Notes under the pieces: model-generated | The model's input: the letters and a program-made list of their open reading frames with translations, nothing else | The model's database searches: none | Told to the model about the DNA's origin: nothing | Shown: one piece after another, positions 1 through 62,027 of the stretch | Layout of the letters: each line of letters opens with the position of its first letter | Numbering within the stretch: position 1 is the stretch's first letter | Program-made: the position numbers and the translations under genes | Source of the DNA: Candidatus Jorgensenbacteria bacterium GW2011_GWA1_48_11 | Lineage (GTDB): Bacteria; Patescibacteriota; Minisyncoccia; UBA6257; GWB1-50-10 | Reading direction: 5' to 3' | Length of the DNA: 62,027 bases | Assembly (NCBI GenBank): GCA_001003475.1 | Contig: LCPF01000005.1 | Location: 5,486 to 67,512, forward strand

Positions 1-569
1 GCTTCTTCGTCAACGGTTTTCGCCTCCAACGACTTGAGGGCGGAACCGCGGATGACCGGAGTCGCATCACCGTCAAAGTGATACTTCTTCAAAAGCTCCC
101 GGACTTCGGACTCAACGAGATCAATCAATTCCTTGTCGTCCACCATGTCGCACTTATTGAGGAACACCACAATCTTCGGCACACCGACTTGGTAAGCCAA
201 AAGAATGTGTTCCCGCGTCTGCGGCATCGGACCGTCGGTGGCGGCGACGACGAGAATCGCGCCGTCCATCTGGGCCGCTCCGGTAATCATGTTCTTGATG
301 TAGTCGGCGTGGCCGGGCGCGTCAATGTGCGCGTAGTGGCGCTTGTCCGACTCGTATTCCGAGTGATGTAAGGCAATGGTAATGCCCCGGGCTTTTTCTT
401 CCGGCGCATTGTCGATCATGTCTACCGACTCTTCCTTCTTGGCCAATCCCTTCATATGAAGGATATGGGTAATGGCCGCGGTCAAAGTGGTTTTGCCGTG
501 GTCAACGTGACCAATCGTGCCGACGTTAACGTGCGGCTTGGTTCGCTGGAATTTTTCTTTTTCTGCCAT
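1..569 (-). CDS. tuf: Elongation factor Tu, N-terminal part (gene runs off the window start)
   Basis: Reverse translation from the ATG at 567-569 gives [33 protein letters not shown]...DAPGHADY...NKCDMVDD. It is absent from the ORF track because no stop lies in the window. It is the last gene of the rpsL-rpsG-fusA-tuf order. Confidence 0.95.
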
Positions 570-673
570 TTTTTTATTTATTTTATTGAGTTTTTCGACC
601 TATTTGTAAATGCAAGCATAATATTATCAAATCCCCCCAAAATGTCAATTGCAAAGGCTTTTCCACAGCTCCG

Positions 674-2779
674 TTATTTTCTCTTGCCCTCGATTATTTG
701 CTGAGCGATGTTGCCGGGCACTTCTTCATAATGGGAAAATTCCATGTTGAAAGAACCGCGGCCCTGGGTCATGGAACGGATGGCCGTGGCGTAACCGAAC
801 ATTTCCGAGAGCGGCACGTCGGCGTCGATCACCCGAACCGTCCCCCGCTCGCCCATCGCTTTGATCTTGCCGCGCTTCGCCGATAGATCGCCGGTCACGT
901 CGCCAAGAAAATCGGGCGGCACGATCACCTGCACTTTCATGATCGGCTCGAGTAAGACTAGCTTCGCTTTGCGCGTCGCTTCCTGCAGAGCCATTGAACC
1001 GGCGATTTTGAAAGCGAACTCCGACGAATCCACTTCGTGGAAAGAACCGTCGTATAAAGTCACTTCCAAATCGGTCAAAGGATAGCCGGCCAAGACGCCT
1101 TTTTGGACGGCTTCCTCAATGCCTTTCTCGACGGCCGGAATGAATTCCTGGGGAATGGCGCCGCCCTTGATCGCATCAATAAATTCAAAGCCCTTGCCGC
1201 GCTCCAAAGCTTTCACTCTCAAGAGAACGTCGCCGTATTGGCCGCGGCCGCCGGACTGACGGATATATTTTCCTTCGGCCTCGGCCGTGCCCTTCACGGT
1301 TTCCTTGTAAGCGACTTGGGGTCGGCCGACATCGGCTTCAACGTTGAATTCCCGCTTCATACGGTCAACGATGATCTCTAAATGGAGCTCACCCATGCCG
1401 GAAATAATTGTCTCGCCGGTCTCAATATCACCGGCCACCCGGAAAGTCGGGTCTTCCTCGCCCAAACGGTGCAAGGCAATGCCCATTTTTTCCTGATCGG
1501 CTTTCGTCTTCGGCTCGATGCGCACGGAAATGACCGGTTCGGGAAAGACGATGTTTTCGAGAACGATCGGATGGTCCGGATCAACGAGGCTGTCCCCGGT
1601 CGTCGTATTCTTGAGGCCGACCAAAGCGCCGAGGTCGCCCGCGTAAATTTCTTCCGCTTCTTCCCGGTGATTGGCGTGCATCCGGACGATCCGGCCGACG
1701 CGCTCCTGATTATTCTTAGTCGCGTTCAAAATGTAACTGCCGCGCTTCATCACGCCGGAATAAACCCGGAAAAACGTAAGGGTGCCGACGAAAGGATCAG
1801 AAGCGATCTTAAAGGCTAATGCCGACATCGGTTCCGCGTCATCGGCTTTTCTTTCTTCTTCTTCGTGCGTATTAGGATTCACGCCCTTGACCGGCGGCAG
1901 TTCGACGGGCGACGGCAAGTAATCCACGACGGCATCCAAAACCAACTGGACGCCTTTGTTTTTCAAAGCCGAACCCACCAAGACCGGCACCAGAGTGTTC
2001 GCAATCGTCGCCTTGCGCAAAACCATTTTTAAATCTTCCAAAGACGGTTCCTGACCGTCCAAATAAGCGTGCAAAAGCTTGTCGTCGTGCTCCACGATCT
2101 TTTCGATCAGATGGTGACGTTTTTCCTGCGCTTCCTTCATTAAATTCTCCGGCACTTCGCCTTCGATCACCCGCTCGCCTTTTTCGCCCTCGAAACGGAA
2201 AGCTTTCATTTTGAGCAGGTCCACCACTCCTTCAAAAGTTCCTTCGATGCCGATCGGAATCTGCAAAGCGACGGCCTGGGGCGTAAGCCTCTCCAAAATC
2301 GAACGAAAACTGTGTTCAAAGCTCGCGCCCATCCTGTCCAACTTGTTGATGAAGCAAAGCCGCGGCACTTTGTACTCGTCGGCGTAATGCCAGTTGGTTT
2401 CGGATTGCGGTTCCACACCGGCCACGCCGTCAAAAACGACAACAGCGCCGTCAAGGACGCGGAGGGACCGCTTCACCTCCACCGTAAAATCAATGTGGCC
2501 CGGCGTATCGATTAAATTGATGCAATGCTCGAATTTCTTCTCGCCTTTTCGGTAAGTCGGCGTCCAAAAGCACGTCGTCGCGGCCGAGGTGATCGTAATG
2601 CCCCGTTCCCGCTCCTGTTCCATCCAGTCCATCACCGTATCGCCTTCGTGAACTTCACCGATCTTGTGGGAAACGCCGGTATAAAAAAGCACCCGCTCCG
2701 AAACGGTCGTTTTGCCGGCATCAATATGCGCAATTATGCCTATATCACGGACTTTATCTATAGGATATTGTCTTGGCAT
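674..2779 (-). CDS. fusA: Elongation factor G
   Basis: 701 aa with GTPase motifs [19 protein letters not shown] and NKLDR. Full-length EF-G organisation in str-operon context. Confidence 0.97.
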
Positions 2780-2937
2780 GTTTTTAATTAAATTAAATTT
2801 GAGAACAGCATATTGATGCCGAAAAGGGGGTCGGGGAAAAAGTAAGAGGTTTTCCCCGTGTAGGAAAACAGCGAGCGGAGCGAGCGCCAGAAACCAGGGG
2901 TTTCTGGGGAGATCCGATGAATATCGGAGCGACGCGA

Positions 2938-2994
2938 AATGTGGGCAATTATCCCTATATCCCTAACTTTTTCCATTGGGTACTGTCGAGGCAT
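2938..2994 (-). pseudogene. Orphan diverged copy of the first 19 codons of fusA
   Basis: [19 protein letters not shown] compares with the genuine [19 protein letters not shown]. 14 of 57 nt differ and only 2 changes are non-synonymous. The reading frame then runs into unrelated sequence and stops at 2788. Confidence 0.7.
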
Positions 2995-3007
2995 GGAGAA
3001 ATTCAAT

Positions 3008-3478
3008 TTATCTGAGGAAACTCGCGAAAGCCCTGTTCGCTTCGGCCATCCGGTGCGTATCCTGTTTCTTTTTAATGGCCGCGCCCTCGTTCTTGGCCGC
3101 CAGGATCAATTCGTCGGCTAATTTCTCGGCCATGGGTTTGCCTTTCTTGGCGCGGGCAGCCGTAATGATCCAATGAGTTGAAAGAAAAAACTGCCGCTCC
3201 GGCCGCACTTCGCGCGGAATCTGGTAATTGGCGCCGCCGATCCGGCGGGAAGCGACCTCGAGCATCGGCTTGGTATTCTCCAGGGCTTTCTCGAAAACCT
3301 TCACCGGATCTTCCTTGGTAATCTCTTTTATTTTTTCGAGTGCTTCGTAAAAAACTTTCTCGGCTGTCGCCCGCCGGCCCTCGTTCATCAAATAATTTAT
3401 AAACCGCCCGATATCAACGCGGTTCTCCCGATAATCCGGCTCGTGAACCCGCCGCTTGTAATAACTTCTTTTTCGCAT
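3008..3478 (-). CDS. rpsG: 30S ribosomal protein S7
   Basis: 156 aa. Motifs include PDYRENRVDIGRFINYLMNEGRRATAEK and ANYQIPREVRPERQ. Lies between rpsL and fusA. Confidence 0.95.
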   Translation of the reverse strand: MRKRSYYKRRVHEPDYRENRVDIGRFINYLMNEGRRATAEKVFYEALEKIKEITKEDPVKVFEKALENTKPMLEVASRRIGGANYQIPREVRPERQFFLSTHWIITAARAKKGKPMAEKLADELILAAKNEGAAIKKKQDTHRMAEANRAFASFLR

Positions 3479-3481
3479 AGC

Positions 3482-3895
3482 TTATTTCGCTTTCGGACGT
3501 TTCGATCCGTATTTTGAACGCTGTTGTTTTCTTTCGACGCCTTGGGTATCCAAAATTCCCCGCACGATGTGGTAACGGACGCCGGGCAGGTCCTTGACCC
3601 GGCCGCCTCTGATCATCACGACCGAGTGCTCCTGCAAATTGTGGCCTTCGCCGGGGATGTAAGCCGTAACTTCCATGCCGTTCGTAAGCCGAACCCTCGC
3701 CACTTTGCGCAGGGCCGAGTTCGGTTTTTTGGGCGTGGTCGTGAAAACCTTGAGACAAACGCCTCTTTTGAAAGGCGATGGTGAATTGACCGGGCGATTT
3801 TTGATGTAATTAAAATAAGAGGCCAGGGCCGGCGTTTTGACCTTGCTGAAAATCCTCTTGCGGTTTTTCCTTACTAATTGATTGACTGTCGGCAT
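3482..3895 (-). CDS. rpsL: 30S ribosomal protein S12
   Basis: [10 protein letters not shown]..., [19 protein letters not shown] and [17 protein letters not shown] are hallmark S12 segments. Confidence 0.97.
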
Positions 3896-3937
3896 TGAAC
3901 TAATAATTTAGCAGATTCCTCAAAAATGTCAATAAAA

Positions 3938-4564
3938 TCATATTGAACTGCCGGTCAAAATCCGGAAAAGGAAAAAAATAATCGGTTGAATCAATTGAAA
4001 ACCAAAAAAAATGAAGAGCAGCACCAGAAAAAAACCGGATTGTTCCAAAAAGGCCTTGACCGGGTAAGCGCTCTTGGGCAAAAGCGCGAAAAGAACTTTG
4101 GAGCCGTCCAGGGGCGGCAAGGGCACCAGGTTAAAAACCATGAGGAGCAGATTGATCAGAACGACGATGCCGAGCAGATCCGGCAAAGCCGCAAAAGAAT
4201 TCTGCGCCAACCCGCCGCTCAAACGGTAAAGAACCGAGAAAACCCCGGCAATTACGAGATTGCTGACCGGGCCAGCCGCCGCAATCAATCCGCCGTCGCG
4301 CTCCGGATGCTTCAAATTATAGGGGTTGTAAGGCACTGGCTTGGCCCAGCCCAACATGAAACTGCCGCCCGATATCAAAAAAAGCATCAAGGGCAAGATC
4401 AAAGAGCCGAACCATTCGAGGTGCTTCAAGGGATTCAGGGTCAGCCGGCCGGCCAAGCGGGCCGTCGGATCGCCGAGATGATCCGCCACAAAGCCGTGCG
4501 CCACTTCGTGGATCACGGCCGAAAACAAGAGCACGACTAATTGAAAAACGATCAAAACTAACAT
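3938..4564 (-). CDS. Site-2 protease family (M50) membrane metalloprotease
   Basis: HEVAHG zinc motif, NLVPLPPLDG motif, and multiple hydrophobic segments. Confidence 0.8.
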   Translation of the reverse strand: MLVLIVFQLVVLLFSAVIHEVAHGFVADHLGDPTARLAGRLTLNPLKHLEWFGSLILPLMLFLISGGSFMLGWAKPVPYNPYNLKHPERDGGLIAAAGPVSNLVIAGVFSVLYRLSGGLAQNSFAALPDLLGIVVLINLLLMVFNLVPLPPLDGSKVLFALLPKSAYPVKAFLEQSGFFLVLLFIFFGFQLIQPIIFFLFRILTGSSI

Positions 4565-4594
4565 CTTTCAGTCTAATTATATATAATGAGCTGA

Positions 4595-5218
4595 ATGAAA
4601 CAAAATAATCGGGAAATCTACGTTTTGATCGGCGGCCTTTTCATTCTCATGCTAGTCGGTTTTTATTTCACCTTGAACAAACTAAGCACCTTGAGCAGGG
4701 ATTTCCAGAATTTCGAATCCCAAACCCGATTGCAGAACCAGATCAATAATTTTCCGGCAGCGACGACCACGCCCAGCGAAGCCGATCAATCGGCTCCGAC
4801 CGCCGACGCTACGAGCGAGGTGGTCATTCCGACGTCGATCATCTTCAACGCTTCTTCAAGCCCGGTCCTTACGCCCCAAACCAACCTCACGGTGACGGTA
4901 GAAAACGTTGCCAAGGCTCAGGACGGCACGATTACGGTCAATGTCAAAATTTTCAGCAGCGAAGCCGGTTCTTACAGCGCGATTGACGCGAAGGGCCTTT
5001 TCGAACTCGTTGACCTGAACGGCTCCAACCAAAATCCCCTGAGCGCGACCGACTCATTCAATTCCATACCGCCCCAAAACGCGGTCACGGGATCCCTGAC
5101 CTTTAAAACCGATCCCCGGAACACGACCGTTATTTTGCAGATCGGCGGCGGCGACCAGATAAGATTTTACCAGTTCGATTTCGTCAAACAGAACTATAAA
5201 GAGATGATTTTGGGTTGA
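4595..5218 (+). CDS. Hypothetical protein with an N-terminal membrane anchor
   Basis: 207 aa. N-terminal hydrophobic helix IYVLIGGLFILMLVGFYF, then a Thr/Ser/Pro-rich linker. No family recognised. Its TGA stop lies inside the terminus of repeat copy A. Confidence 0.6.
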   Translation: MKQNNREIYVLIGGLFILMLVGFYFTLNKLSTLSRDFQNFESQTRLQNQINNFPAATTTPSEADQSAPTADATSEVVIPTSIIFNASSSPVLTPQTNLTVTVENVAKAQDGTITVNVKIFSSEAGSYSAIDAKGLFELVDLNGSNQNPLSATDSFNSIPPQNAVTGSLTFKTDPRNTTVILQIGGGDQIRFYQFDFVKQNYKEMILG

Positions 5219-5368
5219 CCCCGTCACCAGATCGAGCGCTGCAACGCTTGGCCGTTTTCCTGAAATAGCGATGTTTTCATTCGCAATTTATGATTTTTAA
5301 TTTTAAACACCTAAATTATCCTCGGGCGTTGTAGAAAACGAAGCGCTCGGCTCGGTGCGGGGTTGACA
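5213..5368. repeat. Hairpin (MITE-like) intergenic repeat, copy A
   Basis: Termini are GTTGACCCCGTCACCAGATCGAGCGCTGCAACGC and GCGTTGTAGAAAACGAAGCGCTCGGCTCGGTGCGGGGTTGAC, which are inverted repeats. The same termini occur at 57820-57975 and, truncated, at 24207-24330. Confidence 0.75.
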
Positions 5369-5391
5369 AAAAACAAGACAAACCCTAATCT
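5363..5391 (+). promoter_or_regulatory. Candidate sigma70-type promoter for rpmB
   Basis: TTGACA (5363-5368, formed by the repeat terminus), a 17-nt spacer, then TAATCT (5386-5391). The ATG is at 5401, so the leader would be very short. Confidence 0.3.
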
Positions 5392-5400
5392 AAAACGACT

Positions 5401-5622
5401 ATGCGCGCTTGTGCCCGTTGCGGAAAATCGTATACCCTAGGCGGAACGCGGAAACTTCTCCGCGGCCATTACAATCCGACCGCCTCGCCAAGAAAGAAAG
5501 CCAACCTCCAGTGGACGCGGCTTTTTAACACCGGCTCGGCGAGCTCAAGTTCCGGCAAAACGGGTAAAAGGATTTTGGTCTGCACGAACTGCCTCCGCAC
5601 CTTGACCAAAAAGCAGAAATAA
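5401..5622 (+). CDS. rpmB: 50S ribosomal protein L28-like
   Basis: 73 aa and basic. The pattern C-x2-C-G-K ... NLQ ... VCTNCLR matches the zinc-ribbon form of bL28 as I recall it. Confidence 0.6.
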   Translation: MRACARCGKSYTLGGTRKLLRGHYNPTASPRKKANLQWTRLFNTGSASSSSGKTGKRILVCTNCLRTLTKKQK

Positions 5623-5716
5623 TCATTTTCCCGCTCACGTCGGGCTGTGAACAGAGCTTGCATCCCGGGCATTCGGACAGAATAATTATGAGTTATAATC
5701 ATTCTGCTCCTCTCTA

Positions 5717-5787
5717 CGGGCTGTAGTATACCGGTAGTACGCATGCATGGGGTGCATGTAGACCGGGTTCGATTCCCGGCAGCCCGA
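5717..5787 (+). tRNA. tRNA-Pro (anticodon GGG), CCA not encoded
   Basis: Hand fold: acceptor CGGGCTG/CAGCCCG (7 bp); D arm GTAT-ACCGGTA-GTAC; anticodon arm CATGC-ATGGGGT-GCATG (U33, GGG, G37); 4-nt variable region; T arm CCGGG-TTCGATT-CCCGG; discriminator A. Confidence 0.8.
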
Positions 5788-5810
5788 CAAATAGAAATTG
5801 CGTAAAGCAA

Positions 5811-5843
5811 TAACCCCAGCCTTGCTAACTGCAACTGGGGTTA
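5811..5843. terminator. Hairpin after tRNA-Pro, facing the minus-strand ORFs
   Basis: TAACCCCAG, a 15-nt loop, then CTGGGGTTA (9-bp stem). The T-run is weak. Confidence 0.35.
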
Positions 5844-5864
5844 TATCGCCCGAACCGTAGGATG

Positions 5865-5993
5865 TCATCGGTTGAGGAGCCAGGCGCCGACGGCGATACC
5901 GGCGACGACGACGAATCCAATCAACCACTTCGGCCACCTTGCCGGCTTCTCATTCGCTTCCTGGAACGGCTGGAACCTCGGCTTCGCGGACAT
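5865..5993 (-). CDS. Possible 42-aa single-pass membrane peptide
   Basis: MSAKPRFQPFQEANEKPARWPKWLIGFVVVAGIAVGAWLLNR, read by hand. It is below the ORF-track length cutoff. The only support is the hydrophobic helix. Confidence 0.25.
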   Translation of the reverse strand: MSAKPRFQPFQEANEKPARWPKWLIGFVVVAGIAVGAWLLNR

Positions 5994-6063
5994 CAGATCC
6001 TCCTGTGGCGGAACGGAATACGACAACGATCTGATTAAAACCTACCAGACAAAAAGAGATGAT

Positions 6064-6393
6064 TCAAGATGGTGGTGAAACGCGGCCCCAAGATGAGGCC
6101 GCGTTTGTCAGTATCAATCGCCAGACTTCGCGTTCCTCTTCGCGGGAAAGCGGAGTGTAGCATTCTTCCGGCAGGCTGGCAGGCGTCACCCTGGTAACGC
6201 CCTTCTGGAAAACGACGATCACGGACTCGCTGCCGTTCCCGCCAATCGTCCTTATTTCCCGATTGATGAACGAAACGAGCATCGTGATATCCAGCAGTTT
6301 CATGGCCGTGGACATCTGCGGCAGAAGATAGCCGAAGAAAACCCTGTCCTGGCCGAGAAAACGCACCGAAACCTTGAACACGCTGATCTCCAC
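6064..6393 (-). CDS. Hypothetical protein (109 aa, GTG start)
   Basis: GGAGG lies 6 nt upstream of the GTG. A strong hairpin AAACGCGGCC...GGCCGCGTTT overlaps the 3' end. No family recognised. Confidence 0.45.
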   Translation of the reverse strand: MEISVFKVSVRFLGQDRVFFGYLLPQMSTAMKLLDITMLVSFINREIRTIGGNGSESVIVVFQKGVTRVTPASLPEECYTPLSREEEREVWRLILTNAASSWGRVSPPS

Positions 6394-6459
6394 TCATTGC
6401 CTCCGGTAGGGGTAGGAACCGAGAATATAATAAATCCTTCCGGCGTTCCTGACCAGTCT

Positions 6460-8133
6460 TTATAGCTTAAGCTTCGCTTTTTCTTCCTGAATGATTTTCT
6501 CGTCGATTTTATTGAAAAGGGGTTTGGTTTTGCCGATCTTGATCCCGGCAATTGATTCCCTGATTTCTTTTTCTTCGTCTGTCGGCCAATTTTCAAAATT
6601 AGCGCCTAAGATTTCGCCGAGTTTTTTTGTCGCTTCGGGCAAAAGCGGCTTTATCGTCAAAAGCAGGGCCAGAACGATGAAAACGGCGTTTTCCATCACG
6701 GCCTGGAATTTCTTCGGTTCTTTCTCTTTCAAAAACCACGGCTCTTCCGAAGCCAGATATTTGTTGCCTTCGTGGGAAATGGCGAGGACGAATTCCAGAT
6801 ATTTCTTGAATTCCGCCTGACCCAAAGAATCTTTCGCGCCACGCACGAACTGAACTATTTTCTCGGCCAGCTTTTTATCTATATTTTTGCCGTCGAATTC
6901 CAACGCTTGGGCCAGGGTCAAAGTCCGGTTCACGAAATTGCCCAAATTGCCTATCAGGATCTCGTTGTTCTTGCCCACGAAATCCGCCCAGGTAAAATCG
7001 GTGTCGGCCGATTCCGGCGCGATCAGGGTCAGATAAAAGCGCAAAGCATCCAACCCGTAAGTTTCCACGAAATACTTCGAATCTATTATGATGCCGCGCG
7101 ACTTGGAAAATTTCCTGCCCTCCAAATTCAAAAACTGGTTGATGACCGGCAAATCGGGCAGATGCAGCTTTTCGTCAAAAGCATGGAGCTGGCCCGGCCA
7201 AAACAAAGTGTGAAAAACCAGATTGTCTTTCCCCATAAAATAGGCGTGGATTGCGTCCTTGTCATACCACCAATCTTCCCACTGCTTTCCTTGTAATTCG
7301 GCCCATTCGAGGGACGCGGAAAAATAGCCGATGACGGCCTCAAACCAAACGTAAATCCTCTTATGCTCGTAATTGTCTATCCGGAGTTCTTTCGGGATCC
7401 GCTCGATCGGAATTTCCACGCCCCAATCCAAATCTCTCGTGATGGCCCTCGGCTTCAAGCCGGTTTTAAGCCAGCCTTCTGTTTCCTTAAGAACCCAATT
7501 GCGCCAACCCTCCCTGCCCGCAACGTATTTTTCCAAAAACGGCTGGAGTTTCGGCCAATCAAAAAAATAATGTTCGGTCGGTTTCAGCGCCGCCGGTTTT
7601 CCGGAAGTCCTGTTTTTCGGATTCTGCAGTTCGCCCGGGCTCAAAACCCGGCCGCAATTTTCGCATTGGTCGCTTCGCGCTTCGGCAAAACCGCAATGCG
7701 GGCATTTACCTTCGACATACCGGTCCGGCAAAAATCTTTTTTCTTCCGGCGAATAATACTGCTCGGTTTCCTTTTTGAAGATCAACCCCCGCTCCAACAA
7801 TTTCACGAAAAAATCCTGCACGATTTTTTTATGATTGGGGTTGTCGGTTTTGGTGTAAAGATCAAAACTGATGCCCAGCTCTTTCAAAAGTTCAATATTC
7901 CTTGCATGATATTCCTTAACCACTTCTTCGGGACTCACCTTCCTCTTGTCGGCTTCGAGCGTAATCGGCGTGCCGAAACAATCCGAACCCGATACCATAA
8001 GCACATCATTCCCGAGATAGCGGTGGAAACGCGCAAAAATATCCGCTGGCAGGAGATAGCCGGCCGGGTGACCGATATGGATATCGCCGTTCACGTAGGG
8101 CCAAGCGACACCGATAAAAACTTTCTTTGGCAT
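6460..8133 (-). CDS. metG: Methionyl-tRNA synthetase
   Basis: N-terminal PKKVFIGVAWPYVNGDIHIGH (HIGH motif), KFSKSRG (KMSKS motif), and a CPHC...CENC zinc knuckle. The ORF track extends to 8169, but M13 at 8133 matches the usual MetRS N-terminus. Confidence 0.93.
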   Translation of the reverse strand: MPKKVFIGVAWPYVNGDIHIGHPAGYLLPADIFARFHRYLGNDVLMVSGSDCFGTPITLEADKRKVSPEEVVKEYHARNIELLKELGISFDLYTKTDNPNHKKIVQDFFVKLLERGLIFKKETEQYYSPEEKRFLPDRYVEGKCPHCGFAEARSDQCENCGRVLSPGELQNPKNRTSGKPAALKPTEHYFFDWPKLQPFLEKYVAGREGWRNWVLKETEGWLKTGLKPRAITRDLDWGVEIPIERIPKELRIDNYEHKRIYVWFEAVIGYFSASLEWAELQGKQWEDWWYDKDAIHAYFMGKDNLVFHTLFWPGQLHAFDEKLHLPDLPVINQFLNLEGRKFSKSRGIIIDSKYFVETYGLDALRFYLTLIAPESADTDFTWADFVGKNNEILIGNLGNFVNRTLTLAQALEFDGKNIDKKLAEKIVQFVRGAKDSLGQAEFKKYLEFVLAISHEGNKYLASEEPWFLKEKEPKKFQAVMENAVFIVLALLLTIKPLLPEATKKLGEILGANFENWPTDEEKEIRESIAGIKIGKTKPLFNKIDEKIIQEEKAKLKL

Positions 8134-8226
8134 ATTTGAATTATATAACCCCTCCTTAAATTTCACCATTTTAATCGCTTTTGCAGTTTAACGCCGTTTC
8201 CGAAGAGATAATCCCTAAAATAATCT

Positions 8227-8260
8227 ACTATTATATCTGACGATCGTCAGATATAATAGT
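8227..8260. promoter_or_regulatory. Perfect 34-bp palindrome upstream of metG
   Basis: ACTATTATATCTGACGA/TCGTCAGATATAATAGT. It is centred on GATC and carries TATAAT on both strands. Confidence 0.4.
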
Positions 8261-8279
8261 ATTGGAATTGACCGAAGAA

Positions 8280-8315
8280 AATAATACGGCGTGTTCAATA
8301 GCACGCCGTATTATT
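8280..8315. terminator. Bidirectional rho-independent-type terminator
   Basis: AATAATACGGCGTG, an 8-nt loop, then CACGCCGTATTATT (14-bp stem). T-rich tracts follow on both strands. Confidence 0.6.
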
Positions 8316-8347
8316 TGAATTTATTTTTAAAAATCGAGAAACTAAAA

Positions 8348-8467
8348 TCCCGTTCTTAGATGATTCCCGGCTAGAATTAAGGTGGGTTTCCTCAATCTTA
8401 CGCCAAGGCGCAAGACGATTCGGAATCCCTGTAAGAAATCATTTGATCCGGAATCTTCAGAACGGGA
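8348..8467 (-). ncRNA. Unclassified ~120-nt rod-like structured RNA candidate
   Basis: TCCCGTTCT pairs with AGAACGGGA. GATTCCGG pairs with CCGGGAATC. GGGATTCC pairs with GGAAACCC. TCTTGCGCC pairs with GGCGTAAGA. The imperfect pairs are G-U only when read on the minus strand. TATAAT (8476-8481, minus) lies 8 nt upstream, and the terminator at 8280-8315 lies downstream. Confidence 0.4.
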
Positions 8468-8475
8468 CTAATTTA

Positions 8476-8481
8476 ATTATA
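8476..8481 (-). promoter_or_regulatory. Candidate -10 box for the structured RNA
   Basis: TATAAT on the minus strand, 8 nt upstream of the hairpin base. Weak -35 candidates (GTTTGC, TTGCGG) lie 14-16 nt further upstream. Confidence 0.3.
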
Positions 8482-8562
8482 CCGTCCCCACAGGACCGCA
8501 AACGGCCGCCTGTGCATAAAAAATTGACAAAACCGGCCAAAAATTACGGCCGCCGAACAGTT

Positions 8563-9039
8563 CTAGCGATTACCCTTGATAATGGCGTCTACTTGTTTGA
8601 TCTCATCTAAGATCCCGGGAATAATCTTGTATTTTTCCCCTTCCTGGATAGTAATCCAAGCCGAATCAACTATGTCCTTTCCCAAAACCACTTCCCCGCT
8701 CTGATAACGGCACCAATAAGAGAGGACCAGAACAGGAATATTGTCCGGCCGGATAAAAGTCATATCCGTCAAATAAGCAACATCCTTGACTTCCAGGCCG
8801 GCTTCTTCCTGAATTTCTTTCTTTAAGGTAAAAGCAACAATATTGTACCAATCATCGGTATTCGGAGTCTTCGGAAGCAATTCGTATTCATGCCGTACTA
8901 ATTTCCCGCCCGGCACGGTCCAATAACCGGGGTAGGCCACTTCCCTTTCCGAACGCTTTAAAATGAGATACTTGCCGTCTTTCTCGATGATGCCGGTAAT
9001 GACAACGATATGCAATCTTGGGTCTGGTTTGTTTTCCAT
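8563..9039 (-). CDS. NUDIX hydrolase
   Basis: GGK...x...KKEIQEEAGLEV is a Nudix-box-like segment, with a longer than usual insert. 158 aa. Confidence 0.7.
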   Translation of the reverse strand: MENKPDPRLHIVVITGIIEKDGKYLILKRSEREVAYPGYWTVPGGKLVRHEYELLPKTPNTDDWYNIVAFTLKKEIQEEAGLEVKDVAYLTDMTFIRPDNIPVLVLSYWCRYQSGEVVLGKDIVDSAWITIQEGEKYKIIPGILDEIKQVDAIIKGNR

Positions 9040-9041
9040 AA

Positions 9042-9662
9042 TTATTCCAAGATGCCGTCCAGATTCACGTCGTAGAGTATTTCCTCGCTCACCAATCTGT
9101 AGTTTATCAATTCTTTTTCATTGAACCACAAAACTATCTCCTTTTCCGCTTCCTCCGGCGAACCGGAAGCGTGAATGATGTTCCGCACAGCCCGGCCGTC
9201 AATATCCGAAACCTCATAGGAGTCGATCGTGAGATCGCCCCGAATCGTACCGACGTCCGAGGTTAAGGGTTCGGTGCCGCCCGTGATCTTCCGGACAATG
9301 CCCACGGCGTGCATACCCCGCCAAACCATGGCTACGACCGGACCTGAAACCATATAACGCTTTAAATTGTTCAAAATAATCTCGGTAATCTTCAAGGGAT
9401 CTTCCGATGGCGGCTTCTTGCCCTTTTTCCGGTAAGAATCGATTGTTTTCTGGCCGGTCTTCACCCGCCACTCCGGATCGATAAGATAATGCTTCTCGAT
9501 CAATTCCTTGGTCGGCACAAACATTTTCAAACCCACAAGTTTCAAGCCGCTTTGTTCATAGCGTTTTATCACCTCGCCTATCAAACCGCGCTGAACCCCG
9601 TCCGGCTTTATCAAAACTAATGTTCTTTCTTTTCTGGGATGATCCATGTCAGTCTTTTTCAC
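9042..9662 (-). CDS. ndk: Nucleoside diphosphate kinase (long form)
   Basis: ERTLVLIKPDGVQRGLIGEVI and NIIHASGSPEEAEKEIVLWF. An internal insert of ~50 aa is present relative to ~140-aa Ndk proteins. Confidence 0.85.
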   Translation of the reverse strand: MKKTDMDHPRKERTLVLIKPDGVQRGLIGEVIKRYEQSGLKLVGLKMFVPTKELIEKHYLIDPEWRVKTGQKTIDSYRKKGKKPPSEDPLKITEIILNNLKRYMVSGPVVAMVWRGMHAVGIVRKITGGTEPLTSDVGTIRGDLTIDSYEVSDIDGRAVRNIIHASGSPEEAEKEIVLWFNEKELINYRLVSEEILYDVNLDGILE

Positions 9663-11118
9663 CTATTTTCAAATGCAGCTCTTTTAATTGACCCTTTGAA
9701 ACCTCGCTCGGCGCTTCAGTCATAAGGTCGCGACCGTCGCCGGTTTTGGGCAAGGCGATCACTTCCCGGATATTCGGCTCGTTCTCGAGGATCATGACGA
9801 GCCGGTCCAGACCCCAGGCAATGCCGCCGTGCGGGGGCGTGCCGAAGGAAAATGCCTGCAGCATATGGCCGAAATTTTCATTAATCTTTTTATCGTCCAT
9901 GCCCATGATGGAAAGGACGGCTTTCAAGGCATTGGGTTTGTGGTTACGGATGCTCCCGCCGCCGATTTCCCAGCCGTTCAAAGCAATGTCGTACTGGCTC
10001 GCGATGATTTTGGGAATGTTTTTTTGCGCGAGCAAATCCGCCATAAATTCGTCCTTGGGCGCGGAAAAAGGATTGTGCGTGAAGGTCCAAACTTCTTTAG
10101 AAGTTTGTGGTGAGCCTGTCGAACCACTACCGCTCGACCCTTCGACGAGCTCAGGGTGAGCTCGTTTCGATTCTGGCTCTACTCGCTCAAAGAACGGAAA
10201 ATCAATGATCCAGCAAAAAGCCAGAAGATTTGGGTCATTCTTATCCTTTCTTAAATCCGGCCGGTCATTGCCGTATTTTTTCACTACTTCCTCGTAAGTC
10301 AGGCGCGGAAAAGGAATTTCCTGGATTTTCTTTTCGGGATAGAGCTTTTGGATGATGGCAATGAGGAGTTTTTCGTTCAATTCCATCACGTCCTCGCGCT
10401 TCACAAAGCTCATCTCAAGATCCAACTGGGTAAATTCGGGCTGGCGGTCGCCGCGCGTATCCTCGTCCCGGAAACACCGGGCGATCTGGTAATAGCGCTC
10501 GAAGCCGGCCACCATCATCAACTGTTTGTACTGCTGGGGCGCCTGGGGCAAAGCGTAGAATTTACCGGGATGGAGCCGGGCCGGCACGAGATAATCCCGC
10601 GCTCCCTCGGGCGTGGACTTGCCCAGGATCGGCGTTTCGATTTCCGTAAATTCCTCGTTATCCAAAAAACTCCGGATGAAATTGATCAGCCTTGAGCGAT
10701 GCCGGATATTCTTCTGCAAGCGCGGCCGCCGCAAATCCAGATAGCGATATTTCATCCGCACTTCTTCGCTGACATCCAAGCCTCCGGTTGCCACGTCAAA
10801 AGGCGGCGTTTCCGCTTTGGCCAATATTTCCAAATTTTTGGCCGAGATTTCATAATGGCCGCTGGGGATTTTAGAATTTTCCATTCCTTTCGGCCGTTTG
10901 CGCACCTCGCCTTTCAAATCGATCACGAACTCGGAACGCAAGCTATCCGCTTTTTCATGCAAGGCCTTATCGGCAAAAACCACCTGGGCCAAGCCGCTCC
11001 GGTCCCGAAAATCAATGAAAATCAGCTTGCCGTGGTCGCGCCGCGTTTCTACCCAACCGGCCAGTTCGATTTCCTTGCCTTCGAATTTTTCGATATCTTT
11101 AGTTAAAACCCGAGCCAT
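9649..11118 (-). CDS. aspS: Aspartyl-tRNA synthetase, bacterial type without the GAD insertion domain
   Basis: FRDEDTRGDRQPEFTQLDLEMSF (motif 2), GGGSIRNH, and GTPPHGGIAWGLDRLVM (motif 3). YGNDRPDLRKDKNDPNLLAFCWIIDFPFFE joins directly where E. coli AspRS carries its ~130-aa GAD domain. Confidence 0.92.
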   Translation of the reverse strand: MARVLTKDIEKFEGKEIELAGWVETRRDHGKLIFIDFRDRSGLAQVVFADKALHEKADSLRSEFVIDLKGEVRKRPKGMENSKIPSGHYEISAKNLEILAKAETPPFDVATGGLDVSEEVRMKYRYLDLRRPRLQKNIRHRSRLINFIRSFLDNEEFTEIETPILGKSTPEGARDYLVPARLHPGKFYALPQAPQQYKQLMMVAGFERYYQIARCFRDEDTRGDRQPEFTQLDLEMSFVKREDVMELNEKLLIAIIQKLYPEKKIQEIPFPRLTYEEVVKKYGNDRPDLRKDKNDPNLLAFCWIIDFPFFERVEPESKRAHPELVEGSSGSGSTGSPQTSKEVWTFTHNPFSAPKDEFMADLLAQKNIPKIIASQYDIALNGWEIGGGSIRNHKPNALKAVLSIMGMDDKKINENFGHMLQAFSFGTPPHGGIAWGLDRLVMILENEPNIREVIALPKTGDGRDLMTEAPSEVSKGQLKELHLKIGEKD

Positions 11119-11198
11119 TTGTATGGTCTTATTCTAACTTATTTCGCTAAAAATTCTAGTTTGACGATACTAATCATAAGAATAGAATAAATTCGCAA

Positions 11199-12290
11199 AT
11201 GAACTTTAAGCCCAAATTATCAACTGCCCCCATAGACAAAAGAGCGAATTTTTATGACGTTTTCGGAGATTATCTGGAAAAGCATAAATGGTTACATGTT
11301 CGCGGAATAGCGAATAAAAATATACCAACGATAACACTTAAAGGACTACAAGAAGCAAAAGAGAACGCAGCAAAAGTGCTCATAAAAGAATACTCAGCAA
11401 ATCCATCAGTAAAAGACTTCAGGATAAATATCGAAACAGCAATAAAAAATCAAGGCAAAAAAACTAACGATTCTTTATCAGAGGCGATTCTAGCCACAGC
11501 GAAAAACCTAGAAATCGTGGAAAAATTCACTGAAGCCGCTTCAATATTTACTGAAAGCATGTTAATGACCGGTTCAAATGCATGGGGACCATTCTACGCC
11601 GTAAAAGGAAAATCTGACATTGATTTGTTGATAACCGGGGATTTAAACCAATTGAACCAAGTAGTCGATAATTATGTATCGGAAAGATTAATAGAACCTC
11701 ACGAAAAACAAAGATTCGCTGTGTACAGAAAACTTTATGAAGAAAAAAAGGTAGATCAATTTTCGTTAATCTCTAACTATAAAAATACTGCCGTAAGCTT
11801 AGATTTTCTTCCAATAGAATTGGTCAAAGATATGGCCGATCTTAATCCATTAATAACACGCTCTTATAAAGATGATTTGGGTCTGATTAATGTAAGAATC
11901 GTAAGAGAGTTTAGGCCAAATATGCCAAGAGCTGAAGGTTATACGATAGACAATTTAAGAGGATCAAAAAACGCAATTTTTCACTCTAATTTTGAAAAAA
12001 TAAAATACAAACAGAATATAATTGGTTATCTTTCTGAGACTTTAGTTGATGGACAAGCAATTTATAATAAAAAACCAACCTACTTCCTGGGCGTGATGTC
12101 TTTCTTTTTGGGGGTAAATCCTGTTGTTCTCTTCGATAAGAATAGAAAATTGACCGAAGCAATCAAAACCCTGCACTCCAATGTCAAAAAAGTGATGCAA
12201 AAGAAGAAACCTGTTTATATTACTCGCCAGGAAAGAATGCCGAAATATTCCCTAGAACAAGCTAAAAAATCTTTCTCTCAAAAAAACTAA
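11199..12290 (+). CDS. Nucleotidyltransferase-fold protein (hypothetical)
   Basis: GSNAWGPFYAVKGKSDIDLLI resembles the G[SG]-x(9-13)-D-x-D pol-beta NTase signature. AT-rich gene. Confidence 0.5.
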   Translation: MNFKPKLSTAPIDKRANFYDVFGDYLEKHKWLHVRGIANKNIPTITLKGLQEAKENAAKVLIKEYSANPSVKDFRINIETAIKNQGKKTNDSLSEAILATAKNLEIVEKFTEAASIFTESMLMTGSNAWGPFYAVKGKSDIDLLITGDLNQLNQVVDNYVSERLIEPHEKQRFAVYRKLYEEKKVDQFSLISNYKNTAVSLDFLPIELVKDMADLNPLITRSYKDDLGLINVRIVREFRPNMPRAEGYTIDNLRGSKNAIFHSNFEKIKYKQNIIGYLSETLVDGQAIYNKKPTYFLGVMSFFLGVNPVVLFDKNRKLTEAIKTLHSNVKKVMQKKKPVYITRQERMPKYSLEQAKKSFSQKN

Positions 12291-12357
12291 GATACCTCTA
12301 AATCACTTAAAATCCCATTATCTTCCTGAAAAATTCTAACGGTGTTAGAATAAAATC

Positions 12358-12975
12358 ATGCAAAAGATTCAAGTTTTAATAGTGCATGGCGGTAATACCC
12401 TCCGAAATCAAAAGGATTATCTGCGCTATCTCAAGACAAGAAAAATCTCAACGAAGAAAAAAATACCTTGGACCGGCGATTATCTGGAAAAGAACCTGGG
12501 TAAGAGGTTCGAAATAATCGCGCCACGCATGCCATTACAAGACAATGCAAAGTATCGCGACTGGAAAATTTTCTTCAAAAGACATCTTCCATTTTTGAGG
12601 AATAAATTTATTTTGATAGGCTCTTCTCTCGGCGGAATTTTTCTCGCTAAATATCTCTCTGAGAATAAATTACCCAAGAAGGCTCTATCGGTATACTTAG
12701 TCTGCCCGCCTTTTGATAACACCCTGCCAGGCGAAGATTTGGTCGGTGGCTTTAAGCTGGGAAACGATTTATCTTTAATTGAAAAAAATTCAAAAAATCT
12801 TCATCTGTTATTCTCAAAAGACGATGCTACCGTTCCGGTCTCTCACGCTGAAAAATACGGAAAGAAACTGAAAAATGCAAAGATTATCATCTATAAGAGC
12901 AAAAACGGACACTTTCAGATATCTAAATTTCCTGAAATCATCAGAATGATCAAGGAAGACATCAGGCGAGAATAG
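12358..12975 (+). CDS. Alpha/beta hydrolase (YdeN/RBBP9-like serine hydrolase)
   Basis: VLIVHGG start, nucleophile elbow LIGSSLGG, and a C-terminal GH. 205 aa. Confidence 0.6.
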   Translation: MQKIQVLIVHGGNTLRNQKDYLRYLKTRKISTKKKIPWTGDYLEKNLGKRFEIIAPRMPLQDNAKYRDWKIFFKRHLPFLRNKFILIGSSLGGIFLAKYLSENKLPKKALSVYLVCPPFDNTLPGEDLVGGFKLGNDLSLIEKNSKNLHLLFSKDDATVPVSHAEKYGKKLKNAKIIIYKSKNGHFQISKFPEIIRMIKEDIRRE

Positions 12976-13008
12976 ATTTCCTATCTTGATTTTCCTGAAA
13001 AATTCTAA

Positions 13009-13635
13009 ATGGACAAAAACAAGAAAGCAATCGAGATATACGACTACATAGCCGAGGAATACGCGAAAAGGTTCGACGCCATTGTTTCGGACGAAGATCT
13101 GAAATTTCTGAATATATTTCTATCCCATCTGAAACCGGGATCGCATATCGTTGATTTGGGTTGCGGAACCGGATTTTCGTCGGGCTATTTCGCGAAAAAA
13201 GGAATGAAAACACAGGGAGTGGATCTTTCTTCAAATATGATTTCCATCGCCAAAAGAAACTATTCCGAAATCAATTTCTCGATCGCCGATATGAGGGAAT
13301 TTATGCCGGAAGAAAAAGTTGATGCGGTATGGGCGGGATATTCCCTATTCCATTTCGAAAAGATCCATCTCGAAAAAACGCTTGAAAGTATCAAAAGCTA
13401 TCTCCGACCGCAAGGCATCCTCGGCATCGTGATGCAGGGAGGAAACGGCGAAGTGGAAATCACGGAACCGTTCATGCCAAGCGAAAAGATATACATTCGC
13501 TTATACACCCAAGAAGAACTCATAAAACTCCTTCAGCAATACGGATTCGAAATAATCGATCAAAATGTCAAAAAAGCCGCTGATTACGAATTCCCCTACG
13601 ATAAGATTTTGCTGATAGCCAAATTCCAGTCATAA
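13009..13635 (+). CDS. Class I SAM-dependent methyltransferase
   Basis: Motif I IVDLGCGTG. 208 aa. Confidence 0.8.
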   Translation: MDKNKKAIEIYDYIAEEYAKRFDAIVSDEDLKFLNIFLSHLKPGSHIVDLGCGTGFSSGYFAKKGMKTQGVDLSSNMISIAKRNYSEINFSIADMREFMPEEKVDAVWAGYSLFHFEKIHLEKTLESIKSYLRPQGILGIVMQGGNGEVEITEPFMPSEKIYIRLYTQEELIKLLQQYGFEIIDQNVKKAADYEFPYDKILLIAKFQS

Positions 13636-13643
13636 AAACAGCG

Positions 13644-13670
13644 CGGCCACCAGGAAAATCCTGGCGGCCG
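13644..13670. terminator. Hairpin between convergent genes
   Basis: CGGCCACCAGG-AAAAT-CCTGGCGGCCG (11-bp stem with one wobble). Confidence 0.5.
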
Positions 13671-13724
13671 GTTAAGGTTTGCGGAGCGAGAGCACGGTCA
13701 AGGCCAAGGTATAGAGAGCCTGAT

Positions 13725-15770
13725 TCAAGCAGTCAATTCCCGGATCAATCTTTCAGTTTTATAAACCCTTTTCAAAAGATCGAGGATGCCGGCGGCATGC
13801 ACGGAAACGCTCCGCGACGGATCAACCGCGTGCTTGATGTACACGAAAGTGTTGCCCAAACTCTGCAGATTGCCGTCGAAAAGCAACCCGACGATTCGGA
13901 GATCTTTATCTATGACCGGACTGCCGGAATTACCGCCGTGCGAATCATGGGTCGTGACAAAATTCAAACACTTCGTGTCCGACAAAAGCTCTTCCTTGTG
14001 CTCCAGCCAGCTTTTCGGCAATTGCCACGGTTTTTCATTGTTGTGCTTTTCGGCGTGGGCAAACGTCCCGCTAATGGTCGTTTGATAGGGAAAGTCTATT
14101 CCCCCGTCGGCATAACCCAAGGGCATGCCGAAAGCGAAACGAAGGGTAAAAGTGGCATCGGGATAGATATCCTCGCCGTACAGGGCGAATTTCGCCTCGG
14201 CGATTTTGGCGTAGGCCCGCTCGCGCACTTCCTCCACTTCCGATTCAAAAATCTTCCTGACGGCCCTGGCCCCATCATCGATCAGGCGGGCAAGCAGGAT
14301 GAAATGATCATTGGATTCGGCAATGACTTTCTTGCCGCCGGCCGCGAGCCTTTTCCTTTCTTCGACATCGCCCAGCTTCGTGCCGGAGACAAGCTTTTGG
14401 GCGCGCCCAACCGGGCTTTTGCCGGCAAGAACCTGCTTTACCAAAATATTCTCAAAGCCCAACGTTTCAGCAAGCAATGCCAATGAATCGGCGAGCGTAT
14501 GCTCCTCAAGATCGCTGTAAATCGGCGCCGGCGAGAAAAGCTTCTCCAATAAAGAATCCAGGCTTGCTTCAGCGTATTCCCGCAGCCTTTCGGAATTCGG
14601 CTTTTCATTTTCGTCGGCCAGACGGACCAGCGTTCGGGCAATCCCGAAATACCGGCTCAAGAAACCAAGGCCGTTTTCGAGTAAATTGAGCTCGTTGCGG
14701 ATCGTAAGGACTTTTGCTTCGGCTTTTTCCACCATTGCCCAGGCATCGCCGTACCTGGCTTTCATTTCGGGATCAACACTGACTCGATTGCGCAATTCTT
14801 CTTCGCGTTCGAGTATTGCCGCCATGAAATCCGGATCTTCGATCGCGGCGAGTTGCCCCACCAGGCGTTTGCGTTGATTCTGGACGCTATGAATGGGACG
14901 CTGGGCCCGGCGCTCATTCTCGGCGCTCCGGCCGGCATATTGCTGTAAGGAAATCTCCTGCCGTCTCAGCAAGTTCAGCTGGTAGGGCAAGCCGAAATCA
15001 CGCAAATATTTTATCCTGGCGGAAGTGCTTAGCCGGTCGGTGTGGCCGGGATGGCCCGAGACGAACTGCAGATCTTTCTCCTTGGAATTTTCCGTCGCCC
15101 ATTTGAAAAAATATTCGGTCTCAAGGGGCTTCTCATTCTCATAAACCCGGAAGAAAGCCACGTCCAGGGAATAACGAGGGTATTCGTAGTTGTCGAAATC
15201 GCCGCCGAAATTGGCGATGTCGTGCTCGGGCGCGAAAACGAGCCGGATATCGGTGTATTTTCTGTAACGATAAAGATGGTATTGCCCGCCCTGATACAGG
15301 GTCACGACATCGCTCCGCAGGCGGGTGGCCTCGAAAGATTCTTTTTCAATGCGGACGATTTCGGCTTTCTTCGCTTCCTTGGACTCGTCGGTGCTCATCT
15401 CGGGCGTAACCGCCCCCAAGACGCGCTCGGTCACGTCCTCGATTTCCCAAAGAATGTTCACCTCGAGCTGCGGCGCCTTGATCTCTTTCTCCAGGGATTC
15501 AGCATAAAAACCGTCAGCAATATAATCCTTCTGCGGCGAGCTTAAATCGCCGAGAATGCTTTCGGCAACGTGGTGGTTGGTAACAAGAAGTCCTTGGGGC
15601 GATACAAACGAAGCCGAACCGCCGTTATTCATCCGAACGGACGCCTTTTGGACGCGTTCGGCCCAGCCAGGCTTCGGCTCAAAACCGTACAGCTCCTTCA
15701 GCCTCTTTAGGGGCAACGCGTTCGGCAGCCACATTCCCTCATCGCCCCGCAAAATAGATTGTTCCGCCAT
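13725..15770 (-). CDS. S46 family serine dipeptidyl-peptidase (DPP7/DPP11-like)
   Basis: N-terminal DEGMWLP, catalytic LVTNHHV (His), DVAFFRV (Asp) and GGNSGSPV (Ser). 681 aa. Confidence 0.85.
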   Translation of the reverse strand: MAEQSILRGDEGMWLPNALPLKRLKELYGFEPKPGWAERVQKASVRMNNGGSASFVSPQGLLVTNHHVAESILGDLSSPQKDYIADGFYAESLEKEIKAPQLEVNILWEIEDVTERVLGAVTPEMSTDESKEAKKAEIVRIEKESFEATRLRSDVVTLYQGGQYHLYRYRKYTDIRLVFAPEHDIANFGGDFDNYEYPRYSLDVAFFRVYENEKPLETEYFFKWATENSKEKDLQFVSGHPGHTDRLSTSARIKYLRDFGLPYQLNLLRRQEISLQQYAGRSAENERRAQRPIHSVQNQRKRLVGQLAAIEDPDFMAAILEREEELRNRVSVDPEMKARYGDAWAMVEKAEAKVLTIRNELNLLENGLGFLSRYFGIARTLVRLADENEKPNSERLREYAEASLDSLLEKLFSPAPIYSDLEEHTLADSLALLAETLGFENILVKQVLAGKSPVGRAQKLVSGTKLGDVEERKRLAAGGKKVIAESNDHFILLARLIDDGARAVRKIFESEVEEVRERAYAKIAEAKFALYGEDIYPDATFTLRFAFGMPLGYADGGIDFPYQTTISGTFAHAEKHNNEKPWQLPKSWLEHKEELLSDTKCLNFVTTHDSHGGNSGSPVIDKDLRIVGLLFDGNLQSLGNTFVYIKHAVDPSRSVSVHAAGILDLLKRVYKTERLIRELTA

Positions 15771-15818
15771 TTTTATGGATATTAATCCATTTTCCCCAAA
15801 AATTCTAATCGTGCTAAA

Positions 15819-16103
15819 ATGACGAAAATAACAATGCTGGAAAAGCCGCCCAAAAACCAGGAATCCGCTTATGACCGGATTAAAAATCTGACAATGGGAG
15901 CTTTGGAAAAACTCGGCGATGAAGGATATTTAGAAAGAATTCTTGCTTTCGCGAAAAAACTCCAGGGCCGCCATCCCGACTTCCAGAAATATAAGTGCTA
16001 CCACGCCTTGATCGGCAGTACGCCTCCGCCGGACTCGATTGACGGAGACTTTGAAGGCGAAGATTCAGTGGAAGAATTTTTCCAATCAATCTTATTGGAA
16101 TAG
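15819..16103 (+). CDS. Hypothetical acidic protein
   Basis: 94-aa ORF. The extended -10 TGCTAAAAT overlaps the first ATG, so the start may be the M6 codon at 15834. Confidence 0.45.
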   Translation: MTKITMLEKPPKNQESAYDRIKNLTMGALEKLGDEGYLERILAFAKKLQGRHPDFQKYKCYHALIGSTPPPDSIDGDFEGEDSVEEFFQSILLE

Positions 16104-16169
16104 CCGGAGATTTGTCCCAAAAACCGTTATTTTTTGTAAAAAACCTTAATGGTGATAGAATGAAGCGCC

Positions 16170-17957
16170 ATGAAGGAGATCAGAAACATCGCCATTATTG
16201 CCCACGTTGACCACGGCAAAACCACCTTGGTTGATTCGCTTTTGAAGCAATCCGAAACCGACCTCGGCAAATCCGCCGGCAAGGACCTGATAATGGACTC
16301 AAACGAGCTTGAACGCGAGCGCGGCATTACGATTTTCTCCAAAAACGCCTCGGTGATGCACAAAGGAGTCAAAATCAACATCATCGACACGCCGGGCCAC
16401 GCCGATTTCGGCGGCGAAGTGGAAAGGGTTTTGAATATGGCCGACGGCGCCCTTCTTTTGATCGACGCCCAAGAAGGGACGATGCCTCAAACCCGTTTCG
16501 TCCTCAAAAAAGCCCTTCTAATCGGCCTCAAGATCATCGTTGTCATCAACAAGATCGACAAGCCGAACGCCCGGATAAATTACGTGCTCGAAAAAACCAT
16601 CGAGCTTTTCATCGAATTAGGTGCCACGAACGACCAGATCAATTTTCCAATTGTTTACGCTTCGGGAAAACTCGGCAAGGCCGGCCTCGAACCGAAGCTC
16701 GAAACAATGAAAAGCATCGAACCTTTGTTCGAAACGATCGTTGAATTCATCCCCGCGCCCGGATCCGACGCGGCATCGCCGCTCCAAATCATGATCGTTT
16801 CCGTTTCTTACGACAACTACAAGGGTAAGGTCGGCGTCGGCCGGATCGCGAAGGGTACGATCAAGAACAACGAACGCGTCTCGCGGATCACGCGTGACGG
16901 GAAAATTACAGAACACAAAATAACGTCGCTCTTAGCCTTTACCGGACTTTTAAAATCCGAGGTGCCGGAGCTTTCGGCCGGGGACATCGCGGTCATTGCC
17001 GGCATCGAGGGAATAAATATCGGCGACACGATCGCGAGCGCGGAAAATCCGGTTACCTTGCCGCCAGTCCTGATCGAGAAACCGACGGTGAAGATGATCT
17101 TCAGCACGAACAATTCCCCTTTTGCCGGCACCGAGGGCAAATACTGCACCTCGAGAAACCTTAAAGAAAGGCTCGAGAAAGAATTGGACAATGACGTGGC
17201 CCTCGAGGTCGTGCCCGGCAAATCGGCCGATGAATTCGTCGTGAGCGGCCGCGGCGAGCTTCACTTGGGAATCCTGATCGAGAAAATGCGGCGCGAAAGC
17301 TACGAACTCCAGGCTTCGAGGCCGGAAGTGGTCTTAAAGGAAGAAAACGGAAAAATCCTCGAGCCCGCCGAAGACGTTTGGATAGACGTGCCGGAAAAAT
17401 ATTCCGGCGCCATCATCCAGAAAATGAGCATTCGAAAAGGCGAGCTCAAGAACATGAGCGTCGAGAACAATATGGCTTCATTCCACTTCTTCATTCCGAC
17501 ACGGGGGCTCATCGGCTTTCGGAACGAACTGCTTTTGGAGACCAAAGGCACGGGCGTTATCAATTCCCTTTTCGCCGGCTATTTCCCGAAATTTGGGGAC
17601 TTCCAAACCTGCCCGCACGGTTCATTGATCGCCCACGAAACCGGCACCACGACCGCCTACGGCCTTTTGAATGCCCAGGAACGGGGCGTGATGTTCGTGC
17701 CGCCGGGCGTCGAAGTCTACGAGGGCCAGGTGGTGGGCGAAAACGCGAAAGAAAAAGACCTGGTCGTCCATGTCTGCCGCGAAAAGCAGCTTACGAACTT
17801 CCGGGCCAAGACCGACGCCGTGACCGACGACCTCATCCCTTTCCGCGAAATGACCCTGGAGCAATGTCTGGAGTATATCGGCGAAGACGAACTCGTAGAA
17901 GTAACGCCGAAGAGCATCCGGATGAGAAAAAGAATACTGAAGAATAATTTAAGATAA
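16170..17957 (+). CDS. typA: Translational GTPase TypA/BipA
   Basis: [45 protein letters not shown]. 595 aa. Confidence 0.95.
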   Translation: MKEIRNIAIIAHVDHGKTTLVDSLLKQSETDLGKSAGKDLIMDSNELERERGITIFSKNASVMHKGVKINIIDTPGHADFGGEVERVLNMADGALLLIDAQEGTMPQTRFVLKKALLIGLKIIVVINKIDKPNARINYVLEKTIELFIELGATNDQINFPIVYASGKLGKAGLEPKLETMKSIEPLFETIVEFIPAPGSDAASPLQIMIVSVSYDNYKGKVGVGRIAKGTIKNNERVSRITRDGKITEHKITSLLAFTGLLKSEVPELSAGDIAVIAGIEGINIGDTIASAENPVTLPPVLIEKPTVKMIFSTNNSPFAGTEGKYCTSRNLKERLEKELDNDVALEVVPGKSADEFVVSGRGELHLGILIEKMRRESYELQASRPEVVLKEENGKILEPAEDVWIDVPEKYSGAIIQKMSIRKGELKNMSVENNMASFHFFIPTRGLIGFRNELLLETKGTGVINSLFAGYFPKFGDFQTCPHGSLIAHETGTTTAYGLLNAQERGVMFVPPGVEVYEGQVVGENAKEKDLVVHVCREKQLTNFRAKTDAVTDDLIPFREMTLEQCLEYIGEDELVEVTPKSIRMRKRILKNNLR

Positions 17958-17961
17958 CAGC

Positions 17962-18933
17962 ATGCTGATAGACGATGTTCGCATAAAAGTAGCGGCTGGC
18001 CACGGCGGCCGGGGGGCCGTGGCTTTCAACAAGAACCTGATGTCTTTGGGGCCGGCGGGCGGCAGCGGCGGCAAGGGCGGCAGCGTTTTTGCCGAAGGCA
18101 TTTCCGACTTGAGCGCCTTGAACCAATTCCGATACAAGAAAGAACTGGCGGCGGAAAACGGTTTGGACGGCCGGAACCAATTCAAGGACGGCTACGACGG
18201 CAAAGACTTGATCCTTAGCGTGCCGGTCGGCACGGTCATCCGCAACCTGACGAACGAAACCGAGATGGAAACGACGAAAATCGGCGAGCGCCTGCTTTTG
18301 GCCAAAGGCGGCAAGGGCGGCAAAGGTAATTTCCACTTTCGTTCCTCGCGGAACACGTCCCCCAGGGAATTCCAGCCGGGACTGCCGGGGGAAAAATTCG
18401 AGTTTCGCCTGGAATTGAAACTGATCGCCGATATCGGCCTTGTCGGACTGCCCAATGCCGGCAAATCGAGCCTCTTAAACGAACTTACGAACGCCAAAAG
18501 CAAGGTGGCCAATTACCCCTTTACCACCCTTGAGCCCAATCTCGGCGTCTATTACGAGATAATCATTGCCGACATTCCGGGGCTCATCGAAGAATCATCC
18601 AAGGGCAAAGGCTTGGGCATTAAATTCCTGAAACACGTGGAGCGGACGAAAATACTCTTTCATCTGATCTCGGCCGAATCTGCCTCGATCCCCAAGGATT
18701 ACAAAATAATCCGGAAAGAACTCGGCGCCTACAACAAATCGCTTTTGAAAAAGCCCGAATATTTATTTCTGACGAAAAGCGACGAGGTAACGCCCGTCGA
18801 ACTCAAGAAAAAACTCGCCGCCGCCAAAAAGATAAACAAAAAAGCGATCGCCGTCTCGGTCTACGACGACGAAAGCATCATGGCGGTGAAGAAAATATTG
18901 AACGAAATAAAGGGTAAAAAGATCTGGGCTTAG
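17962..18933 (+). CDS. obg: GTPase Obg
   Basis: Obg fold with glycine-rich GGRGAVAFNK and GGKGGKGN segments. G domain GLPNAGKSSLL and DIPGLIE. Confidence 0.93.
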   Translation: MLIDDVRIKVAAGHGGRGAVAFNKNLMSLGPAGGSGGKGGSVFAEGISDLSALNQFRYKKELAAENGLDGRNQFKDGYDGKDLILSVPVGTVIRNLTNETEMETTKIGERLLLAKGGKGGKGNFHFRSSRNTSPREFQPGLPGEKFEFRLELKLIADIGLVGLPNAGKSSLLNELTNAKSKVANYPFTTLEPNLGVYYEIIIADIPGLIEESSKGKGLGIKFLKHVERTKILFHLISAESASIPKDYKIIRKELGAYNKSLLKKPEYLFLTKSDEVTPVELKKKLAAAKKINKKAIAVSVYDDESIMAVKKILNEIKGKKIWA

Positions 18934-20174
18934 TACCTTCTGAAACCGCTCCGGCTTCTCCCGAACTTTCCGGGACCCTTTTGGTTCCTGCCCCGGTAGG
19001 CGCTAAAGGACCTTCTCGGTCTTTCGGCTCCCAGCCCGGTTTTGAATGGCGTGGGCGGCGGCAAGGTCGGAATTTTAGAAACGGGCAAAACCTTGCGGAT
19101 CAGCCGCTCGATCGCGCGCACATCCGCCGTTTGGTTCGGCCGGGCAAAAGAAACGGCATGGCCGCTCACCCCGGCCCGGGCCGTCCGGCCGATGCGATGG
19201 ACATAATCCTCGGCGTTCTCCGGCAGATCGTAATTCAGGACAAGCTCGATGTTGCTCACATCAATGCCCCGGGCGGCAATGTCCGTGGCCACGAGGACGC
19301 GGTATCGCCCGGTCTTAAACCCCTCGAGCGATTCCTTCCTCTGATTCAAAGAACGGTTGCCGTGGATTTCGGCGGCTTTATGCCCCAGGGCCCTTACGAA
19401 AGTGGTTATTTTTCTCGCGCTGTGCTTTGTCCGCGAAAAAATCAAAACCGACCCGCGGTATTCCTGAAGCATCTTCTCCAGAAGCCTCGGCTTTTCTTCC
19501 TGCGGCACGAAAAATAATTCCTGGGTCACGTCCTTCACGGTCGTGCCCGAACGGGCAATTTCGACCCTGATCGGAAGTTTTAAATAAGACCTGGCGATAG
19601 TGATGATCTCTTCGGGCATGGTCGCCGAAAAAATCATGGTCTGGCGGCTTACCGGCAAGGTGGAGATTATCCGCTTCAGCTGCGGCGCAAAACCCATGTC
19701 CAGCATCCGGTCGGCTTCGTCCAAAATGAGAACGCTCACTTTTTGAAAAGAAACCGTTCTCTGTCCGAGGTGGTCGAGGATCCGACCAGGCGTGCCGATG
19801 ATTATCTGCGGACTTCGGTGAAGATCCCGGATTTGCCGTGAAATCGATTCGCCGCCGATAAGCACGGCGGTTCTTAAATTAAGGGGCGTTCCGACTTTCC
19901 GGAGCGTTTCATCGATCTGCAAAGCCAGTTCCCGGGTCGGGGCGACAACCAAGCCGAGGCCAACGCCTCGGAGAACGCGCTGGATCAAGGGAATTCCGAA
20001 AGCGAGGGTCTTCCCCGTTCCTGTCTGGGCAATGCCCATCAGATCCTTGCCCTCGATCGCGACCGGAATCGATTGTTCCTGAATGGGCGTCGGGATCTTA
20101 AAGTTCAATTTGGCAATAACCTCGAGTATTCCGGGGGCGATGCCAAGACCGTAAAAATTTGAATGCTCGCTCAT
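18930..20174 (-). CDS. DEAD-box ATP-dependent RNA helicase
   Basis: Motifs AQTGTGKT, DEADRMLDMGF, SAT and HRIGRTARAG, with an Arg/Gly-rich tail. The ORF track starts at 20210; M13 at 20174 (or M9 at 20186) is more likely. Confidence 0.92.
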   Translation of the reverse strand: MSEHSNFYGLGIAPGILEVIAKLNFKIPTPIQEQSIPVAIEGKDLMGIAQTGTGKTLAFGIPLIQRVLRGVGLGLVVAPTRELALQIDETLRKVGTPLNLRTAVLIGGESISRQIRDLHRSPQIIIGTPGRILDHLGQRTVSFQKVSVLILDEADRMLDMGFAPQLKRIISTLPVSRQTMIFSATMPEEIITIARSYLKLPIRVEIARSGTTVKDVTQELFFVPQEEKPRLLEKMLQEYRGSVLIFSRTKHSARKITTFVRALGHKAAEIHGNRSLNQRKESLEGFKTGRYRVLVATDIAARGIDVSNIELVLNYDLPENAEDYVHRIGRTARAGVSGHAVSFARPNQTADVRAIERLIRKVLPVSKIPTLPPPTPFKTGLGAERPRRSFSAYRGRNQKGPGKFGRSRSGFRRY

Positions 20175-20284
20175 GAATCTCACCATAACACAAAATCGCC
20201 CATCAAACACGCCTTAAAACCAAAACTATCATATCCCGAGGATCGGACATGATGGTCGCTCACGCAATAGCCATCAACGGATTT

Positions 20285-21187
20285 TTATTTTTCGGCAAAA
20301 ACTTTAATCCTCCGACCATCGATCGCTAATTCTACGTTTCCGTTCCGGTCAGTGCGGAAGATGCTCGCGCCGATATTTTTCAGCCTGTTCAAAACATCGC
20401 TCGTGGGATGGCCATAATTGTTTTTGCCGACCTCGATCATCGCCAGTTTCGGCTGAAGCGCTCCCAAAAATTCTTCCGATGAAGAAAATCTTGAGCCGTG
20501 ATGCGCTATCTTCAAAACATCGACTCCGTTTGTCAAGGCCAAGATAACCTTTTTTTCCGTTTCCGCGCCGATATCGCCGGTAAAAAGAGTTCTGGAATTT
20601 TTACTCACGAGCTCCAGAACCAAAGCCGTATCGTTCAAATCACGGCTTCGCAAAGTCTGATCATCAGGCAGAAGCACCCTCAAATCGCTCGCCCCGTAGT
20701 GGATTCCGTCGTTTCGAGCCAAAACAACGCTTGGCGTTCCCTTAGCTTCGACTAAATTCATCAGATCCCGGAAAGCCGGCACGATGCCGCCCCGGCCGTT
20801 CCAGATAAACGCGCCGATGCGGTATCTTTTTATAATTTCAATCAAACCGCCGAAATGGTCCAATTGCGAATGGCTTAAGACCACCAAATCAATGTAACGG
20901 TCGGTTGGCGGCAAAATTTCCGCCAGATTCTCAAGCAGTCGGCCGTTCGGCGGCCCGCCGTCAATCAAAATCTTCACGCCGCCGGGCAAAATCACGAGTT
21001 CGCTGTCGCCCTGACCGACATCAAAAAAATTAATTTTCAAATCCCGGGCTTTAAAGACGGCGGCATAAACCTGCGTCCAAACCAAAAAATTCAGAAAGAT
21101 GATTGCCGTTCCGAAAACGAAAAGTCGGCCCTTATAGCCATCGAATTTGGAGATTATTTCATTTTCCAGCCAATCTTTTATTGACAT
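20285..21187 (-). CDS. comEC: ComEC C-terminal part (metallo-beta-lactamase domain with its own TM helix)
   Basis: FFDVGQGDSELV, VLSHSQLDHFGG, and KIAHHGS near the end. It overlaps the upstream ComEC ORF in another frame. Confidence 0.8.
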   Translation of the reverse strand: MSIKDWLENEIISKFDGYKGRLFVFGTAIIFLNFLVWTQVYAAVFKARDLKINFFDVGQGDSELVILPGGVKILIDGGPPNGRLLENLAEILPPTDRYIDLVVLSHSQLDHFGGLIEIIKRYRIGAFIWNGRGGIVPAFRDLMNLVEAKGTPSVVLARNDGIHYGASDLRVLLPDDQTLRSRDLNDTALVLELVSKNSRTLFTGDIGAETEKKVILALTNGVDVLKIAHHGSRFSSSEEFLGALQPKLAMIEVGKNNYGHPTSDVLNRLKNIGASIFRTDRNGNVELAIDGRRIKVFAEK

Positions 21188-22595
21188 AAACAATTAAAAA
21201 CAAAATGGCCAGGTAATAAGCCAAACCCATCAATAAACCGAATTCAAAAAGCAAGGGCACGCTTAATTCGGCAAAAACTCGAATGACGAACATCTCAAAT
21301 TTCAAAAAAGGCCAAACCAACCAACCCAAAACAAGCGCTAACGGGGAAGCAATAATGGACGCGAGGGCGATCAAAAATCCGAAAGCCATCGTCAAAGGTA
21401 TGATTTCGAGAACTAAGACGTTGGCCGCGAGCGATGTCAAGGAAAAATTATTGAAATTGGCGATTAAAAGCGGCGCCACCATCAATTGAGCCGAAGCCGT
21501 GGTCAGCAAATTGTCCTTCCAAGAAAGGAAACCGGCGTTTTCCTTAAAGCGAAGAAGTTTTTGTAAAACCGGCCGCAAATAAACAATGCCCAACATGGCC
21601 AAGAAGGAAAGTTCGAAACCAATATCGAAAACAAGAACTTTCGGATTAACGAGAACCATTGCTAGACCGGTGAAAATTATGGCGTTCCGCAGATCGTAAA
21701 CCCGGCCCGCTTCCCGAGCGAGCAGAACCAAAAAAGCCATTATCGCCGCCCGGACGACCGAAGACTCAGCGCCGGTCATCAAAACGAAACAAAGAATAAC
21801 GAGCGAAACGATCGCAAAAGACGCACGCCGCCGAAAAAACAAAAGCAAAACCCCCATCACGGCCCAGACAATGATCGTAATGTTGTAGCCGGACAGAGCG
21901 ACGAGGTGGGTGGTGCCGCTCAAACTCATCGCCTGCTTAAAATCATCGGAAAATCCGCTCGTACCACCCAAGGTAAGACCGCTCAAAAACGCCGCCTCCG
22001 GCCCGGGCAAAACCCTTTGGAAAGAATCAGTAATGCTGTTTTTAATGCCGAAAAGCCAGGCTTTAAAAGCCGAACCGCGGCCGCTCGACACGAACCGGAT
22101 ATCGGCAAAAGCGGCAATGCCTCCCACTCTTTCCTTGGCCAAATAATCGGCGTACCCGCCTTCCGGCCTCTGGATTTCGCCCGCTAAACTCAATTCGTCG
22201 CCGTAATTAAAACGGGGATAAGGAGCGGTTCGGATGAGGACCCGCCCGCCTAGCGGCTCTTCCAATCGGAGATAAAATTCCTGGGAATTGTTCTTCATGA
22301 CCGGATTATTGGCGACCACTCCGGCAAAAGAAATTTGTTTTTCAAAGACGATATTCTGAGAGTTTCGGAAATTAACATCATCGCCGACGAAATACATTGC
22401 TCCGGGAATGATCAAAATAGCCAAAAATGCCGGCCAGGCAAATTTCCTGTTTTTCTTCCAAAAGGCTAAACCAAAAAACGCGATAACGGCCAGAGCCGTT
22501 ATTACTAGTATCCAGAAACCAAGTTTTAAACTCGCGAAGAGTATCCCTAAGAGGAAAAACAAAACCCCGAAAAAGAAAACATCGTACGAGGCCAT
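21159..22595 (-). CDS. comEC: ComEC N-terminal part (DUF4131-like plus polytopic competence channel domain)
   Basis: 478 aa with many TM segments. Contains GTTHLVALSGYNITII and RAAIMAFLVLLA, typical of the ComEC/Rec2 channel. Confidence 0.8.
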   Translation of the reverse strand: MASYDVFFFGVLFFLLGILFASLKLGFWILVITALAVIAFFGLAFWKKNRKFAWPAFLAILIIPGAMYFVGDDVNFRNSQNIVFEKQISFAGVVANNPVMKNNSQEFYLRLEEPLGGRVLIRTAPYPRFNYGDELSLAGEIQRPEGGYADYLAKERVGGIAAFADIRFVSSGRGSAFKAWLFGIKNSITDSFQRVLPGPEAAFLSGLTLGGTSGFSDDFKQAMSLSGTTHLVALSGYNITIIVWAVMGVLLLFFRRRASFAIVSLVILCFVLMTGAESSVVRAAIMAFLVLLAREAGRVYDLRNAIIFTGLAMVLVNPKVLVFDIGFELSFLAMLGIVYLRPVLQKLLRFKENAGFLSWKDNLLTTASAQLMVAPLLIANFNNFSLTSLAANVLVLEIIPLTMAFGFLIALASIIASPLALVLGWLVWPFLKFEMFVIRVFAELSVPLLFEFGLLMGLAYYLAILFLIVYVNKRLAGK

Positions 22596-22675
22596 GATTT
22601 ACCATTAGTATAACATCTCGAAAGGAAAGAATTTTCATGGTCCCCCAATGCAAGCCGCACAAACTCAATGATAAT

Positions 22676-23920
22676 TCATTTTATTACGCCGCCGCCGAGC
22701 ACCCGCCTGCCGGCAAGCAGGCTTCCCTCTTCCGCAGAATAAAAGACAGCGGACTGGCCGGAAGCCACGAATTTCTGCGGCTCGTTGAAAGTTAATTTTA
22801 TCGCCGAGTTCTCCTTCCTTAACGTCGCTCCGGTCAGCGGCTGGCGGTACCGCACCCGCGCCATTACCGCCTCTTCCCTGAAAACAGAATCAACAAAATT
22901 AACGTCGGCCAATTCTATTTCCTTCCGGTAAAGAGCGGGATTTTGATCGCCCTCGGCAACTATAATCGTATTCTCCGCCACGTTTTTCTCAGCGATATAA
23001 TGCGGCTCGGTTTTACTCCTCGTTTTCAGGCCCAGAACGGCGTTCTTTTCCTTCAAATCAAGGCCGTGACGCTGTCCAATCGTATAAAATTGAGCGCCAT
23101 TATGCTCCCCGATCTCCCGACCGTCGGTCGTAAGAACCGCTCCCCGCTTTTCGGGAATATATTGTTTCAGAAATTCTTCGAGCGCCACCCTGCCCAGGAA
23201 GCAGACGCCCTGCGAATCTTTTTTATCCGCCGTGGGCAATCCGGCCTGGCAGGCGATGGCCCGCACTTCCGGCTTTAAATAATCGCCGATCGGAAAAAGA
23301 CAATATTTCAACTGCTCCTGCTTCAAAGTCCACAAAAAATAACTCTGGTCTTTATTCGTATCCTTAGCCGCGAAAAGCGATGATCGATATTTTTGCGAAA
23401 AGTAAGACTTGGGCGTCGCCCCGGAGACACTCTGAGCAAAAATATCGGGCAATCGCCTTAGACGTACATAATGGCCAGTCGCAATGTAATCCGCGCCCAA
23501 AGCACGGGCTTTCTCGAGGAACAAACCAAATTTGATGTGCTTATTGCACATCACGTCAGGATTGGGCGTTCTGCCCTCGCGGTAACCTTTAACCATATAA
23601 TCCACCACTTCCCGCTTGTATTCCTCCTCAAAATCAAAGACATAGAAAGGAATGCCGAGTTTATCGGCCACCAATCGGGCGTCGGCCGCGTCCCGCTCGG
23701 CGCAGCCGTCGAGGTTGTACGAACGGATGAAAACACCGGTCACGTCATAACCTTGTTCTTTCAATAAAAAAGCCGCGACCGACGAGTCAACTCCGCCGGA
23801 CATGGCTACGAATACGCGTTTCCCGGCAGTAATTCTTTCGCTGCCAGCCCGCTCGCCGTAGTTTTGGCGAAGACGGGATATTCCCGCAAAAGCCTTGTTT
23901 TTTCCTTTGTTTTTTGCCAT
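22676..23920 (-). CDS. mnmA: tRNA 2-thiouridine(34) synthase MnmA
   Basis: PP-loop VFVAMSGGVDSSVAA. The C-terminal domains are conserved. The ORF track extends to 24079, but that extension is hydrophobic and overlaps an opposite-strand ORF, so the start is taken at MAKNKGK (23920). Confidence 0.9.
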   Translation of the reverse strand: MAKNKGKNKAFAGISRLRQNYGERAGSERITAGKRVFVAMSGGVDSSVAAFLLKEQGYDVTGVFIRSYNLDGCAERDAADARLVADKLGIPFYVFDFEEEYKREVVDYMVKGYREGRTPNPDVMCNKHIKFGLFLEKARALGADYIATGHYVRLRRLPDIFAQSVSGATPKSYFSQKYRSSLFAAKDTNKDQSYFLWTLKQEQLKYCLFPIGDYLKPEVRAIACQAGLPTADKKDSQGVCFLGRVALEEFLKQYIPEKRGAVLTTDGREIGEHNGAQFYTIGQRHGLDLKEKNAVLGLKTRSKTEPHYIAEKNVAENTIIVAEGDQNPALYRKEIELADVNFVDSVFREEAVMARVRYRQPLTGATLRKENSAIKLTFNEPQKFVASGQSAVFYSAEEGSLLAGRRVLGGGVIK

Positions 23921-24033
23921 TGCTTTGCTCTCCCGCCCAATCAAATCACGGTTGGGCTTAAAGATGTTTACTCTAAGAATATAGAATATTGTAAAATATA
24001 TTGAAAGGCCGAGGCAATACAAAATCCAAAAAT

Positions 24034-24210
24034 ATGGAACATTATATTTGCACTGGCGGCTGTAAAGGCGTTTCGCCAAACCCCGGCATTTGCTAAAGTC
24101 CGGATTGCCCCAATTATAACGGCCAGCTCGAAAAATGCGATTGCGAGGACGGCAATCATTACGGCGCTTTTGATTTAGAAAACGAAAAAGACGACGAGGA
24201 AAATTATTGA
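24034..24210 (+). pseudogene. Small Cys-rich ORF interrupted by an in-frame TAA
   Basis: MEHYICTGGCKGVSPNPGIC-TAA-SPDCPNYNGQLEKCDCEDGNHYGAFDLENEKDDEENY-TGA. The frame stays open across the TAA (24094-24096) for 59 codons in total. Confidence 0.5.
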
Positions 24211-24330
24211 CCCCGCGACCAGATCGAGCACCGCAATACCTAGTCGCTTTTCTGAATCAGGCATTAATCATTCACAAGTCAAATTTCTATTTGGAAGGTA
24301 CAACCAATCGTCAGGCATTGTAAAAAGCGA
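24207..24330. repeat. Hairpin repeat, copy B (3' terminus deleted)
   Basis: It starts TTGACCCCGCGACCAGATCGAGCACCGCAA and shares ATCATTCACAAGTCAA and CAGGCATTGTAAAAAGCGAAGC with copy C. It then breaks into mnmA-like sequence. Confidence 0.65.
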
Positions 24331-24396
24331 AGCAGCAACGGACGAATCAACTCCGCCCGACATTGCCACAAACACCTTTTTACCTAATACATACAT
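24328..24396 (-). pseudogene. Orphan diverged 5' fragment of an mnmA gene
   Basis: MYVLGKKVFVAMSGGVDSSVAAS compares with GKRVFVAMSGGVDSSVAAF of the intact gene. Most nucleotide differences are synonymous. Confidence 0.7.
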
Positions 24397-24426
24397 TGAT
24401 TCTCAATAATACTGGAGAGTTATGGT

Positions 24427-25380
24427 CTACGTTTCGAAAATATTGAAACAATATTCACGCGCTCCCAAACGGTACTTATAAGGCTCCGTACCACGGGTTA
24501 AATCAACTATTCTCACTTTTTCTCGGAAATCTTTGGTGTTGCTCCAGTAATCCAAAACCAGTCCGTAGGATACTTTATTCGCAGACGGCATGTGAGCACG
24601 TAAATAACATATAACATCTCTTCCACTAATGAAATTAAGGCTCATTGCAACGATCTCATTCCTCTCTTTATCAACACAATAGTCGAGAAAAACGTTTTTC
24701 CACAAGGAATCGTGGCTGACTAGTTTTGTTATAAACTCGTTGAATTGCGGCTCGAACGAGAGATTATATTCTTCGCTTTTCTTAGCCAAAAGTTCTTTTC
24801 TTCTGTTGGACAGAAGAGTGCCCAGAAGATACGGCTTATTATGCATCTCATCGCCGAACGCGCGGCAAAAGAAGAGCTGTTCAGAAAACTTTTTATACAT
24901 CAGCAAAATCCTACCGCTCATCATATCATCATAAGATCTAATACCCTCATGAAAGTGGATCCTCAAACCTCTCCCCATCTCTCGCAAGACGCCTTTCCCA
25001 CACATCCCAAGTTCAATAAGTAGGTCCTCCTCAAAAAGATTCTCCCATTTGATCTTGTAACCAAAACGGATGAGATATTCAATAATTTCTTTAAAATCAT
25101 ATGCATCATCGGAATCGCTTACATAAACCCCATTAAAATCATTGAATGGGTCACCGGTAAAGACAATCTGGTCACCAAAGATGCTCAGTGAAAAATAGTT
25201 GCGTGTGTTTTCAGATTGAATGAGAAAATTTTCCTTTGGTGCGTAAATTTCCGCAAATGACATGAGCCATTCCTTGCTCGAAAAAAGATATTGATAATCG
25301 TGAACATCGCGATACTCGAGTAGAAACTTACTAACGTTGCCGATACTCGTTTTGTTATAAGAATGAATGAGACCGTTCAT
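24427..25380 (-). CDS. CelD/BcsL-like (FemAB-type) GNAT acetyltransferase
   Basis: The C-terminal DLTRGTEPYKYRLGA resembles the D-x-G-x-G-x-x-x-YK-x-x-x-G signature of that family. 317 aa. Confidence 0.5.
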   Translation of the reverse strand: MNGLIHSYNKTSIGNVSKFLLEYRDVHDYQYLFSSKEWLMSFAEIYAPKENFLIQSENTRNYFSLSIFGDQIVFTGDPFNDFNGVYVSDSDDAYDFKEIIEYLIRFGYKIKWENLFEEDLLIELGMCGKGVLREMGRGLRIHFHEGIRSYDDMMSGRILLMYKKFSEQLFFCRAFGDEMHNKPYLLGTLLSNRRKELLAKKSEEYNLSFEPQFNEFITKLVSHDSLWKNVFLDYCVDKERNEIVAMSLNFISGRDVICYLRAHMPSANKVSYGLVLDYWSNTKDFREKVRIVDLTRGTEPYKYRLGAREYCFNIFET

Positions 25381-26465
25381 AAACCGAAAATAAGACTCTT
25401 AAAAATTTCAGCGTTTTTGCTGAGGCTGTGATGCCTATTGACATAGTCCCACGCACCCTGGCGCATTTGCTTCGTCGTTCCTTCGTCTAACAAAATTATC
25501 TTTTTTACTTTCAACGACAAATTTCCCGGTGCAATATTTACATCAACCAAAAATCCTCGTTGTCCACCGAGAAGCGTCGGCATATAGCCAACATCTGTTG
25601 AAAGCACCAGGACGCCGTGCGCCATTGCTTCTAGGGCGACTAAGGGGCATCCCTCACTGACCGAAGAAATAACGAGTAGATTTGTGCTGCGATAGAACAA
25701 TTTAACATCGTGTTGGTAACCCGCAAAATGAACGTGATCATTGAGCTTTTCTTCAAATACAATCCGCTTAAGACGGTCTTCTTCGAGCCCGTCACCCACA
25801 ATGACAAGCCGCCACTCTTTTTCTTTAAGTCCCGCAAGCGCTTTAAGAACCAGTCCAAATCTCTTTTCTTCCGAGAGTCTCCCAATAAGCAATATCTTAA
25901 AAGGAAGGTTCCTCCGTCGCTGGCCCATAACCCTTCTTTTGATCTCAACGCCGGATGGAATAAAACGAAGTTTTTTCTCACCGACCCACCATAATCTTTT
26001 TCTCATTGAAGGTTCGACCAAAACGACAAGATTGTAAGAACCAACGATAAGTTTATCAAGAAAGGTCTTGAGACGTTCCGAGAAATTTGTCGTAATCCAC
26101 CCATGTTTAATATCGATGAATCGGCATTGTCCTTTCCGGAATAAATTCCTGCATCTCGACAAGAATAGAAGATACGAAGAATGATATCCATTTGAAATCA
26201 CTGTCTTAATCTCTAAGTCATTTAAAACACGCGAAAATGCCAAAGAAGCTTCCTTGAGCGTGTCACCGAGATATAATACAGGAATTTCTGTCGACTTACA
26301 TCTCAAATAGAATTCACGATTATGCGAAACGGCAATGATGACACTCGTATTGTGTGCCACATAAAGTTCGTGGGCAAGATTTTGCACATAATGCTCAGCA
26401 CCCCCAACGTACTTACCCGGACTTAAGACGAAAACGCAATCAATCGCCTTTTTGCTGTTTAACAT
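25377..26465 (-). CDS. Glycosyltransferase family 4
   Basis: EGCPLVALEAMAHGVLVLSTDVG (the E-x7-E region). The GT-B layout is present. The probable start is M15 at 26465. Confidence 0.8.
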   Translation of the reverse strand: MLNSKKAIDCVFVLSPGKYVGGAEHYVQNLAHELYVAHNTSVIIAVSHNREFYLRCKSTEIPVLYLGDTLKEASLAFSRVLNDLEIKTVISNGYHSSYLLFLSRCRNLFRKGQCRFIDIKHGWITTNFSERLKTFLDKLIVGSYNLVVLVEPSMRKRLWWVGEKKLRFIPSGVEIKRRVMGQRRRNLPFKILLIGRLSEEKRFGLVLKALAGLKEKEWRLVIVGDGLEEDRLKRIVFEEKLNDHVHFAGYQHDVKLFYRSTNLLVISSVSEGCPLVALEAMAHGVLVLSTDVGYMPTLLGGQRGFLVDVNIAPGNLSLKVKKIILLDEGTTKQMRQGAWDYVNRHHSLSKNAEIFKSLIFGL

Positions 26466-27327
26466 AATAGTGGTATGCGCGAAATCCTTGAACAAAATGG
26501 ACTCCATAACCCAGATGGTTACCTATCTCACGCCGATTAAAAGAGAATAAAACGGCGCCGAGAATCCAACGCCAAAGCCGGACGCTGTGATAGAAAAAAT
26601 CCCGCTTGGAGAAATTTGAAATAAATCCAAAGAACGCGCCAGCGGCATAGCCATAATCTCTCATTAGCTCAGTATCGGTTACCTTGTCCCTCCATGAACG
26701 ATGGAATATAACCACGCGAGGGTCGTACGAGATTTTCAAACCACATTGCAAAACTCGATACGACCATTCGTTATCATCAGAACTTCTAAACAGAGATCCG
26801 GGCCCAAAATCTTCATTAAATGGCCCAACAACTTTAAAAACGGCCTTGCTGAACCCGAAATTACACCCCGACAGTTTGAAAATGGGCGTAATTTCCTTTT
26901 TCTGGTAAACAAGGCGCTCCGTAATGTCATCGTGTAATCGTGAACGTACCGCGCCTTCCTCTCTGTCTCCGGCAATTACTCGACCAGTAACGACTGTGTG
27001 TGGTTCCGATAACAATGCATAGTACATTGATTCAATCCACTGCTCCTGCGCAATACAATCGTCGTCGAGAACCGCTATGTAATCACTCAAGCAGAGATGA
27101 ACACCTAAATTCAGGGCACGAGATTTGTTTCTGAAGTCGCAACGTACTATCCTCACCCCATCCTCATTGGGGAGAAACGAACGCTTTTTTTTTGCATCAG
27201 ATTGGTCGAGGACGACGATTTCGTACGATATTTCCGACTTTTGTGTAAGCAGACTTCTAATACATGCAGCAAGCATCTTGGGACGATTGCGTGTAGCGAT
27301 AAGAATGCTAATGTCACATTTATTCAT
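26440..27327 (-). CDS. Glycosyltransferase family 2
   Basis: ISILIATRNRPKML and AVLDDDC (DxD). Confidence 0.8.
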   Translation of the reverse strand: MNKCDISILIATRNRPKMLAACIRSLLTQKSEISYEIVVLDQSDAKKKRSFLPNEDGVRIVRCDFRNKSRALNLGVHLCLSDYIAVLDDDCIAQEQWIESMYYALLSEPHTVVTGRVIAGDREEGAVRSRLHDDITERLVYQKKEITPIFKLSGCNFGFSKAVFKVVGPFNEDFGPGSLFRSSDDNEWSYRVLQCGLKISYDPRVVIFHRSWRDKVTDTELMRDYGYAAGAFFGFISNFSKRDFFYHSVRLWRWILGAVLFSFNRREIGNHLGYGVHFVQGFRAYHYYVKQQKGD

Positions 27328-27329
27328 CG

Positions 27330-28361
27330 TTACCTCTTCTTTCTCGTAATTTTATAGATAGCAGCCTTCTTACCAGAGACTAAGATGTCATATTTACTAT
27401 TCATGGCAAAAATTTGACCAAATTTATTCTGCAAAACATATTCGAACGTCTCTTTCGGGCCAATCAAAATGACAACAATCCCATCTGCTTTTAAAACACG
27501 CCTAAACTCGCTTAGCATTTCTTCATAAAATCTTTCGAGGCTGGGCATCCCTTGATATTCTCCCCACGGCGGATCGGTGATAATTTTGTCGATTGATGCA
27601 TCGGGAAGATCAAGTCGTAACGCATTAGCTTGGGCCACTTTCATGTTTTTGATACCTCCCGTTTTCCTCCGAAGTTCCCGAACCAGCATTTCATCTATGT
27701 CGGAGGCGTAGATCCTTTGATACGGAAATGAGCGTGCACGTTCAATAGCAATGGCTCCATAACCAACAAACGGATCGCATACCACATCAAAAGATTTTGG
27801 TTCGGATAAAAGACAAAGGACGTGCGCAAGCTCTGCCCGCAACTCTCCTTTTCTCCTTTGCTTAGTTTCCGCCCTCACTCTAGTGAATCGAAGCCCGAAC
27901 AGCACCACTCCCTCTCGTCGCGATATAAACCAAAACTCAAGGTTCGGTTTTTGGATATTGAGACGCAATCCGCTCCCCTTCTGAATACGGCGTTCTACAC
28001 CTTGCAATAACCGCCTACTCATTGATACAGTTTCATTTTCGACACTTGCAAAAACCCTAAAGCTCCGCTTACCCCGAACGATCTCTTGAAAAGCGGCTGA
28101 CGTTCTCACGCCTTGTCTCGCAATAGTGTTCATCAATTCATCCAATGCGCCCTTTCCGCTCCTGCGATTCTCTTTAATCGCCAAAAGAAGAAAAAGATTA
28201 TTAAGATAACGAATATTTTGTAGCTCTTTCCACGAACGTGATGAACGGAAGACAATCAGTCCATCATATATTTTAGCAACGGAAATATTCCCCAGTTTGG
28301 TAAGCTGGCTCTCGACTAATTGGCTCGTACCAGTGATAAATGTGGCAAAGTAAGTGTTCAT
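27330..28361 (-). CDS. THUMP-domain class I SAM-dependent (RNA) methyltransferase
   Basis: N-terminal THUMP-like region, CDPFVGYGAIAIE, and the catalytic IITDPPWGEY motif. A start at 28361 gives an ATGA overlap with the upstream gene. Confidence 0.7.
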   Translation of the reverse strand: MNTYFATFITGTSQLVESQLTKLGNISVAKIYDGLIVFRSSRSWKELQNIRYLNNLFLLLAIKENRRSGKGALDELMNTIARQGVRTSAAFQEIVRGKRSFRVFASVENETVSMSRRLLQGVERRIQKGSGLRLNIQKPNLEFWFISRREGVVLFGLRFTRVRAETKQRRKGELRAELAHVLCLLSEPKSFDVVCDPFVGYGAIAIERARSFPYQRIYASDIDEMLVRELRRKTGGIKNMKVAQANALRLDLPDASIDKIITDPPWGEYQGMPSLERFYEEMLSEFRRVLKADGIVVILIGPKETFEYVLQNKFGQIFAMNSKYDILVSGKKAAIYKITRKKR

Positions 28362-29704
28362 AAAAAAGACGCCTGTTTTGTCGACGGTATGGACGCCCAC
28401 AAATGGGGCTTTCCACCCATTTTGATTTTAAGATCTGCTACATATCTCGCAAAAAGATCGAGCAGGAGAAAAATAGCAATAAAAAAGAAGTTTTGAGTGT
28501 TCGCCAGACCGATAAGTTCTTTGCGCCACTGCTTTTCTATTTTCTTGAAAAAATGGGTATTCATTTGCCGTCTTCCCATTCTCGTACGAATTTTCTGCTT
28601 GAAAAAATCCTGGAGGGTCTGAGGGAAAACCACACGGACTCTTATGTTGCCACAATAATAGAATACTACCCCTCTTTGAAAAAGAAACAAGGAAAGTAAA
28701 CCGTCATCATTGATCGTTTCGTCGCTCATGGATGCAATGGTGCTCACAAAATCGTTCCGAGAAAGCAGCATTGTATATCCAGAAGGATAAAGAAACGTGC
28801 GGGCTGTGCTGTTCTTTGCGCGTAAAGCATTCCACGCTTCGCAACTGACTACCGAAAGCTTGTAGTAGAAATCGCTTTTTACTTTGATCGGAATAATTTT
28901 CCCTGTGCATGGAAATTTATTCTCGCAAACGCAGGAAAAACACTCTCGTAAAAAAGCGTCGTCGATATCCACGTCTGCATCCAGAAGCAAAACAGTATCG
29001 CCGGTGATAAATGGAATTGCTTTCTTAAGAGCACTGATTTTGCCATTTCTTCTTGTTTCCAATACCAGAGTTACTAGTGGAGATTTTATAAATTCAATAA
29101 TTTGGTTCGTTCTGTCAGTGCACCCACTAGATACCACGATTATCTCATTAACTCTCTGCGAAGAAGACTGAAACAATAATTTGTTCAAAATGTTTTCAAT
29201 ATTCCTTTCTTCATTATGGGCGGCTATCACTATTGAAAGTGTTTTTGTTCTCAACATTTCATTAATTGTCAGTTTCAATGCCTCCAAACCTCTAATGAGA
29301 AGTCTGTTGGTTTCTGAAACGTCGTGGTAATCTACGTCCTGAAATAAAGCGGAGTCGATTGAAACGACGTCGTGAATCGAAAACGTCTTATCTCTTGCGA
29401 AAGGCCATTTTTCAAGGACCTCTTGTCGATGTCCTTGAGTAAAGCAGATAACGACTGAGGCCCACCGAATATCCTTCAAAGACACTTTTTGCGATCGATG
29501 ATCTCCAATATCCAGTGAATACCGTTCGCGCACTATACGGGCAAGTAACGGATGCGGAACCTCGAAATAGGGTTCCGTACCTCGCGAACGAACCCGAAAA
29601 GGAAGTCCGTTGTTTAAGACCTCCCGAGCAAACAACTTTTCGGCAACGACGCTTCTGTATACGTTCCCTGTACAAATAAATAAAGTTTTACTGTAGTCCT
29701 TCAT
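28358..29704 (-). CDS. Fusion protein: low-molecular-weight phosphotyrosine phosphatase domain plus family 2 glycosyltransferase with C-terminal TM segments
   Basis: LFICTGNVYRS is the C-x5-R-S P-loop. LSIVIAAHNEERNI and LLLDADVD are GT2 motifs. Hydrophobic FFFIAIFLLLDLF lies near the C terminus. Confidence 0.65.
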   Translation of the reverse strand: MKDYSKTLFICTGNVYRSVVAEKLFAREVLNNGLPFRVRSRGTEPYFEVPHPLLARIVRERYSLDIGDHRSQKVSLKDIRWASVVICFTQGHRQEVLEKWPFARDKTFSIHDVVSIDSALFQDVDYHDVSETNRLLIRGLEALKLTINEMLRTKTLSIVIAAHNEERNIENILNKLLFQSSSQRVNEIIVVSSGCTDRTNQIIEFIKSPLVTLVLETRRNGKISALKKAIPFITGDTVLLLDADVDIDDAFLRECFSCVCENKFPCTGKIIPIKVKSDFYYKLSVVSCEAWNALRAKNSTARTFLYPSGYTMLLSRNDFVSTIASMSDETINDDGLLSLFLFQRGVVFYYCGNIRVRVVFPQTLQDFFKQKIRTRMGRRQMNTHFFKKIEKQWRKELIGLANTQNFFFIAIFLLLDLFARYVADLKIKMGGKPHLWASIPSTKQASFL

Positions 29705-29707
29705 AAT

Positions 29708-30652
29708 TCAAAAGATAAATTCGAACCGCTTCGGCCACTTGTCTAATTTTCGATTGACCTCATATAGACGACTCAAATCCATGCTTTTATTTTCCTTCAA
29801 CTTGAAAAGTGATGCAGTGAGATAGAAAGTGCCCAAAATCGGGTAGGTGAAAGGATAATATTGACAATAAAAGTCCTTATACAGCCGGAATAAGCTTCTT
29901 CCGTATGCAGAAAAGTGTTCCCAAAACTCTTTGCGGTTTTGATACTCAACCAAGCAGGTAAATAAGTTTCTCAGCGCAAGTCTGCAAGTTGAGAATCTCG
30001 AAAAGGACTGCTTACTATCGTGAGCAACGATAGCGGTATTTAAAAAATACAGCTTAAAACCAGTTTTGGTGATAATTCTCAAACTTAATTCAACATCCTC
30101 GTGATACATAAAGAAATCTTCTCTGAAACAAAGTTGATCTTGTAATCTATCTAGATTTGCAAAAAGGGCCGTTCCGGGCACAAAACCTACCTCGACATAT
30201 TCTTTATTAACATCATAAGCTCTAATAAAACCGCTTCGAATATCAAAAGTGAGCGGGTAACCCATGGTTTTTTTGCCGGACAGGAATTCAGAGTACTCCA
30301 CTATCGCTGGCGAGACGCAACCAAGATCGTTTTTTGACTCAGCAAATTCATAAAGACGTCTAAGGCAATTCGGATCGAGGACGGTATCAATATTCAACAA
30401 AAAAACGTATTTCGTTTTCACTCCACGGATGCATAGATTGTTTGCTCTCGCCCATCCAACATTCTCTCGGCTCCGGACGATTTTAACAGGATATTCCTCA
30501 ACCAGGTTAAGCGTACCGTCGTTTGAACCATTATCAAAAACGATTACTTCAAAACCTTTGTACGTTTGCACAAAAATAGAATCGAGGCATGACCTCGCAT
30601 ATCTTTCGCTATTAAATGTAGGAACAATAATCGTAATAGTTATCTGTGACAT
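29708..30652 (-). CDS. Glycosyltransferase family 2
   Basis: ITIIVPTFNSERY..., FDNGSNDGT, and a NID-type DxD region. The probable start is M14 at 30652; the ORF track gives 30691. Confidence 0.8.
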   Translation of the reverse strand: MSQITITIIVPTFNSERYARSCLDSIFVQTYKGFEVIVFDNGSNDGTLNLVEEYPVKIVRSRENVGWARANNLCIRGVKTKYVFLLNIDTVLDPNCLRRLYEFAESKNDLGCVSPAIVEYSEFLSGKKTMGYPLTFDIRSGFIRAYDVNKEYVEVGFVPGTALFANLDRLQDQLCFREDFFMYHEDVELSLRIITKTGFKLYFLNTAIVAHDSKQSFSRFSTCRLALRNLFTCLVEYQNRKEFWEHFSAYGRSLFRLYKDFYCQYYPFTYPILGTFYLTASLFKLKENKSMDLSRLYEVNRKLDKWPKRFEFIF

Positions 30653-30653
30653 A

Positions 30654-31346
30654 TCATTTTTTGTCTTTTTTAAGGACGAAAATTCGTTCATATCCTTGAT
30701 TTCGTTCCGTTATCTTCTGTACCTGGTTAAAGAAGAGGTCGCACATTTGCGACTTGTACAGATCCATAGCACGAAATTTTTCTTGGATATTTTTTATTTT
30801 AACCCTTTTGAAAATTGCGAGGTTATATTTCTTTGAATCCGGTACCCGACTATATGGGATATCGTCTACAAAATAAATCCGAATAGGCAACTTAATAAGC
30901 TCAGCCGCTCGATGAACAATGCGGTGATCTTGATGTTGTCGGGCTCCAGATTCGAAAGGAATAACCATGTTTTGTATATTGTGTTTCTTTATAAAAACAG
31001 TGAGGGAATTAGATATTTTGTTCACCAGATCCCTCTCAATTCCGGTTTTGGAATGAAAATGGGTTTTCCCATTTCTCAACAGACAATCTTTAAAACCAAA
31101 AAAATAAGGGACAAGTCGAAGTAATCTGGCAAATTCTTTATCTTCTGCGATCCTTAATCGGGTAACTGACCTTTCACTATTAGCCAAACAAAACCTTTTT
31201 CTTCTTATCGGATCTAACCAACTTGATTTTGAAAAAATGGTCAAAAGATAGTAAGGCTTAGGTAATGTCTGAGTTTTAATCAAAAAATAAGACGACATAA
31301 CCATATCGTCGCTATGCGGTTGAACAAACAACGTTCCCTTCAACAC
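30654..31346 (-). CDS. PIG-L/LmbE family deacetylase
   Basis: VQPHSDDMVM (the PHxDD motif) and HQDHRIVH. Confidence 0.7.
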   Translation of the reverse strand: MLKGTLFVQPHSDDMVMSSYFLIKTQTLPKPYYLLTIFSKSSWLDPIRRKRFCLANSERSVTRLRIAEDKEFARLLRLVPYFFGFKDCLLRNGKTHFHSKTGIERDLVNKISNSLTVFIKKHNIQNMVIPFESGARQHQDHRIVHRAAELIKLPIRIYFVDDIPYSRVPDSKKYNLAIFKRVKIKNIQEKFRAMDLYKSQMCDLFFNQVQKITERNQGYERIFVLKKDKK

Positions 31347-31387
31347 AAAGTTAGAATATAATAATCTAAATAGATTGTCAATATTTA

Positions 31388-32113
31388 TTAAAAACTTTGG
31401 TCATTACCTTGCGGCATGTAACCTAACGTCTTTTTTGCTTTTTCGTAACTCCACGGGTTTTCGGGGTGACTCCCCGTAATATGAAAAATATCGAATATGA
31501 ATCCTATATCTTTTTCAACAGCTGCCTTGAATGCTTGAGCAACATCTCCGGCACTTGTCCGAATCTCTGGACTGGCAGCTTCTGCCCATGAAGACAGGGG
31601 GGGTTCAGGAACAACCGCTATCAAACGGAGTACTATAGATTTTATTTGATAATTCTCTGCATAAAATTTAGTAATAAATTCTCCAATATATTTCGTAAAC
31701 CCATAAAAAGATTTCTGTTTCGGAGGCGTGTCTTCGGTAATATTCAATTTTTTCGTAAAATCGCCATACCCATCAAATACTGATAAACTGGAGGTATACA
31801 CAAATTTCTTCACATTGGCCCTAACTGCCTCCTGAATCACAATCAACGTACCGCAAACGTTTACTTTCCACATTTCTTCATCAGCTTCCCCTATTCCGTC
31901 TTCTGCAATAGCCATATGAATTACTACTTCGTGTCCTTTCATGGCAGACCTCATCAACGCCCGGTCGAGTACGGAGCCAACGATTTTGCGAGACCTTGAC
32001 GGAAAATCATCTGGATATTCGATATCAACGAGTGTAAGTTCGTGGTCTTTTTCTAAAACTTCAATCACTTTTCTTGCTACCGTCGACGCCGCGCCAGTGA
32101 TACATATTTTCAT
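31388..32113 (-). CDS. NAD-dependent epimerase/dehydratase family protein
   Basis: MKICITGAASTVARKV Rossmann start and YGFTKYIGE (YxxxK). Confidence 0.75.
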   Translation of the reverse strand: MKICITGAASTVARKVIEVLEKDHELTLVDIEYPDDFPSRSRKIVGSVLDRALMRSAMKGHEVVIHMAIAEDGIGEADEEMWKVNVCGTLIVIQEAVRANVKKFVYTSSLSVFDGYGDFTKKLNITEDTPPKQKSFYGFTKYIGEFITKFYAENYQIKSIVLRLIAVVPEPPLSSWAEAASPEIRTSAGDVAQAFKAAVEKDIGFIFDIFHITGSHPENPWSYEKAKKTLGYMPQGNDQSF

Positions 32114-32240
32114 AACATAGAAATTATATTACAAAAATAAACAAATAGTCTAAAAAACCGATCAAAACTACAATACATTATTCGATTTAAATCATGGAAA
32201 CTTGAAAAAGAGTTCGCTTTCCAATAGACTTACATTAAGC

Positions 32241-32756
32241 ATGCTTTCATATAATGACTTAAAAGTTGGTACAACTTTCCAAAGCAAGCCAGTAGTTCAG
32301 ATCAAAATAAAAAATTTAATAACCGGCAAAATGGTCAATTACAACGCCCATCAGAACGAACAATTCAAAGAAGCCGAAATTGATATTGCGCCGGTTAAAT
32401 TCATTTACCACAACCGCGGCGAATATTGGTTCAGTGAAATCGACAACCCCAAGAACCGCTTCCAGCTAAAAGAGGACGTTTTGGGCAATGCCGGCCAATT
32501 TTTGAAAGCCGATACCGAAGTCAAAGCTTTCAAATTCAACGATAAAATCATCAACATCGAACTCCCGCCCAAGGTGGATCTCAAGGTGACTGAAGCGCCG
32601 CCGGCGATCCGCGGCAACACGGCCCAAGGCGGCACTAAACTCGTCACTCTCGAGACCGGCGGCACGGCGGATGTCCCTCTTTTCATCAACGAAGGCGATA
32701 TCGTCCGTATAAATACCCAATCAGGCGAGTACGTAGAAAGAGCTGACAAAGCTTAA
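32241..32756 (+). CDS. efp: Elongation factor P with a deleted domain-I loop
   Basis: Domains II and III are typical (PPKVDLKVTEAPPAIRGNTAQGGTKLVTLETGGTADVPLFINEGD). Domain I reads YNDLKVGTTFQSKPVVQIKIKNLITG, with no KPGKG segment. The ORF track's TTG start at 32202 is unlikely. Confidence 0.85.
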   Translation: MLSYNDLKVGTTFQSKPVVQIKIKNLITGKMVNYNAHQNEQFKEAEIDIAPVKFIYHNRGEYWFSEIDNPKNRFQLKEDVLGNAGQFLKADTEVKAFKFNDKIINIELPPKVDLKVTEAPPAIRGNTAQGGTKLVTLETGGTADVPLFINEGDIVRINTQSGEYVERADKA

Positions 32757-32818
32757 GCGAATACGCCTGCCCCGTACCAGCACAAGGTTTTGATGCGGGG
32801 TGGAGCGAGCAAGAAAAT

Positions 32819-34642
32819 CTAGGGCTTATCGACGTTATCGAGAGCCTCCTTGATGGCTTCGCGTAAAACTTCGGTATTAATCTCTTTTTTGGGAAAAATC
32901 CGCGGTTTCTTTTCCGGGGCCGGATAAGCGTTTAATTCACTCAATCTCAATTCATGCTCTTTTTGTTCTTCGGCTGAAACCGCCGGCGGAACGATCGGAA
33001 CCGCTTTCGGAACGAACTTTTTGAAAAAAGATTGGCGCTTTTCCGGTTCCTGATGCAATTCTTCAGTTTGCGCCTGTTCCGTCTTGGTTTCAAACTCGAT
33101 ACCCAAGCCCGCCAAGTCGGAGAAATATTTCTCCTGGGTTTTAGCGGTCTTCATTGAACCGCGGCGCACCGGCGCCATTTCGCCGGCTTCGATCTTCGCA
33201 AAACAATCGCTGCAATAAACCGGCCGGCCCGGCGTCGGCTCAAAGGGTACGGTCGTTAATTTGCCGCAAGACGAACAAACAACTTCATGCTTTACGCCCC
33301 TGCCGGCTTCCGCCGAAGAGCCAGCCTGACTCATTATGCCGCTCCATTCCTCGATCTCCTTTTCGACGACTGCCCGCGGCCGGGAATAATACTTGTGGGA
33401 AGCTTCGATAATTTTCTTTTCCATCAATTCCGAAGTAACGACTTTAAAGGGCGGCAGAGTATTCGAGGAAAAAGGACGACTCGTCACGCCGTTGACCATC
33501 AACTTCAAGTAAACGCAGTAATTCGGCAAATTCACGATGTCTTGGATTGCAAATTCCGGCTCGAATTCTTTTTCCAAAAACTCGGCATCAGCCGCGCCGA
33601 CCCGAAAAACGACCATCGTGCCGACGTTGCCGAAAACCGCGTCCCGGACCTTGGTGGAAATGTCCGTTTCCAGCTGGCCGATATACTGATGGGCCAAAAT
33701 CAAATCCAGGCGGTATTTCCTGGCTTCGGAAAGGATGTTGGCGAAAGAATCGGTGGCGAAATTCTGGAATTCGTCGACGTAAAGGTAAAAATCCACCCTT
33801 TCTTCTTCGGGTAAACGTACCCGCTCCATGGCCGAAAGCTGGATTTTCGTAATAAGCATGCCGCCCAAAAGAGCGGAATTATCCTCGCCAATCCTGCCTT
33901 TTGAAACGTTAACGAGGAAAATCTTGCTACTGTTCATTATGTCAAAAATATCAATCGTGCTTTGGGACTGGCCGACGATATTCCTAATCAAGGCGGTGGA
34001 AAGAAATTGGCCGACTTTATTCTGAATCGGGGCAATGGCTTCATTGCGGAATTGATCCCGCCATTGTTCGTATTCGTGAACCCAAAAAGCTTTGACCACC
34101 GGATCTTTAAGGTTGGCGATGATCTTCTGCCGGTATTCTTTGTCCACCAAAATCCGGGTAATCCCCAAAAGCGTAGTGCCGGGGGTATCTAAAAGAGCCA
34201 TGATCGCATTATTCAGAATATATTCCATTCGGGCCGACCAGACATTGGACCAGATTTTCGTGAAAATGCCCATCAACCCCGAAGCGACCAAATGCTTGTA
34301 TTTCGGATCGGGCAATTCCAAAACGTTGAAACCGATGTGGAAATCGGTGTCGGCTGGATTGAAATAAATCACGTCTTTCATCCGCTCCTCGGGAATTTTT
34401 CCTAAAATGCTTTCCACGAGTTCGCCGTGAGGATCGACAACGCAAACGCCCTCGCCGTTCACGATATCCTGCACGATCATATTGTGGAGAAGAGCGCTCT
34501 TGCCGGTGCCGGTTTTACCGACGACGTACATATGCTGGCGGCGATCGCTCCGCTTAATGCCAAAAAGTCTATTTGCGTTTCGAAAATCCGTTCGGCCGAA
34601 ATAAACGACGTCCTTGTCAGTGTTTTCTAAATTGACAGCCAT
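32819..34642 (-). CDS. VirD4/TraD (type IV coupling protein)-like P-loop ATPase with a C-terminal zinc ribbon (ATPase-1)
   Basis: Walker A VVGKTGTGKS, Walker B FYLYVDEFQNF, and ARKYRLDLILAHQYIGQL. C-terminal CSSCGKLTTVPFEPTPGRPVYCSDCF. No TM segment. Confidence 0.65.
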   Translation of the reverse strand: MAVNLENTDKDVVYFGRTDFRNANRLFGIKRSDRRQHMYVVGKTGTGKSALLHNMIVQDIVNGEGVCVVDPHGELVESILGKIPEERMKDVIYFNPADTDFHIGFNVLELPDPKYKHLVASGLMGIFTKIWSNVWSARMEYILNNAIMALLDTPGTTLLGITRILVDKEYRQKIIANLKDPVVKAFWVHEYEQWRDQFRNEAIAPIQNKVGQFLSTALIRNIVGQSQSTIDIFDIMNSSKIFLVNVSKGRIGEDNSALLGGMLITKIQLSAMERVRLPEEERVDFYLYVDEFQNFATDSFANILSEARKYRLDLILAHQYIGQLETDISTKVRDAVFGNVGTMVVFRVGAADAEFLEKEFEPEFAIQDIVNLPNYCVYLKLMVNGVTSRPFSSNTLPPFKVVTSELMEKKIIEASHKYYSRPRAVVEKEIEEWSGIMSQAGSSAEAGRGVKHEVVCSSCGKLTTVPFEPTPGRPVYCSDCFAKIEAGEMAPVRRGSMKTAKTQEKYFSDLAGLGIEFETKTEQAQTEELHQEPEKRQSFFKKFVPKAVPIVPPAVSAEEQKEHELRLSELNAYPAPEKKPRIFPKKEINTEVLREAIKEALDNVDKP

Positions 34643-34666
34643 TAATTAATTATAACCTAAACAGTT

Positions 34667-34858
34667 CTAACTCTTGCCTTCGATATCGCCCAAATCCTCA
34701 TCCTTGCAATATTCGTCTTCGACGCCCTCAAGATCGCAAATAACCTTCCTTTGTTTTTTCACATGAAGACGAAGCTTCTCGACTCGGATAATCAGGCAAA
34801 CTATCACCAGGATTATAAGACCGATAATCCATCCGGATAGATACATTGCCATTACCAT
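34667..34858 (-). CDS. 63-aa membrane peptide with an acidic tail
   Basis: One hydrophobic helix (LSGWIIGLIILVIVCLII), then a basic stretch and an acidic tail. It sits between P1 and ATPase-1. Confidence 0.4.
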   Translation of the reverse strand: MVMAMYLSGWIIGLIILVIVCLIIRVEKLRLHVKKQRKVICDLEGVEDEYCKDEDLGDIEGKS

Positions 34859-34961
34859 ACCTTAGAAAAAGCCCGGTGTCAAGACAAAAATCTTTTGGTG
34901 GCATTTGCTAGGCTGGATCTAGGCTATTTCGGCGTTATCCTTCGACGTGGCTCAGGATCAA

Positions 34962-36695
34962 TCACGCAACTTCTGATTGATAGCACTGCTCGCAATAGAC
35001 GATTTCTTTCCTGTCCGATGAATAGGGAGTTTCAAATTCGTTGGAGCAGTGACGAGAACCATGGAAATGTTTAACGGTATTCCGATAGCCCCCGCCTTCG
35101 GCCGCTTCGCCGCCACAGCGGCAATTACTTTTCCATAAACGATTGGGACCGCGCGCCGTAAATCTGCGGCTATGCCGGCAGTCGGGACAGAACCGCGGCA
35201 ACGGAATTTCCAGTTTCTTATAAAAATCAAATTCATTGGGAATGATGAGATAATTTTTCTTGCAATTCAGGCAACTAAAAACCTGCCCGGGCACGTCAAG
35301 ATCGCCGATATCTTTTATCGAATCGGGAATTTTATCCCAAGAAACCGTTTCTTTGCCGTAAGTGCCGCGCGGATAATCCTCCCATTTGTAGCCTTTGTCC
35401 GCCGCCTCATCTTTGATCAACGGAAACTGTTCAATCGCCGCTGATTCGTTATAACCGAAAGTGCTTACGTCCGCTGGGAAAAATTCGCCGTATTCCCCTC
35501 TTTTTTTCATGTCTTCAATGATCCGATTTTTCAACCTATCGTAAGAATCTTTATCGTATTGCTTGTTCAAAATGCAGCGATTCTTATTGCGAAGGCCGAT
35601 TGAACCAAAGCAATTATTCGAATCGAAACAATAAAAAGAGTAACTCATGAAAGTACACGTCCAACAAGTGCTCGAACAAATATAATTTGCCGTATCGATG
35701 CCGCAATTCATCGAATTGTAAATCATCTCGGCGCCCCGGCCGGCTGTATCGCAATCGACGCAATCCTTAGCGTTACGCCAGATATGGACGCCGTATTTGG
35801 AATTTTCGGCGTCATAGCAGTGGAAACAATAACGGCAGCTTTTGGCATTGTTGATGTAATTACCGCTGCAACCGGGCGCCATCACGATTTCGGCAAATTT
35901 ACGGGGTTGAACGGCGATAAATTCCCGGAATTTTTTTCCCATTTCTTGAACACCGTTATAAGTATCTAACCCGGCTTCAGCCAAAAATTTCTCGTATTCG
36001 GCTTTAGTTTTCTGCTCATTCCAAATGCAATATTTTTTCTGTCGTAAATTAACGCAGCCGATGCAATCGGAACAGCCGCGACAATCCAACAAAAAATAGC
36101 CGTCATTGCAGTTCTCGCAACCCTTGCTGTAGAAAAGGCGGTAAGAACCGTAGCAATCGTCGCTTTCATAAGAAAGCTCGGTTTTGTGGGAAAAAGAGAC
36201 ATCAATAAGGTCCTTGCACTCCTGAATCCAGTAACAATGAGTGCAGTTTTCGTTATTCGAAGACTCAACGATCATGTAGCAATTCTTGTTGTCGGCAGAA
36301 ATATTGACGTATTCGGAATTCACGCTCCGAACATAGATGAGCGAAAGTTTGGGAATTTCTTTCCACAAATCCTCAAATTGACCGAAAAAAGACTTCTCGG
36401 GATCATAATCACGGCCGCAATCAACGGGATTCCATTTGTCCGAAAACCAGCAATCGTGACAATAAACCGTGTAGGGCTTATTCGGACTGTACATCGAAAT
36501 ATGCTCCTTACCGCACAAATCACACTTGCGCTTATAGAAAACGCGCTCGTTTCGGAACATTAATCTTCTTTGCGCCCGGCAAAGCGGGCACATTTTCGGC
36601 GCTGGTACGCCGAACTTGTCATAGAAAGCGAAATCATCGGTTTCTACCCGAAAATCCTGACGGCACTGAAAGCATTTTTTAATTTCGTTTCTCAT
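34962..36695 (-). CDS. Cys-rich multi-zinc-ribbon repeat protein, array member P1
   Basis: 577 aa with 43 Cys (hand count). Contains CFQCRQDF..FYDKFGVPAPKMCPLCRAQRR, CDLCGKE..VYCHDCW, two L-R-x-K-x-x-C-I-x-N modules, and CLNCKKNY..FYKKLEIPLPRFCPDCR. The tail is EIVYCEQCYQSEVA. Confidence 0.85.
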   Translation of the reverse strand: MRNEIKKCFQCRQDFRVETDDFAFYDKFGVPAPKMCPLCRAQRRLMFRNERVFYKRKCDLCGKEHISMYSPNKPYTVYCHDCWFSDKWNPVDCGRDYDPEKSFFGQFEDLWKEIPKLSLIYVRSVNSEYVNISADNKNCYMIVESSNNENCTHCYWIQECKDLIDVSFSHKTELSYESDDCYGSYRLFYSKGCENCNDGYFLLDCRGCSDCIGCVNLRQKKYCIWNEQKTKAEYEKFLAEAGLDTYNGVQEMGKKFREFIAVQPRKFAEIVMAPGCSGNYINNAKSCRYCFHCYDAENSKYGVHIWRNAKDCVDCDTAGRGAEMIYNSMNCGIDTANYICSSTCWTCTFMSYSFYCFDSNNCFGSIGLRNKNRCILNKQYDKDSYDRLKNRIIEDMKKRGEYGEFFPADVSTFGYNESAAIEQFPLIKDEAADKGYKWEDYPRGTYGKETVSWDKIPDSIKDIGDLDVPGQVFSCLNCKKNYLIIPNEFDFYKKLEIPLPRFCPDCRHSRRFTARGPNRLWKSNCRCGGEAAEGGGYRNTVKHFHGSRHCSNEFETPYSSDRKEIVYCEQCYQSEVA

Positions 36696-36734
36696 GCGAT
36701 TTCCGCGTTATCCTTCAACGTAGCTCAGGATCAA

Positions 36735-38528
36735 TCAGACGACCTCTGATTGATAGCATTGTTCGCAATATACAATTTCCGGCCGGTCCGGCGCATAGGA
36801 CGTCTGTACCGTGTTCGGACAAGGGCCGTCACCGTGGAAATGTTTCACCGTGTTCATATATCCTCCTTTGTCCGATTTCGCGCCGCCGCACTCGCACATC
36901 CGGTCAAAAAGCTTTCGCGGCAAGAGCTTCGCCACGCGGTCCTTATGGCGCTGGAGCGGTGCGCGGCGCGGGAGCGGCAAACCCATTCGCCGGTAGAACG
37001 CGAGTTCCATCGGAATTATTTTATACGGCTTCGCACTTACTTCGCATTTCAAAACCTTCTCCAGCACATCATCCTTCACGTCCTTAATGTCATCAGAGAT
37101 TTCATACTCCGAAAACTGCACATTCATTTCCGATTCGTAGTCGCTCCACGTATAACCTTGCGCAAGTGCCTCATCACGTGTGAGTAGGTAATAGTCCATC
37201 GCCGCGGTTTCGTTGTATCCAAAAAGTGAGAGGTCGGCCGGGAAAAATTCTCCGTAACGATACTCCCTGCCGAGCATATCCACGTAGGGCACCTTCATCA
37301 TTTGGTCGCGTATCTCCGCAACTTTTGTGCGGTATTCTTCTTCCGAGTATTGTTTATTCAATATGCAGTTTTTCTTATTCCGAAGCCCCACGCATCCAAA
37401 ACAATCCTCACAATCCGCAATCGCAAAACAGTACTCCAAATTAAAGGAGTGGGCCTGTTTCAGTGGGTCCGTCCCCATACAATAAGAAACAAATTTGGAA
37501 TTGTAGACTCCTCCCCCACTTGAACATTCGTAGCTAAGCTCTGCGGCACCGTGGGAAGTTTCGTCATAACTATCCTTTATCCACCCTGAGATGAAGAGGA
37601 ATTTTGAATCTTCCACTTTCTCACTATCGAACACGTAGCGTGCATTTTTAGACTCGTTGATGTTGTTGCCTGTCGAGTTTACCGACTTGAAAATCGCGCT
37701 GTAACGACGTGGTATCGAGTGCCATACTGGCGTAGCTTTTTCCCGCAACTCCGCTGCTGCGGTATGCGACGAGATCGGGTGTGCCTTAAAAAAATCATCA
37801 TATTCCTTTTGGGAAACCTGCTTGTTGAAGAGTACGTATTTCTTATTTCGAAGACCCGCACTTCCGATGACGTTTGTGCAGTTGCGGCAATCGATGGAGA
37901 AAAACACGTCCTGACAGTCAAAACAATCACGCGAGAAAAACACGCGATAGCATCGCATACATCCGATATTTTCGTAACAAAACTCACTATTCAAAAGCCA
38001 GTGATTATCAAAGGAATCCTTCCCGTATAGTTCGTAAGTGTTGTATGCGGAATCTTGGTTGTAATGGCCTCCAACATTCAGATAGCAATTTTTGTCGTCC
38101 GTTTCCTGGTTCACCCAATCACTGTTCACCACATTCCCGTTATACATGGAAACGTGGGGCACCAAATGGAGTAGCTTCTTGTACTGAGCGAAGAACGGCC
38201 GCTGCGGATCAAAATCCATTCCGTATGAAAGCACGTCCCATTTGTCCGAGTGCCAACAGTCACGGCAGTACGTGGGATATGGCTTGTCGGGCGAGATACG
38301 CGATACCACTTCTTTCCCGCATAGATCACACTTCCGTTTGTAGAGCGAGCGCTCATTCCGAAACGCAATTCGCCGTTTCTCGCGACACTCGGGGCAAAAC
38401 GTCGGCGGCGGCACTTGGATTTTTTCATAAAACGCGAAGTCTTCCGGTTCGATGACGAATGAACCATGACAGTTTTGACAGGTCGAAGACACTGAGCCTG
38501 TCGAATGTGTTTTAGTTTCAGAATTCAT
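36735..38528 (-). CDS. Cys-rich multi-zinc-ribbon repeat protein, P2
   Basis: 597 aa. CQNCHGSFVIEPEDFAFYEKIQVPPPTFCPECR and CDLCGKE..TYCRDCW. The tail is EIVYCEQCYQSEVV. The C-proximal ribbon has lost its Cys residues (LPRRAPLQRH). Confidence 0.85.
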   Translation of the reverse strand: MNSETKTHSTGSVSSTCQNCHGSFVIEPEDFAFYEKIQVPPPTFCPECREKRRIAFRNERSLYKRKCDLCGKEVVSRISPDKPYPTYCRDCWHSDKWDVLSYGMDFDPQRPFFAQYKKLLHLVPHVSMYNGNVVNSDWVNQETDDKNCYLNVGGHYNQDSAYNTYELYGKDSFDNHWLLNSEFCYENIGCMRCYRVFFSRDCFDCQDVFFSIDCRNCTNVIGSAGLRNKKYVLFNKQVSQKEYDDFFKAHPISSHTAAAELREKATPVWHSIPRRYSAIFKSVNSTGNNINESKNARYVFDSEKVEDSKFLFISGWIKDSYDETSHGAAELSYECSSGGGVYNSKFVSYCMGTDPLKQAHSFNLEYCFAIADCEDCFGCVGLRNKKNCILNKQYSEEEYRTKVAEIRDQMMKVPYVDMLGREYRYGEFFPADLSLFGYNETAAMDYYLLTRDEALAQGYTWSDYESEMNVQFSEYEISDDIKDVKDDVLEKVLKCEVSAKPYKIIPMELAFYRRMGLPLPRRAPLQRHKDRVAKLLPRKLFDRMCECGGAKSDKGGYMNTVKHFHGDGPCPNTVQTSYAPDRPEIVYCEQCYQSEVV

Positions 38529-38558
38529 GGAATTTCAATATTATGCTAATAACAAAAC

Positions 38559-40253
38559 TTACTCGAATTCTGCCCTATATTCATCAATGCTCCAAACTTT
38601 TCCGGGAGCATCGGGTGAATAAGAACTCATTATCGTTTTTCTCGATTTATCGCTTTTCCGTTCATAAAAATGGTAAGAAGTGGCCATTTTATGCCGCCTT
38701 TCGTTCCTTTCAAAGAAAGATTCTCTTGGAAGCGGAATCTTGTGTTTTCTGTAAAAGTTCAATTCCCTCTCAATAATTCGGTATTTTCTGGCTGATGATT
38801 TCGAAAGGATTGTTTTATTTAAAATATCATCACTAACGTCAAAAATACTATCGGGTAAATTCTCAGCCGATACGAAATCATCGGAATCTTCCATTTGAAC
38901 CGGCTCTGCCCAACGAAAGTTTTCATTCAATGCGTCTTCTTTAGTCAAGGGGTAAAGGGATTGAGCAGCGCTATCGTTATAGGGAAAATAAGAAAGCTCA
39001 AGGGGCGGATGATCGCCGAAAACGTATTTCTTCCCAAGCTTATCAACGTACGGCATGTCGTCCATATGCCGCTTAATTCTTGGCAAAAGATCAAAATATT
39101 CTTCTTTGGTATATTGCTTGTTCAAAATACAATATTGGGCATCTTTCAGACCGCTACAACCAAAACAATTCTTACTCCTATTTACGTGATTAAGATAACA
39201 AGAGTCCTGGCAATACCAGGCCCACAGGCTGCCGACGATATTCGAAGAAAAAGCTACGACGCTCGAATCGTATACTAATTCCGATCCCCCTCCCGCATCA
39301 GTATCCTGCATGTCTTTTGCGCCATCGGAATGATCGCCGTATTTATAGTTCTCGCTGTTCAGGGTTATAAAACAGTATTTGCAGTTGCGGCTGTTGTATA
39401 CCAGATCACCAAAACAATCATTGCAACCAACCATACGCAAAGCTTTTCTGGGTTGATCCCACAAAATCGGTTCAAGTTCTTTTTTCGCCCGTTCCGTCCC
39501 GGAATAAGTGTGAAGCGCATATTGCTTCATTATTCCTTCATAACGTTCCTTACCTATTGGTTTATTCCGGAAACAATAAGATTTGCCCCGCAAACCGGTA
39601 CACATGAAACAGTCATTGCAATTTTTGCAATCGTAACAAAAAGCACAATCGGAACATCCCGTCGATTCGTAAACGTAACGGCATTGATAACAATGCTCGG
39701 TATTGACCGTTTCATAATTACCCTCGTCTTTACCAAAACTCGTATGGACATCAATAAGATCTTTACCGCTCACCGCATAGAATGAATACATGACATTTTC
39801 CAGCTTCCAGGCCGTTATAACCAGATAACAGTCCTTACTCATGGACAAATCGTTACTGTACATGCAATTCACACTCAAAAGGCCATCATCCGTATCTGTC
39901 GACGGCTTGGGAACATTTCGTAGAAGCTCCGCGTACTGGGCAAAAAAGGGTTTCGAAAAATCGTATGCCTGACCGTAATCAAAAGCATTCCATTTATCGG
40001 AATGCCATTCCTTGGGTGAATATAGCTTAATTCCAGAATCTGGTGCGTAAACCGAGATCACCGAAGCACCCGTCAAGTCAGATTTCCGTTTATAAAGGTT
40101 GACCAGGTTCCGCCAACCCGAACGGCGTTGCCGACGACACTCCCAGCAAAAAGTTGGAGCCGGAACTTTCATTTTCTCATAGAACCCAAAATCTTCAGGT
40201 TCTATCACGAACGATTGTTTGCAGTTTTGGCATCGGCGGGTTTCCTGATTCAT
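38559..40253 (-). CDS. Cys-rich multi-zinc-ribbon repeat protein, P3 (C-terminal ribbons degenerate)
   Basis: The start MNQETRRCQNC overlaps the P4 stop (ATGA). The second ribbon is lost (SDLTGAS...LYSPKEW). The C-terminal tail has no Cys (KVWSIDEYRAEFE). Confidence 0.8.
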   Translation of the reverse strand: MNQETRRCQNCKQSFVIEPEDFGFYEKMKVPAPTFCWECRRQRRSGWRNLVNLYKRKSDLTGASVISVYAPDSGIKLYSPKEWHSDKWNAFDYGQAYDFSKPFFAQYAELLRNVPKPSTDTDDGLLSVNCMYSNDLSMSKDCYLVITAWKLENVMYSFYAVSGKDLIDVHTSFGKDEGNYETVNTEHCYQCRYVYESTGCSDCAFCYDCKNCNDCFMCTGLRGKSYCFRNKPIGKERYEGIMKQYALHTYSGTERAKKELEPILWDQPRKALRMVGCNDCFGDLVYNSRNCKYCFITLNSENYKYGDHSDGAKDMQDTDAGGGSELVYDSSVVAFSSNIVGSLWAWYCQDSCYLNHVNRSKNCFGCSGLKDAQYCILNKQYTKEEYFDLLPRIKRHMDDMPYVDKLGKKYVFGDHPPLELSYFPYNDSAAQSLYPLTKEDALNENFRWAEPVQMEDSDDFVSAENLPDSIFDVSDDILNKTILSKSSARKYRIIERELNFYRKHKIPLPRESFFERNERRHKMATSYHFYERKSDKSRKTIMSSYSPDAPGKVWSIDEYRAEFE

Positions 40254-41956
40254 GCGATTTCCTTGAGATAACACTGGCGGCAAAAGACTTTTGCGGCTTC
40301 TTCCTCGTTATAAGGCGACTCCATGCTCTTGCCGCAACCGGCGCAGACGCGCGGATTACGGCTGTTATCTTTTACCCAGATATTGAGTTTCTCATTTATC
40401 CGGCAATGGGGGCATTCCCGCGACAAAGGCACGTTCATCTGCCGATGGAAAGCCAATTCCATTTCTATTATCCGGTAGGCCCGGCCGCAATTCGAACAAG
40501 CAATCTTTTCCTTAAGAATCGAATCCGGCGTTTCTTTTATGTGATCCGGCAGATCGGCGGCTTTGATGGTCCTTTCGTACTCGCTCTGCTCACTTTCCCA
40601 CCAGCCGTATTTTTTCGCCAAGGTTTCGTTTTTCGTCAAAGGAAAAAAATTCTGGGCCAGCGTCACATTATAAGCATAAGGCGAAAATTCCGGCGGGAAA
40701 AATTCGCCGTAGCGATATACATTCCCCCGAGCATCAACAAAAGGCTTATCATTCATTTGTTCAATGATCCTGGCTCTAAGTTTTTCGAAATCTTCCTTCG
40801 AATACTGTTTGTTGAAAATGCAATAATTTCCCCTCTTCACCGAAACGCAGCCAAAGTGATGGGCGCCGCCCGTTGAAGACTTGCAATATTGGGCATCAGA
40901 AAGATTAGTCCCCAGCTCATGAGAAAAGAATACGAGCGTCGAATTCTCGCCGAGTACGCCGCTTTCGTAAGAAAGTGAGAGGTTGTCGCCCCACATCGAA
41001 ACGTCATAACAGTCCTTATTGGAGGGCCCCCACATCCGGAATAAGTAACGGCAGTCCTCGGCGTTATAAACCTCAATGCAATCTTTGGCGTTCTTGGAAA
41101 AGAAAACGTTAGGCCCCGTGCAATTTTCGGCGAATTCATTGTATTCGGACTTGGGTATCTGCGTTTGCCAATGCTTTTCCGCTTTTTCTTGAACTGTCTT
41201 GTAAACCTTATAAGAGCCCAGATCGTACTTCCCTATTTCTTTGAAATAATCCTCCTTTGAATATGGCTTGTTAAAAATATAATATTTCTTGTTTTTCAGG
41301 TTGGCCGAGCCGAAACAGTTCTGGCAATTTTGGCAATCGCGGCAAAAAACGCAATCGACCGATTCGGAAAGCTGGTGACGCGAACCGATGCAACGATTTG
41401 TCTTATAAGAATGCATCGAATCATAACCCATTTGACTCTCCATTATGGCCGTACAGTCAAACATCGTCTGACTGTAACCAATGTAATAGCCGTAAGCGCA
41501 ATCTTCATTGTAATTTGCCTGGAATAAAAGATAGCAATTCTTCGAATGACCGATGTCGTGATTGAAAGGCGAATTTTGAACGGTTACCAGGTCAGCCGAT
41601 AAGCCCAAAAGCGGAACCTCATGCCACAATTCGTTCAACTGCTCGAAAAAGGGTCGACCGAAATCATAGTTGCGGCCATAAGATAAGGGATCCCAATTAT
41701 CAGACCACCAGCAGCTGGGACAATAAACTTTGTAAGGCACATCTGACGGATAAACGGAAATGTTGAGTTTATGGCATAGATCGCAGGTTCGCCGATAAAG
41801 GGTTATCGGATTCCAAAAAAGCAACCGCCGCTGGAACCGGCAATCCGGACAAAAAGTCGGCGGCGGGACTTGGATTTTCCCGTAGAAATCGAAATCCTCG
41901 GGATCGATGACGAAATCTCGTTTACAATTCTGGCATTGGCGAGTTTCTTTGTTCAT
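40250..41956 (-). CDS. Cys-rich multi-zinc-ribbon repeat protein, P4
   Basis: MNKETRQCQNCKRDF..FCPDCR, CDLCHK..VYCPSCW, and the shorter tail CAGCGKSMESPYNEEEAAKVFCRQCYLKEIA. Confidence 0.85.
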   Translation of the reverse strand: MNKETRQCQNCKRDFVIDPEDFDFYGKIQVPPPTFCPDCRFQRRLLFWNPITLYRRTCDLCHKLNISVYPSDVPYKVYCPSCWWSDNWDPLSYGRNYDFGRPFFEQLNELWHEVPLLGLSADLVTVQNSPFNHDIGHSKNCYLLFQANYNEDCAYGYYIGYSQTMFDCTAIMESQMGYDSMHSYKTNRCIGSRHQLSESVDCVFCRDCQNCQNCFGSANLKNKKYYIFNKPYSKEDYFKEIGKYDLGSYKVYKTVQEKAEKHWQTQIPKSEYNEFAENCTGPNVFFSKNAKDCIEVYNAEDCRYLFRMWGPSNKDCYDVSMWGDNLSLSYESGVLGENSTLVFFSHELGTNLSDAQYCKSSTGGAHHFGCVSVKRGNYCIFNKQYSKEDFEKLRARIIEQMNDKPFVDARGNVYRYGEFFPPEFSPYAYNVTLAQNFFPLTKNETLAKKYGWWESEQSEYERTIKAADLPDHIKETPDSILKEKIACSNCGRAYRIIEMELAFHRQMNVPLSRECPHCRINEKLNIWVKDNSRNPRVCAGCGKSMESPYNEEEAAKVFCRQCYLKEIA

Positions 41957-43698
41957 ACGATTTCGCTGTTGTAACACTGCTCGCAATAAACATTTTTGAA
42001 TGTTGCCGGATCATGAGCTGACTGGATTTTAATTCCGCATTTTATGCACTTTCTCTCATAAAAAGTCATACTGATATCATATACTTCCCGAAAACGCTTT
42101 AATCGCACCGTTGGATGCTCGCGGGTCAAAGCAATATTATGACGTCTGTAGAAATCCAATTCGTATTTCATGACCCGGAATGGTTTCTGGTTTTTCTCAT
42201 CGAAAATTATCTTGTCCAAAATATCATCTTTCACGTCCTTAATGCGATTCGGTAACTCTGACGACGTTATTATCTCTCCCTTAGTTTCGCTTTCCGGCAC
42301 CGGCGTTTCCGAAACATCATAACCGCATTTTCCGGCATTTTCATAATCGCTAAAACCGGGATAAGAATTGGCAAATGAAAGTTTATAGGGCACCGTCATC
42401 AATTCGGGCGGGAAGAACTCGCCGTATAATCCATTTTTAAGCATACCCGTCTTGATGTCGTCAACAATATTCCAATAATCATCTTCCGTATACTGCTTGT
42501 TAAGGACGCAGAACGATTTATTGTCCAGACCGATACAGCCAAAACAATCATGGCAGTTTTTGCAAAGATCGCAATATTCCATATTTCTACTGTTGTCAAT
42601 TTGCGAAGAAAAAAAGACGCGATAGTTATTGGCGGTACTAACAGTACTAAGTTCATAGCAAAGTTCGCCGCCGCCGCCGCCAAAAAGGTCGTATGAATCC
42701 TTATAGCCAAAACAACCCAAAGAATAATTAACGTTATCGCTGTTATAAAGAAAACCGCTGAAATAACAATTGCGAGAATTCTCCAGCCAATCGCCGTAGC
42801 AATTGACCGATCGAAAATTGTGATCCGGCTTGTAATGCGCGTCTTCCTTCAATTTTCCGTATTCCTGAAGCAAGTCTTCCAATTTGCGGAAATCACCCAA
42901 GTTAATAGATTTTAACTTTTCATAATATTCTTCCGGCGAATAAGATTGATTGCGGAAATAGAACTTTTTATTCCTCAGGCCCGAGGACATAAAACAGTGA
43001 CTGCAATTGCGGCAATCAAAAAGAAAAAAGTTCTCCAGGCAATTTTTTGATTGCTCACAAAATAAACAACGAAATGAATCATAAAGCGCCTGGGACCGAT
43101 AACAATTGTCGCAATTCCATAAACTGTCGCAATCAACGCAATCCCGGCTGCCATCGCAACATTGAAAATAATAAAGGTTTTCCCCGCTTAAAGTGTCAAA
43201 AGTCAGATAACAATTCTTAAGATGGGTGGACATATTCGAATAATCGCTGTTGAAATTAGTCGAATCAGTCACAAGATTGGGACGCGGCATCGCAAGTTGA
43301 AGACCGCGGAAATTCCCGAAAAAATCCTGCGATTCATCCCAAACCCGCCCATAACCGAACGGATCCCACTCATTCGAGAACCAAACCTGGTGTTCAAAAA
43401 TCTTATGCGGTGTTCCGGGCGGATAAGCGGCGAGAACCTGCTTTCCGGAAAAAGCGGATTTTACCCAAAATAGATTGTAAGAATTTTGATAAGAGGCGCG
43501 CCGCCGCCACCGTTCTTTCGTTTTTATCGTCGGCAACGGCACTTTTAGTTTCTTATAAAAACCTATATCTTCCGGCCGAACGTAAAATTTTTCGCCGGAA
43601 AAGCGGCAAATTCGCCATTGCCCGCCTTGTTCATCAAGTTTCAAACCGGCGAAATAATCATTAATGGCTTTATCAAATTTGGGAGTTTTTGAGGTCAT
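41953..43698 (-). CDS. Cys-rich repeat protein, P5 (N-terminal ribbons degenerate)
   Basis: The module backbone is kept (FYVRPEDIGFYKKLKVPLPT), but the CxxC pairs are replaced (CRFSGEKF, IKTKERW, SAFSGKQ, IFEHQVW). The tail is KCIKCG...VYCEQCYNSEIV. Confidence 0.8.
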   Translation of the reverse strand: MTSKTPKFDKAINDYFAGLKLDEQGGQWRICRFSGEKFYVRPEDIGFYKKLKVPLPTIKTKERWRRRASYQNSYNLFWVKSAFSGKQVLAAYPPGTPHKIFEHQVWFSNEWDPFGYGRVWDESQDFFGNFRGLQLAMPRPNLVTDSTNFNSDYSNMSTHLKNCYLTFDTLSGENLYYFQCCDGSRDCVDCDSLWNCDNCYRSQALYDSFRCLFCEQSKNCLENFFLFDCRNCSHCFMSSGLRNKKFYFRNQSYSPEEYYEKLKSINLGDFRKLEDLLQEYGKLKEDAHYKPDHNFRSVNCYGDWLENSRNCYFSGFLYNSDNVNYSLGCFGYKDSYDLFGGGGGELCYELSTVSTANNYRVFFSSQIDNSRNMEYCDLCKNCHDCFGCIGLDNKSFCVLNKQYTEDDYWNIVDDIKTGMLKNGLYGEFFPPELMTVPYKLSFANSYPGFSDYENAGKCGYDVSETPVPESETKGEIITSSELPNRIKDVKDDILDKIIFDEKNQKPFRVMKYELDFYRRHNIALTREHPTVRLKRFREVYDISMTFYERKCIKCGIKIQSAHDPATFKNVYCEQCYNSEIV

Positions 43699-45461
43699 AC
43701 CACTTCGGCGTTGTAACACTGCTCGCAATAGACGATCTCCGATCTTTCGGACGAATAAGCCGTCTTGAATTTATTGGGACAGCGGCCAGTCGGATGGTGG
43801 GGATGGCTAACGATATTTTTGTGGACTTTATAATCGCAAAGGCATTGCCTCTCCCAAAGCTTTAAGGGATTACGGCTTCGAAAACGCTGATAATGACGGC
43901 AGCTAGGACATAATCTCGGCAACGGAACGTTCATCCGCCTATAAAGATTAAGCTCGTCCGGAATAATTCGGAAGGCTTTAGTGCAATATTCATTGCGCTT
44001 CCCATCGTGCAAACAAGCGATGATTTCTTTCGTAATTTCATCTTTCGCGTCTTTTATGTGGTCTGGTAATTCGGCGGCGTTGACGGTCGGCTTATAATCA
44101 TGGCTTTCTTCTTTCCCCCACCGATATCCTTTTTTCTCTGCTTCTTCGCGGGTTAAGGGATAAAAATCTTTGGCCGTAGACGTGTTATGGGCAAAAAGCG
44201 ATATTTCCGGCGGGAAAAATTCGCCGTATTGGTAAGCCAAACCCCTTTTATCCACGTAAGGCATTTCGGTCATGTGCTTTATTATCCTAAGCACCAGTTC
44301 TTCGTATTCCTGTCTGGAATACTGCTTGTTCAGAATGCAATATTGTTTCTTACGCAAAGACACGCAACCGAAGAGATCGCTCACGCCATTCCGGCAGGAC
44401 TGCGAATAAGAAACGCTTCTCGCTTCAGGCCAAACGTCGGCAGAAAGCTTAACGTCGTAGGCGTGAACGCCAGTCGTCGAACATTCGTAACATCGCTCCA
44501 TAACACAACAACCATTATTGACGTCGTAAATATCCTTAGCATTAAATAAAAGCATGCAGAAACGGGAGTCTTCGGTGTCGCTGGTAAAAAAACAATCCTT
44601 GCAGTTCTTTGTATTGCCCAGGGAATCGCCGGTTGAATCGACGATATGGTTATCGATTATGAACTTATATAAAGACTTCCTTTTAATTTCGTTGAATTCG
44701 AATTCATATTCCCGCAATTTTGCATACGAACCCGTATCAATTTGCGCCATTCTCGCTTTATATTCCTCTTTAGAAAGCTGCTGATTTTTAAAAACGTAAG
44801 ACTTATGCCTTAGATTCGTGCTCATAAAGCAGTTTTGGCAGCCCTTCAAATCAAAGCCGAACACCACATCCAAGGAATCATGGCAGCGATCGGCGAAGAG
44901 CATACGGGCCGAATCCATTGACTGCAGGGTTTGATAACAAAACTGGCAACGAATCGCGGCGAAAGCGTCAACTACGCTTTTGGAATTCAAAATCCGATAA
45001 CCGTATTGGCAATCTTCGCAGTCTGAACCGGAAGTCAAAAGATAGCAATTCTTGCAGTCGGTAATTTGGTTGCAATAATCGCTGTTCGTACTTCTGTCTA
45101 TCTGCAAAGCGATCTGCGGCGTAACCTGCATCAAATCGCTGAATTGGCTGAAAAATGGGCGTGAAAAATCATAATCCCGGCCATAAGCCAAAGCGTCCCA
45201 ACCGTCAGAATACCAGCAAGCGCGGCAATATACCGGAAACGAAACGTCAGCCGGGTACATGGCAATGATCTCTTTTTTACACAGATCGCAGTGCCGTTTA
45301 TAAAGGGTCTGATCATCACGCCACAACAACCGCCGAATAAGCCGGCACTCCGGACACCAGGTCGGTGGCGGGACATCTATCTTTTTGTAAAAATCAAAAT
45401 CCTCCGGTTCGATCCAAAATTCTTGATGACAGTTTTGGCATTTTCTTGATTCTCTGTTCAT
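43695..45461 (-). CDS. Cys-rich multi-zinc-ribbon repeat protein, P6
   Basis: MNRESRKCQNCHQEF..WCPECR, CDLCKKE..VYCRACW. The tail is EIVYCEQCYNAEVV. The ORF track's 48-codon upstream extension is not homologous to the other members. Confidence 0.85.
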   Translation of the reverse strand: MNRESRKCQNCHQEFWIEPEDFDFYKKIDVPPPTWCPECRLIRRLLWRDDQTLYKRHCDLCKKEIIAMYPADVSFPVYCRACWYSDGWDALAYGRDYDFSRPFFSQFSDLMQVTPQIALQIDRSTNSDYCNQITDCKNCYLLTSGSDCEDCQYGYRILNSKSVVDAFAAIRCQFCYQTLQSMDSARMLFADRCHDSLDVVFGFDLKGCQNCFMSTNLRHKSYVFKNQQLSKEEYKARMAQIDTGSYAKLREYEFEFNEIKRKSLYKFIIDNHIVDSTGDSLGNTKNCKDCFFTSDTEDSRFCMLLFNAKDIYDVNNGCCVMERCYECSTTGVHAYDVKLSADVWPEARSVSYSQSCRNGVSDLFGCVSLRKKQYCILNKQYSRQEYEELVLRIIKHMTEMPYVDKRGLAYQYGEFFPPEISLFAHNTSTAKDFYPLTREEAEKKGYRWGKEESHDYKPTVNAAELPDHIKDAKDEITKEIIACLHDGKRNEYCTKAFRIIPDELNLYRRMNVPLPRLCPSCRHYQRFRSRNPLKLWERQCLCDYKVHKNIVSHPHHPTGRCPNKFKTAYSSERSEIVYCEQCYNAEVV

Positions 45462-45630
45462 GGGTTTTTGTCCCGATTCCTTTGGAATCGCGGATCCTCG
45501 ATTTTGTATTCTCGCTTCGCAAGGACAAAATCGGGACAATTCTGGCAGTTTTTCGTCTCGGTTAAACTCATTTGAATACAAATATAGACCAGTCGGCGTT
45601 CCCATTAACGCTTCTCTTGCAAGCTTTTCC

Positions 45631-45936
45631 TCAACGAACGGTTTCCGCCATCAATTCCTTATAAGGACGGTTTATCCGATAAACGTTAAAGGAAGCAATA
45701 CAAGGAATGCCGCCCTTGAGTTCAGCCGCGAGCAGGTCCTCGATCTCTTGAAGCTTCTTTTCCAACGTCCTGATAAGAACAACCGCTCCCTCGCCTTCCC
45801 GGCATTCGTCTTTCCAGCAAAAAGCGGAATGAGCCGGCCAGGCATTCACGGCGCTCGCCAATCTCCTGTTAATGATAACTTTCCCGATCCTCTTCGCCTC
45901 ATCCATATTGGGACAAGTCGTGTAAATAAGAATCAT
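45631..45936 (-). CDS. cutA: Divalent-cation tolerance protein CutA
   Basis: 101 aa. MILIYTTCPNMDEAKRIGKVIINRRLASAVN...WKDE...E matches the CutA1 pattern as I recall it. Confidence 0.75.
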   Translation of the reverse strand: MILIYTTCPNMDEAKRIGKVIINRRLASAVNAWPAHSAFCWKDECREGEGAVVLIRTLEKKLQEIEDLLAAELKGGIPCIASFNVYRINRPYKELMAETVR

Positions 45937-45997
45937 GATTTGAATAATTATTGATCGGCCTTTATATAATTTAAACCCCTATTCGCATAAGTATCAA

Positions 45998-47779
45998 TCA
46001 GGCCACTTCCGAGTTGTAACACTGTTCGCAGTAAACGATTTCCTTACCGCTAGGCGGATAAGAAGTCTCAAATTCATTGGGGCATCCCCCCGCTTCATGA
46101 AAGTGTTTTACGGAATTTTGATAGACGCCATTTTCCGACTTTTGACCAAAACATTGACACCTTCGCCTGTAATAGAGAGGTTGATTAATCGAGGATAGTC
46201 TCCGCGCCAACCGGCAATTGACGCATAGCCTCGGAACCGCTAATCCAATACTCCTCAAAAAAGATAGCTCGTTCGGAATTATCCTGTAAGCCCTCTTGCA
46301 AACTAAGCACTGAATTGTCTCTTTCAAAATATCGTCAGATGTCTCTTTTATGGAATCCGGGATCGCGGAAACACTCAAGGTAATTTCATACTCTTTCAAT
46401 TCCGGATCCCGCCAAGAATAACCAGCTTTAATTGCCTCTTCTTTAGTCAATGGATAGGAATCGTTCAACATGCTTTCGTTATAAGCGAAGGGGGAAAATT
46501 CCGGAGGGAAAAACTCGCCATACTTATATATATTCCCCTTCTTGTCTTTGTAGGGCATCTGATCCATGCGCTGAATGATCTTCTCACGCAATAATCCATA
46601 TTCCTCTTTGGAATATTGCCTGTTAAAAATGCAATACTGCTTTTTCTTCAAACCAACGCAGCCGAAACAGTCGGAAGAGGAGTGACAGCATATGGAATAT
46701 TCGAGATTTCTGCAGCTTGGCCAACAATCAAAGCAAAATTTAACTGAATCGCACTGCTCGCCGCAAGTAAGGCTCTCGTACATCTGAGAAGCTGAATTCC
46801 CCCAAACGCTATAATCGTAAGAATCTTTCGTTCCCAGATAAGCAAACTGGACGTATTTCACGTCTTGCGCATCGTCCAAAGAAAAAGATTCCCGGGCATT
46901 CTTGGTATTTCGGAGATAGTCGCCGCTTGAATTGACGGCGCGAATGCCATGAAAATACTTTACCGGAAATCGCAACAAATGTTTTGAAACTTCTTCTTTA
47001 ATCTTTTCTAAAGAAGCCCATGAATCCAGACCCAACTCCTCCATTTTCTGCTTATACGACCCCTTGGAATAAGGTTTATTGAAAATATAATAAGACTTAC
47101 TTCTTAAATCCGAACAACCAAAACAATTGCTGCAGCCGGAAAGATTCTTTGAAAACCAAACATCGTTGCAGCCCTCGCAATCCTGCGAAAAAAATGTGCG
47201 ATAACAGCCGTTGATAGCCACGCCTTCATAACAAAGCTCATCTTCAAGAGACTGAGTCAAATCGAAACTGTTCTTCACTTTCGTGCAGCGGACGCAATAA
47301 GCGGAATCTTCGACGTAATCACCATTAAAGCAAAGATAGCAGTTTTTGAGATAGCCGGCCTGATCGCAATAATCCGAATCTTTGACGTTGGTCACGCTTT
47401 TTGATGACCAGGGAACTTCATAAATTAGGTCGCGAAACTGCTCGAAAAAATTCCGGGAAAAATCATAATCGCGGCCATAATTCATCGGATCCCACGCATC
47501 TGACCACCAGTAATCCCGATCATAAATCTTGAGATTCGAAGAGGGAGGAAATCCGGCAAAAATTTCCTTCCCGGAAGAATTATCTTTTACTTTAAATAAA
47601 GTGTGTTCGTTTCGCCAAGCGAATCGACGTTTCAATCGGCACTCCGGGCAAAAAGTCGGCGCAGGAACCTGGATTTTCTCATAGAAATTGAAATCCTCCG
47701 GTTCAATTGTGAAATCCTGATTACAGTTCTGACAGATTTTTGCCTGCCCTGAACTTGTTGAATAGGTTTCTTTATTCAT
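45998..47779 (-). CDS. Cys-rich multi-zinc-ribbon repeat protein, P7
   Basis: CQNCNQDFTIEPEDFNFYEKIQVPAPTFCPECR. The second ribbon is lost (DNSSGKE...IYDRDYW). The tail is EIVYCEQCYNSEVA. Confidence 0.85.
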   Translation of the reverse strand: MNKETYSTSSGQAKICQNCNQDFTIEPEDFNFYEKIQVPAPTFCPECRLKRRFAWRNEHTLFKVKDNSSGKEIFAGFPPSSNLKIYDRDYWWSDAWDPMNYGRDYDFSRNFFEQFRDLIYEVPWSSKSVTNVKDSDYCDQAGYLKNCYLCFNGDYVEDSAYCVRCTKVKNSFDLTQSLEDELCYEGVAINGCYRTFFSQDCEGCNDVWFSKNLSGCSNCFGCSDLRSKSYYIFNKPYSKGSYKQKMEELGLDSWASLEKIKEEVSKHLLRFPVKYFHGIRAVNSSGDYLRNTKNARESFSLDDAQDVKYVQFAYLGTKDSYDYSVWGNSASQMYESLTCGEQCDSVKFCFDCWPSCRNLEYSICCHSSSDCFGCVGLKKKQYCIFNRQYSKEEYGLLREKIIQRMDQMPYKDKKGNIYKYGEFFPPEFSPFAYNESMLNDSYPLTKEEAIKAGYSWRDPELKEYEITLSVSAIPDSIKETSDDILKETIQCLVCKRAYRIIPNELSFLRSIGLAVPRLCVNCRLARRLSSINQPLYYRRRCQCFGQKSENGVYQNSVKHFHEAGGCPNEFETSYPPSGKEIVYCEQCYNSEVA

Positions 47780-49563
47780 GCGATTTCGGCGTTATAGCAT
47801 TGCTCGCAATAGATTATTTCTCGTCTTTCTGAAGAATAGGCGGTTATGAATTTATTAGGACAATGATCGCTCTTATGGAAATGTTCGGCAGTGTTTTTAT
47901 AAACGCTTCGCTCTGATCCTCCGCCGGCGCACATGCAGGCGCGTTCCTGCAATTTCAACGAGTTCCTCCGTTTTAATCTCGCGAAATAACGGCAATTGGA
48001 GCATAACCTCGGCAAGGGCAAGCCGAACCTCTTATAGAATTCCAGTTCCGGCGCGATTACGCGGTAAGCCCGGCCGCACTGAAGGCAGCCGATCAGTTCT
48101 TTCAGAACGCCGGCATCTACTTCATCAATGCGATCGGGCAAATCCGATGCCGAAACAGTCGTTTGAAATTCCCTTCTTTCGATATCGCGCCAAAGATAAT
48201 TCTTATTTTCAACCTCTTTTTTGCTTAACGGGTAATAATCTTGAGCTTTCGTTTCGTTATAGGCAAGTGGAGAAAACTCAAACGGAAGAAATTCGCCGTA
48301 TTTATACAAATTGCCCTTATTGTCCCGGTACGGCATTTCAACCATGTGTTTCTTTATTTTTGCGACCAATTCGCCGTACTCTTCCCTGGTGTATTGCTTA
48401 TTGAAAATACAGTACTGCTTTTTTTGCAGGCCGACGCAGCCGAAAAGATTGGACGAGGAATGGCAATTAACCGAGTATTCCAGATCCTGGCAAGCGGGCC
48501 AGCAATCGAAACAAAACTTAAGCCGCTGGCAATTTCGGCCGCAGCTTACGGATTCGTACAGCAACTCAACGTTCTCACCCCAACTGGTATAATCGTAGGA
48601 ATCTTTTACGCCCCCGGCTACGTTTTGAATGAACTTTACGTTTTCAAGCTGACCGGCCTCATAGCAATAATTGGCGTTTTTCCCCCAGTAAACATAGTCG
48701 CCGCTAACATTGACCGAATCCGTCGTCGAATGAATGTATTTTACCGGAAAACGCAGCCGAAACTCCTCGAATTTATCCTTTGCATCCATTAACGACCGAT
48801 AAGAACCCAGATTAAATTCCTTCAACTTTTGCCCGTATGCTTCCTTGGAATAAGGCTTGTTGAAAATATGATATTTTTTGTGCCTTAAGTTCACGCAACC
48901 AAAACAATTTTGGCAATCGGTGCAATTGAGAAGAAACCAGCTATCAACGCAATTAAAAACATCCTCACCAAAAAAAACGCGGTAAGAATCTCCGAGTTGA
49001 TATCCTTCGTAGCATAATTCGTTGGAAATAGCGGCATAAAAATCCACCGAGTTTCGCATATTTTGAAAAGCAACCCCGTAAAGGCTGTCTTCGCTAAAGC
49101 CGCCGTTGAAGCAAAGGTAGCAGTTTTTAAGTCCGGTCGCCTGGTCGCAATAATCGCTGTTGACCAAATCTTGGATCGAACGGGACGGCCAGGGCACCGC
49201 ATAAAAAAGTTCCTTGAATTGTTCGAAAAACGGGCGCGCGAAATCGTAATCCCGGCCGTATTCCATCGGGTCCCATTTATCCGACCACCAGTAATCGCGC
49301 TCGTAGACCTTGAGACCGGAAGATTTTGGATAAGTCGAAAAAATCTCTTTGCCCGTCAAATTATCTACGTTCCTTAAAAGATTGTGTTCGTTCCAAAAAT
49401 TCAAGCGCCGAACTGCCCGGCACTCAAAGCAAAAAGTCGGCGGCGGGACATGAATCTTCTCATAGAATTTGAAGTCCTCCGGCTCAATGACGAAATTATT
49501 CTTACAGTTCTGGCAGATCGAAGACACTGAGCCTGTTGAATATGTTTTGGTTTCGAAATTCAT
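47776..49563 (-). CDS. Cys-rich multi-zinc-ribbon repeat protein, P8
   Basis: MNFETKTYSTGSVSSICQNC.... The second ribbon is lost (DNLTGKE...VYERDYW). The tail is EIIYCEQCYNAEIA. ATGA overlaps occur at both ends. Confidence 0.85.
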   Translation of the reverse strand: MNFETKTYSTGSVSSICQNCKNNFVIEPEDFKFYEKIHVPPPTFCFECRAVRRLNFWNEHNLLRNVDNLTGKEIFSTYPKSSGLKVYERDYWWSDKWDPMEYGRDYDFARPFFEQFKELFYAVPWPSRSIQDLVNSDYCDQATGLKNCYLCFNGGFSEDSLYGVAFQNMRNSVDFYAAISNELCYEGYQLGDSYRVFFGEDVFNCVDSWFLLNCTDCQNCFGCVNLRHKKYHIFNKPYSKEAYGQKLKEFNLGSYRSLMDAKDKFEEFRLRFPVKYIHSTTDSVNVSGDYVYWGKNANYCYEAGQLENVKFIQNVAGGVKDSYDYTSWGENVELLYESVSCGRNCQRLKFCFDCWPACQDLEYSVNCHSSSNLFGCVGLQKKQYCIFNKQYTREEYGELVAKIKKHMVEMPYRDNKGNLYKYGEFLPFEFSPLAYNETKAQDYYPLSKKEVENKNYLWRDIERREFQTTVSASDLPDRIDEVDAGVLKELIGCLQCGRAYRVIAPELEFYKRFGLPLPRLCSNCRYFARLKRRNSLKLQERACMCAGGGSERSVYKNTAEHFHKSDHCPNKFITAYSSERREIIYCEQCYNAEIA

Positions 49564-51326
49564 ACCACTTCAGCGTTATAGCATGCTTCGCAGTAGACGA
49601 CTTCTTTTCTCTCCAGGGAATAGGAAGTTTCAAATTCGTTAAGACACCTACTATCAAGATGATGTTGGTGCTTAATCGAGTTTTCATAAACCTTATAATC
49701 ACACATACACTGTCGGTGCCAGAGCTTGATCGGATTATACAAGGCGCGCCGTTCTCCCCTCCTGCAACCGGCACAAAGCCTGGGAATGGGTATTTCCGTT
49801 TTGCGGTAAAATTGAAGCTCTTGAGGAGTTATCTTGAACGCCAAGGTGCAGTTATGCCCGCATTCCTGCTTGTGTCCGCATCCGATAACCTGATCCAAAA
49901 TCTCGTCCTTTATCTCTTCGATCGAATTTGGAATCTCTTCTGCCTTTAAAGTAACTTGGTGTTCCCTTGCGGCCGACTCCATCCAGCCGTACCCAAGACG
50001 AATCGCATCGTCTCTCTTGATCGGGAAATAAAATTGAGTCAGCGCTTCATTGTACGCGAACGGCGAAAATTCAACTGGAAAAAACTCGCCGTATTTATAA
50101 ACATTGCCTTTCAAATCAATATGGGGCTTGTCGCTCATTCCTTTTATTATCCTCTCCTGAAGCGATTCATATTCATCCTTATCGTACTGCTTGTTCAAAA
50201 TGCAGTATCGCTTGTTCCGAAGGCCGATGCAGCCGAAAAGATCCTGACTGACGCGACAATAATCGCAATATTGCAAGCGGGCACAATTTTCAAACGTATT
50301 GGTGGAAAAAAAGATATTTGAATCGAGATAGCCAACATTCACGCCCTCATAAAGAAGGGATGATTCCTTATCGCCCACCCCGTACATGTCCTGAACGTCT
50401 TTAGCGCGGCTCATTTGGGCGCCGTATTTCACGTCCTCGCAATTATGGGAATTGAAGCAATATTTTGCATTCTTGCAATAAGTCAGATTGCTGCCGGAGG
50501 AATTCGTGCATTTAACCATATTTGCGTACTTATGAAGCGCATTCTCCCGCAGACGGACGTACTCCGAATACAACTCTATTTGAATTTTGTAACCCCGGTC
50601 CATGGCAGACATCCTTTTGCGATATTCTTCTTCCGTAAGCTGCTCGTTGCGAAAGACAAATTTCTTATTGCGCAAATTGCTGCTCATGAAACAATTCGAC
50701 GAATTACGGCAATCGAAAAGGTACGAACCGTCCAAACAGTCCTTGCAATCGGATATGAATTTGCAGTTTACGCAGTGCTCTGAATCCAAAGCCTCATAAA
50801 TGCTTTCGGAACCCATAACCACCATGGAATCGAACGCATCTCGGCAATTCCATGCGCTTTTGGAATAAGAGACATTGTCGGAACTGATTGTAGACGGCGA
50901 AAGATATACGTTTTTGGAAAACCAGGTGTAATCAGAATAAGGCGAGTTTTCGTTCTGATAGGCTTCCAGGCTCGGTCTGGGCACCGTATCTGAAAGCTCC
51001 TTCCACTGAACGAAGAAGTTCTTATTCGGGTTGTAGTCGCGGCTGTATTCCATCGGGTCCCACTTATCCGACCACCAGCACTCGTTGCAATAGACGGGAA
51101 ACATCACTTTGCTTGAATGGTGGGAAAGCGTTTCCTTGCCGCAAAAGGCGCACTTGCTTTTATGCATATTGAATTCGTTCCGGAAAAGCATTCTTCTTTT
51201 CATCCGGCACTCCGGACACCAAGTAGGCGGCGGGACTTTTATACGTTCATAGAACTGAAAATCCGAAGCTTCTATTTCAAAAGAGGTTTTACAGTTCTGA
51301 CAGATTATTGTTTCAGCATTAGCCAT
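49560..51326 (-). CDS. Cys-rich multi-zinc-ribbon repeat protein, P9
   Basis: MANAETIICQNCKTSF..WCPECR, CAFCGKE..VYCNECW. The tail is EVVYCEACYNAEVV. The start is taken at M13 of the track ORF. Confidence 0.85.
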   Translation of the reverse strand: MANAETIICQNCKTSFEIEASDFQFYERIKVPPPTWCPECRMKRRMLFRNEFNMHKSKCAFCGKETLSHHSSKVMFPVYCNECWWSDKWDPMEYSRDYNPNKNFFVQWKELSDTVPRPSLEAYQNENSPYSDYTWFSKNVYLSPSTISSDNVSYSKSAWNCRDAFDSMVVMGSESIYEALDSEHCVNCKFISDCKDCLDGSYLFDCRNSSNCFMSSNLRNKKFVFRNEQLTEEEYRKRMSAMDRGYKIQIELYSEYVRLRENALHKYANMVKCTNSSGSNLTYCKNAKYCFNSHNCEDVKYGAQMSRAKDVQDMYGVGDKESSLLYEGVNVGYLDSNIFFSTNTFENCARLQYCDYCRVSQDLFGCIGLRNKRYCILNKQYDKDEYESLQERIIKGMSDKPHIDLKGNVYKYGEFFPVEFSPFAYNEALTQFYFPIKRDDAIRLGYGWMESAAREHQVTLKAEEIPNSIEEIKDEILDQVIGCGHKQECGHNCTLAFKITPQELQFYRKTEIPIPRLCAGCRRGERRALYNPIKLWHRQCMCDYKVYENSIKHQHHLDSRCLNEFETSYSLERKEVVYCEACYNAEVV

Positions 51327-51376
51327 ATCTTTCAGAATAAACCAAGCGAAGTCCAGCACCAAGCTTTGCTTTGGTG

Positions 51377-51442
51377 CTATAATTCCGGCTCAATCTTGAA
51401 CCGCTCTTTACAACTTTGGCATTGGCAAGTTTCCTGATTCAT
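51377..51442 (-). pseudogene. 21-codon 5' remnant of an additional array member
   Basis: MNQETCQCQSCKERFKIEPEL-stop. Its ATG overlaps the P10 stop as ATGA, exactly as in intact members. Confidence 0.65.
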
Positions 51443-53214
51443 ACCACTTCAGTGTTATAGCATGCCTCGCAGTAAATTATCTCTTTTCTTTCTGGCGCAT
51501 AGGACGTCTCAAATTCATTAAGACACTTGCTTTCACCGTGAGAATGCTTCGCGGTATTTCGATAGTTGCCGTTTTCGGAACTATTCCCGAAACATTGACA
51601 TTTTCTCTTCCAAAGCCGGAAAGGGTTCCTCAACCGAATCCTCTCGGAATTCCTGCAATTAGGACAAAGCCGAGGCAAAGGAACTTTAATCTGCCTATAT
51701 AAAGCTAGTTCGGTCGGAATAAGACGAAATGCAAACGTACACCCGTCTTCACACGAGCCTTTGTGAGCACATTCTATGGCTTTTTCCAATATCGAATCCG
51801 GCACGTCTTTAATATTATCCGGAAGTTCATTATTTCTCATAGTTACGGCATATTGACGTTCTCCCCGCTCAAACCAACGCAAGCCATTCTCCATCGCTTC
51901 TTTTTCAGTCATACGGAAATATTCATAAGCAACGGTTTCGTTATAACCAAAAGGAGACAATTCCGAGGGGAAAAATTCCCCATAGCCATAAACCCTACCC
52001 CTCGCATCTTTATAGGGCATTTCATTCATATGTTTAATGATTTTCGGGACTAAAATTTCGTACTTCTCTTTGGTATATTGCTTATTCAAAATGCAATATT
52101 CCTTATTTTTGACGCCAACACAACCAAAAATATGAGAAGAGCTAAAACAATTAATCGAGTGTTTCACGTCATGGGAATTAAGAATAATCCAAGAAGCGAT
52201 AACGTTATTGCCCGGATAAATGCTCATAGAATCATAAATCATCTCGCTTTTCGCGCCGGCATGACCAATACTGTAAGAATCTTTAATTCCGCCAGCGACA
52301 AGCAGAAGATACCGACAGTTTTCGGCGCCATCGAAAACATCAAAAGAATAGAAACAGTTCTTAGAGTTATAAATATTATCGCCGGAAGACTGGACGGAAT
52401 TGATTATCCGGTAAGGTCGAAAAATCGATCTTTTTCGCAGATCTTCAAACTGTTTTTTAAAATCTTCGCTCTGCTTATAACTACCAAAATCAATGCCTTT
52501 GATTTTTTCCGCATACTCCTCGGGAGAATAGGAGTGATTTAGAATTGAGTATTTTTGATTACGCAAATTAATGCAACCCAGACAATTCTGGCAATTACGC
52601 AGTTCAAAACCGAAACGGACGTCCAAACACGAATCAAGGTAACGCCCGAACGAAGTCCGATAATTATTCTCCGAATCAATCAATTCATAACAGAGCTCCC
52701 CTTTGTTAACCCAATAAAGATCGGCACTATTCTTCGTGTAAAAATTGTAACTACTGTACTCCGAATCTTCGTTCCAATCGCCGCCGAAAATAAGATAACA
52801 ATTTTTATTGCCCACGGAAAAATTGCAAAAATCGCTGTTAACCGCATCCCAGTTATTCATTGCGGAAAAAGGCACCTCCCGTATCAATTCTTTTATTTGC
52901 TCAAAAAACGGGCGTGAAAAATCGTACTCCCGGCCATAATCCATGGAGTCCCAAGAATCCCCGTTCCAATCATGCTGTTTCAAAACTTGAATATCCTTAT
53001 CCGGAGAATAGATGGAAATAATTTCTTCACCGGTCTGAGGATATCTTCTTTTGTATAAATTTCGGGCGTTGCGAAAACTCAAATGGCGCTGCCAACGGCA
53101 GAGCGGGCAAAAGGTCGGCGGCGGGACTTGGATTTTCTCAAAAAATGCGGAATCTTCGGGTTCTATGACGAATGAACCATTACAATTCTGACACTCACGA
53201 GTTTCTTGAACCAT
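51439..53214 (-). CDS. Cys-rich multi-zinc-ribbon repeat protein, P10
   Basis: MVQETRECQNCNGSFVIEPEDSAFFEKIQVPPPTFCPLCR. The second ribbon is lost (YPQTGEE...VLKQHDW). The tail is EIIYCEACYNTEVV. Confidence 0.85.
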   Translation of the reverse strand: MVQETRECQNCNGSFVIEPEDSAFFEKIQVPPPTFCPLCRWQRHLSFRNARNLYKRRYPQTGEEIISIYSPDKDIQVLKQHDWNGDSWDSMDYGREYDFSRPFFEQIKELIREVPFSAMNNWDAVNSDFCNFSVGNKNCYLIFGGDWNEDSEYSSYNFYTKNSADLYWVNKGELCYELIDSENNYRTSFGRYLDSCLDVRFGFELRNCQNCLGCINLRNQKYSILNHSYSPEEYAEKIKGIDFGSYKQSEDFKKQFEDLRKRSIFRPYRIINSVQSSGDNIYNSKNCFYSFDVFDGAENCRYLLLVAGGIKDSYSIGHAGAKSEMIYDSMSIYPGNNVIASWIILNSHDVKHSINCFSSSHIFGCVGVKNKEYCILNKQYTKEKYEILVPKIIKHMNEMPYKDARGRVYGYGEFFPSELSPFGYNETVAYEYFRMTEKEAMENGLRWFERGERQYAVTMRNNELPDNIKDVPDSILEKAIECAHKGSCEDGCTFAFRLIPTELALYRQIKVPLPRLCPNCRNSERIRLRNPFRLWKRKCQCFGNSSENGNYRNTAKHSHGESKCLNEFETSYAPERKEIIYCEACYNTEVV

Positions 53215-53217
53215 AGG

Positions 53218-54666
53218 TTAAATCAACGGTTCGGGATTGGAATCTTCTTTTTTCTCGCCGGATGATTTGCCGGTAATGATTTCTTTCTCCTGGGCGCTCC
53301 GGAAAATAGTCGCTTCTTCTTCGGCGATCAATTTCTTGGCGTCATCGACGGGAATCGTGTATTTCCGGCGCGAAGCCGCAACGATCTCTTTTTTGAAAGA
53401 TCTGTGATTGGGCGCCAAGACTTTCAGGGTCTCGGCGGAAAAGGGATCGTAAGTTTCACCGTCAATCGTCATCTTGACGTAAAACTCCTGCATGCCGAGA
53501 TTGATCATGTCTTTCGTATCAAAGATCGGCGCCATTTCCGGCTTCAGCTTCACCGCATCGTCGCCGCCCACCCGGAAAATGATGATCGAACCGACATTGC
53601 CCAAAACCGAAGCCTGCACCCTCGGCAAAAGCTGACTCATATACTGGTGGGCGACCGTAAGACAAAGGCCGTATTTGCGCGCCTCGGACATCAAATTCTC
53701 GAAAGTTTCCGTGACCAGATTATGGAACTCGTCAACGTAAAGATAGAAATCGTGGCGTTCGGCTTCCGGAAGCGATGCCCGCGCCATGCCCGCCTGCTTG
53801 ATCTTCGTAATGAACATGGCCCCGAAAAAGCTGGCGTTCTCCTCGCCTAGCCTCCCTTTTGAAAGATTGATGAGGATGATCTTTTTCTCCTGCATCAGTT
53901 TTTCCAGATCGATCTTGTTTCCCTTTTGGCCGAAAATGTTCCGCAACATGGGATCGGACAAGAACTGGCCGAGCTTGTTCACGAGAGGGATGATGGCGTC
54001 CGTGTCGAACTTTTCCGACCAATCGGCGAATTCAATGGCCCAGAAACGCTTGACCATGTCGTCTTCGATGTATTCCACGACTTTCTGACGGTAATTGCGG
54101 TCGGTCAACATCGAAATCATGCCCCGCATGGTGGCATGGGGATAATCCAAAAGCGCCAGGCAGGTGAAACGGAAAACGTGCTCCAACCGCGGCGTCCAGT
54201 TCGCGCCGAACTGCTTTTCCATCACTTCGATCAAACCCTGGGTCAATTGGTGCTTGAAACTCACGTCAATGTTGGCCAAAGGATTGAAAGAAGAAGGATA
54301 ATCCTTGTCGGAAGGATCAATGATCACTACGTCTTCAATGCGATTCTCCGGCACGAAATCCAAAATTGCTTCGATCACGTCGCCGTGAGGATCGATCAAG
54401 CAAAGGCCGTGCCCATTGGCCACGTCCTGCCGGATCAAAAGCTCAAGAAGCTTGGATTTGCCGACACCGCTCTTGCCGACGACGTAAAGATGGCGACGCC
54501 GGTCGATCCGTTTAATCCCAAAAATATACTTCTTCTCCTCGAGAGAGGCCACGTAATTGGTCCGACCAATGAAAGAAACGTCCTTAGGATCGATCCGGCC
54601 GTACATCGGCAGATCCGGCGGCGGCGGCGCATATTTGATTATTTGAATTTTTCCAGCCTTAGACAT
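53218..54666 (-). CDS. VirD4/TraD-like P-loop ATPase (ATPase-2), paralog of 32819-34642 without the zinc ribbon
   Basis: Walker A VVGKSGVGKS, Walker B FYLYVDEFHNL, and ARKYGLCLTVAHQYMSQL. The start is taken at MSKAGK (54666), 1 nt after the upstream stop. The track ORF extends to 54768. Confidence 0.65.
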   Translation of the reverse strand: MSKAGKIQIIKYAPPPPDLPMYGRIDPKDVSFIGRTNYVASLEEKKYIFGIKRIDRRRHLYVVGKSGVGKSKLLELLIRQDVANGHGLCLIDPHGDVIEAILDFVPENRIEDVVIIDPSDKDYPSSFNPLANIDVSFKHQLTQGLIEVMEKQFGANWTPRLEHVFRFTCLALLDYPHATMRGMISMLTDRNYRQKVVEYIEDDMVKRFWAIEFADWSEKFDTDAIIPLVNKLGQFLSDPMLRNIFGQKGNKIDLEKLMQEKKIILINLSKGRLGEENASFFGAMFITKIKQAGMARASLPEAERHDFYLYVDEFHNLVTETFENLMSEARKYGLCLTVAHQYMSQLLPRVQASVLGNVGSIIIFRVGGDDAVKLKPEMAPIFDTKDMINLGMQEFYVKMTIDGETYDPFSAETLKVLAPNHRSFKKEIVAASRRKYTIPVDDAKKLIAEEEATIFRSAQEKEIITGKSSGEKKEDSNPEPLI

Positions 54667-54667
54667 A

Positions 54668-55186
54668 TTAAAGTATTTCCAGTTCCTTGAGGAAGGCTTC
54701 GTAAGTGTCCAAAATCTCATTGGCGTCGTGGGGCTTGATCTCGTAATCGGGCGTGTGAACCAATTCATTCCTGATCTTATGAACCCGCCAAAGCTTGTCC
54801 AGCGTTTTGAAGTCGTCGGTGGTCAAACGCTCCAACCGATCGGCCATATGCTCGCCCCTGATGCCCAATTGTTTCAAGGCGTCGTCCGTAAATTTATCGG
54901 CCTCGATCACCGCCATAAGATAGGACTGCGGCGGATTGGTTTTGGCCTTGCCGCGAATGGCTTGCCAGCGCTTCAAAAAGATCGGATTCTTGAGAATCGT
55001 CTTTTTGGCGATGCCGGCGGGATTTTTCACGAAAACAGGACGATAATGCAAGGCTTTTATAAAAATAAAGATAAAGAAAACAAAAAGCAGAATGTCGATG
55101 AAAATGACAACCTCCCTGACGGCATAATAAATGCTTACCCAGGGAATCTGCAAAAAATAATCGTAAATTTGAACGAAAACAGCCAT
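54668..55186 (-). CDS. Membrane protein with a C-terminal helical domain carrying an R-x4-H motif
   Basis: TM helix VVIFIDILLFVFFIFIFI, and C-terminal WRVHKIRNELVHTPDYE. Confidence 0.55.
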   Translation of the reverse strand: MAVFVQIYDYFLQIPWVSIYYAVREVVIFIDILLFVFFIFIFIKALHYRPVFVKNPAGIAKKTILKNPIFLKRWQAIRGKAKTNPPQSYLMAVIEADKFTDDALKQLGIRGEHMADRLERLTTDDFKTLDKLWRVHKIRNELVHTPDYEIKPHDANEILDTYEAFLKELEIL

Positions 55187-55193
55187 AAAATGT

Positions 55194-56585
55194 TTACCGG
55201 TATTTTTCGATTTCGGTTTCTTCGCCGAAAATGGCCAGGCCGGCCGGCGGGCCGGCTTTCCGACTTTCCACCCGCTTGATGTGCGGCGCGGTCAAAACGG
55301 AAGCCGTCGGCGGATGAAACAGGGTTGCCAATCCTTCGACGTTCATCTTGAAACGACGCGAAGCAAAATTGAAATTAAACAAATAAGAAGTGATGAAACG
55401 GCCCATCCAGGTCTCCGGCGGCACTTCCCGGATAAGATAATTGCGCAGCAAGCGCTGTTTTCGGTACTCATTCCTTACCCTGGGATAAACATGGGGCCAA
55501 TTCCAGATTCTCGTCCGGGTACTGACATGATAGTTCTGCCGAAAAGAATTCATGTTCAAAAGGGCATATTGGTTGAAAGCGCCGGCCAAACCGCGCCGGG
55601 CGAAACTATCAAAGAAAGTGGCTTTAGGCGACAAATAAATAAACCGGATCAGGGTGTCGAGGGCGGGCTTAGAAAGATTGTTTTCCACCTCCTCCAAAAT
55701 GTCGGTTTGCGCCGGCGTCCGCATGATCGGCACTTCCCGGGCGCCCATCTCGGGATCACCGCCTTTTATTTTTATAAGAGACGGCCTTTGCAATTTTTCC
55801 ACCATTGGCTCCCAAGCCTTGGCCCAGCCAGGATCGCCGGGCGCAATCAGGATTTGGATACCGACCGTTTCTTCCTTGTTAAGCTTGCCCAATATTTCCA
55901 AAAAGGCCGACATCGGATCCAAAAGAACTTTTTTCTTTTCATTCACCTCTTCTTCCTCGAAATGGGAATAGGTTTTTATGGGGAAGGCCTCATCTTTGGC
56001 TAAAACCATTTCCGAACCCCACAAATCAAGCTCATTATGGTACATCTCCGAAACCGCGGTCGGGAATTTATCGATGTAGTCATCGACTTCCACCACTTCC
56101 ACGTCTTTGTAGTAAGAAAAAAAGGCGGCTTCCACCAAATTCTTGAGCCGATTCCGGCAACGAACGTAAAAATGAACTTGGCCGCCGAAACTGACAATTT
56201 CCAAAGCAAACCAATAAGTTACTTCGCCTTCCCAATATTTTTCCTTGATGTCGCCGGGAGCGTTCCGAAGAGAATTAATGGAACGGAAAACCTGCTCCAT
56301 TGCCTGCGGCGTCTGGGATATTTCCCGCGGCATTCTCAACTCCAACATCACCCACTTGGTTTCGCTTTTGAAAATGCTCTGCCGCCAAAAAAGCCAGAGC
56401 GATTTTAAGGCCCACCAGAGAATCAGTAAAAGCCAGAGCCACCACAGGGCCAGAATGATCGCGAGCAAATTCGGTATCGGAATCACGATCAAACCGATGA
56501 TTAAAAACACAAAAAGCCAAATCTCTTCCTGCCTAAGCAGCCCCTCCAGAATGTCTATAAGATGCTTAAATAAATTGCGGATCAT
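55194..56585 (-). CDS. Hypothetical two-TM membrane protein (463 aa), first gene of the locus
   Basis: N-terminal Trp/Leu-rich helices (IWLFVFLIIGLIVIP, LALWWLWLLLILWWAL), then a large soluble domain. No family recognised. Confidence 0.6.
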   Translation of the reverse strand: MIRNLFKHLIDILEGLLRQEEIWLFVFLIIGLIVIPIPNLLAIILALWWLWLLLILWWALKSLWLFWRQSIFKSETKWVMLELRMPREISQTPQAMEQVFRSINSLRNAPGDIKEKYWEGEVTYWFALEIVSFGGQVHFYVRCRNRLKNLVEAAFFSYYKDVEVVEVDDYIDKFPTAVSEMYHNELDLWGSEMVLAKDEAFPIKTYSHFEEEEVNEKKKVLLDPMSAFLEILGKLNKEETVGIQILIAPGDPGWAKAWEPMVEKLQRPSLIKIKGGDPEMGAREVPIMRTPAQTDILEEVENNLSKPALDTLIRFIYLSPKATFFDSFARRGLAGAFNQYALLNMNSFRQNYHVSTRTRIWNWPHVYPRVRNEYRKQRLLRNYLIREVPPETWMGRFITSYLFNFNFASRRFKMNVEGLATLFHPPTASVLTAPHIKRVESRKAGPPAGLAIFGEETEIEKYR

Positions 56586-56671
56586 TGGCGTCTAATTAAT
56601 TTTACCTCCTTACCATCCGAAAATCTATCCCTTTTCTTCAAAAACAATAGGTTTGCGAGCGGCTAACGCCG

Positions 56672-56716
56672 TCAAAAGCAAAAATCAAATACCCCGCCTG
56701 AAAGACGGGGCATTTG
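56672..56716 (-). terminator. Rho-independent terminator downstream of the HTH gene
   Basis: On the minus strand: CAAATGCCCCG-TCTTTCAGG-CGGGGTATTTG followed by ATTTTTGCTTTTG. The one imperfect pair is G-U only on the minus strand. Confidence 0.65.
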
Positions 56717-56765
56717 ATCTGAACGGCATGTGATTTCTAACCAATGGTCAAAATCTCGATTAAAT

Positions 56766-57779
56766 CTAGGCTTCCTTCACATGGTAACGGCCGTCATCAA
56801 GACGCTTGAAATGGCGGCGGTTCTGAAGACTTAAAAGAACGGTATTTTCTTTCAAAAACCTCTGCTCGTTAACGAGCCGAACAACGTCGGTCTGCGGCAA
56901 GGGGCCCTTGGTCTTCAGAATTTTCGCGATCACCTGGCGGACCGTGCCGGGCTCAAAGCCCCGGGAACGCAAAGCATAAATGCCCCGGCCGACCAGGACA
57001 AAACGGTCGTCTTTGATCAGTTCGTTGTGGACGGTCTGAACGTGGGCCTGTTTCCTATCGATGCCCAGTTTCGTGATGTTTCTCGCGATATCCGAAAAAT
57101 GCAGGGGCTCGCCGTGCTTTTTCAAAACCAAGTAAATCTTGTCGCGGATCGTCTTGGGCTCGATATCCGGCCAGCTCCGCAGACCGACGTCGCCGAAAAT
57201 GTTGGTGCCAAAATGCTTCGGGATCATGAACAGGCTCGAAGCGGCGTAAGCCTTTACCCTGCTCAAATAATCCTTGCTCGTTTCGGCTTCTTTCCGGCTC
57301 TTCAGGAAATCGGTCGCTTCCTTGACGAAATCCAGGAATTTCTTTTTTGCCGGTTCATCAACATACCAATAAGCGTTGAAGTCGTCGTCCTCGCGGCTGT
57401 AGAAAGGCGCGCCAGCCGTCAAGAACAAAAAGCGGAGCTTTGCGTCAACGTGCTTAGCGTCGGTTTCCTTGAATAAATAATTAGCGACATCGGTCAAAAA
57501 GTAATCGTCCCGCCGCACGCCGCCGGCATTAGCCAGATAAGTGTGGGCAAATTCCACTATTTGAACCGCTTCTTTCTTTACCTTGGGACCCAGTTTTCTC
57601 AAACCGTCTTCCTCAATTTGTCTCACTCTTTCCCGGGTAACGCCCAGATCATTGCCGATCTCCTGGAGAGTGGCTTTGACGCCGGTCTTCAAACCAAATC
57701 TTTCAAACACGACTTTCCGCTGTTTCGAATTGAACTCAGCGGTCAAATTATTGATGAATTGATCGATATCCTTAACCAT
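56766..57779 (-). CDS. HTH protein with a sigma-70 region-4-like domain and C-terminal winged-helix repeats
   Basis: ATLQEIGNDLGVTRERVRQIEEDGLRKL is region-4-like. Later, LHFSDIARNI...RFVLVGRGIYALR and a second similar unit look HARE-HTH-like. Confidence 0.6.
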   Translation of the reverse strand: MVKDIDQFINNLTAEFNSKQRKVVFERFGLKTGVKATLQEIGNDLGVTRERVRQIEEDGLRKLGPKVKKEAVQIVEFAHTYLANAGGVRRDDYFLTDVANYLFKETDAKHVDAKLRFLFLTAGAPFYSREDDDFNAYWYVDEPAKKKFLDFVKEATDFLKSRKEAETSKDYLSRVKAYAASSLFMIPKHFGTNIFGDVGLRSWPDIEPKTIRDKIYLVLKKHGEPLHFSDIARNITKLGIDRKQAHVQTVHNELIKDDRFVLVGRGIYALRSRGFEPGTVRQVIAKILKTKGPLPQTDVVRLVNEQRFLKENTVLLSLQNRRHFKRLDDGRYHVKEA

Positions 57780-57819
57780 ATTTCAGTAATCAAACTTTAG
57801 CATATATATGGTTTACGTG

Positions 57820-57975
57820 TCAACCCCGTCACCAGATCGAGCGCTGCAACGCCCGCCCGCTTTCCTGAATTGAATATCGATCATTCACAAGTCAAGATTA
57901 TGATTGAAAAACATCACTAATCAACAGGCGTTGTGGAAAGCGAAGTGCTCGGCTCGGTGCGGGGTCAACCCCACG
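57820..57975. repeat. Hairpin (MITE-like) intergenic repeat, copy C
   Basis: GTCAACCCCGTCACCAGATCGAGCGCTGCAACGC ... GCGTTGTGGAAAGCGAAGTGCTCGGCTCGGTGCGGGGTCAACCCC. Its first 29 nt after the terminus are identical to copy A. Confidence 0.75.
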
Positions 57976-57976
57976 C

Positions 57977-58870
57977 TCAAACCCGCCTCTTCTGCGAGAG
58001 ATAGAGGAGCGGACTCGCGACGAAAATCGAGGAATAGGTCCCGAAAATCGTACCCACCAAAATCGTCAAAATGAAATAGAAAAGCGAGCTTGGGCCAACC
58101 ATGAGAAGTGCGATCAAAACCAGAAAAAGCGTCAGGGAAGTGTTGATGGAACGGGCTAAAGTTTCTTTGACGCTGAAATTGATGATTTGACCAAGATTAA
58201 TGGTCCGGCCGCGGTTCAGCATCAGATTTTCCCGAATCCGGTCGAAAACCACGATCGTGTCGTGAACCGAAAAACCCATGACCACGAGCAAAGCGACAAT
58301 GAAATTCGTATCGATCTCAATTCCCTTGAAATACCCCAAAACCGCCAAAAGACCGGAGGGAATGCTCACGTCGTGAAAAAGCGTAACGAGGGTGATCACG
58401 CCGTATTTCCATGATTTGACCGGCTCCGAAACTTTCCGGAAAGCGAAGGCAATGTAAAGCGAAATACCAAGAATGACGAGCCCGATCGCCCAAATGGCTT
58501 TAGTCCGCAATTCGGCACCGATCGTAGGACCAATCGAGGCGAAACTCTTTTCTTCCACGTTGCCCAACGTCTTCAAGGCCGTTAAATAACCCTGGTGCTG
58601 GTCTTCGCTCAAACTGGGCAGACGAACGATGAAACTGCCGTCCGAGGACTGTTTGATCGAGACGTCCGAAACGTTTCCGGCCTTCGCCAAGGCCTCATTC
58701 ACCTGGTCTTCGGAAAAATTCTGATTCGGGAAAAAAATCTGCCACTGCGTGCCGCCTTTAAGATCGATCCCTTCTCTTAGGCCCAGGGTCAGGATCAAAA
58801 CCCAGCTTAAAATCACGACCAAAACGGCGAAACCGAGATAATATTTTCTTTTGCCGATTACATCCATCAT
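57977..58870 (-). CDS. secF: Protein translocase subunit SecF
   Basis: 297 aa with six TM segments. GIDLKGGT start and the SecF-type motif FSVHDTIVVFDRIREN. Confidence 0.9.
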   Translation of the reverse strand: MMDVIGKRKYYLGFAVLVVILSWVLILTLGLREGIDLKGGTQWQIFFPNQNFSEDQVNEALAKAGNVSDVSIKQSSDGSFIVRLPSLSEDQHQGYLTALKTLGNVEEKSFASIGPTIGAELRTKAIWAIGLVILGISLYIAFAFRKVSEPVKSWKYGVITLVTLFHDVSIPSGLLAVLGYFKGIEIDTNFIVALLVVMGFSVHDTIVVFDRIRENLMLNRGRTINLGQIINFSVKETLARSINTSLTLFLVLIALLMVGPSSLFYFILTILVGTIFGTYSSIFVASPLLYLSQKRRV

Positions 58871-60132
58871 ATTTTTTTGTTTTTCACGAAAATCCTGAGC
58901 ATGGTCCGGCTGACCGTAATGGCCGAAAACATGCTCACGATTACCCCCAAAAAGAGGGTTAAGGCGAACCCCTTGACGAAACTGGAGGTGAAATAATAGA
59001 GGACGGCCGAAGTAATGAGGGTGCTGATGTTCGAATCTCGAATCGAGGTCCAGGCCCGCCGAAAACCCTCCTCGACCGCCGACGTCCGGCTTAAACCCTT
59101 TTTCAATTCCTCTTTGGTCCGTTCGAAAACAAGAATGTTCGCGTCAACCGCCATGCCGATCGACAGAATGAAACCGGCGATGCCCGCCAAGGTCATGGTG
59201 ACGCCGAATAATTTGAAGACGCCGAGCAAAAAGGCAATGTACATCAAGAGAGCGAACGAAGCGAAGACTCCGAAAAACCGGTAATAAGCGAGCATGAAAA
59301 TAACAATGAGGAGCGTGCCCAAGGCGCCGGCCCAAAGCGCTTTCGAAAGTTCGCCTTGGCCGAAATCGGCGCCGATCGTCTGCTGATTGACGAGGGTGAT
59401 CGGCGCGGGCAAGGCGCCGGCATTGAAACGCTCCACTAGAGCCCGGGCGCTTTGAACGGTAAATTGGCCGGTAATCTGGGCCTTGCCGCCCGAAATTTCG
59501 CTTTGGACGATCGGACAACTGTCCGCCTGATCGTCGGGCACGATCAAATCGTTATCGATGAAAACACAAAGCGGTTTGCCGATGTTGCGTTTCGTGATCT
59601 CCTCAAAAAGGACGGCGCCGTCGCTGTTGAAATTCAAATCCACTTCCGGTAAATTGGTGTTTTGCCCGAAACCGAGCTGGGCGCTCGAAAGATACCGCCC
59701 GGTCAAGCCCGTCGGCACGGCCACGGTACTGCTGCCGTTCGCCGCCACTTCCCGAAAATCCAGAAATGGCGTCGCGCCGATTTCTTTTATCGCCTCGCTT
59801 ACGTCCTTGATGCCGGCGAGCTCAACGATCAATCTTGTATCGCTGCCGGCAGTTTCAACGTAAATTTTCGGTTCGGAAACGCCGAACAAATTAACGCGTT
59901 TCTCGATCACGTCCCGCAAACCGTTCACGACCGAACCCTGGTCAGCCGCGTTCACCTGGCTCAAATCGACGCTGTAAATCAGGTAGCTGCCGCCGGCCAA
60001 ATCCAAACCCAAACGCCAGGGCGAAAACCGGCTGACCTTCTGCCATAAAGGATCGTAATCAAAGACGCCCGCGACGACGGCCAAAACCACGAGAACCGTT
60101 AAAAGAAAAGCCAATCTCTTCCGATCAGGCAT
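58867..60132 (-). CDS. secD: Protein translocase subunit SecD
   Basis: LGLDLAGGSYL and GMAVDANILVFERTKEE. A 4-nt overlap couples it to secF. Confidence 0.9.
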   Translation of the reverse strand: MPDRKRLAFLLTVLVVLAVVAGVFDYDPLWQKVSRFSPWRLGLDLAGGSYLIYSVDLSQVNAADQGSVVNGLRDVIEKRVNLFGVSEPKIYVETAGSDTRLIVELAGIKDVSEAIKEIGATPFLDFREVAANGSSTVAVPTGLTGRYLSSAQLGFGQNTNLPEVDLNFNSDGAVLFEEITKRNIGKPLCVFIDNDLIVPDDQADSCPIVQSEISGGKAQITGQFTVQSARALVERFNAGALPAPITLVNQQTIGADFGQGELSKALWAGALGTLLIVIFMLAYYRFFGVFASFALLMYIAFLLGVFKLFGVTMTLAGIAGFILSIGMAVDANILVFERTKEELKKGLSRTSAVEEGFRRAWTSIRDSNISTLITSAVLYYFTSSFVKGFALTLFLGVIVSMFSAITVSRTMLRIFVKNKKI

Positions 60133-60169
60133 AATATTAATAATCTACAATAACCAGGGAACAATGGCA

Positions 60170-60209
60170 AATGAAAAAAATTATCCCGCAAGCCAGGCTT
60201 ACGGGATAA
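60170..60209 (-). terminator. Rho-independent terminator
   Basis: On the minus strand: TTATCCCG, a 13-nt loop, then CGGGATAA followed by TTTTTTTCATTT. Confidence 0.55.
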
Positions 60210-60224
60210 TTCAAAGGCAAAATT

Positions 60225-60284
60225 CTACGCTCTCCTTCTCTTCGTCGTTCTCTTTGCCTTCTTTGCTGTTTTTCTCTTCTTCAT
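60225..60284 (-). CDS. Possible 19-aa highly basic peptide
   Basis: MKKRKTAKKAKRTTKRRRA-TAG. A TATAAT lies ~60 nt upstream on the minus strand and the terminator is 15 nt downstream. No Shine-Dalgarno sequence is evident. Confidence 0.2.
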   Translation of the reverse strand: MKKRKTAKKAKRTTKRRRA

Positions 60285-60488
60285 AGGCAATATATTTTTT
60301 ATCATTGGGTTGCCGACCGCCCCAAACTTTCTATCTATTAATTGAATTATAGCATAAAGCTTTTACGGATTTTTAAAAAATCTGTGGATAACTTCTGGCG
60401 CGGATAAAAACCGAAAAATATTTTTGAAAAATTATTTTACCGGCGAGAAATTTTTGATCGGGAACGGGTAAGGAACAAACAAACCGGC

Positions 60489-61340
60489 TTATTTACTCGC
60501 GAAAACAGAGACGAATTTCAAAGGATTCACCGAAACCGTGCCGATTTTAACGGACAAATGAAGATGGGGCGCGGTCGCGAGACCGGTCTCGCCGACCCAA
60601 CCGATCAAACTTCCTTTCTGGAGAACGCTGCCGACTTTAACCTTAATGGCGTTCAAATGCAGATACAAAGAATAAATGCCTTCACCGTGATCAAGGACCA
60701 CGGTATTGCCGTAAACCCGATCCTCATAAGCCCTGATGACTTTGCCGCCGTTGATCGCCCAAACCGGAGCGCCGATGGGCGCGACAAAATCGACGCCCAG
60801 ATGCCGAACCATATTCCCGCCCGTGTTCCGGACCTCGCCGAAAACGCTCGCCAAGCGGCGATTATCGCTCAGGGGCAAACCAAAACTTTCGGTGAAATAA
60901 AGATGCGGCGTGCTTGAAGCGAAGGCGCTGTTCAGGACGGCGTTGCCCGAAGCCAAATTCGTCAAAAGCTCGTCGGGCGAAAGACCGACTTGTTTCGGAA
61001 TCGGCAAATTCACGACCGGCACCTTGACCTTGAGAACCCGCAGGATTTTCGCGAAACTTTGACCGTTCGTAAAATTGATCCGTAAATCGTAACTGCCCGG
61101 CGTCTGGCCCGCCCCGATCCCCAAAATCGAAACCAACGAATTTTTGTAAGTGAATATCGGCGCGTCGATATTGTTGAAGCTCACCGATTGTGGCCTCGAA
61201 TTATCATCCGGAAATTTCAGGAGAACAGTCTCGCCCTGACGCGGATTCAAATTGGAAATTATGACCGGCTGGCTTTGCCCAAAAGCCGGCTGAAAATTCA
61301 AAAAGGTAATCGCAAAAACCGAAATAATAATCCTCTTCAT
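60489..61340 (-). CDS. M23 family metallopeptidase (secreted)
   Basis: Signal-like MKRIIISVFAITFLNFQPAFG, plus HLGVDFVAPIGAPV and GETGLATAPHLHLSV. Confidence 0.88.
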   Translation of the reverse strand: MKRIIISVFAITFLNFQPAFGQSQPVIISNLNPRQGETVLLKFPDDNSRPQSVSFNNIDAPIFTYKNSLVSILGIGAGQTPGSYDLRINFTNGQSFAKILRVLKVKVPVVNLPIPKQVGLSPDELLTNLASGNAVLNSAFASSTPHLYFTESFGLPLSDNRRLASVFGEVRNTGGNMVRHLGVDFVAPIGAPVWAINGGKVIRAYEDRVYGNTVVLDHGEGIYSLYLHLNAIKVKVGSVLQKGSLIGWVGETGLATAPHLHLSVKIGTVSVNPLKFVSVFASK

Positions 61341-61368
61341 AAACTAATCATAGCAGAAAAACAGGCGA

Positions 61369-62027
61369 TCATTCAGTGACGGGGTGGCTGAGAAATTTTA
61401 TCTTCAAAGCTAAAAATGAATCTTCCTTGATCGCTCGGCGGATCTGGGCCATTAAATCGTTGAAAAAATAAACATTGTGGATCGTCGCCAAGCGGGCCGC
61501 CTCGGGATGCTTCGCTTTGAAAAGAAAGTGCAGTTCGCTCCGGCTGATATTTGCCGCGCAAACCGGGCAGCCGCAATCGTCCTCGATTCTGCCGTTGTCC
61601 TTTTGATATCGGCTCTTCGTGATTTCAAAACGGCCCAAGGCGGTCCAAAGAGCGGCATGCCGGGCTTCCCGGGTCGGCACCACACAATCGAAAGTATCGA
61701 TGCCCAGTTCCACGGCCTCAAAAATATCGTTTACCCGACCAATACCCAATAAATGCCTCGGCTTGTCCGAGGCGAGATAAGGCGTTGTCCAGCCGATCAC
61801 CCGAAACATTTCCGTCCGGGATTGGCCCAAAGAACCGCCGATCGCAAACCCGTCAAAGGGCAATCGACCTATAAATTCCGCGCTTTCCTCCCGCAAATCG
61901 CGGAAAGCGCCGCCTTGAATAATGCCGTAAAGCCGCTGATCAGACCTGGTTCTTGCCGTCAAACACCGTTTCGCCCATAAATGAGTGCGTTTCAGGGCTT
62001 TTTGTGTATACCCGTAATCATGCAAAG
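61369..62027 (-). CDS. tgt: tRNA-guanine transglycosylase (queuine tRNA-ribosyltransferase), C-terminal part
   Basis: GFAIGGSLG, LLGIGRVNDIFEAVELGIDTFDCVVPTREARH, and the zinc site CGCPVC...H. The N-terminus lies beyond the window end. Confidence 0.9.
   Translation of the reverse strand, partial: LHDYGYTQKALKRTHLWAKRCLTARTRSDQRLYGIIQGGAFRDLREESAEFIGRLPFDGFAIGGSLGQSRTEMFRVIGWTTPYLASDKPRHLLGIGRVNDIFEAVELGIDTFDCVVPTREARHAALWTALGRFEITKSRYQKDNGRIEDDCGCPVCAANISRSELHFLFKAKHPEAARLATIHNVYFFNDLMAQIRRAIKEDSFLALKIKFLSHPVTE

What the first reader, a model, noticed from the sequence alone, without database searches (positions are those of the whole stretch)
32819..33250. ATPase-1 carries a C-terminal zinc ribbon of the same type as the paralogs' second ribbon
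Seen in sequence: the ATPase-1 tail reads C-S-S-C-G-K-L-T-T-V-P-F-E-P-T-P-G-R-P-V-Y-C-S-D-C-F. The paralogs' second ribbon reads C-D-L-C-G-K-E-x-I-S-x-Y-S-P-x-K-P-Y-x-V-Y-C-x-D-C-W. The paralog C-terminal tails read E-I-V-Y-C-E-Q-C-Y. All three share the C-x2-C-G-K ... P ... V-Y-C-x-[DQ]-C-[FWY] pattern. ATPase-2 lacks this domain. Inference: domain sharing between the ATPase and its neighbouring array supports a functional link, for example homotypic ribbon-ribbon docking or a common ligand. From memory, P-V-Y-C-x-D-C-type ribbons also occur on other CPR and archaeal proteins, so the module may be promiscuous.
Basis: partly seen in the sequence, partly recalled or inferred. Interest (0 to 1): 0.6.

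Follow-up and report, generated by a model that had tools for sequence, protein, structure and literature searches.

The report
Known zinc finger on coupling-type ATPase
The motif is real, but it is an already catalogued zinc finger that this motor ATPase carries in nearly all related ultra-small bacteria, most of which lack the neighbouring cysteine-rich proteins, so the shared finger does not itself show that the two work together.

Summary
Observation confirmed, with imprecise coordinates. ATPase-1 (window 32819-34642, minus strand) carries CSSCGKLTTVPFEPTPGRPVYCSDC at residues 456-480 (window 33203-33277). It is a clear CxxC-x17-CxxC finger (Pfam PF23477, 59 bits; NCBIfam TIGR04272, 60 bits). 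It is not terminal: 127 residues follow it. Its predicted fold is a treble clef, not a classical zinc ribbon.

The paralogs' second ribbon and their C-terminal ribbon are diverged members of the same family. Profile-profile probability is 95-96%. With the cysteines masked, z is 4.3 and 5.4. They are reciprocal best non-family hits in this genome.

In 151 genomes of the class, the fingered ATPase was found in at least 101 and the paralog family in only 23. Eighty-four genomes have the finger without paralogs, and two have paralogs without a fingered ATPase. The paralogs instead track ATPase-2, which lacks the finger (20 of 23 genomes).

The module is promiscuous: 7,014 protein clusters match, and the best are small tandem-finger proteins.

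The finger is most likely the tethered recruitment module of a split, orphan VirD4-like motor. Gene order, not the finger, supports a link to the array. This scan reached the same conclusion on other genomes (e1-2028959, e1-5094098).

The parts
32819..34642 (-). ATPase-1: a soluble VirD4/TrwB/TraD-like P-loop ATPase of 607 aa. Walker A is GKTGTGKS at residues 42-49 and Walker B is DE at 290-291. No transmembrane segment.
   Evidence: PF10412 55.6 bits, PF02534, PF12696. The AF2 core has pLDDT above 90. Best fold match is TrwB, E 2e-13. No hydrophobic segment found.
33194..33289 (-). CxxC-x17-CxxC treble-clef zinc finger, residues 452-483. The Cys ligands are C456, C459, C477 and C480 (encoded within 33203-33277).
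   Evidence: PF23477 59.1 bits against a cut-off of 27; TIGR04272 60.2 bits against 36. pLDDT about 90, with strands 452-455 and 462-465 and helix 478-485. Present in 120 of 120 homologue clusters.
33299..33334 (-). Disordered linker, residues 437-448, between the ATPase core and the finger.
   Evidence: pLDDT below 50 in the AF2 model. Length and sequence vary in alignment A1.
33092..33115 (-). Conserved short motif LAGLGIEF, residues 510-517, in the otherwise disordered tail.
   Evidence: The consensus LAxLGIEF appears in the 45-sequence alignment. Coordinates.
32834..32878 (-). Conserved C-terminal amphipathic helix, residues 589-603 (consensus IxELRxALxxxL).
   Evidence: AF2 helix 590-604; pLDDT averages 90 over residues 591-600. 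L593 is nearly invariant.
36450..36524 (-). P1 ribbon 2 (residues 58-82): a diverged CxxC-x17-CxxC finger.
   Evidence: PF23477 15.1 bits, below threshold; 20.8 bits in the six-frame search. hhalign 95% to the ATPase finger.
38256..38330 (-). P2 ribbon 2 (residues 67-91).
   Evidence: PF23477 16.8 bits. ATPase-finger HMM 17.1 bits, E 0.0023 against 12,948 ORFs.
41711..41785 (-). P4 ribbon 2 (residues 68-92).
   Evidence: Motif scan and alignment.
40271..40345 (-). P4 C-terminal ribbon 2', short exact x17 form (residues 548-572).
   Evidence: PF23477 20.6 bits; 26.1 bits in the six-frame search.
41974..42048 (-). P5 C-terminal ribbon 2', short exact x17 form (residues 561-585).
   Evidence: PF23477 20.9 bits. 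26.6 bits in the six-frame search, 27.1 with neighbouring matches in the frame, which is at the cut-off.
45216..45290 (-). P6 ribbon 2 (residues 106-130).
51078..51152 (-). P9 ribbon 2 (residues 71-95).
   Evidence: ATPase-finger HMM 15.9 bits.
53218..54768 (-). ATPase-2: a fast-evolving paralogue of ATPase-1 without a finger. This is the ATPase whose presence tracks the paralog family.
   Evidence: PF10412 and PF01935. 43% identical to ATPase-1. Orthologues in 24 of 151 genomes, 20 of them paralog-bearing. Forms a long-branch clade.
55194..56585 (-). TM463: a two-transmembrane protein, likely the membrane half of the split coupling protein. In genomes without paralogs it lies immediately upstream of the fingered ATPase.
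   Evidence: Synteny in 8 of 8 paralog-less loci. Homologous to the N-terminal 355 aa of the fused ATPase-3, E 8.7e-18.

Best explanation
The element is a single CxxC-x17-CxxC treble-clef zinc finger (Pfam PF23477 zf_Tbcl_2, NCBIfam TIGR04272). A disordered linker of about 12 residues tethers it behind the core of a soluble TrwB/VirD4-like ATPase. A largely disordered tail follows, carrying two conserved elements: LAxLGIEF and a terminal helix.

Shown:
- The finger is an ancestral, almost universal feature of this ATPase lineage in the class. In the ancestral operon (secD, secF, a Sigma70_r4/HARE-HTH protein, TM463, ATPase) it occurs without any Cys-rich paralog.
- The paralogs carry two diverged copies of the same finger family, one at each end. 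Each copy follows a different CxxC-x24-CxxC finger.
- The paralog family co-occurs with the finger-less ATPase-2. ATPase-2, TM172 and the paralogs lie between TM463 and ATPase-1.

Inferred:
- TM463 plus ATPase-1 form a split coupling-protein-like motor.
- The finger and tail form its flexible recruitment arm. This would be analogous to the C-terminal extensions of TraD, VirD4 and DotL, which bind adaptors or substrates, or to the tethered gamma domain of FtsK.
- The finger's ligand is common to the whole class. It could be a nucleic acid or a conserved protein, but not the paralogs.
- The paralogs' fingers are independent uses of a promiscuous module. At most they bind the same kind of ligand.
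For: Identity of the domain: (59 and 60 bits). Public records already name the orthologues 'CxxC-x17-CxxC domain-containing protein'.

Ancestral and universal:
- 120 of 120 best homologue clusters have one finger at the same position.
- ATPase-1-like genes are present in 149 of 151 class genomes.
- PF23477 scores above its cut-off in 123 of 151 genomes.
- 101 of 101 listed large-frame finger hits lie at the ATPase gene. 84 of these are in genomes where no paralog was found with either a single-protein or a profile query.

Same family in the paralogs.

Ancestral operon and insertion of TM172, ATPase-2 and the paralogs.

Orthology: ATPase-1 of paralog-bearing genomes is nested inside the universal fingered clade, and ATPase-2 is a separate long-branch clade.

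ATPase-2 and paralog co-occurrence is 20 of 23 against 3 of 127.

Split motor: TM463 is homologous to the N-terminal part of the fused ATPase-3.

Flexible tether and treble-clef topology. TrwB-like core.

Zinc binding by this domain family was measured in Methanosarcina mazei small proteins (PMC12704099).

Orphan VirD4-like ATPases are known to be very common in Patescibacteria and possibly exapted for other roles (PMC12102498).
Against: - No ligand of the finger is known for any family member. No solved structure matches by sequence or by fold.
- The finger's net charge is only mildly positive (+1.4 ± 1.8), so nucleic-acid binding has no direct support.
- Some orthologues have CCCH or degenerate ligand sets while keeping the VPFxPDxxRPVYC core. 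Zinc may therefore be dispensable in some lineages.
- Within this genome the family is confined to ATPase-1, the 15 paralogs and one 59-aa protein. This leaves room for a shared ligand.
- The recruitment-arm role is reasoned by analogy with other coupling proteins and was not tested here.
Confidence: 0.65

Rival explanations
1. One reading: the ATPase-1 finger docks homotypically on the paralogs' fingers. This would recruit the array proteins to the motor as cargo or as subunits.
For: - The fingers belong to the same family.
- Within this genome the family is limited to ATPase-1, the paralogs and one small protein.
- Paralogs lie within about 5 kb of the ATPase-1 orthologue in at least 12 of 23 paralog-bearing genomes.
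Against: - 84 genomes have the fingered ATPase but no paralog was found.
- G145 (95% complete) and G017 (99% complete) have 5 to 9 or more paralogs, but no fingered ATPase was found.
- 9 of 15 paralogs lack zinc ligands in ribbon 2.
- Paralog ribbons score no better against an ATPase-specific finger model (14.5-17 bits) than against the generic Pfam model (18-27 bits). They are therefore not specially related to the ATPase finger.
- The paralogs track the finger-less ATPase-2.
Confidence: 0.07
2. Common-ligand model: the ATPase finger and the paralog fingers bind the same third party, for example DNA, RNA or one docking site on the membrane partner TM463. The paralogs would then be delivered to, or compete at, the place where the motor's arm binds.
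For: - The family is shared, with conserved non-Cys positions: GK after the first knuckle, an aromatic and a Pro in the loop, and V-Y before the second knuckle.
- The best database relatives are small proteins with tandem fingers. Their alignment consensus shows Arg/Gly-rich leaders and Lys-rich tails, and one is fused to ribosomal protein S3 C-terminal domain.
- Basic linkers (RRLxFRNExxLYKRKC) precede the paralog fingers.
- A Sigma70_r4/HARE-HTH DNA-binding-type protein is conserved in the operon.
Against: - No ligand has been shown for any member of the family.
- The finger segments themselves are nearly neutral.
- Many paralogs have lost the Cys ligands.
- Sharing a promiscuous module predicts nothing specific.
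Confidence: 0.18
3. Intramolecular or structural role: the finger and the C-terminal helix fold back on the ATPase hexamer, or on each other, to regulate ATP hydrolysis or oligomerisation. No external ligand would be involved.
For: - The terminal helix (590-604) and the finger are both predicted with high confidence although flanked by disorder.
- A finger followed by a distal helix also appears in the consensus of the stand-alone finger proteins.
- CCCH and degenerate variants keep the loop motif.
Against: - A 12-residue disordered linker and an 80-residue disordered spacer suit a reach-out arm better than a fixed regulatory lid.
- The same finger works as a free-standing tandem protein without any ATPase.
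- I could not inspect inter-domain contacts or the predicted aligned error of the model.
Confidence: 0.1

Closest known systems
CxxC-x17-CxxC domain (NCBIfam TIGR04272 cxxc_cxxc_Mbark; Pfam PF23477 zf_Tbcl_2, 'probable treble clef zinc finger'), for example the zinc-binding small proteins A00184 and A01980 of Methanosarcina mazei (PMC12704099)
   Same: The spacing is exact, and scores are well above both curated cut-offs. The predicted treble-clef topology agrees. The family is experimentally zinc-binding.
   Different: Here there is a single copy tethered to a 440-residue motor ATPase, rather than a free small protein or a tandem array. The paralog copies fall below the curated thresholds and often lack Cys ligands. 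No function is known for any member of the family.
Type IV coupling proteins TrwB (R388), VirD4, TraD and DotL
   Same: The nucleotide-binding and all-alpha domains are shared. The best structural match is TrwB. There are Pfam PF10412, PF02534 and PF12696 matches. The C-terminal extension beyond the core resembles those that bind adaptors in TraD and DotL (from my own knowledge of those systems).
   Different: There is no N-terminal transmembrane domain; it is apparently supplied by the separate TM463 gene. No VirB4, relaxase or other T4SS gene is in the window, and PF03135 is absent from the genome. Only a weak AAA_10 gene lies on another contig. The gene is chromosomal and nearly universal in the class, next to secDF. 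I do not know of a zinc finger reported on classical coupling proteins.
Orphan VirD4-like T4CP homologues of Patescibacteria (PMC12102498)
   Same: This is the same protein class. That study counted 5,713 homologues in 2,918 genomes, only 148 of them near virB4, and suggested exaptation for other functions.
   Different: That paper does not mention zinc (a term search found 0 occurrences). The passages on T4CPs that I read say nothing of the split membrane partner or the Cys-rich paralog arrays.
FtsK/SpoIIIE gamma domain
   Same: The architecture is analogous: a hexameric translocase core, a flexible linker, and a small C-terminal recognition domain that loads the motor on its substrate (from my own knowledge).
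   Different: The gamma domain is a winged helix that reads KOPS DNA. Here the domain is a treble-clef finger with an unknown ligand. The two are not homologous; this is a resemblance in working principle only, and it was not tested.

Membership tests
PF23477 zf_Tbcl_2 / TIGR04272 CxxC-x17-CxxC domain (ATPase-1 finger) | HMM score above the curated cut-off | tested here: met
   59.1 bits against 27; 60.2 bits against 36; 64 bits in the six-frame genome search.
PF23477 zf_Tbcl_2 / TIGR04272 CxxC-x17-CxxC domain (ATPase-1 finger) | Four Cys arranged as CxxC, 17 residues, CxxC | tested here: met
   Residues 456-480. Conserved in 120 of 120 homologue clusters. CCCH or degenerate variants occur in 4 of 12 more distant orthologues.
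PF23477 zf_Tbcl_2 / TIGR04272 CxxC-x17-CxxC domain (ATPase-1 finger) | Treble-clef topology: a knuckle in a beta-hairpin, with the last two ligands at the start of a helix | tested here: met
   AF2 predicts strands 452-455 and 462-465 and helix 478-485, with pLDDT about 90. This is a prediction only. Fold searches gave only weak matches to PHD, FYVE, RING and GATA-type fingers.
PF23477 zf_Tbcl_2 / TIGR04272 CxxC-x17-CxxC domain (ATPase-1 finger) | Binds zinc | not testable with these tools
   Measured only for M. mazei family members (PMC12704099).
PF23477 zf_Tbcl_2 (paralog ribbon 2 and C-terminal ribbon 2') | HMM score above the curated cut-off | tested here: not met
   15.1-20.9 bits against 27 in protein scans. 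Only one C-terminal ribbon, in P5, reaches 26.6 bits (27.1 with neighbouring matches) in the six-frame search. The precomputed Pfam annotation of the 120 listed P1 homologue clusters never calls PF23477.
PF23477 zf_Tbcl_2 (paralog ribbon 2 and C-terminal ribbon 2') | Homology to bona fide members by profile-profile comparison, beyond the Cys spacing | tested here: met
   hhalign 95.0% and 96.4%, against 8% for the ribbon 1 control. Cys-masked z of 4.3 and 5.4. Reciprocal genome-wide HMM hits.
PF23477 zf_Tbcl_2 (paralog ribbon 2 and C-terminal ribbon 2') | Four zinc ligands with x17 spacing | tested here: inconclusive
   Met in 6 of 15 N-terminal and 4 of 15 C-terminal copies. Nine N-terminal copies have lost Cys, and eleven C-terminal copies carry a roughly 23-residue Cys/His insertion.
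Type IV coupling protein (VirD4/TrwB/TraD) | P-loop nucleotide-binding domain plus all-alpha domain with a TrwB-like fold | tested here: met
   PF10412 55.6 bits, PF02534, PF12696. Walker A and B residues are invariant. TrwB is the top fold match, E 2e-13, TM 0.65.
Type IV coupling protein (VirD4/TrwB/TraD) | N-terminal transmembrane domain in the same polypeptide | tested here: not met
   No hydrophobic segment in ATPase-1. A homologous membrane part is encoded separately as TM463 and is fused in ATPase-3.
Type IV coupling protein (VirD4/TrwB/TraD) | Encoded with a T4SS (VirB4 and others) or a relaxase | tested here: not met
   None in the window. PF03135 is absent from the genome. Only a weak AAA_10 gene lies on contig C1. 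The neighbours are secDF and efp.
Classical zinc ribbon (two beta-hairpin knuckles) | Both Cys pairs sit in beta-hairpin knuckles | tested here: not met
   In both AF2 models the second CxxC sits at the N-terminus of a helix. This rests on prediction only.

The most novel reading that the evidence does not exclude
The diverged fingers at both ends of the Cys-rich array proteins would be address tags that copy the motor's own finger. They would bind the same docking site, on TM463, on the ATPase ring or on a shared nucleic acid. The array proteins would then be clients or cargo of a split, orphan VirD4-like motor of Patescibacteria. The ancestral fingered ATPase-1 and the derived finger-less ATPase-2 would form a two-motor hand-over system.
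Probability: 0.12. Interest if true: 0.7.

Novelty: new member of a known kind. Interest (0 to 1): 0.3.

Why it matters
The finger on the ATPase is already catalogued, and public annotations already name these proteins after it, so little is new there.

1. **Array proteins carry the same finger.** The end-modules of the large uncharacterised Cys-rich family contain unrecognised, sub-threshold copies of the finger family. This gives that family its first domain assignment beyond PF13451.

2. **The finger is not the basis for a link.** The fingered ATPase belongs to a near-universal split motor (TM463 plus ATPase) next to secDF. The array proteins go with a derived, finger-less second ATPase. 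Anyone studying the orphan coupling-protein ATPases of Patescibacteria (an open question, PMC12102498) should not use the shared finger as evidence of interaction.

3. **The motor has a defined arm to test.** The motor carries a conserved tethered arm consisting of the finger, the LAxLGIEF motif and a terminal helix. Its ligand can be sought experimentally.

Tried and rejected
- **Complex prediction.** I tested the ATPase-1 finger region (residues 446-520) against the P1 N-terminal double-finger module (residues 1-110) with three zinc ions. Both chains used alignments. The score was 0.00 in both runs, so controls were not run. The tool's verdict is 'no answer'. This is neither support for nor evidence against binding.
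- **PDB sequence search with the finger**. Nothing below E 0.5.
- **Fold search with the isolated finger model.** Foldseek against PDB gave a best E of 0.95. VIA-align against 48,161 chains gave a best Z of 3.6, to the HPV E7 CR3 domain, then RING, PHD and GATA-type fingers. This is too weak to name a structural relative.
- **Literature search** for TIGR04272, PF23477, zf_Tbcl_2 and IPR026363 found no papers.
- **ESM Atlas look-alikes** of the finger scored at most 0.81. These are leads only. They show PF23477-only small proteins in archaea and in other bacterial phyla.
- **Nucleic-acid binding judged from charge.** The finger segments are nearly neutral, so I dropped charge as an argument.
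- **Are the paralog ribbons derived specifically from the ATPase finger?** An ATPase-specific HMM does not score them better than the generic Pfam model. I rejected this as unsupported.
- **Could a single-protein query have missed diverged paralogs?** A 32-sequence profile search found the same 23 genomes.
Full report
**1. What is at the coordinates**

The finding lies in the 3' part of a 607-aa gene on the minus strand (window 32819-34642). The quoted string CSSCGKLTTVPFEPTPGRPVYCSDCF is residues 456-481. The four cysteines are encoded within 33203-33277. The finding's upper limit of 33250 therefore cuts off the first CxxC. The motif is also not terminal, because 127 residues follow it.

The protein matches type IV coupling-protein families: PF10412 at 55.6 bits, plus PF02534 and PF12696. 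Residues 452-483 match PF23477 zf_Tbcl_2 at 59.1 bits (cut-off 27). They also match NCBIfam TIGR04272, the 'CxxC-x17-CxxC domain', at 60.2 bits (cut-off 36). The 'ribbon' is therefore a catalogued domain.

Zinc binding by this domain family has been measured in Methanosarcina mazei small proteins (PMC12704099). No function is known for any member. A search for the family accessions in the literature found nothing.

**2. Layout of the region**

All the following genes are on the minus strand, listed in the direction of transcription (descending window coordinates):
- secD and secF
- a 337-aa Sigma70_r4/HARE-HTH protein
- TM463, with two transmembrane segments
- TM172
- ATPase-2 (516 aa, no finger, 3 Cys)
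- ten paralogs of about 590 aa (34962-53214)
- a 63-aa membrane peptide
- ATPase-1

The genome is 691 kb in 8 contigs and is a Patescibacteria genome. It holds five more paralogs on other contigs, making 15 in all. It also holds a third ATPase at two contig ends. That ATPase has an N-terminal membrane region fused to it and no finger.

**3. Are the ribbons one type?**

An alignment of the 15 paralogs shows the same two-finger module at both ends. The first finger has CxxC-x24-CxxC spacing and gives weak PF13451 matches. A basic linker follows, and then a second finger.

- At the N-terminus, the second finger has the exact CxxC-x17-CxxC spacing in 6 of 15 paralogs. The other nine have lost cysteines.
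- At the C-terminus, four paralogs have the exact x17 form. The other eleven carry a Cys/His-rich insertion of about 23 residues before the ...EIVYCEQCY knuckle.

Several tests show that these second fingers belong to the same family as the ATPase finger:
- Pfam gives only sub-threshold PF23477 matches, at 15-21 bits.
- In a six-frame search of the whole genome, the 16 best hits (E up to 0.04) are the ATPase-1 finger followed by 15 hits in open frames the size of the paralogs.
- Profile-profile comparison of 115 ATPase fingers with 116 paralog ribbon-2 segments gives 95.0% (E 3.9e-8). Against the short C-terminal ribbons it gives 96.4% (E 1e-9). The control against ribbon 1 gives 8%.
- I had selected these segments by their Cys spacing, so I masked the four Cys columns and permuted the remaining columns. 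This gave z = 4.3 and 5.4, and 0 of 20,000 permutations reached the observed score. The shared positions are GK after the first knuckle, an aromatic residue and a Pro in the loop, V plus an aromatic before the second knuckle, and D/Q inside it.
- An HMM built from ATPase fingers, run against all 12,948 ORFs of the genome, finds ATPase-1 itself first. It then finds a 59-aa stand-alone finger protein with x20 spacing (contig C1, 59401-59583), then five paralogs at E 0.002-0.015.
- An HMM built from paralog ribbons finds all 15 paralogs at both ends. ATPase-1 is the first outsider, at E 7.7e-4.

AF2 predicts strand, knuckle, strand, a long loop, and then a helix starting at the second CxxC, with pLDDT about 90. 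That is a treble clef, as Pfam's name says, and not a two-hairpin zinc ribbon.

**4. Does sharing the finger link ATPase-1 to the array?**

The evidence says no.

*The finger is ancestral to the ATPase.*
- All 120 best homologue clusters (63-80% identity) have exactly one finger at the same position. Several are already named 'CxxC-x17-CxxC domain-containing protein' by NCBI or JGI.
- In an even sample of 151 genomes of the class, an ATPase-1-like gene is present in 149.
- PF23477 scores above its cut-off in 123 of those genomes.
- All 101 listed hits in 513-775-aa frames lie at that genome's ATPase-1 match.

*The paralog family is much rarer.*
- It is found in only 23 of 151 genomes, whether searched with P1 or with a 32-sequence profile.
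- 84 genomes therefore carry the fingered ATPase with no paralog found.

*The paralogs track the other ATPase.*
- In eight of eight paralog-less genomes examined, the gene order includes the Sigma70_r4/HARE-HTH protein, TM463 and the fingered ATPase. secD and secF lie upstream wherever the fetched stretch reaches them.
- In the paralog-bearing genomes, TM172, ATPase-2 and the paralogs lie between TM463 and ATPase-1.
- ATPase-2 orthologues occur in 24 of 151 genomes, and 20 of them are among the 23 paralog-bearing genomes. The paralogs thus follow the ATPase that lacks the finger.
- Two fairly complete genomes (G145 at 95%, G017 at 99%) have 5 to 9 or more paralogs, but no fingered ATPase was found in them.
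- In a tree, ATPase-1 of the paralog-bearing genomes is nested within the universal fingered clade. ATPase-2 forms a separate long-branch clade.

*The module is promiscuous.*
- The same class holds many 60-220-aa proteins with one or two fingers.
- A finger profile searched against 1.84 billion representative proteins finds 7,014 at E ≤ 1e-3. The best 150 are 93-364-aa proteins with 2-5 tandem fingers, plus one 1,461-aa protein with 18 matched stretches. 149 of the 150 carry PF23477, and almost none has another real domain.
- The paralog ribbons score 18-27 bits with the generic Pfam model and 14.5-17 bits with the ATPase-specific model. They are not specially close to the ATPase finger.

**5. 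What it most likely is and does**

The ATPase-1 core is confidently TrwB-like (pLDDT above 90; TrwB E 2e-13). Walker A and B residues are invariant, and there is no transmembrane segment.

TM463 is homologous to the N-terminal 355 residues of the fused ATPase-3 (E 8.7e-18). Together, TM463 and ATPase-1 therefore look like a coupling protein split into a membrane half and a motor half.

Behind the core the model shows, in order:
- a disordered linker (residues 437-448)
- the finger
- about 80 disordered residues with a conserved LAxLGIEF motif
- a confidently predicted terminal helix (residues 590-604)

I read this as a flexible recruitment arm. This is analogous to the C-terminal extensions of TraD, VirD4 and DotL, or to the tethered gamma domain of FtsK. 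That is an inference from architecture, and the ligand is unknown. It must be something common to the whole class, so it is not the paralogs.

A direct docking model is unlikely, at about 0.07. The one complex prediction I ran gave no verdict and counts neither way.

**6. Comparison with what is known, and novelty**

The domain is known, and the fusion is already annotated in public records. Orphan VirD4-like ATPases are a recognised puzzle in Patescibacteria (PMC12102498). That paper does not mention zinc (a term search found no occurrence), and the passages on T4CPs that I read say nothing of the split membrane partner.

This scan reached the same verdict on other genomes (e1-2028959 and e1-5094098). 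It has also described the paralog family itself (e1-4952682).

Three things are added here:
- the sub-threshold assignment of both paralog end-fingers to PF23477
- the counts showing that the finger is independent of the paralogs
- the link between the paralogs and the finger-less ATPase-2

**Verdict.** The domain is known, and the paralog copies are new members of a known kind. The proposed inference from domain sharing is not supported. Interest is modest (0.3).

Noticed in passing
window 55194-56585 (TM463); G000 contig C1 1-1605 and contig C3 48657-49553 (ATPase-3): TM463 is homologous (25% identity over 435 aa, E 8.7e-18) to the N-terminal part of a third ATPase, in which that part is fused to the motor domain. 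TM463 plus ATPase-1 therefore look like a coupling protein split into two genes. ATPase-3 is broken across two contig ends. The roughly 50-aa overlap between the two pieces is not identical, so they may be two separate genes.
   Followed up: partly
G000 contig C1 59401-59583 (minus strand), outside the window: A 59-aa stand-alone finger protein with CxxC-x20-CxxC spacing and the LPFEPDPSR loop motif. After ATPase-1 itself it is the closest relative of the ATPase-1 finger in this genome (22.8 bits).
   Followed up: partly
L001 9416-9553, L005 9346-9483, and the ATPase genes L007 8048-9778 and L008 7615-9570: Orthologues of ATPase-1 in other families have CCCH fingers (CxxC...CxxH) or degenerate ones (CxxG or CxxD in the first knuckle). 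They still keep the VPFxPDxxRPVYC loop, so the loop rather than the metal site may be the conserved functional surface.
   Followed up: no
window 34962-53214 and five paralogs on contigs C1 and C2: Nine of the 15 paralogs have lost zinc ligands in the N-terminal second finger. Eleven have a Cys/His-rich insertion of about 23 residues in the C-terminal one, which may form an extra metal site.
   Followed up: partly
window 56766-57779: A 337-aa protein with a Sigma70 region 4 domain and a HARE-HTH domain is conserved between secF and TM463 in all 12 related loci examined. It may be a regulator or DNA-binding partner of the motor operon.
   Followed up: no
window 40250-40283, 41953-41986, 43695-43728: The mechanically listed TTG starts make neighbouring paralog ORFs overlap by 34 nt. 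The family alignment suggests the true starts are internal ATG codons just before the first CxxC, so the genes probably abut rather than overlap.
   Followed up: no
G118 contig C4 666-2126 (not fetched): One paralog-bearing genome has two fingered ATPases: one in the paralog cassette (67% identity to ATPase-1) and a second elsewhere (56%). This hints that the cassette may have carried its own copy.
   Followed up: no
protein among P0241-P0390: One of the 150 best tandem-finger proteins also carries a ribosomal protein S3 C-terminal domain (E 4.8e-26). This is a possible hint at an RNA or ribosome context for the finger family.
   Followed up: no
G000 contig C1 177212-178012: A 607-aa frame with a weak AAA_10 match (44.8 bits summed) may be the genome's VirB4-like ATPase. 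It lies on a different contig from the window.
   Followed up: no

Follow-up and report, generated by a model that had tools for sequence, protein, structure and literature searches.

Arrays encoding Bep effectors lie beside virD4 in Bartonella, and variable-copy gene arrays are typical of defence islands. The Tenebrio molitor antifreeze protein (TmAFP) is built on the repeat TCTxSxxCxxAx, with a disulfide between Cys2 and Cys8. Patescibacteria carry 5,713 VirD4-like coupling-protein (T4CP) homologues, of which merely 148 are near virB4. The locus described here, from Candidatus Jorgensenbacteria bacterium GW2011_GWA1_48_11, was analysed within a stretch of 62,027 nt (the window). This is ordinary chromosome, with genes for EF-G, tRNA synthetases, Obg and SecDF. 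In it, an array of paralogs of a family absent from the Pfam database lies between two VirD4-like ATPases.

An array of ten old paralogs

Ten co-oriented paralogous ORFs (P1-P10) exactly fill the minus strand of positions 34962-53214; all genes and modules given below are on this strand. The ten-member set proposed in the initial annotation was confirmed. The proteins align over their full lengths; identity to P1 is 28-42% and mean column identity 49%. They comprise P1 (34962..36695, 577 aa), P2 (36735..38528, 597 aa), P3 (38559..40283, 574 aa as called), P4 (40250..41986, 578 aa as called), P5 (41953..43728, 591 aa as called), P6 (43695..45605, 636 aa as called), P7 (45998..47779, 593 aa), P8 (47776..49563, 595 aa), P9 (49560..51362, 600 aa as called) and P10 (51439..53214, 591 aa). 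The called starts of P9, P6, P5, P4 and P3 are likely too far upstream, the true ATGs being at 51326, 45461, 43698, 41956 and 40253, respectively. The called lengths thus range from 574 to 636 aa, and P6, the longest, would be reduced to ~588 aa. Five 4-nt gene overlaps occur within the array. P1 contains 43 Cys in its 577 residues, exactly as counted by hand before, and the other nine paralogs contain 25-37 each.

All ten are members of a large family of ~590-aa proteins, hitherto undescribed and confined to Patescibacteria. Clustering it at 50% identity yields more than 5,000 clusters. No Pfam family covers these proteins and no description of them was found in the literature. Members of seven other arrays share 59-66% identity with P1, whereas its best paralog in the window reaches only 40%. 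P9, P2 and P4 show the same pattern. Because identity across arrays exceeds identity within the window, the paralogs are old orthogroups and not the product of a recent expansion. P5 is the most divergent. P7 and P8, which are 54% identical, form the only pair whose sequences look like a more recent duplication. The family proteins have neither a hydrophobic segment nor a signal-like N-terminus and, from their sequences, are likely soluble and cytoplasmic.

Association with a VirD4-like ATPase cassette

Directly upstream of the array is ATPase2 (53218..54768), a soluble VirD4/TraD-like ATPase of the T4CP type that matches TrwB_AAD_bind, DUF87 and T4SS-DNA_transf in Pfam and the TraD and VirD4-like models of NCBIfam. 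P10 starts 3 nt past its stop codon. Downstream of the array lies a second VirD4/TraD-like ATPase, ATPase1 (32819..34642), with matches to Pfam zf_Tbcl_2 (E=3.5e-16) and TrwB_AAD_bind (E=5e-15) and to TIGR04272 (E=1.1e-16). In its C-terminal part, it has a CxxC-x17-CxxC finger (residues 452-483, window 33194-33289) of the type seen in two modules of the paralogs, R2 and C7. Such a finger is present on only 2 of the 31 ATPases scanned. The conserved cassette begins with a sigma-70 region 4 plus HARE-HTH protein (56766..57779) and includes a DUF8128-type membrane protein of 463 aa with a hydrophobic N-terminus (55194..56585) and a 172-aa protein with an N-terminal hydrophobic segment (54668..55186). 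The DUF8128-type protein is likely the membrane anchor of the ATPase. It is encoded upstream of ATPase2 in 53/57 loci, its orthologue in locus L001 carries PF26449, and in loci L039 and L050 the ATPase itself has a DUF8128-like region fused to its N-terminus. A CutA1 gene (45631..45936, 101 aa; PF03091, E=1.4e-17) lies in the array between P7 and P6. Elsewhere, too, CutA1 is found beside family genes or ATPase2, and in the loci seeded on ATPase2 it is often encoded upstream, as is the DUF8128-type protein.

Across 85 loci, the ATPase is the sole recurrent specific neighbour of the family genes. Orthologues of ATPase2 are 76-86% identical in 80 metagenome loci. In the reciprocal test, seeded with ATPase2 and covering only close orthologues of one clade (at least 76% identity), 49 of the 59 loci that extend far enough downstream have family genes on that side, between two VirD4-like ATPases. 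Loci differ in how many family copies separate the two ATPases, from 0 to at least 10. Since at least five cassettes have no family gene at this position, the family is not an obligatory cis partner. Family genes are also often solitary or paired among housekeeping genes, far from any ATPase: only 8 of the 52 singletons and 3 of the 25 pairs have an ATPase as direct neighbour, and one copy lies between secY and adk. Taken together, a functional link between the family and the ATPase cassette is likely.

The tight operon linkage to a coupling-protein-type ATPase could also mean that the paralogs are effector-like cargo, recruited by the VirD4-like ATPase and exported into the host cell of the episymbiont. 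The dependence of Patescibacteria on hosts, the mostly orphan state of their T4CP homologues, the variable size of the array and the conserved extreme C-terminus of the proteins (...Y-C-E-x-C-Y-x-x-E-[VI]-[AV]) are in keeping with such a role. However, the type IV secretion channel genes VirB4 and VirB6 were not found in the window, and virB4 is near only 148/5,713 such T4CPs. Moreover, the paralogs are old and moderately conserved, unlike fast-evolving effectors, many copies reside in housekeeping contexts, and a protein with two solenoids and as many as five zinc sites would not easily be unfolded for export. We therefore consider export as cargo unlikely.

Terminal zinc ribbons and fingers

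The N-terminal module of P1, N1 (residues 1-50; 36546..36695), is a PF13451-like zinc ribbon with ligands C8-x2-C11-x24-C36-x2-C39. Its four Cys are 97-100% conserved in 275 sequences, and BFVD contains phage 'zinc-ribbon domain' proteins of matching fold (probability 1.0). R2 (residues 51-100; 36396..36545) is a treble-clef finger whose ligands, C58-x2-C61-x17-C79-x2-C82, precede a W-x-S-D-x-W motif. Its matches to PF23477 and TIGR04272 are below threshold. Near the C-terminus, C6 (residues 468-519; 35139..35294) is a second PF13451-like ribbon with ligands C475-x2-C478-x24-C503-x2-C506, and is basic (charge +4 to +10). The last module, C7 (residues 520-577; 34965..35138), has, beside an R2-like treble clef (C550...C568-x2-C571), an extra site formed by C525-x-C527...H543-x-H545. 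Its site residues are ~98% conserved where the segment is present.

P1 keeps all five predicted metal sites (N1, R2, C6, C7a and C7b). The R2 site is intact in the window solely in P1, P2, P4, P6 and P9, its ligands being lost in P7 and P8 among others. P2 has lost the C6 ligands, P3 retains only N1 and P5 only the C-terminal classical finger, and P4 ends in a short classical CxxC-x17-CxxC C-terminus. Among the 275 sequences, all four R2 ligands are present in 121 and 0-1 in 146. Only 8 sequences have 2-3 ligands, compared to 181 expected under independence (phi 0.99). The C6 and C7a ligands show the same all-or-none behaviour, and the CxC/HxH set is complete in 215/275 sequences and wholly absent in 51/275. 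Because a ribbon either retains its four Cys or loses them together, we take the ribbons for real metal sites. Being near-invariant or else missing altogether, the terminal Cys/His sets behave like structural sites, presumably for zinc.

Internal duplications

The initial annotation summarized the paralogs in seven consensus motifs. As literal patterns these match just 0-3 of the ten paralogs, except for motif 7, whose near-literal pattern is found in 7/10, whereas relaxed versions are present in 10/10. The motif that ends the core occurs in exactly two copies in each of the ten. Duplications were assessed with hhalign on sub-alignments of 70 family members. N1 (1-50) aligned to C6 (468-520) with E=2.5e-18 and 99% probability, the two sharing the spacing C-x2-C-x24-C-x2-C; R2 (51-100) to C7 (520-577) with E=3.9e-9 and 96% probability; and core A (101-240) to core B (265-400) with E=3.8e-35 and 99.9% probability. 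Six control pairs of unrelated modules gave E=0.0085-0.42 and probabilities below 5%. Profile comparison thus shows homology within each pair of ribbons, fingers and solenoids. The likeness of the N- and C-terminal modules and the duplication of the core, both noticed earlier from the sequence, are significant. However, the module order N1-R2-coreA-linker-coreB-mid-N1'-R2' does not correspond to one simple tandem duplication, so the proposed ancient internal duplication stands only as a set of duplications and not as a single tandem event. The suggestion that the core diversifies while the termini are conserved fared less well. Mean identity is 0.35-0.38 in the cores versus 0.44-0.56 in the termini, only a modest difference in variability, which makes this idea weak.

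The cores are separated by a helical linker (residues 229-272 of P1; 35880..36011), the least conserved segment, with a mean identity of 0.22 among the ten paralogs. Core B is followed by a cap helix and an acidic middle strap (residues 381-467; 35295..35555). This segment carries the motifs Y-G-E-F-F-P, Y-N-E-[ST], P-L-T-K-E-E-A and L-P-D-x-I-K-D and has a net charge of -4 to -14 in the ten paralogs. In P1 it shows little regular secondary structure, with a pLDDT of 89-96 that falls to 77 in block 441-450.

Predicted beta-solenoid cores and the probable role of their cysteines

An AlphaFold2 model computed with P1 as query was ordered and confident (pLDDT 88, pTM 0.87). Both cores are predicted to be beta-solenoids with a 12-residue strand period, and the same period was obtained when core A was modelled in isolation (pLDDT 83). 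Core A (residues ~125-228; 36012..36323) comprises ~8-9 of these 12-residue coils, in which every third residue is Cys or Ser, and has strands at 185, 197, 209 and 221. The homologous core B (residues ~273-380; 35556..35879) has strands at 348, 360 and 372. No PDB structure matched the predicted fold significantly, and the weak Foldseek matches are beta-solenoids without exception. We hold the overall architecture and the solenoid fold with high confidence.

The cores follow a strict 3-residue phase, with N/D in phase 0, C/S in phase 1 and a mixed phase 2 in which Y/F are commonest. Over 275 members, the Cys frequency is 32.8% in one phase versus 0.2-0.4% in the other two. The Cys-carrying phase has 73% small and 3.5% charged residues, compared to ~28% charged residues in the others. 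The [NDS]-C-[YF] anchor described at the outset is therefore real, but its irregular 10-22-residue units are replaced by a unit of 3 within coils of 12. Likewise, the proposed interchange of Cys with Ser and Asn is amended: the main substitutes are Ser, Leu, Val, Thr and Ala, and Asn is minor.

Proteins with 25-43 Cys could bind metal in their cores, as zinc knuckles, a metallothionein-like store or buffer, or an Fe-S or Cu-thiolate chain, with CutA1, which is associated with divalent-ion tolerance and recurs in the cassette, as a metal-related partner. In 147/275 sequences the last coil of core A has the form C-x2-C-x2-C-x2-C, and the Cys-rich P1 orthogroup retains ~40 Cys. But the Cys counts per coil match those expected under independence (147 versus 140, 93 versus 105, 31 versus 27), the first pair being the sequences with all four Cys in this last coil. 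The strongest Cys-Cys association in the cores has a phi of 0.41, against 0.99 at the ribbon sites, and no i+6 pairing is found among the top associations. Core B has no counterpart of the four-Cys coil (Cys frequencies 0.81, 0.19, 0.25 and 0.95), Cys is freely swapped for Ser, Leu, Val, Ala or Thr, and searches with the family returned no Fe-S or metallothionein match. Metal-binding cores are thus improbable. Since core Cys are independent and ribbon ligands are lost as sets, the solenoid ladder is favoured over serial zinc knuckles, the initial annotation having left both open, and the core Cys are quite probably packing residues rather than ligands. A few are highly conserved (C211 95%, C365 95%, C374 93%, C208 88%), and retention in the P1 orthogroup is 0.80 versus a regional mean of 0.69; for these reasons core Cys of some members may act locally in metal binding or redox chemistry.

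Proposed role and comparison with known systems

In the predicted coil, every third position is occupied by small, uncharged residues (Cys > Ser > Leu/Val). This position of each triplet would face into a very narrow bore, where many Cys would be interchangeable packing, with neither fixed-cofactor ligands nor obligatory disulfide partners among them. From the gene context, we propose that the proteins may serve as rigid scaffolds of rod-like shape, each end of which would bind protein or nucleic acid partners through its zinc fingers. The partner would be a membrane-tethered, split VirD4-like ATPase machine made of the DUF8128-type protein, the small membrane protein, ATPase2, ATPase1 and often CutA1, with which the family genes are probably co-transcribed and apparently translationally coupled, given the 3-nt gap between ATPase2 and P10. 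Each old paralog could provide a different specificity or a different subunit of a mixed assembly. The joint account of architecture, packing Cys, ATPase link and adaptor or scaffold role is somewhat better than an even bet; the specific adaptor or scaffold role, drawn from the gene neighbourhood, is tentative.

The variable copy number of the array would also suit an anti-phage defence system or mobile-element cargo with the paralogs as sensors or effectors, the more so as the ATPases weakly match defence-associated HerA and mad8 models and the sigma-70 region 4 protein matches MzaA. However, the family has no match in PADLOC and is essentially absent from viral contigs (1 marginal match), and domain searches found no nuclease, protease or toxin domain. 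The cassette is syntenic, its ATPase is conserved over the 80 loci like a housekeeping protein, and its surroundings are ordinary chromosome, which makes a defence role very improbable. Disulfide-stapled extracellular beta-helices of the TmAFP type, acting as surface adhesins or ice- or mineral-binding proteins, share the 12-residue coil with a small residue every third position, and 1ezg gave the best target-normalised TM-score among the isolated-core matches (0.46), but the Foldseek E-value of 1.4 is not significant, signal peptide and membrane segment are lacking, the zinc ribbons point to a reducing compartment, the i/i+6 Cys pairing is missing from the top associations and a TxT face is not evident in the family consensus, so this reading can hardly be right.

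The scaffold proposal remains our preferred reading of the array. Among known systems, the second finger of LIM domains is weakly matched by the C7 profile of the family (E=7e-4), and it is the cargo reading that likens the family arrays to the Bep effector arrays of Bartonella.

Module architecture of the paralogs

The interval 34962–53214 of the window is filled by ten co-oriented minus-strand ORFs, P1 (34962–36695) to P10 (51439–53214), which are 574–636 aa long as called. The proteins can be aligned end to end and are 28–42% identical to P1. The earlier hand count of 43 Cys in the 577 residues of P1 was exact on recount; P2–P10 contain 25–37 Cys each. The initial annotation also described the paralogs by seven motifs. 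As literal patterns these match only zero to three of the ten proteins, motif 7 being found in near-literal form in seven, whereas relaxed versions match all ten. Every one of the ten paralogs contains exactly two copies of the core-end motif.

To detect internal duplications, a 70-sequence family alignment was split into modules (N1, R2, core A, linker, core B, mid, C6 and C7) that were compared profile against profile. The proposed pairs of homologous ribbons framing the protein were recovered, N1 matching C6 (E=2.5e-18, probability 99%) and R2 matching C7 (E=3.9e-9, probability 96%), and the proposed internal duplication of the core was recovered as well (core A against core B, E=3.8e-35, probability 99.9%). 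Six control module pairs gave E=0.0085–0.42 with probabilities below 5%. The domain order is N1-R2-coreA-linker-coreB-mid-N1′-R2′, C6 and C7 corresponding to N1′ and R2′. This order makes a single tandem duplication of a ribbon-ribbon-core unit impossible.

Two types of zinc finger frame the cores

The ligands of N1 (C8-x2-C11-x24-C36-x2-C39) and of C6 (C475-x2-C478-x24-C503-x2-C506) have the same C-x2-C-x24-C-x2-C spacing. Both modules also display the layout of PF13451 (zf_Tbcl, ‘probable treble clef / zinc-ribbon domain’), C-x2-C…F-x-[IV]…F-Y…P…C-x2-C-R. The window members score 17.5 and 18.1 bits with this model, against a gathering threshold of 24 bits, and 17 of the 70 family members match it at E<0.01 (best E=3.5e-6). 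When the P1 structural model was compared with BFVD, phage ‘zinc-ribbon domain’ proteins were retrieved with a probability of 1.0 (rmsd 0.8 Å over 44 columns) and there were no matches other than zinc-ribbon ones. The N1/C6 profile had no match among PDB sequences.

R2 has exactly the C-x2-C-x17-C-x2-C spacing of the PF23477 (zf_Tbcl_2)/TIGR04272 CxxC-x17-CxxC domain. This spacing is observed in R2 of P1, P2, P4, P6 and P9 and at the C termini of P4 and P5; the R2 ligands have gone as a set from P3, P5, P7, P8 and P10. Family members score 15–21 bits, below the curated cut-offs of 27 bits for PF23477 and 36 bits for TIGR04272, and PF23477 is matched by 9 of the 70. In half of the family, however, the four R2 ligands have been lost altogether, although the fold motifs are retained. 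The R2/C7 profile also weakly matches the second zinc finger of LIM domains of the CRP/MLP type (E=7e-4 to 0.04). In C7 of most members a single Cys replaces the first CxxC and a C-x-C…H-x-H set is inserted, the classical short C-terminal finger being kept by P4 and P5. Five metal sites are predicted in each of P1, P6 and P9, four in each of P2, P4, P7, P8 and P10, and one each in P3 and P5. P3 (38559–40283) keeps only the N1 site and P5 (41953–43728) only the C-terminal finger; both retain the solenoid cores and are possible metal-poor variants.

The cores are predicted β-solenoids

The AlphaFold2 model of P1, computed from the 70-sequence alignment, has a pLDDT of 88 and a pTM of 0.87, with no segment below a pLDDT of 50; confidence is weaker (pLDDT about 61–73) for residues 140–160 and the first half of core B. 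Both cores are predicted to form β-solenoids, each followed by a helix, with strands at 185/197/209/221 and 348/360/372, i.e. a 12-residue period. Core A modelled alone is again all-β, with periods of 6 and 12 (pLDDT 83). Self-alignment of each core in search of 12-residue repeats yielded no more than a weak shift of 45 residues (E=7e-4, probability 27%); the coils are too degenerate to be recognised as sequence repeats.

Neither the full model nor the isolated core matched any PDB structure at E≤0.001 in Foldseek searches, all E-values being 0.006 or worse. The weak matches were all β-solenoids: hexapeptide-repeat enzymes, pentapeptide-repeat proteins, pectate-lyase-like helices and the Tenebrio molitor antifreeze protein (TmAFP, PDB 1ezg/1l1i). 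Query-normalised TM-scores did not exceed 0.12 for the full-length model and were about 0.25 for the isolated core, a designed repeat protein reaching 0.31. The family profile had no relative among PDB sequences, its only hits, to influenza M1 (E=0.16), being rejected as due to chance.

Core cysteines and ribbon ligands behave differently

Cys usage was analysed in 275 aligned family members. In core A (residues 127–226), Cys amounts to 32.8% of one of three codon-like phases and to 0.2–0.4% of the other two. The pattern is repeated in the C-terminal half of core B (31.8% vs 0.3–1.1%). Small residues (C, S, A, G, T, V) make up 73% of the Cys phase and Leu 10%, and charged residues account for 3.5% of it, compared to about 28% in the other phases. 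Asn or Asp mostly occupies the position before the Cys phase, and Tyr and Phe are the most frequent residues after it (about 23% together), which confirms the [NDS]-C-[YF] anchor noticed in the initial annotation. Consensus motifs recur at 12-residue steps (K137-N-C-Y140, E149-[DN]-x-x-Y153, K161-D-x-x-D165 and E173-L-x-Y176). We infer the handedness of the solenoids and the orientation of their side chains; the Cys phase would face inward.

The ribbon ligands are retained or lost jointly. All four R2 ligands are present in 121 sequences and none or one in 146, with two or three in only 8, where 181 would be expected under independence (phi 0.99). The C6 ligands also co-occur (phi 0.77–0.90), and the CxC/HxH set is complete in 215 and absent in 51 of the 275 sequences. 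In contrast, the core Cys positions are uncoupled, with a best phi of 0.41: the last coil of core A carries four, three or two Cys in 147, 93 and 31 sequences, compared to 140, 105 and 27 expected under independence. In our reading, the ribbons are probably true metal sites, of which some can be dispensed with as whole units, and the core Cys act as interchangeable small residues which most simply would line a very narrow solenoid.

A role of the cores in metal binding was considered and is not favoured, although they may have a partial one. Core Cys are better retained than average in the orthogroup of P1 (0.80 vs 0.69 for all residues of the region), and the well-conserved C208, C211, C365 and C374 may have a local role. 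Ligand sets conserved or lost jointly, as in metallothioneins, zinc knuckles or Fe-S sites, were not found in the cores, whose coils fit independence.

We do not favour either the possibility that the cores form a disulfide-stapled extracellular helix of the TmAFP kind. TmAFP is likewise a very narrow β-solenoid: its coils are 12 residues long, and every third position is taken by a small residue (Cys, Ser or Ala). It had the top target-normalised TM-score for the isolated core (0.46), with a Foldseek E-value of 1.4 that is not significant. TmAFP is small and secreted, with invariant Cys(i)-Cys(i+6) disulfides and a TxT ice-binding face. The paralogs differ from it in being cytoplasmic, in the lack of pairwise conservation of their Cys positions and in the absence of sequence homology. 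No pair six residues apart is among the top Cys co-occurrences, which are at separations of 3, 9 and 12 (maximum phi 0.41). None of the ten paralogs has a signal peptide: no 19-residue stretch exceeds a hydropathy of 1.05, and the N terminus begins with a zinc ribbon.

The array lies within a conserved cassette of VirD4-like ATPases

Genes for VirD4/TraD-like ATPases lie on both sides of the array, ATPase2 (53218–54768) upstream and ATPase1 (32819–34642) downstream. The two ATPases are paralogs of each other, about 43% identical. Upstream of ATPase2 are found a small hydrophobic protein, a DUF8128-type membrane protein (55194–56585) and a sigma-r4/HARE-HTH protein. The small protein (172 aa; 54668–55186, minus strand), without Pfam or NCBIfam match, is hydrophobic at its N terminus and belongs to the conserved members of the cassette.

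Some called starts in the array are too far 5′ for the conserved M-x-x-E-T start (TTG in P3, P4, P5 and P9, an upstream ATG in P6), and in the minus-strand stretches 43695–45605, 49560–51362 and 38559–43728 they are probably misplaced upstream of conserved ATGs. With these likely ATG starts, the genes form a tight operon. Only 3 nt separate the ATPase2 stop from the P10 start, and the conserved ATGs produce 4-nt overlaps, typical of translational coupling, at five junctions (P9/P8, P8/P7, P6/P5, P5/P4 and P4/P3). The other intergenic gaps are of 30, 39, 112 and about 536 nt. The largest, between P7 and P6, is occupied by a minus-strand gene (45631–45936) for a 101-aa CutA1 protein (divalent-ion tolerance; PF03091, E=1.4e-17). 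An Rfam scan gave no match in the array region, the sole match in the window being a tRNA-Pro at 5717.

Among 85 loci seeded on the family, an ATPase is the only recurrent specific neighbour, in 22 loci. Adjacency grows with array size, from 8 of 52 singletons to 7 of 15 runs of at least three genes. DnaK, DnaJ, PGK, tRNA synthetases, FtsW and an ABC transporter, each in at most nine loci, were rejected as partners and attributed to housekeeping synteny. The reciprocal test, on 80 metagenome loci seeded on ATPase2 orthologues (76–86% identical), is stronger than this count. Family genes lie downstream of ATPase2 in 49 of the 59 loci with at least 1.5 kb of downstream sequence, 41 of them within 700 nt, and DUF8128 lies upstream in 53 of 57. 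CutA1 homologues directly follow ATPase2, or are located within or after arrays, in 7 genome loci and about 30 of the 80 metagenome loci; at least five cassettes run ATPase2-CutA1-ATPase1 without a family gene in between. The neighbour counts thus define a conserved unit: HARE-HTH - DUF8128 - small membrane protein - ATPase2 - [CutA1] - [family gene, 0 to ≥10] - ATPase1. ATPase2 itself is far more conserved across the 80 contigs than the adjacent paralogs (about 35–55%).

In two neighbourhood loci, a DUF8128-like region is fused N-terminally to a VirD4-like ATPase domain (L039:13029–15821, 931 aa, and L050:1373–3757, 795 aa). These fusions suggest that DUF8128 and ATPase2 constitute a split coupling protein, of which the separate DUF8128 protein may be the detached membrane part.

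The C terminus of ATPase1 carries a CxxC-x17-CxxC finger (residues 452–483; 33194–33289, minus strand) of the same type as R2 and C7 of the paralogs, which matches PF23477 (E=3.5e-16) and TIGR04272 above their cut-offs, at 59–60 bits. A shared finger as a general link between ATPase1 and the paralog family was rejected: a motif scan found it in only 2 of 31 related ATPases.

The paralogs could themselves be exported cargo of the ATPases that they adjoin, a reading that is not favoured. Solitary family genes are often located among housekeeping genes, and most of them are unlinked to an ATPase, a context that hints at a housekeeping-level role.

The family is restricted to Patescibacteria

A profile search retrieved at least 5,393 clusters at 50% identity (E≤0.001), of which 2,345 at E≤1e-30. 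Without exception, the named members belong to Patescibacteria (e.g. Paceibacteria/Parcubacteria groups, Liptonbacteria, Jorgensenbacteria, Giovannonibacteria and Nomurabacteria), and every one is annotated as ‘hypothetical’. No member shows a hydrophobic segment or a signal-like N terminus. A phage origin was rejected after a scan of viral contigs gave one marginal match at a contig edge. On one Giovannonibacteria contig (locus L003), a family gene (2847–4634) is located between secY and adk, inside the conserved ribosomal-protein/secY/adk string, and a second copy follows pgk. A single member from the representative search, P0250 (731 aa), has a GNAT acetyltransferase domain at its N terminus (PF00583, E=3e-8); this fusion could be an assembly or gene-calling artefact and is too isolated for functional interpretation.

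The paralogs are old, P1, P2, P4 and P9 being closer to members of other arrays than to any paralog in the window. P1 has one counterpart of 59–66% identity in each of seven other arrays but is only 40% identical to its nearest window paralog, and the best identities outside and inside the window are 67% vs 40% for P9, 60% vs 43% for P2 and 57% vs 40% for P4. Only P7 and P8 (54% identical) look like a more recent duplication. The pattern of identities looks like a long-standing specialisation of the paralogs rather than an arms-race expansion. A defence system is not favoured, and the family had no match among the PADLOC defence models.

Mean pairwise identity among the ten paralogs is 0.56 for N1, 0.41 for R2, 0.35 for core A, 0.22 for the linker, 0.38 for core B, 0.39 for mid, 0.37 for C6 and 0.44 for C7. 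The proposal that the core is diversifying is thus only weakly supported, the cores being at 0.35–0.38 compared to 0.44–0.56 for the best-conserved termini. With 30–54% amino acid identity between paralogs and 59–73% between closest orthologues, synonymous sites are too diverged for dN/dS to be informative.

Genomic surroundings of the cassette

The window itself is ordinary chromosome, encoding EF-G, MetRS, a class II tRNA synthetase, BipA, Obg, a DEAD-box helicase, ComEC, MnmA, EF-P, SecD/SecF and an M23 peptidase. A plus-strand ORF of 363 aa (11199–12290) has no Pfam or NCBIfam match. GC content falls to 0.38–0.43 at 24001–32000, over a run of co-oriented minus-strand ORFs, compared to 0.45–0.55 elsewhere. 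This low-GC run may be a sugar or polysaccharide gene cluster; the ORF at 31388–32113 encodes an NAD-dependent epimerase.

Discussion

Patescibacteria have tiny genomes, yet 18 kb are devoted here to ten copies of one type of protein. The family has neither a Pfam entry nor a solved relative, and no published account of it was found in the literature searched, including among CPR cysteine-rich or solenoid proteins; no relevant literature was found either on DUF8128, PF13451, zf_Tbcl or TIGR04272. What the analysis adds is a map of the domains, a confident prediction of the fold, a sequence statistic separating metal sites from a Cys-packed interior, and a conserved genetic partner in the orphan VirD4-like ATPases, whose role in the phylum is an open question (PMC12102498). 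It thereby turns a ‘hypothetical protein’ family into a concrete testable hypothesis.

In the mechanism that we propose, the paralogs would act as rigid scaffolds or adaptors, binding partners of a VirD4-like ATPase machine through their zinc fingers, and each paralog would supply a different specificity or subunit to it. A wider reading, which we put forward as tentative and rather unlikely, is that the twin-solenoid zinc-finger proteins are exchangeable parts (cargo adaptors or cargo) of an unrecognised Patescibacteria translocation or assembly machine built on orphan VirD4-like ATPases (split into DUF8128 and ATPase2/ATPase1, with CutA1), and that their 12-residue Cys/Ser-lined solenoid is a new fold family. 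If the paralogs are indeed such exchangeable parts, some 5,700 unexplained T4CP homologues of Patescibacteria would gain a context and clients. A 2025 survey counted 5,713 VirD4-like T4CP homologues in this phylum, only 148 of them near virB4, and left their function open (PMC12102498).

β-Solenoids and zinc ribbons are well-known kinds of structure. To all appearances, neither the eight-module architecture nor its link to orphan T4CP homologues has been described before. The PF13451 domain has no assigned function; in the paralogs a module resembling it is present twice per protein, on either side of the two solenoids. The solenoid of the family is cytoplasmic and, as modelled, is built of 12-residue coils with Cys/Ser in a phase of three; no structure is significantly related to it. 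A cytoplasmic solenoid of 12-residue coils with a thiol-rich bore would be unusual among known solenoid types. Pentapeptide-repeat proteins (MfpA, Qnr, AlbG) and left-handed hexapeptide β-helix proteins (GlmU, LpxD, gamma-carbonic anhydrase), the top weak Foldseek matches, are also cytoplasmic β-solenoids. However, their sequences repeat every 5 or 6 residues and their coils are 20 or 18 residues long, whereas the paralogs have a 12-residue coil with a 3-residue phase, and these families have neither the Cys/Ser core nor the flanking zinc fingers. No family member has a Pfam pentapeptide- or hexapeptide-repeat match.

In the type IV secretion loci of Bartonella, arrays of paralogous effector genes (bep) lie beside virD4. 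Tandem VirB2 pilin arrays are known in Patescibacteria (PMC12102498). As in both of these, tandem divergent paralogs are located in the window directly beside a coupling-protein-type ATPase. The window paralogs share no domain with known effectors or pilins. Unlike type IV secretion arrays, theirs has no T4SS channel genes nearby, and the coupling protein is both split, into DUF8128 and a soluble ATPase, and duplicated.
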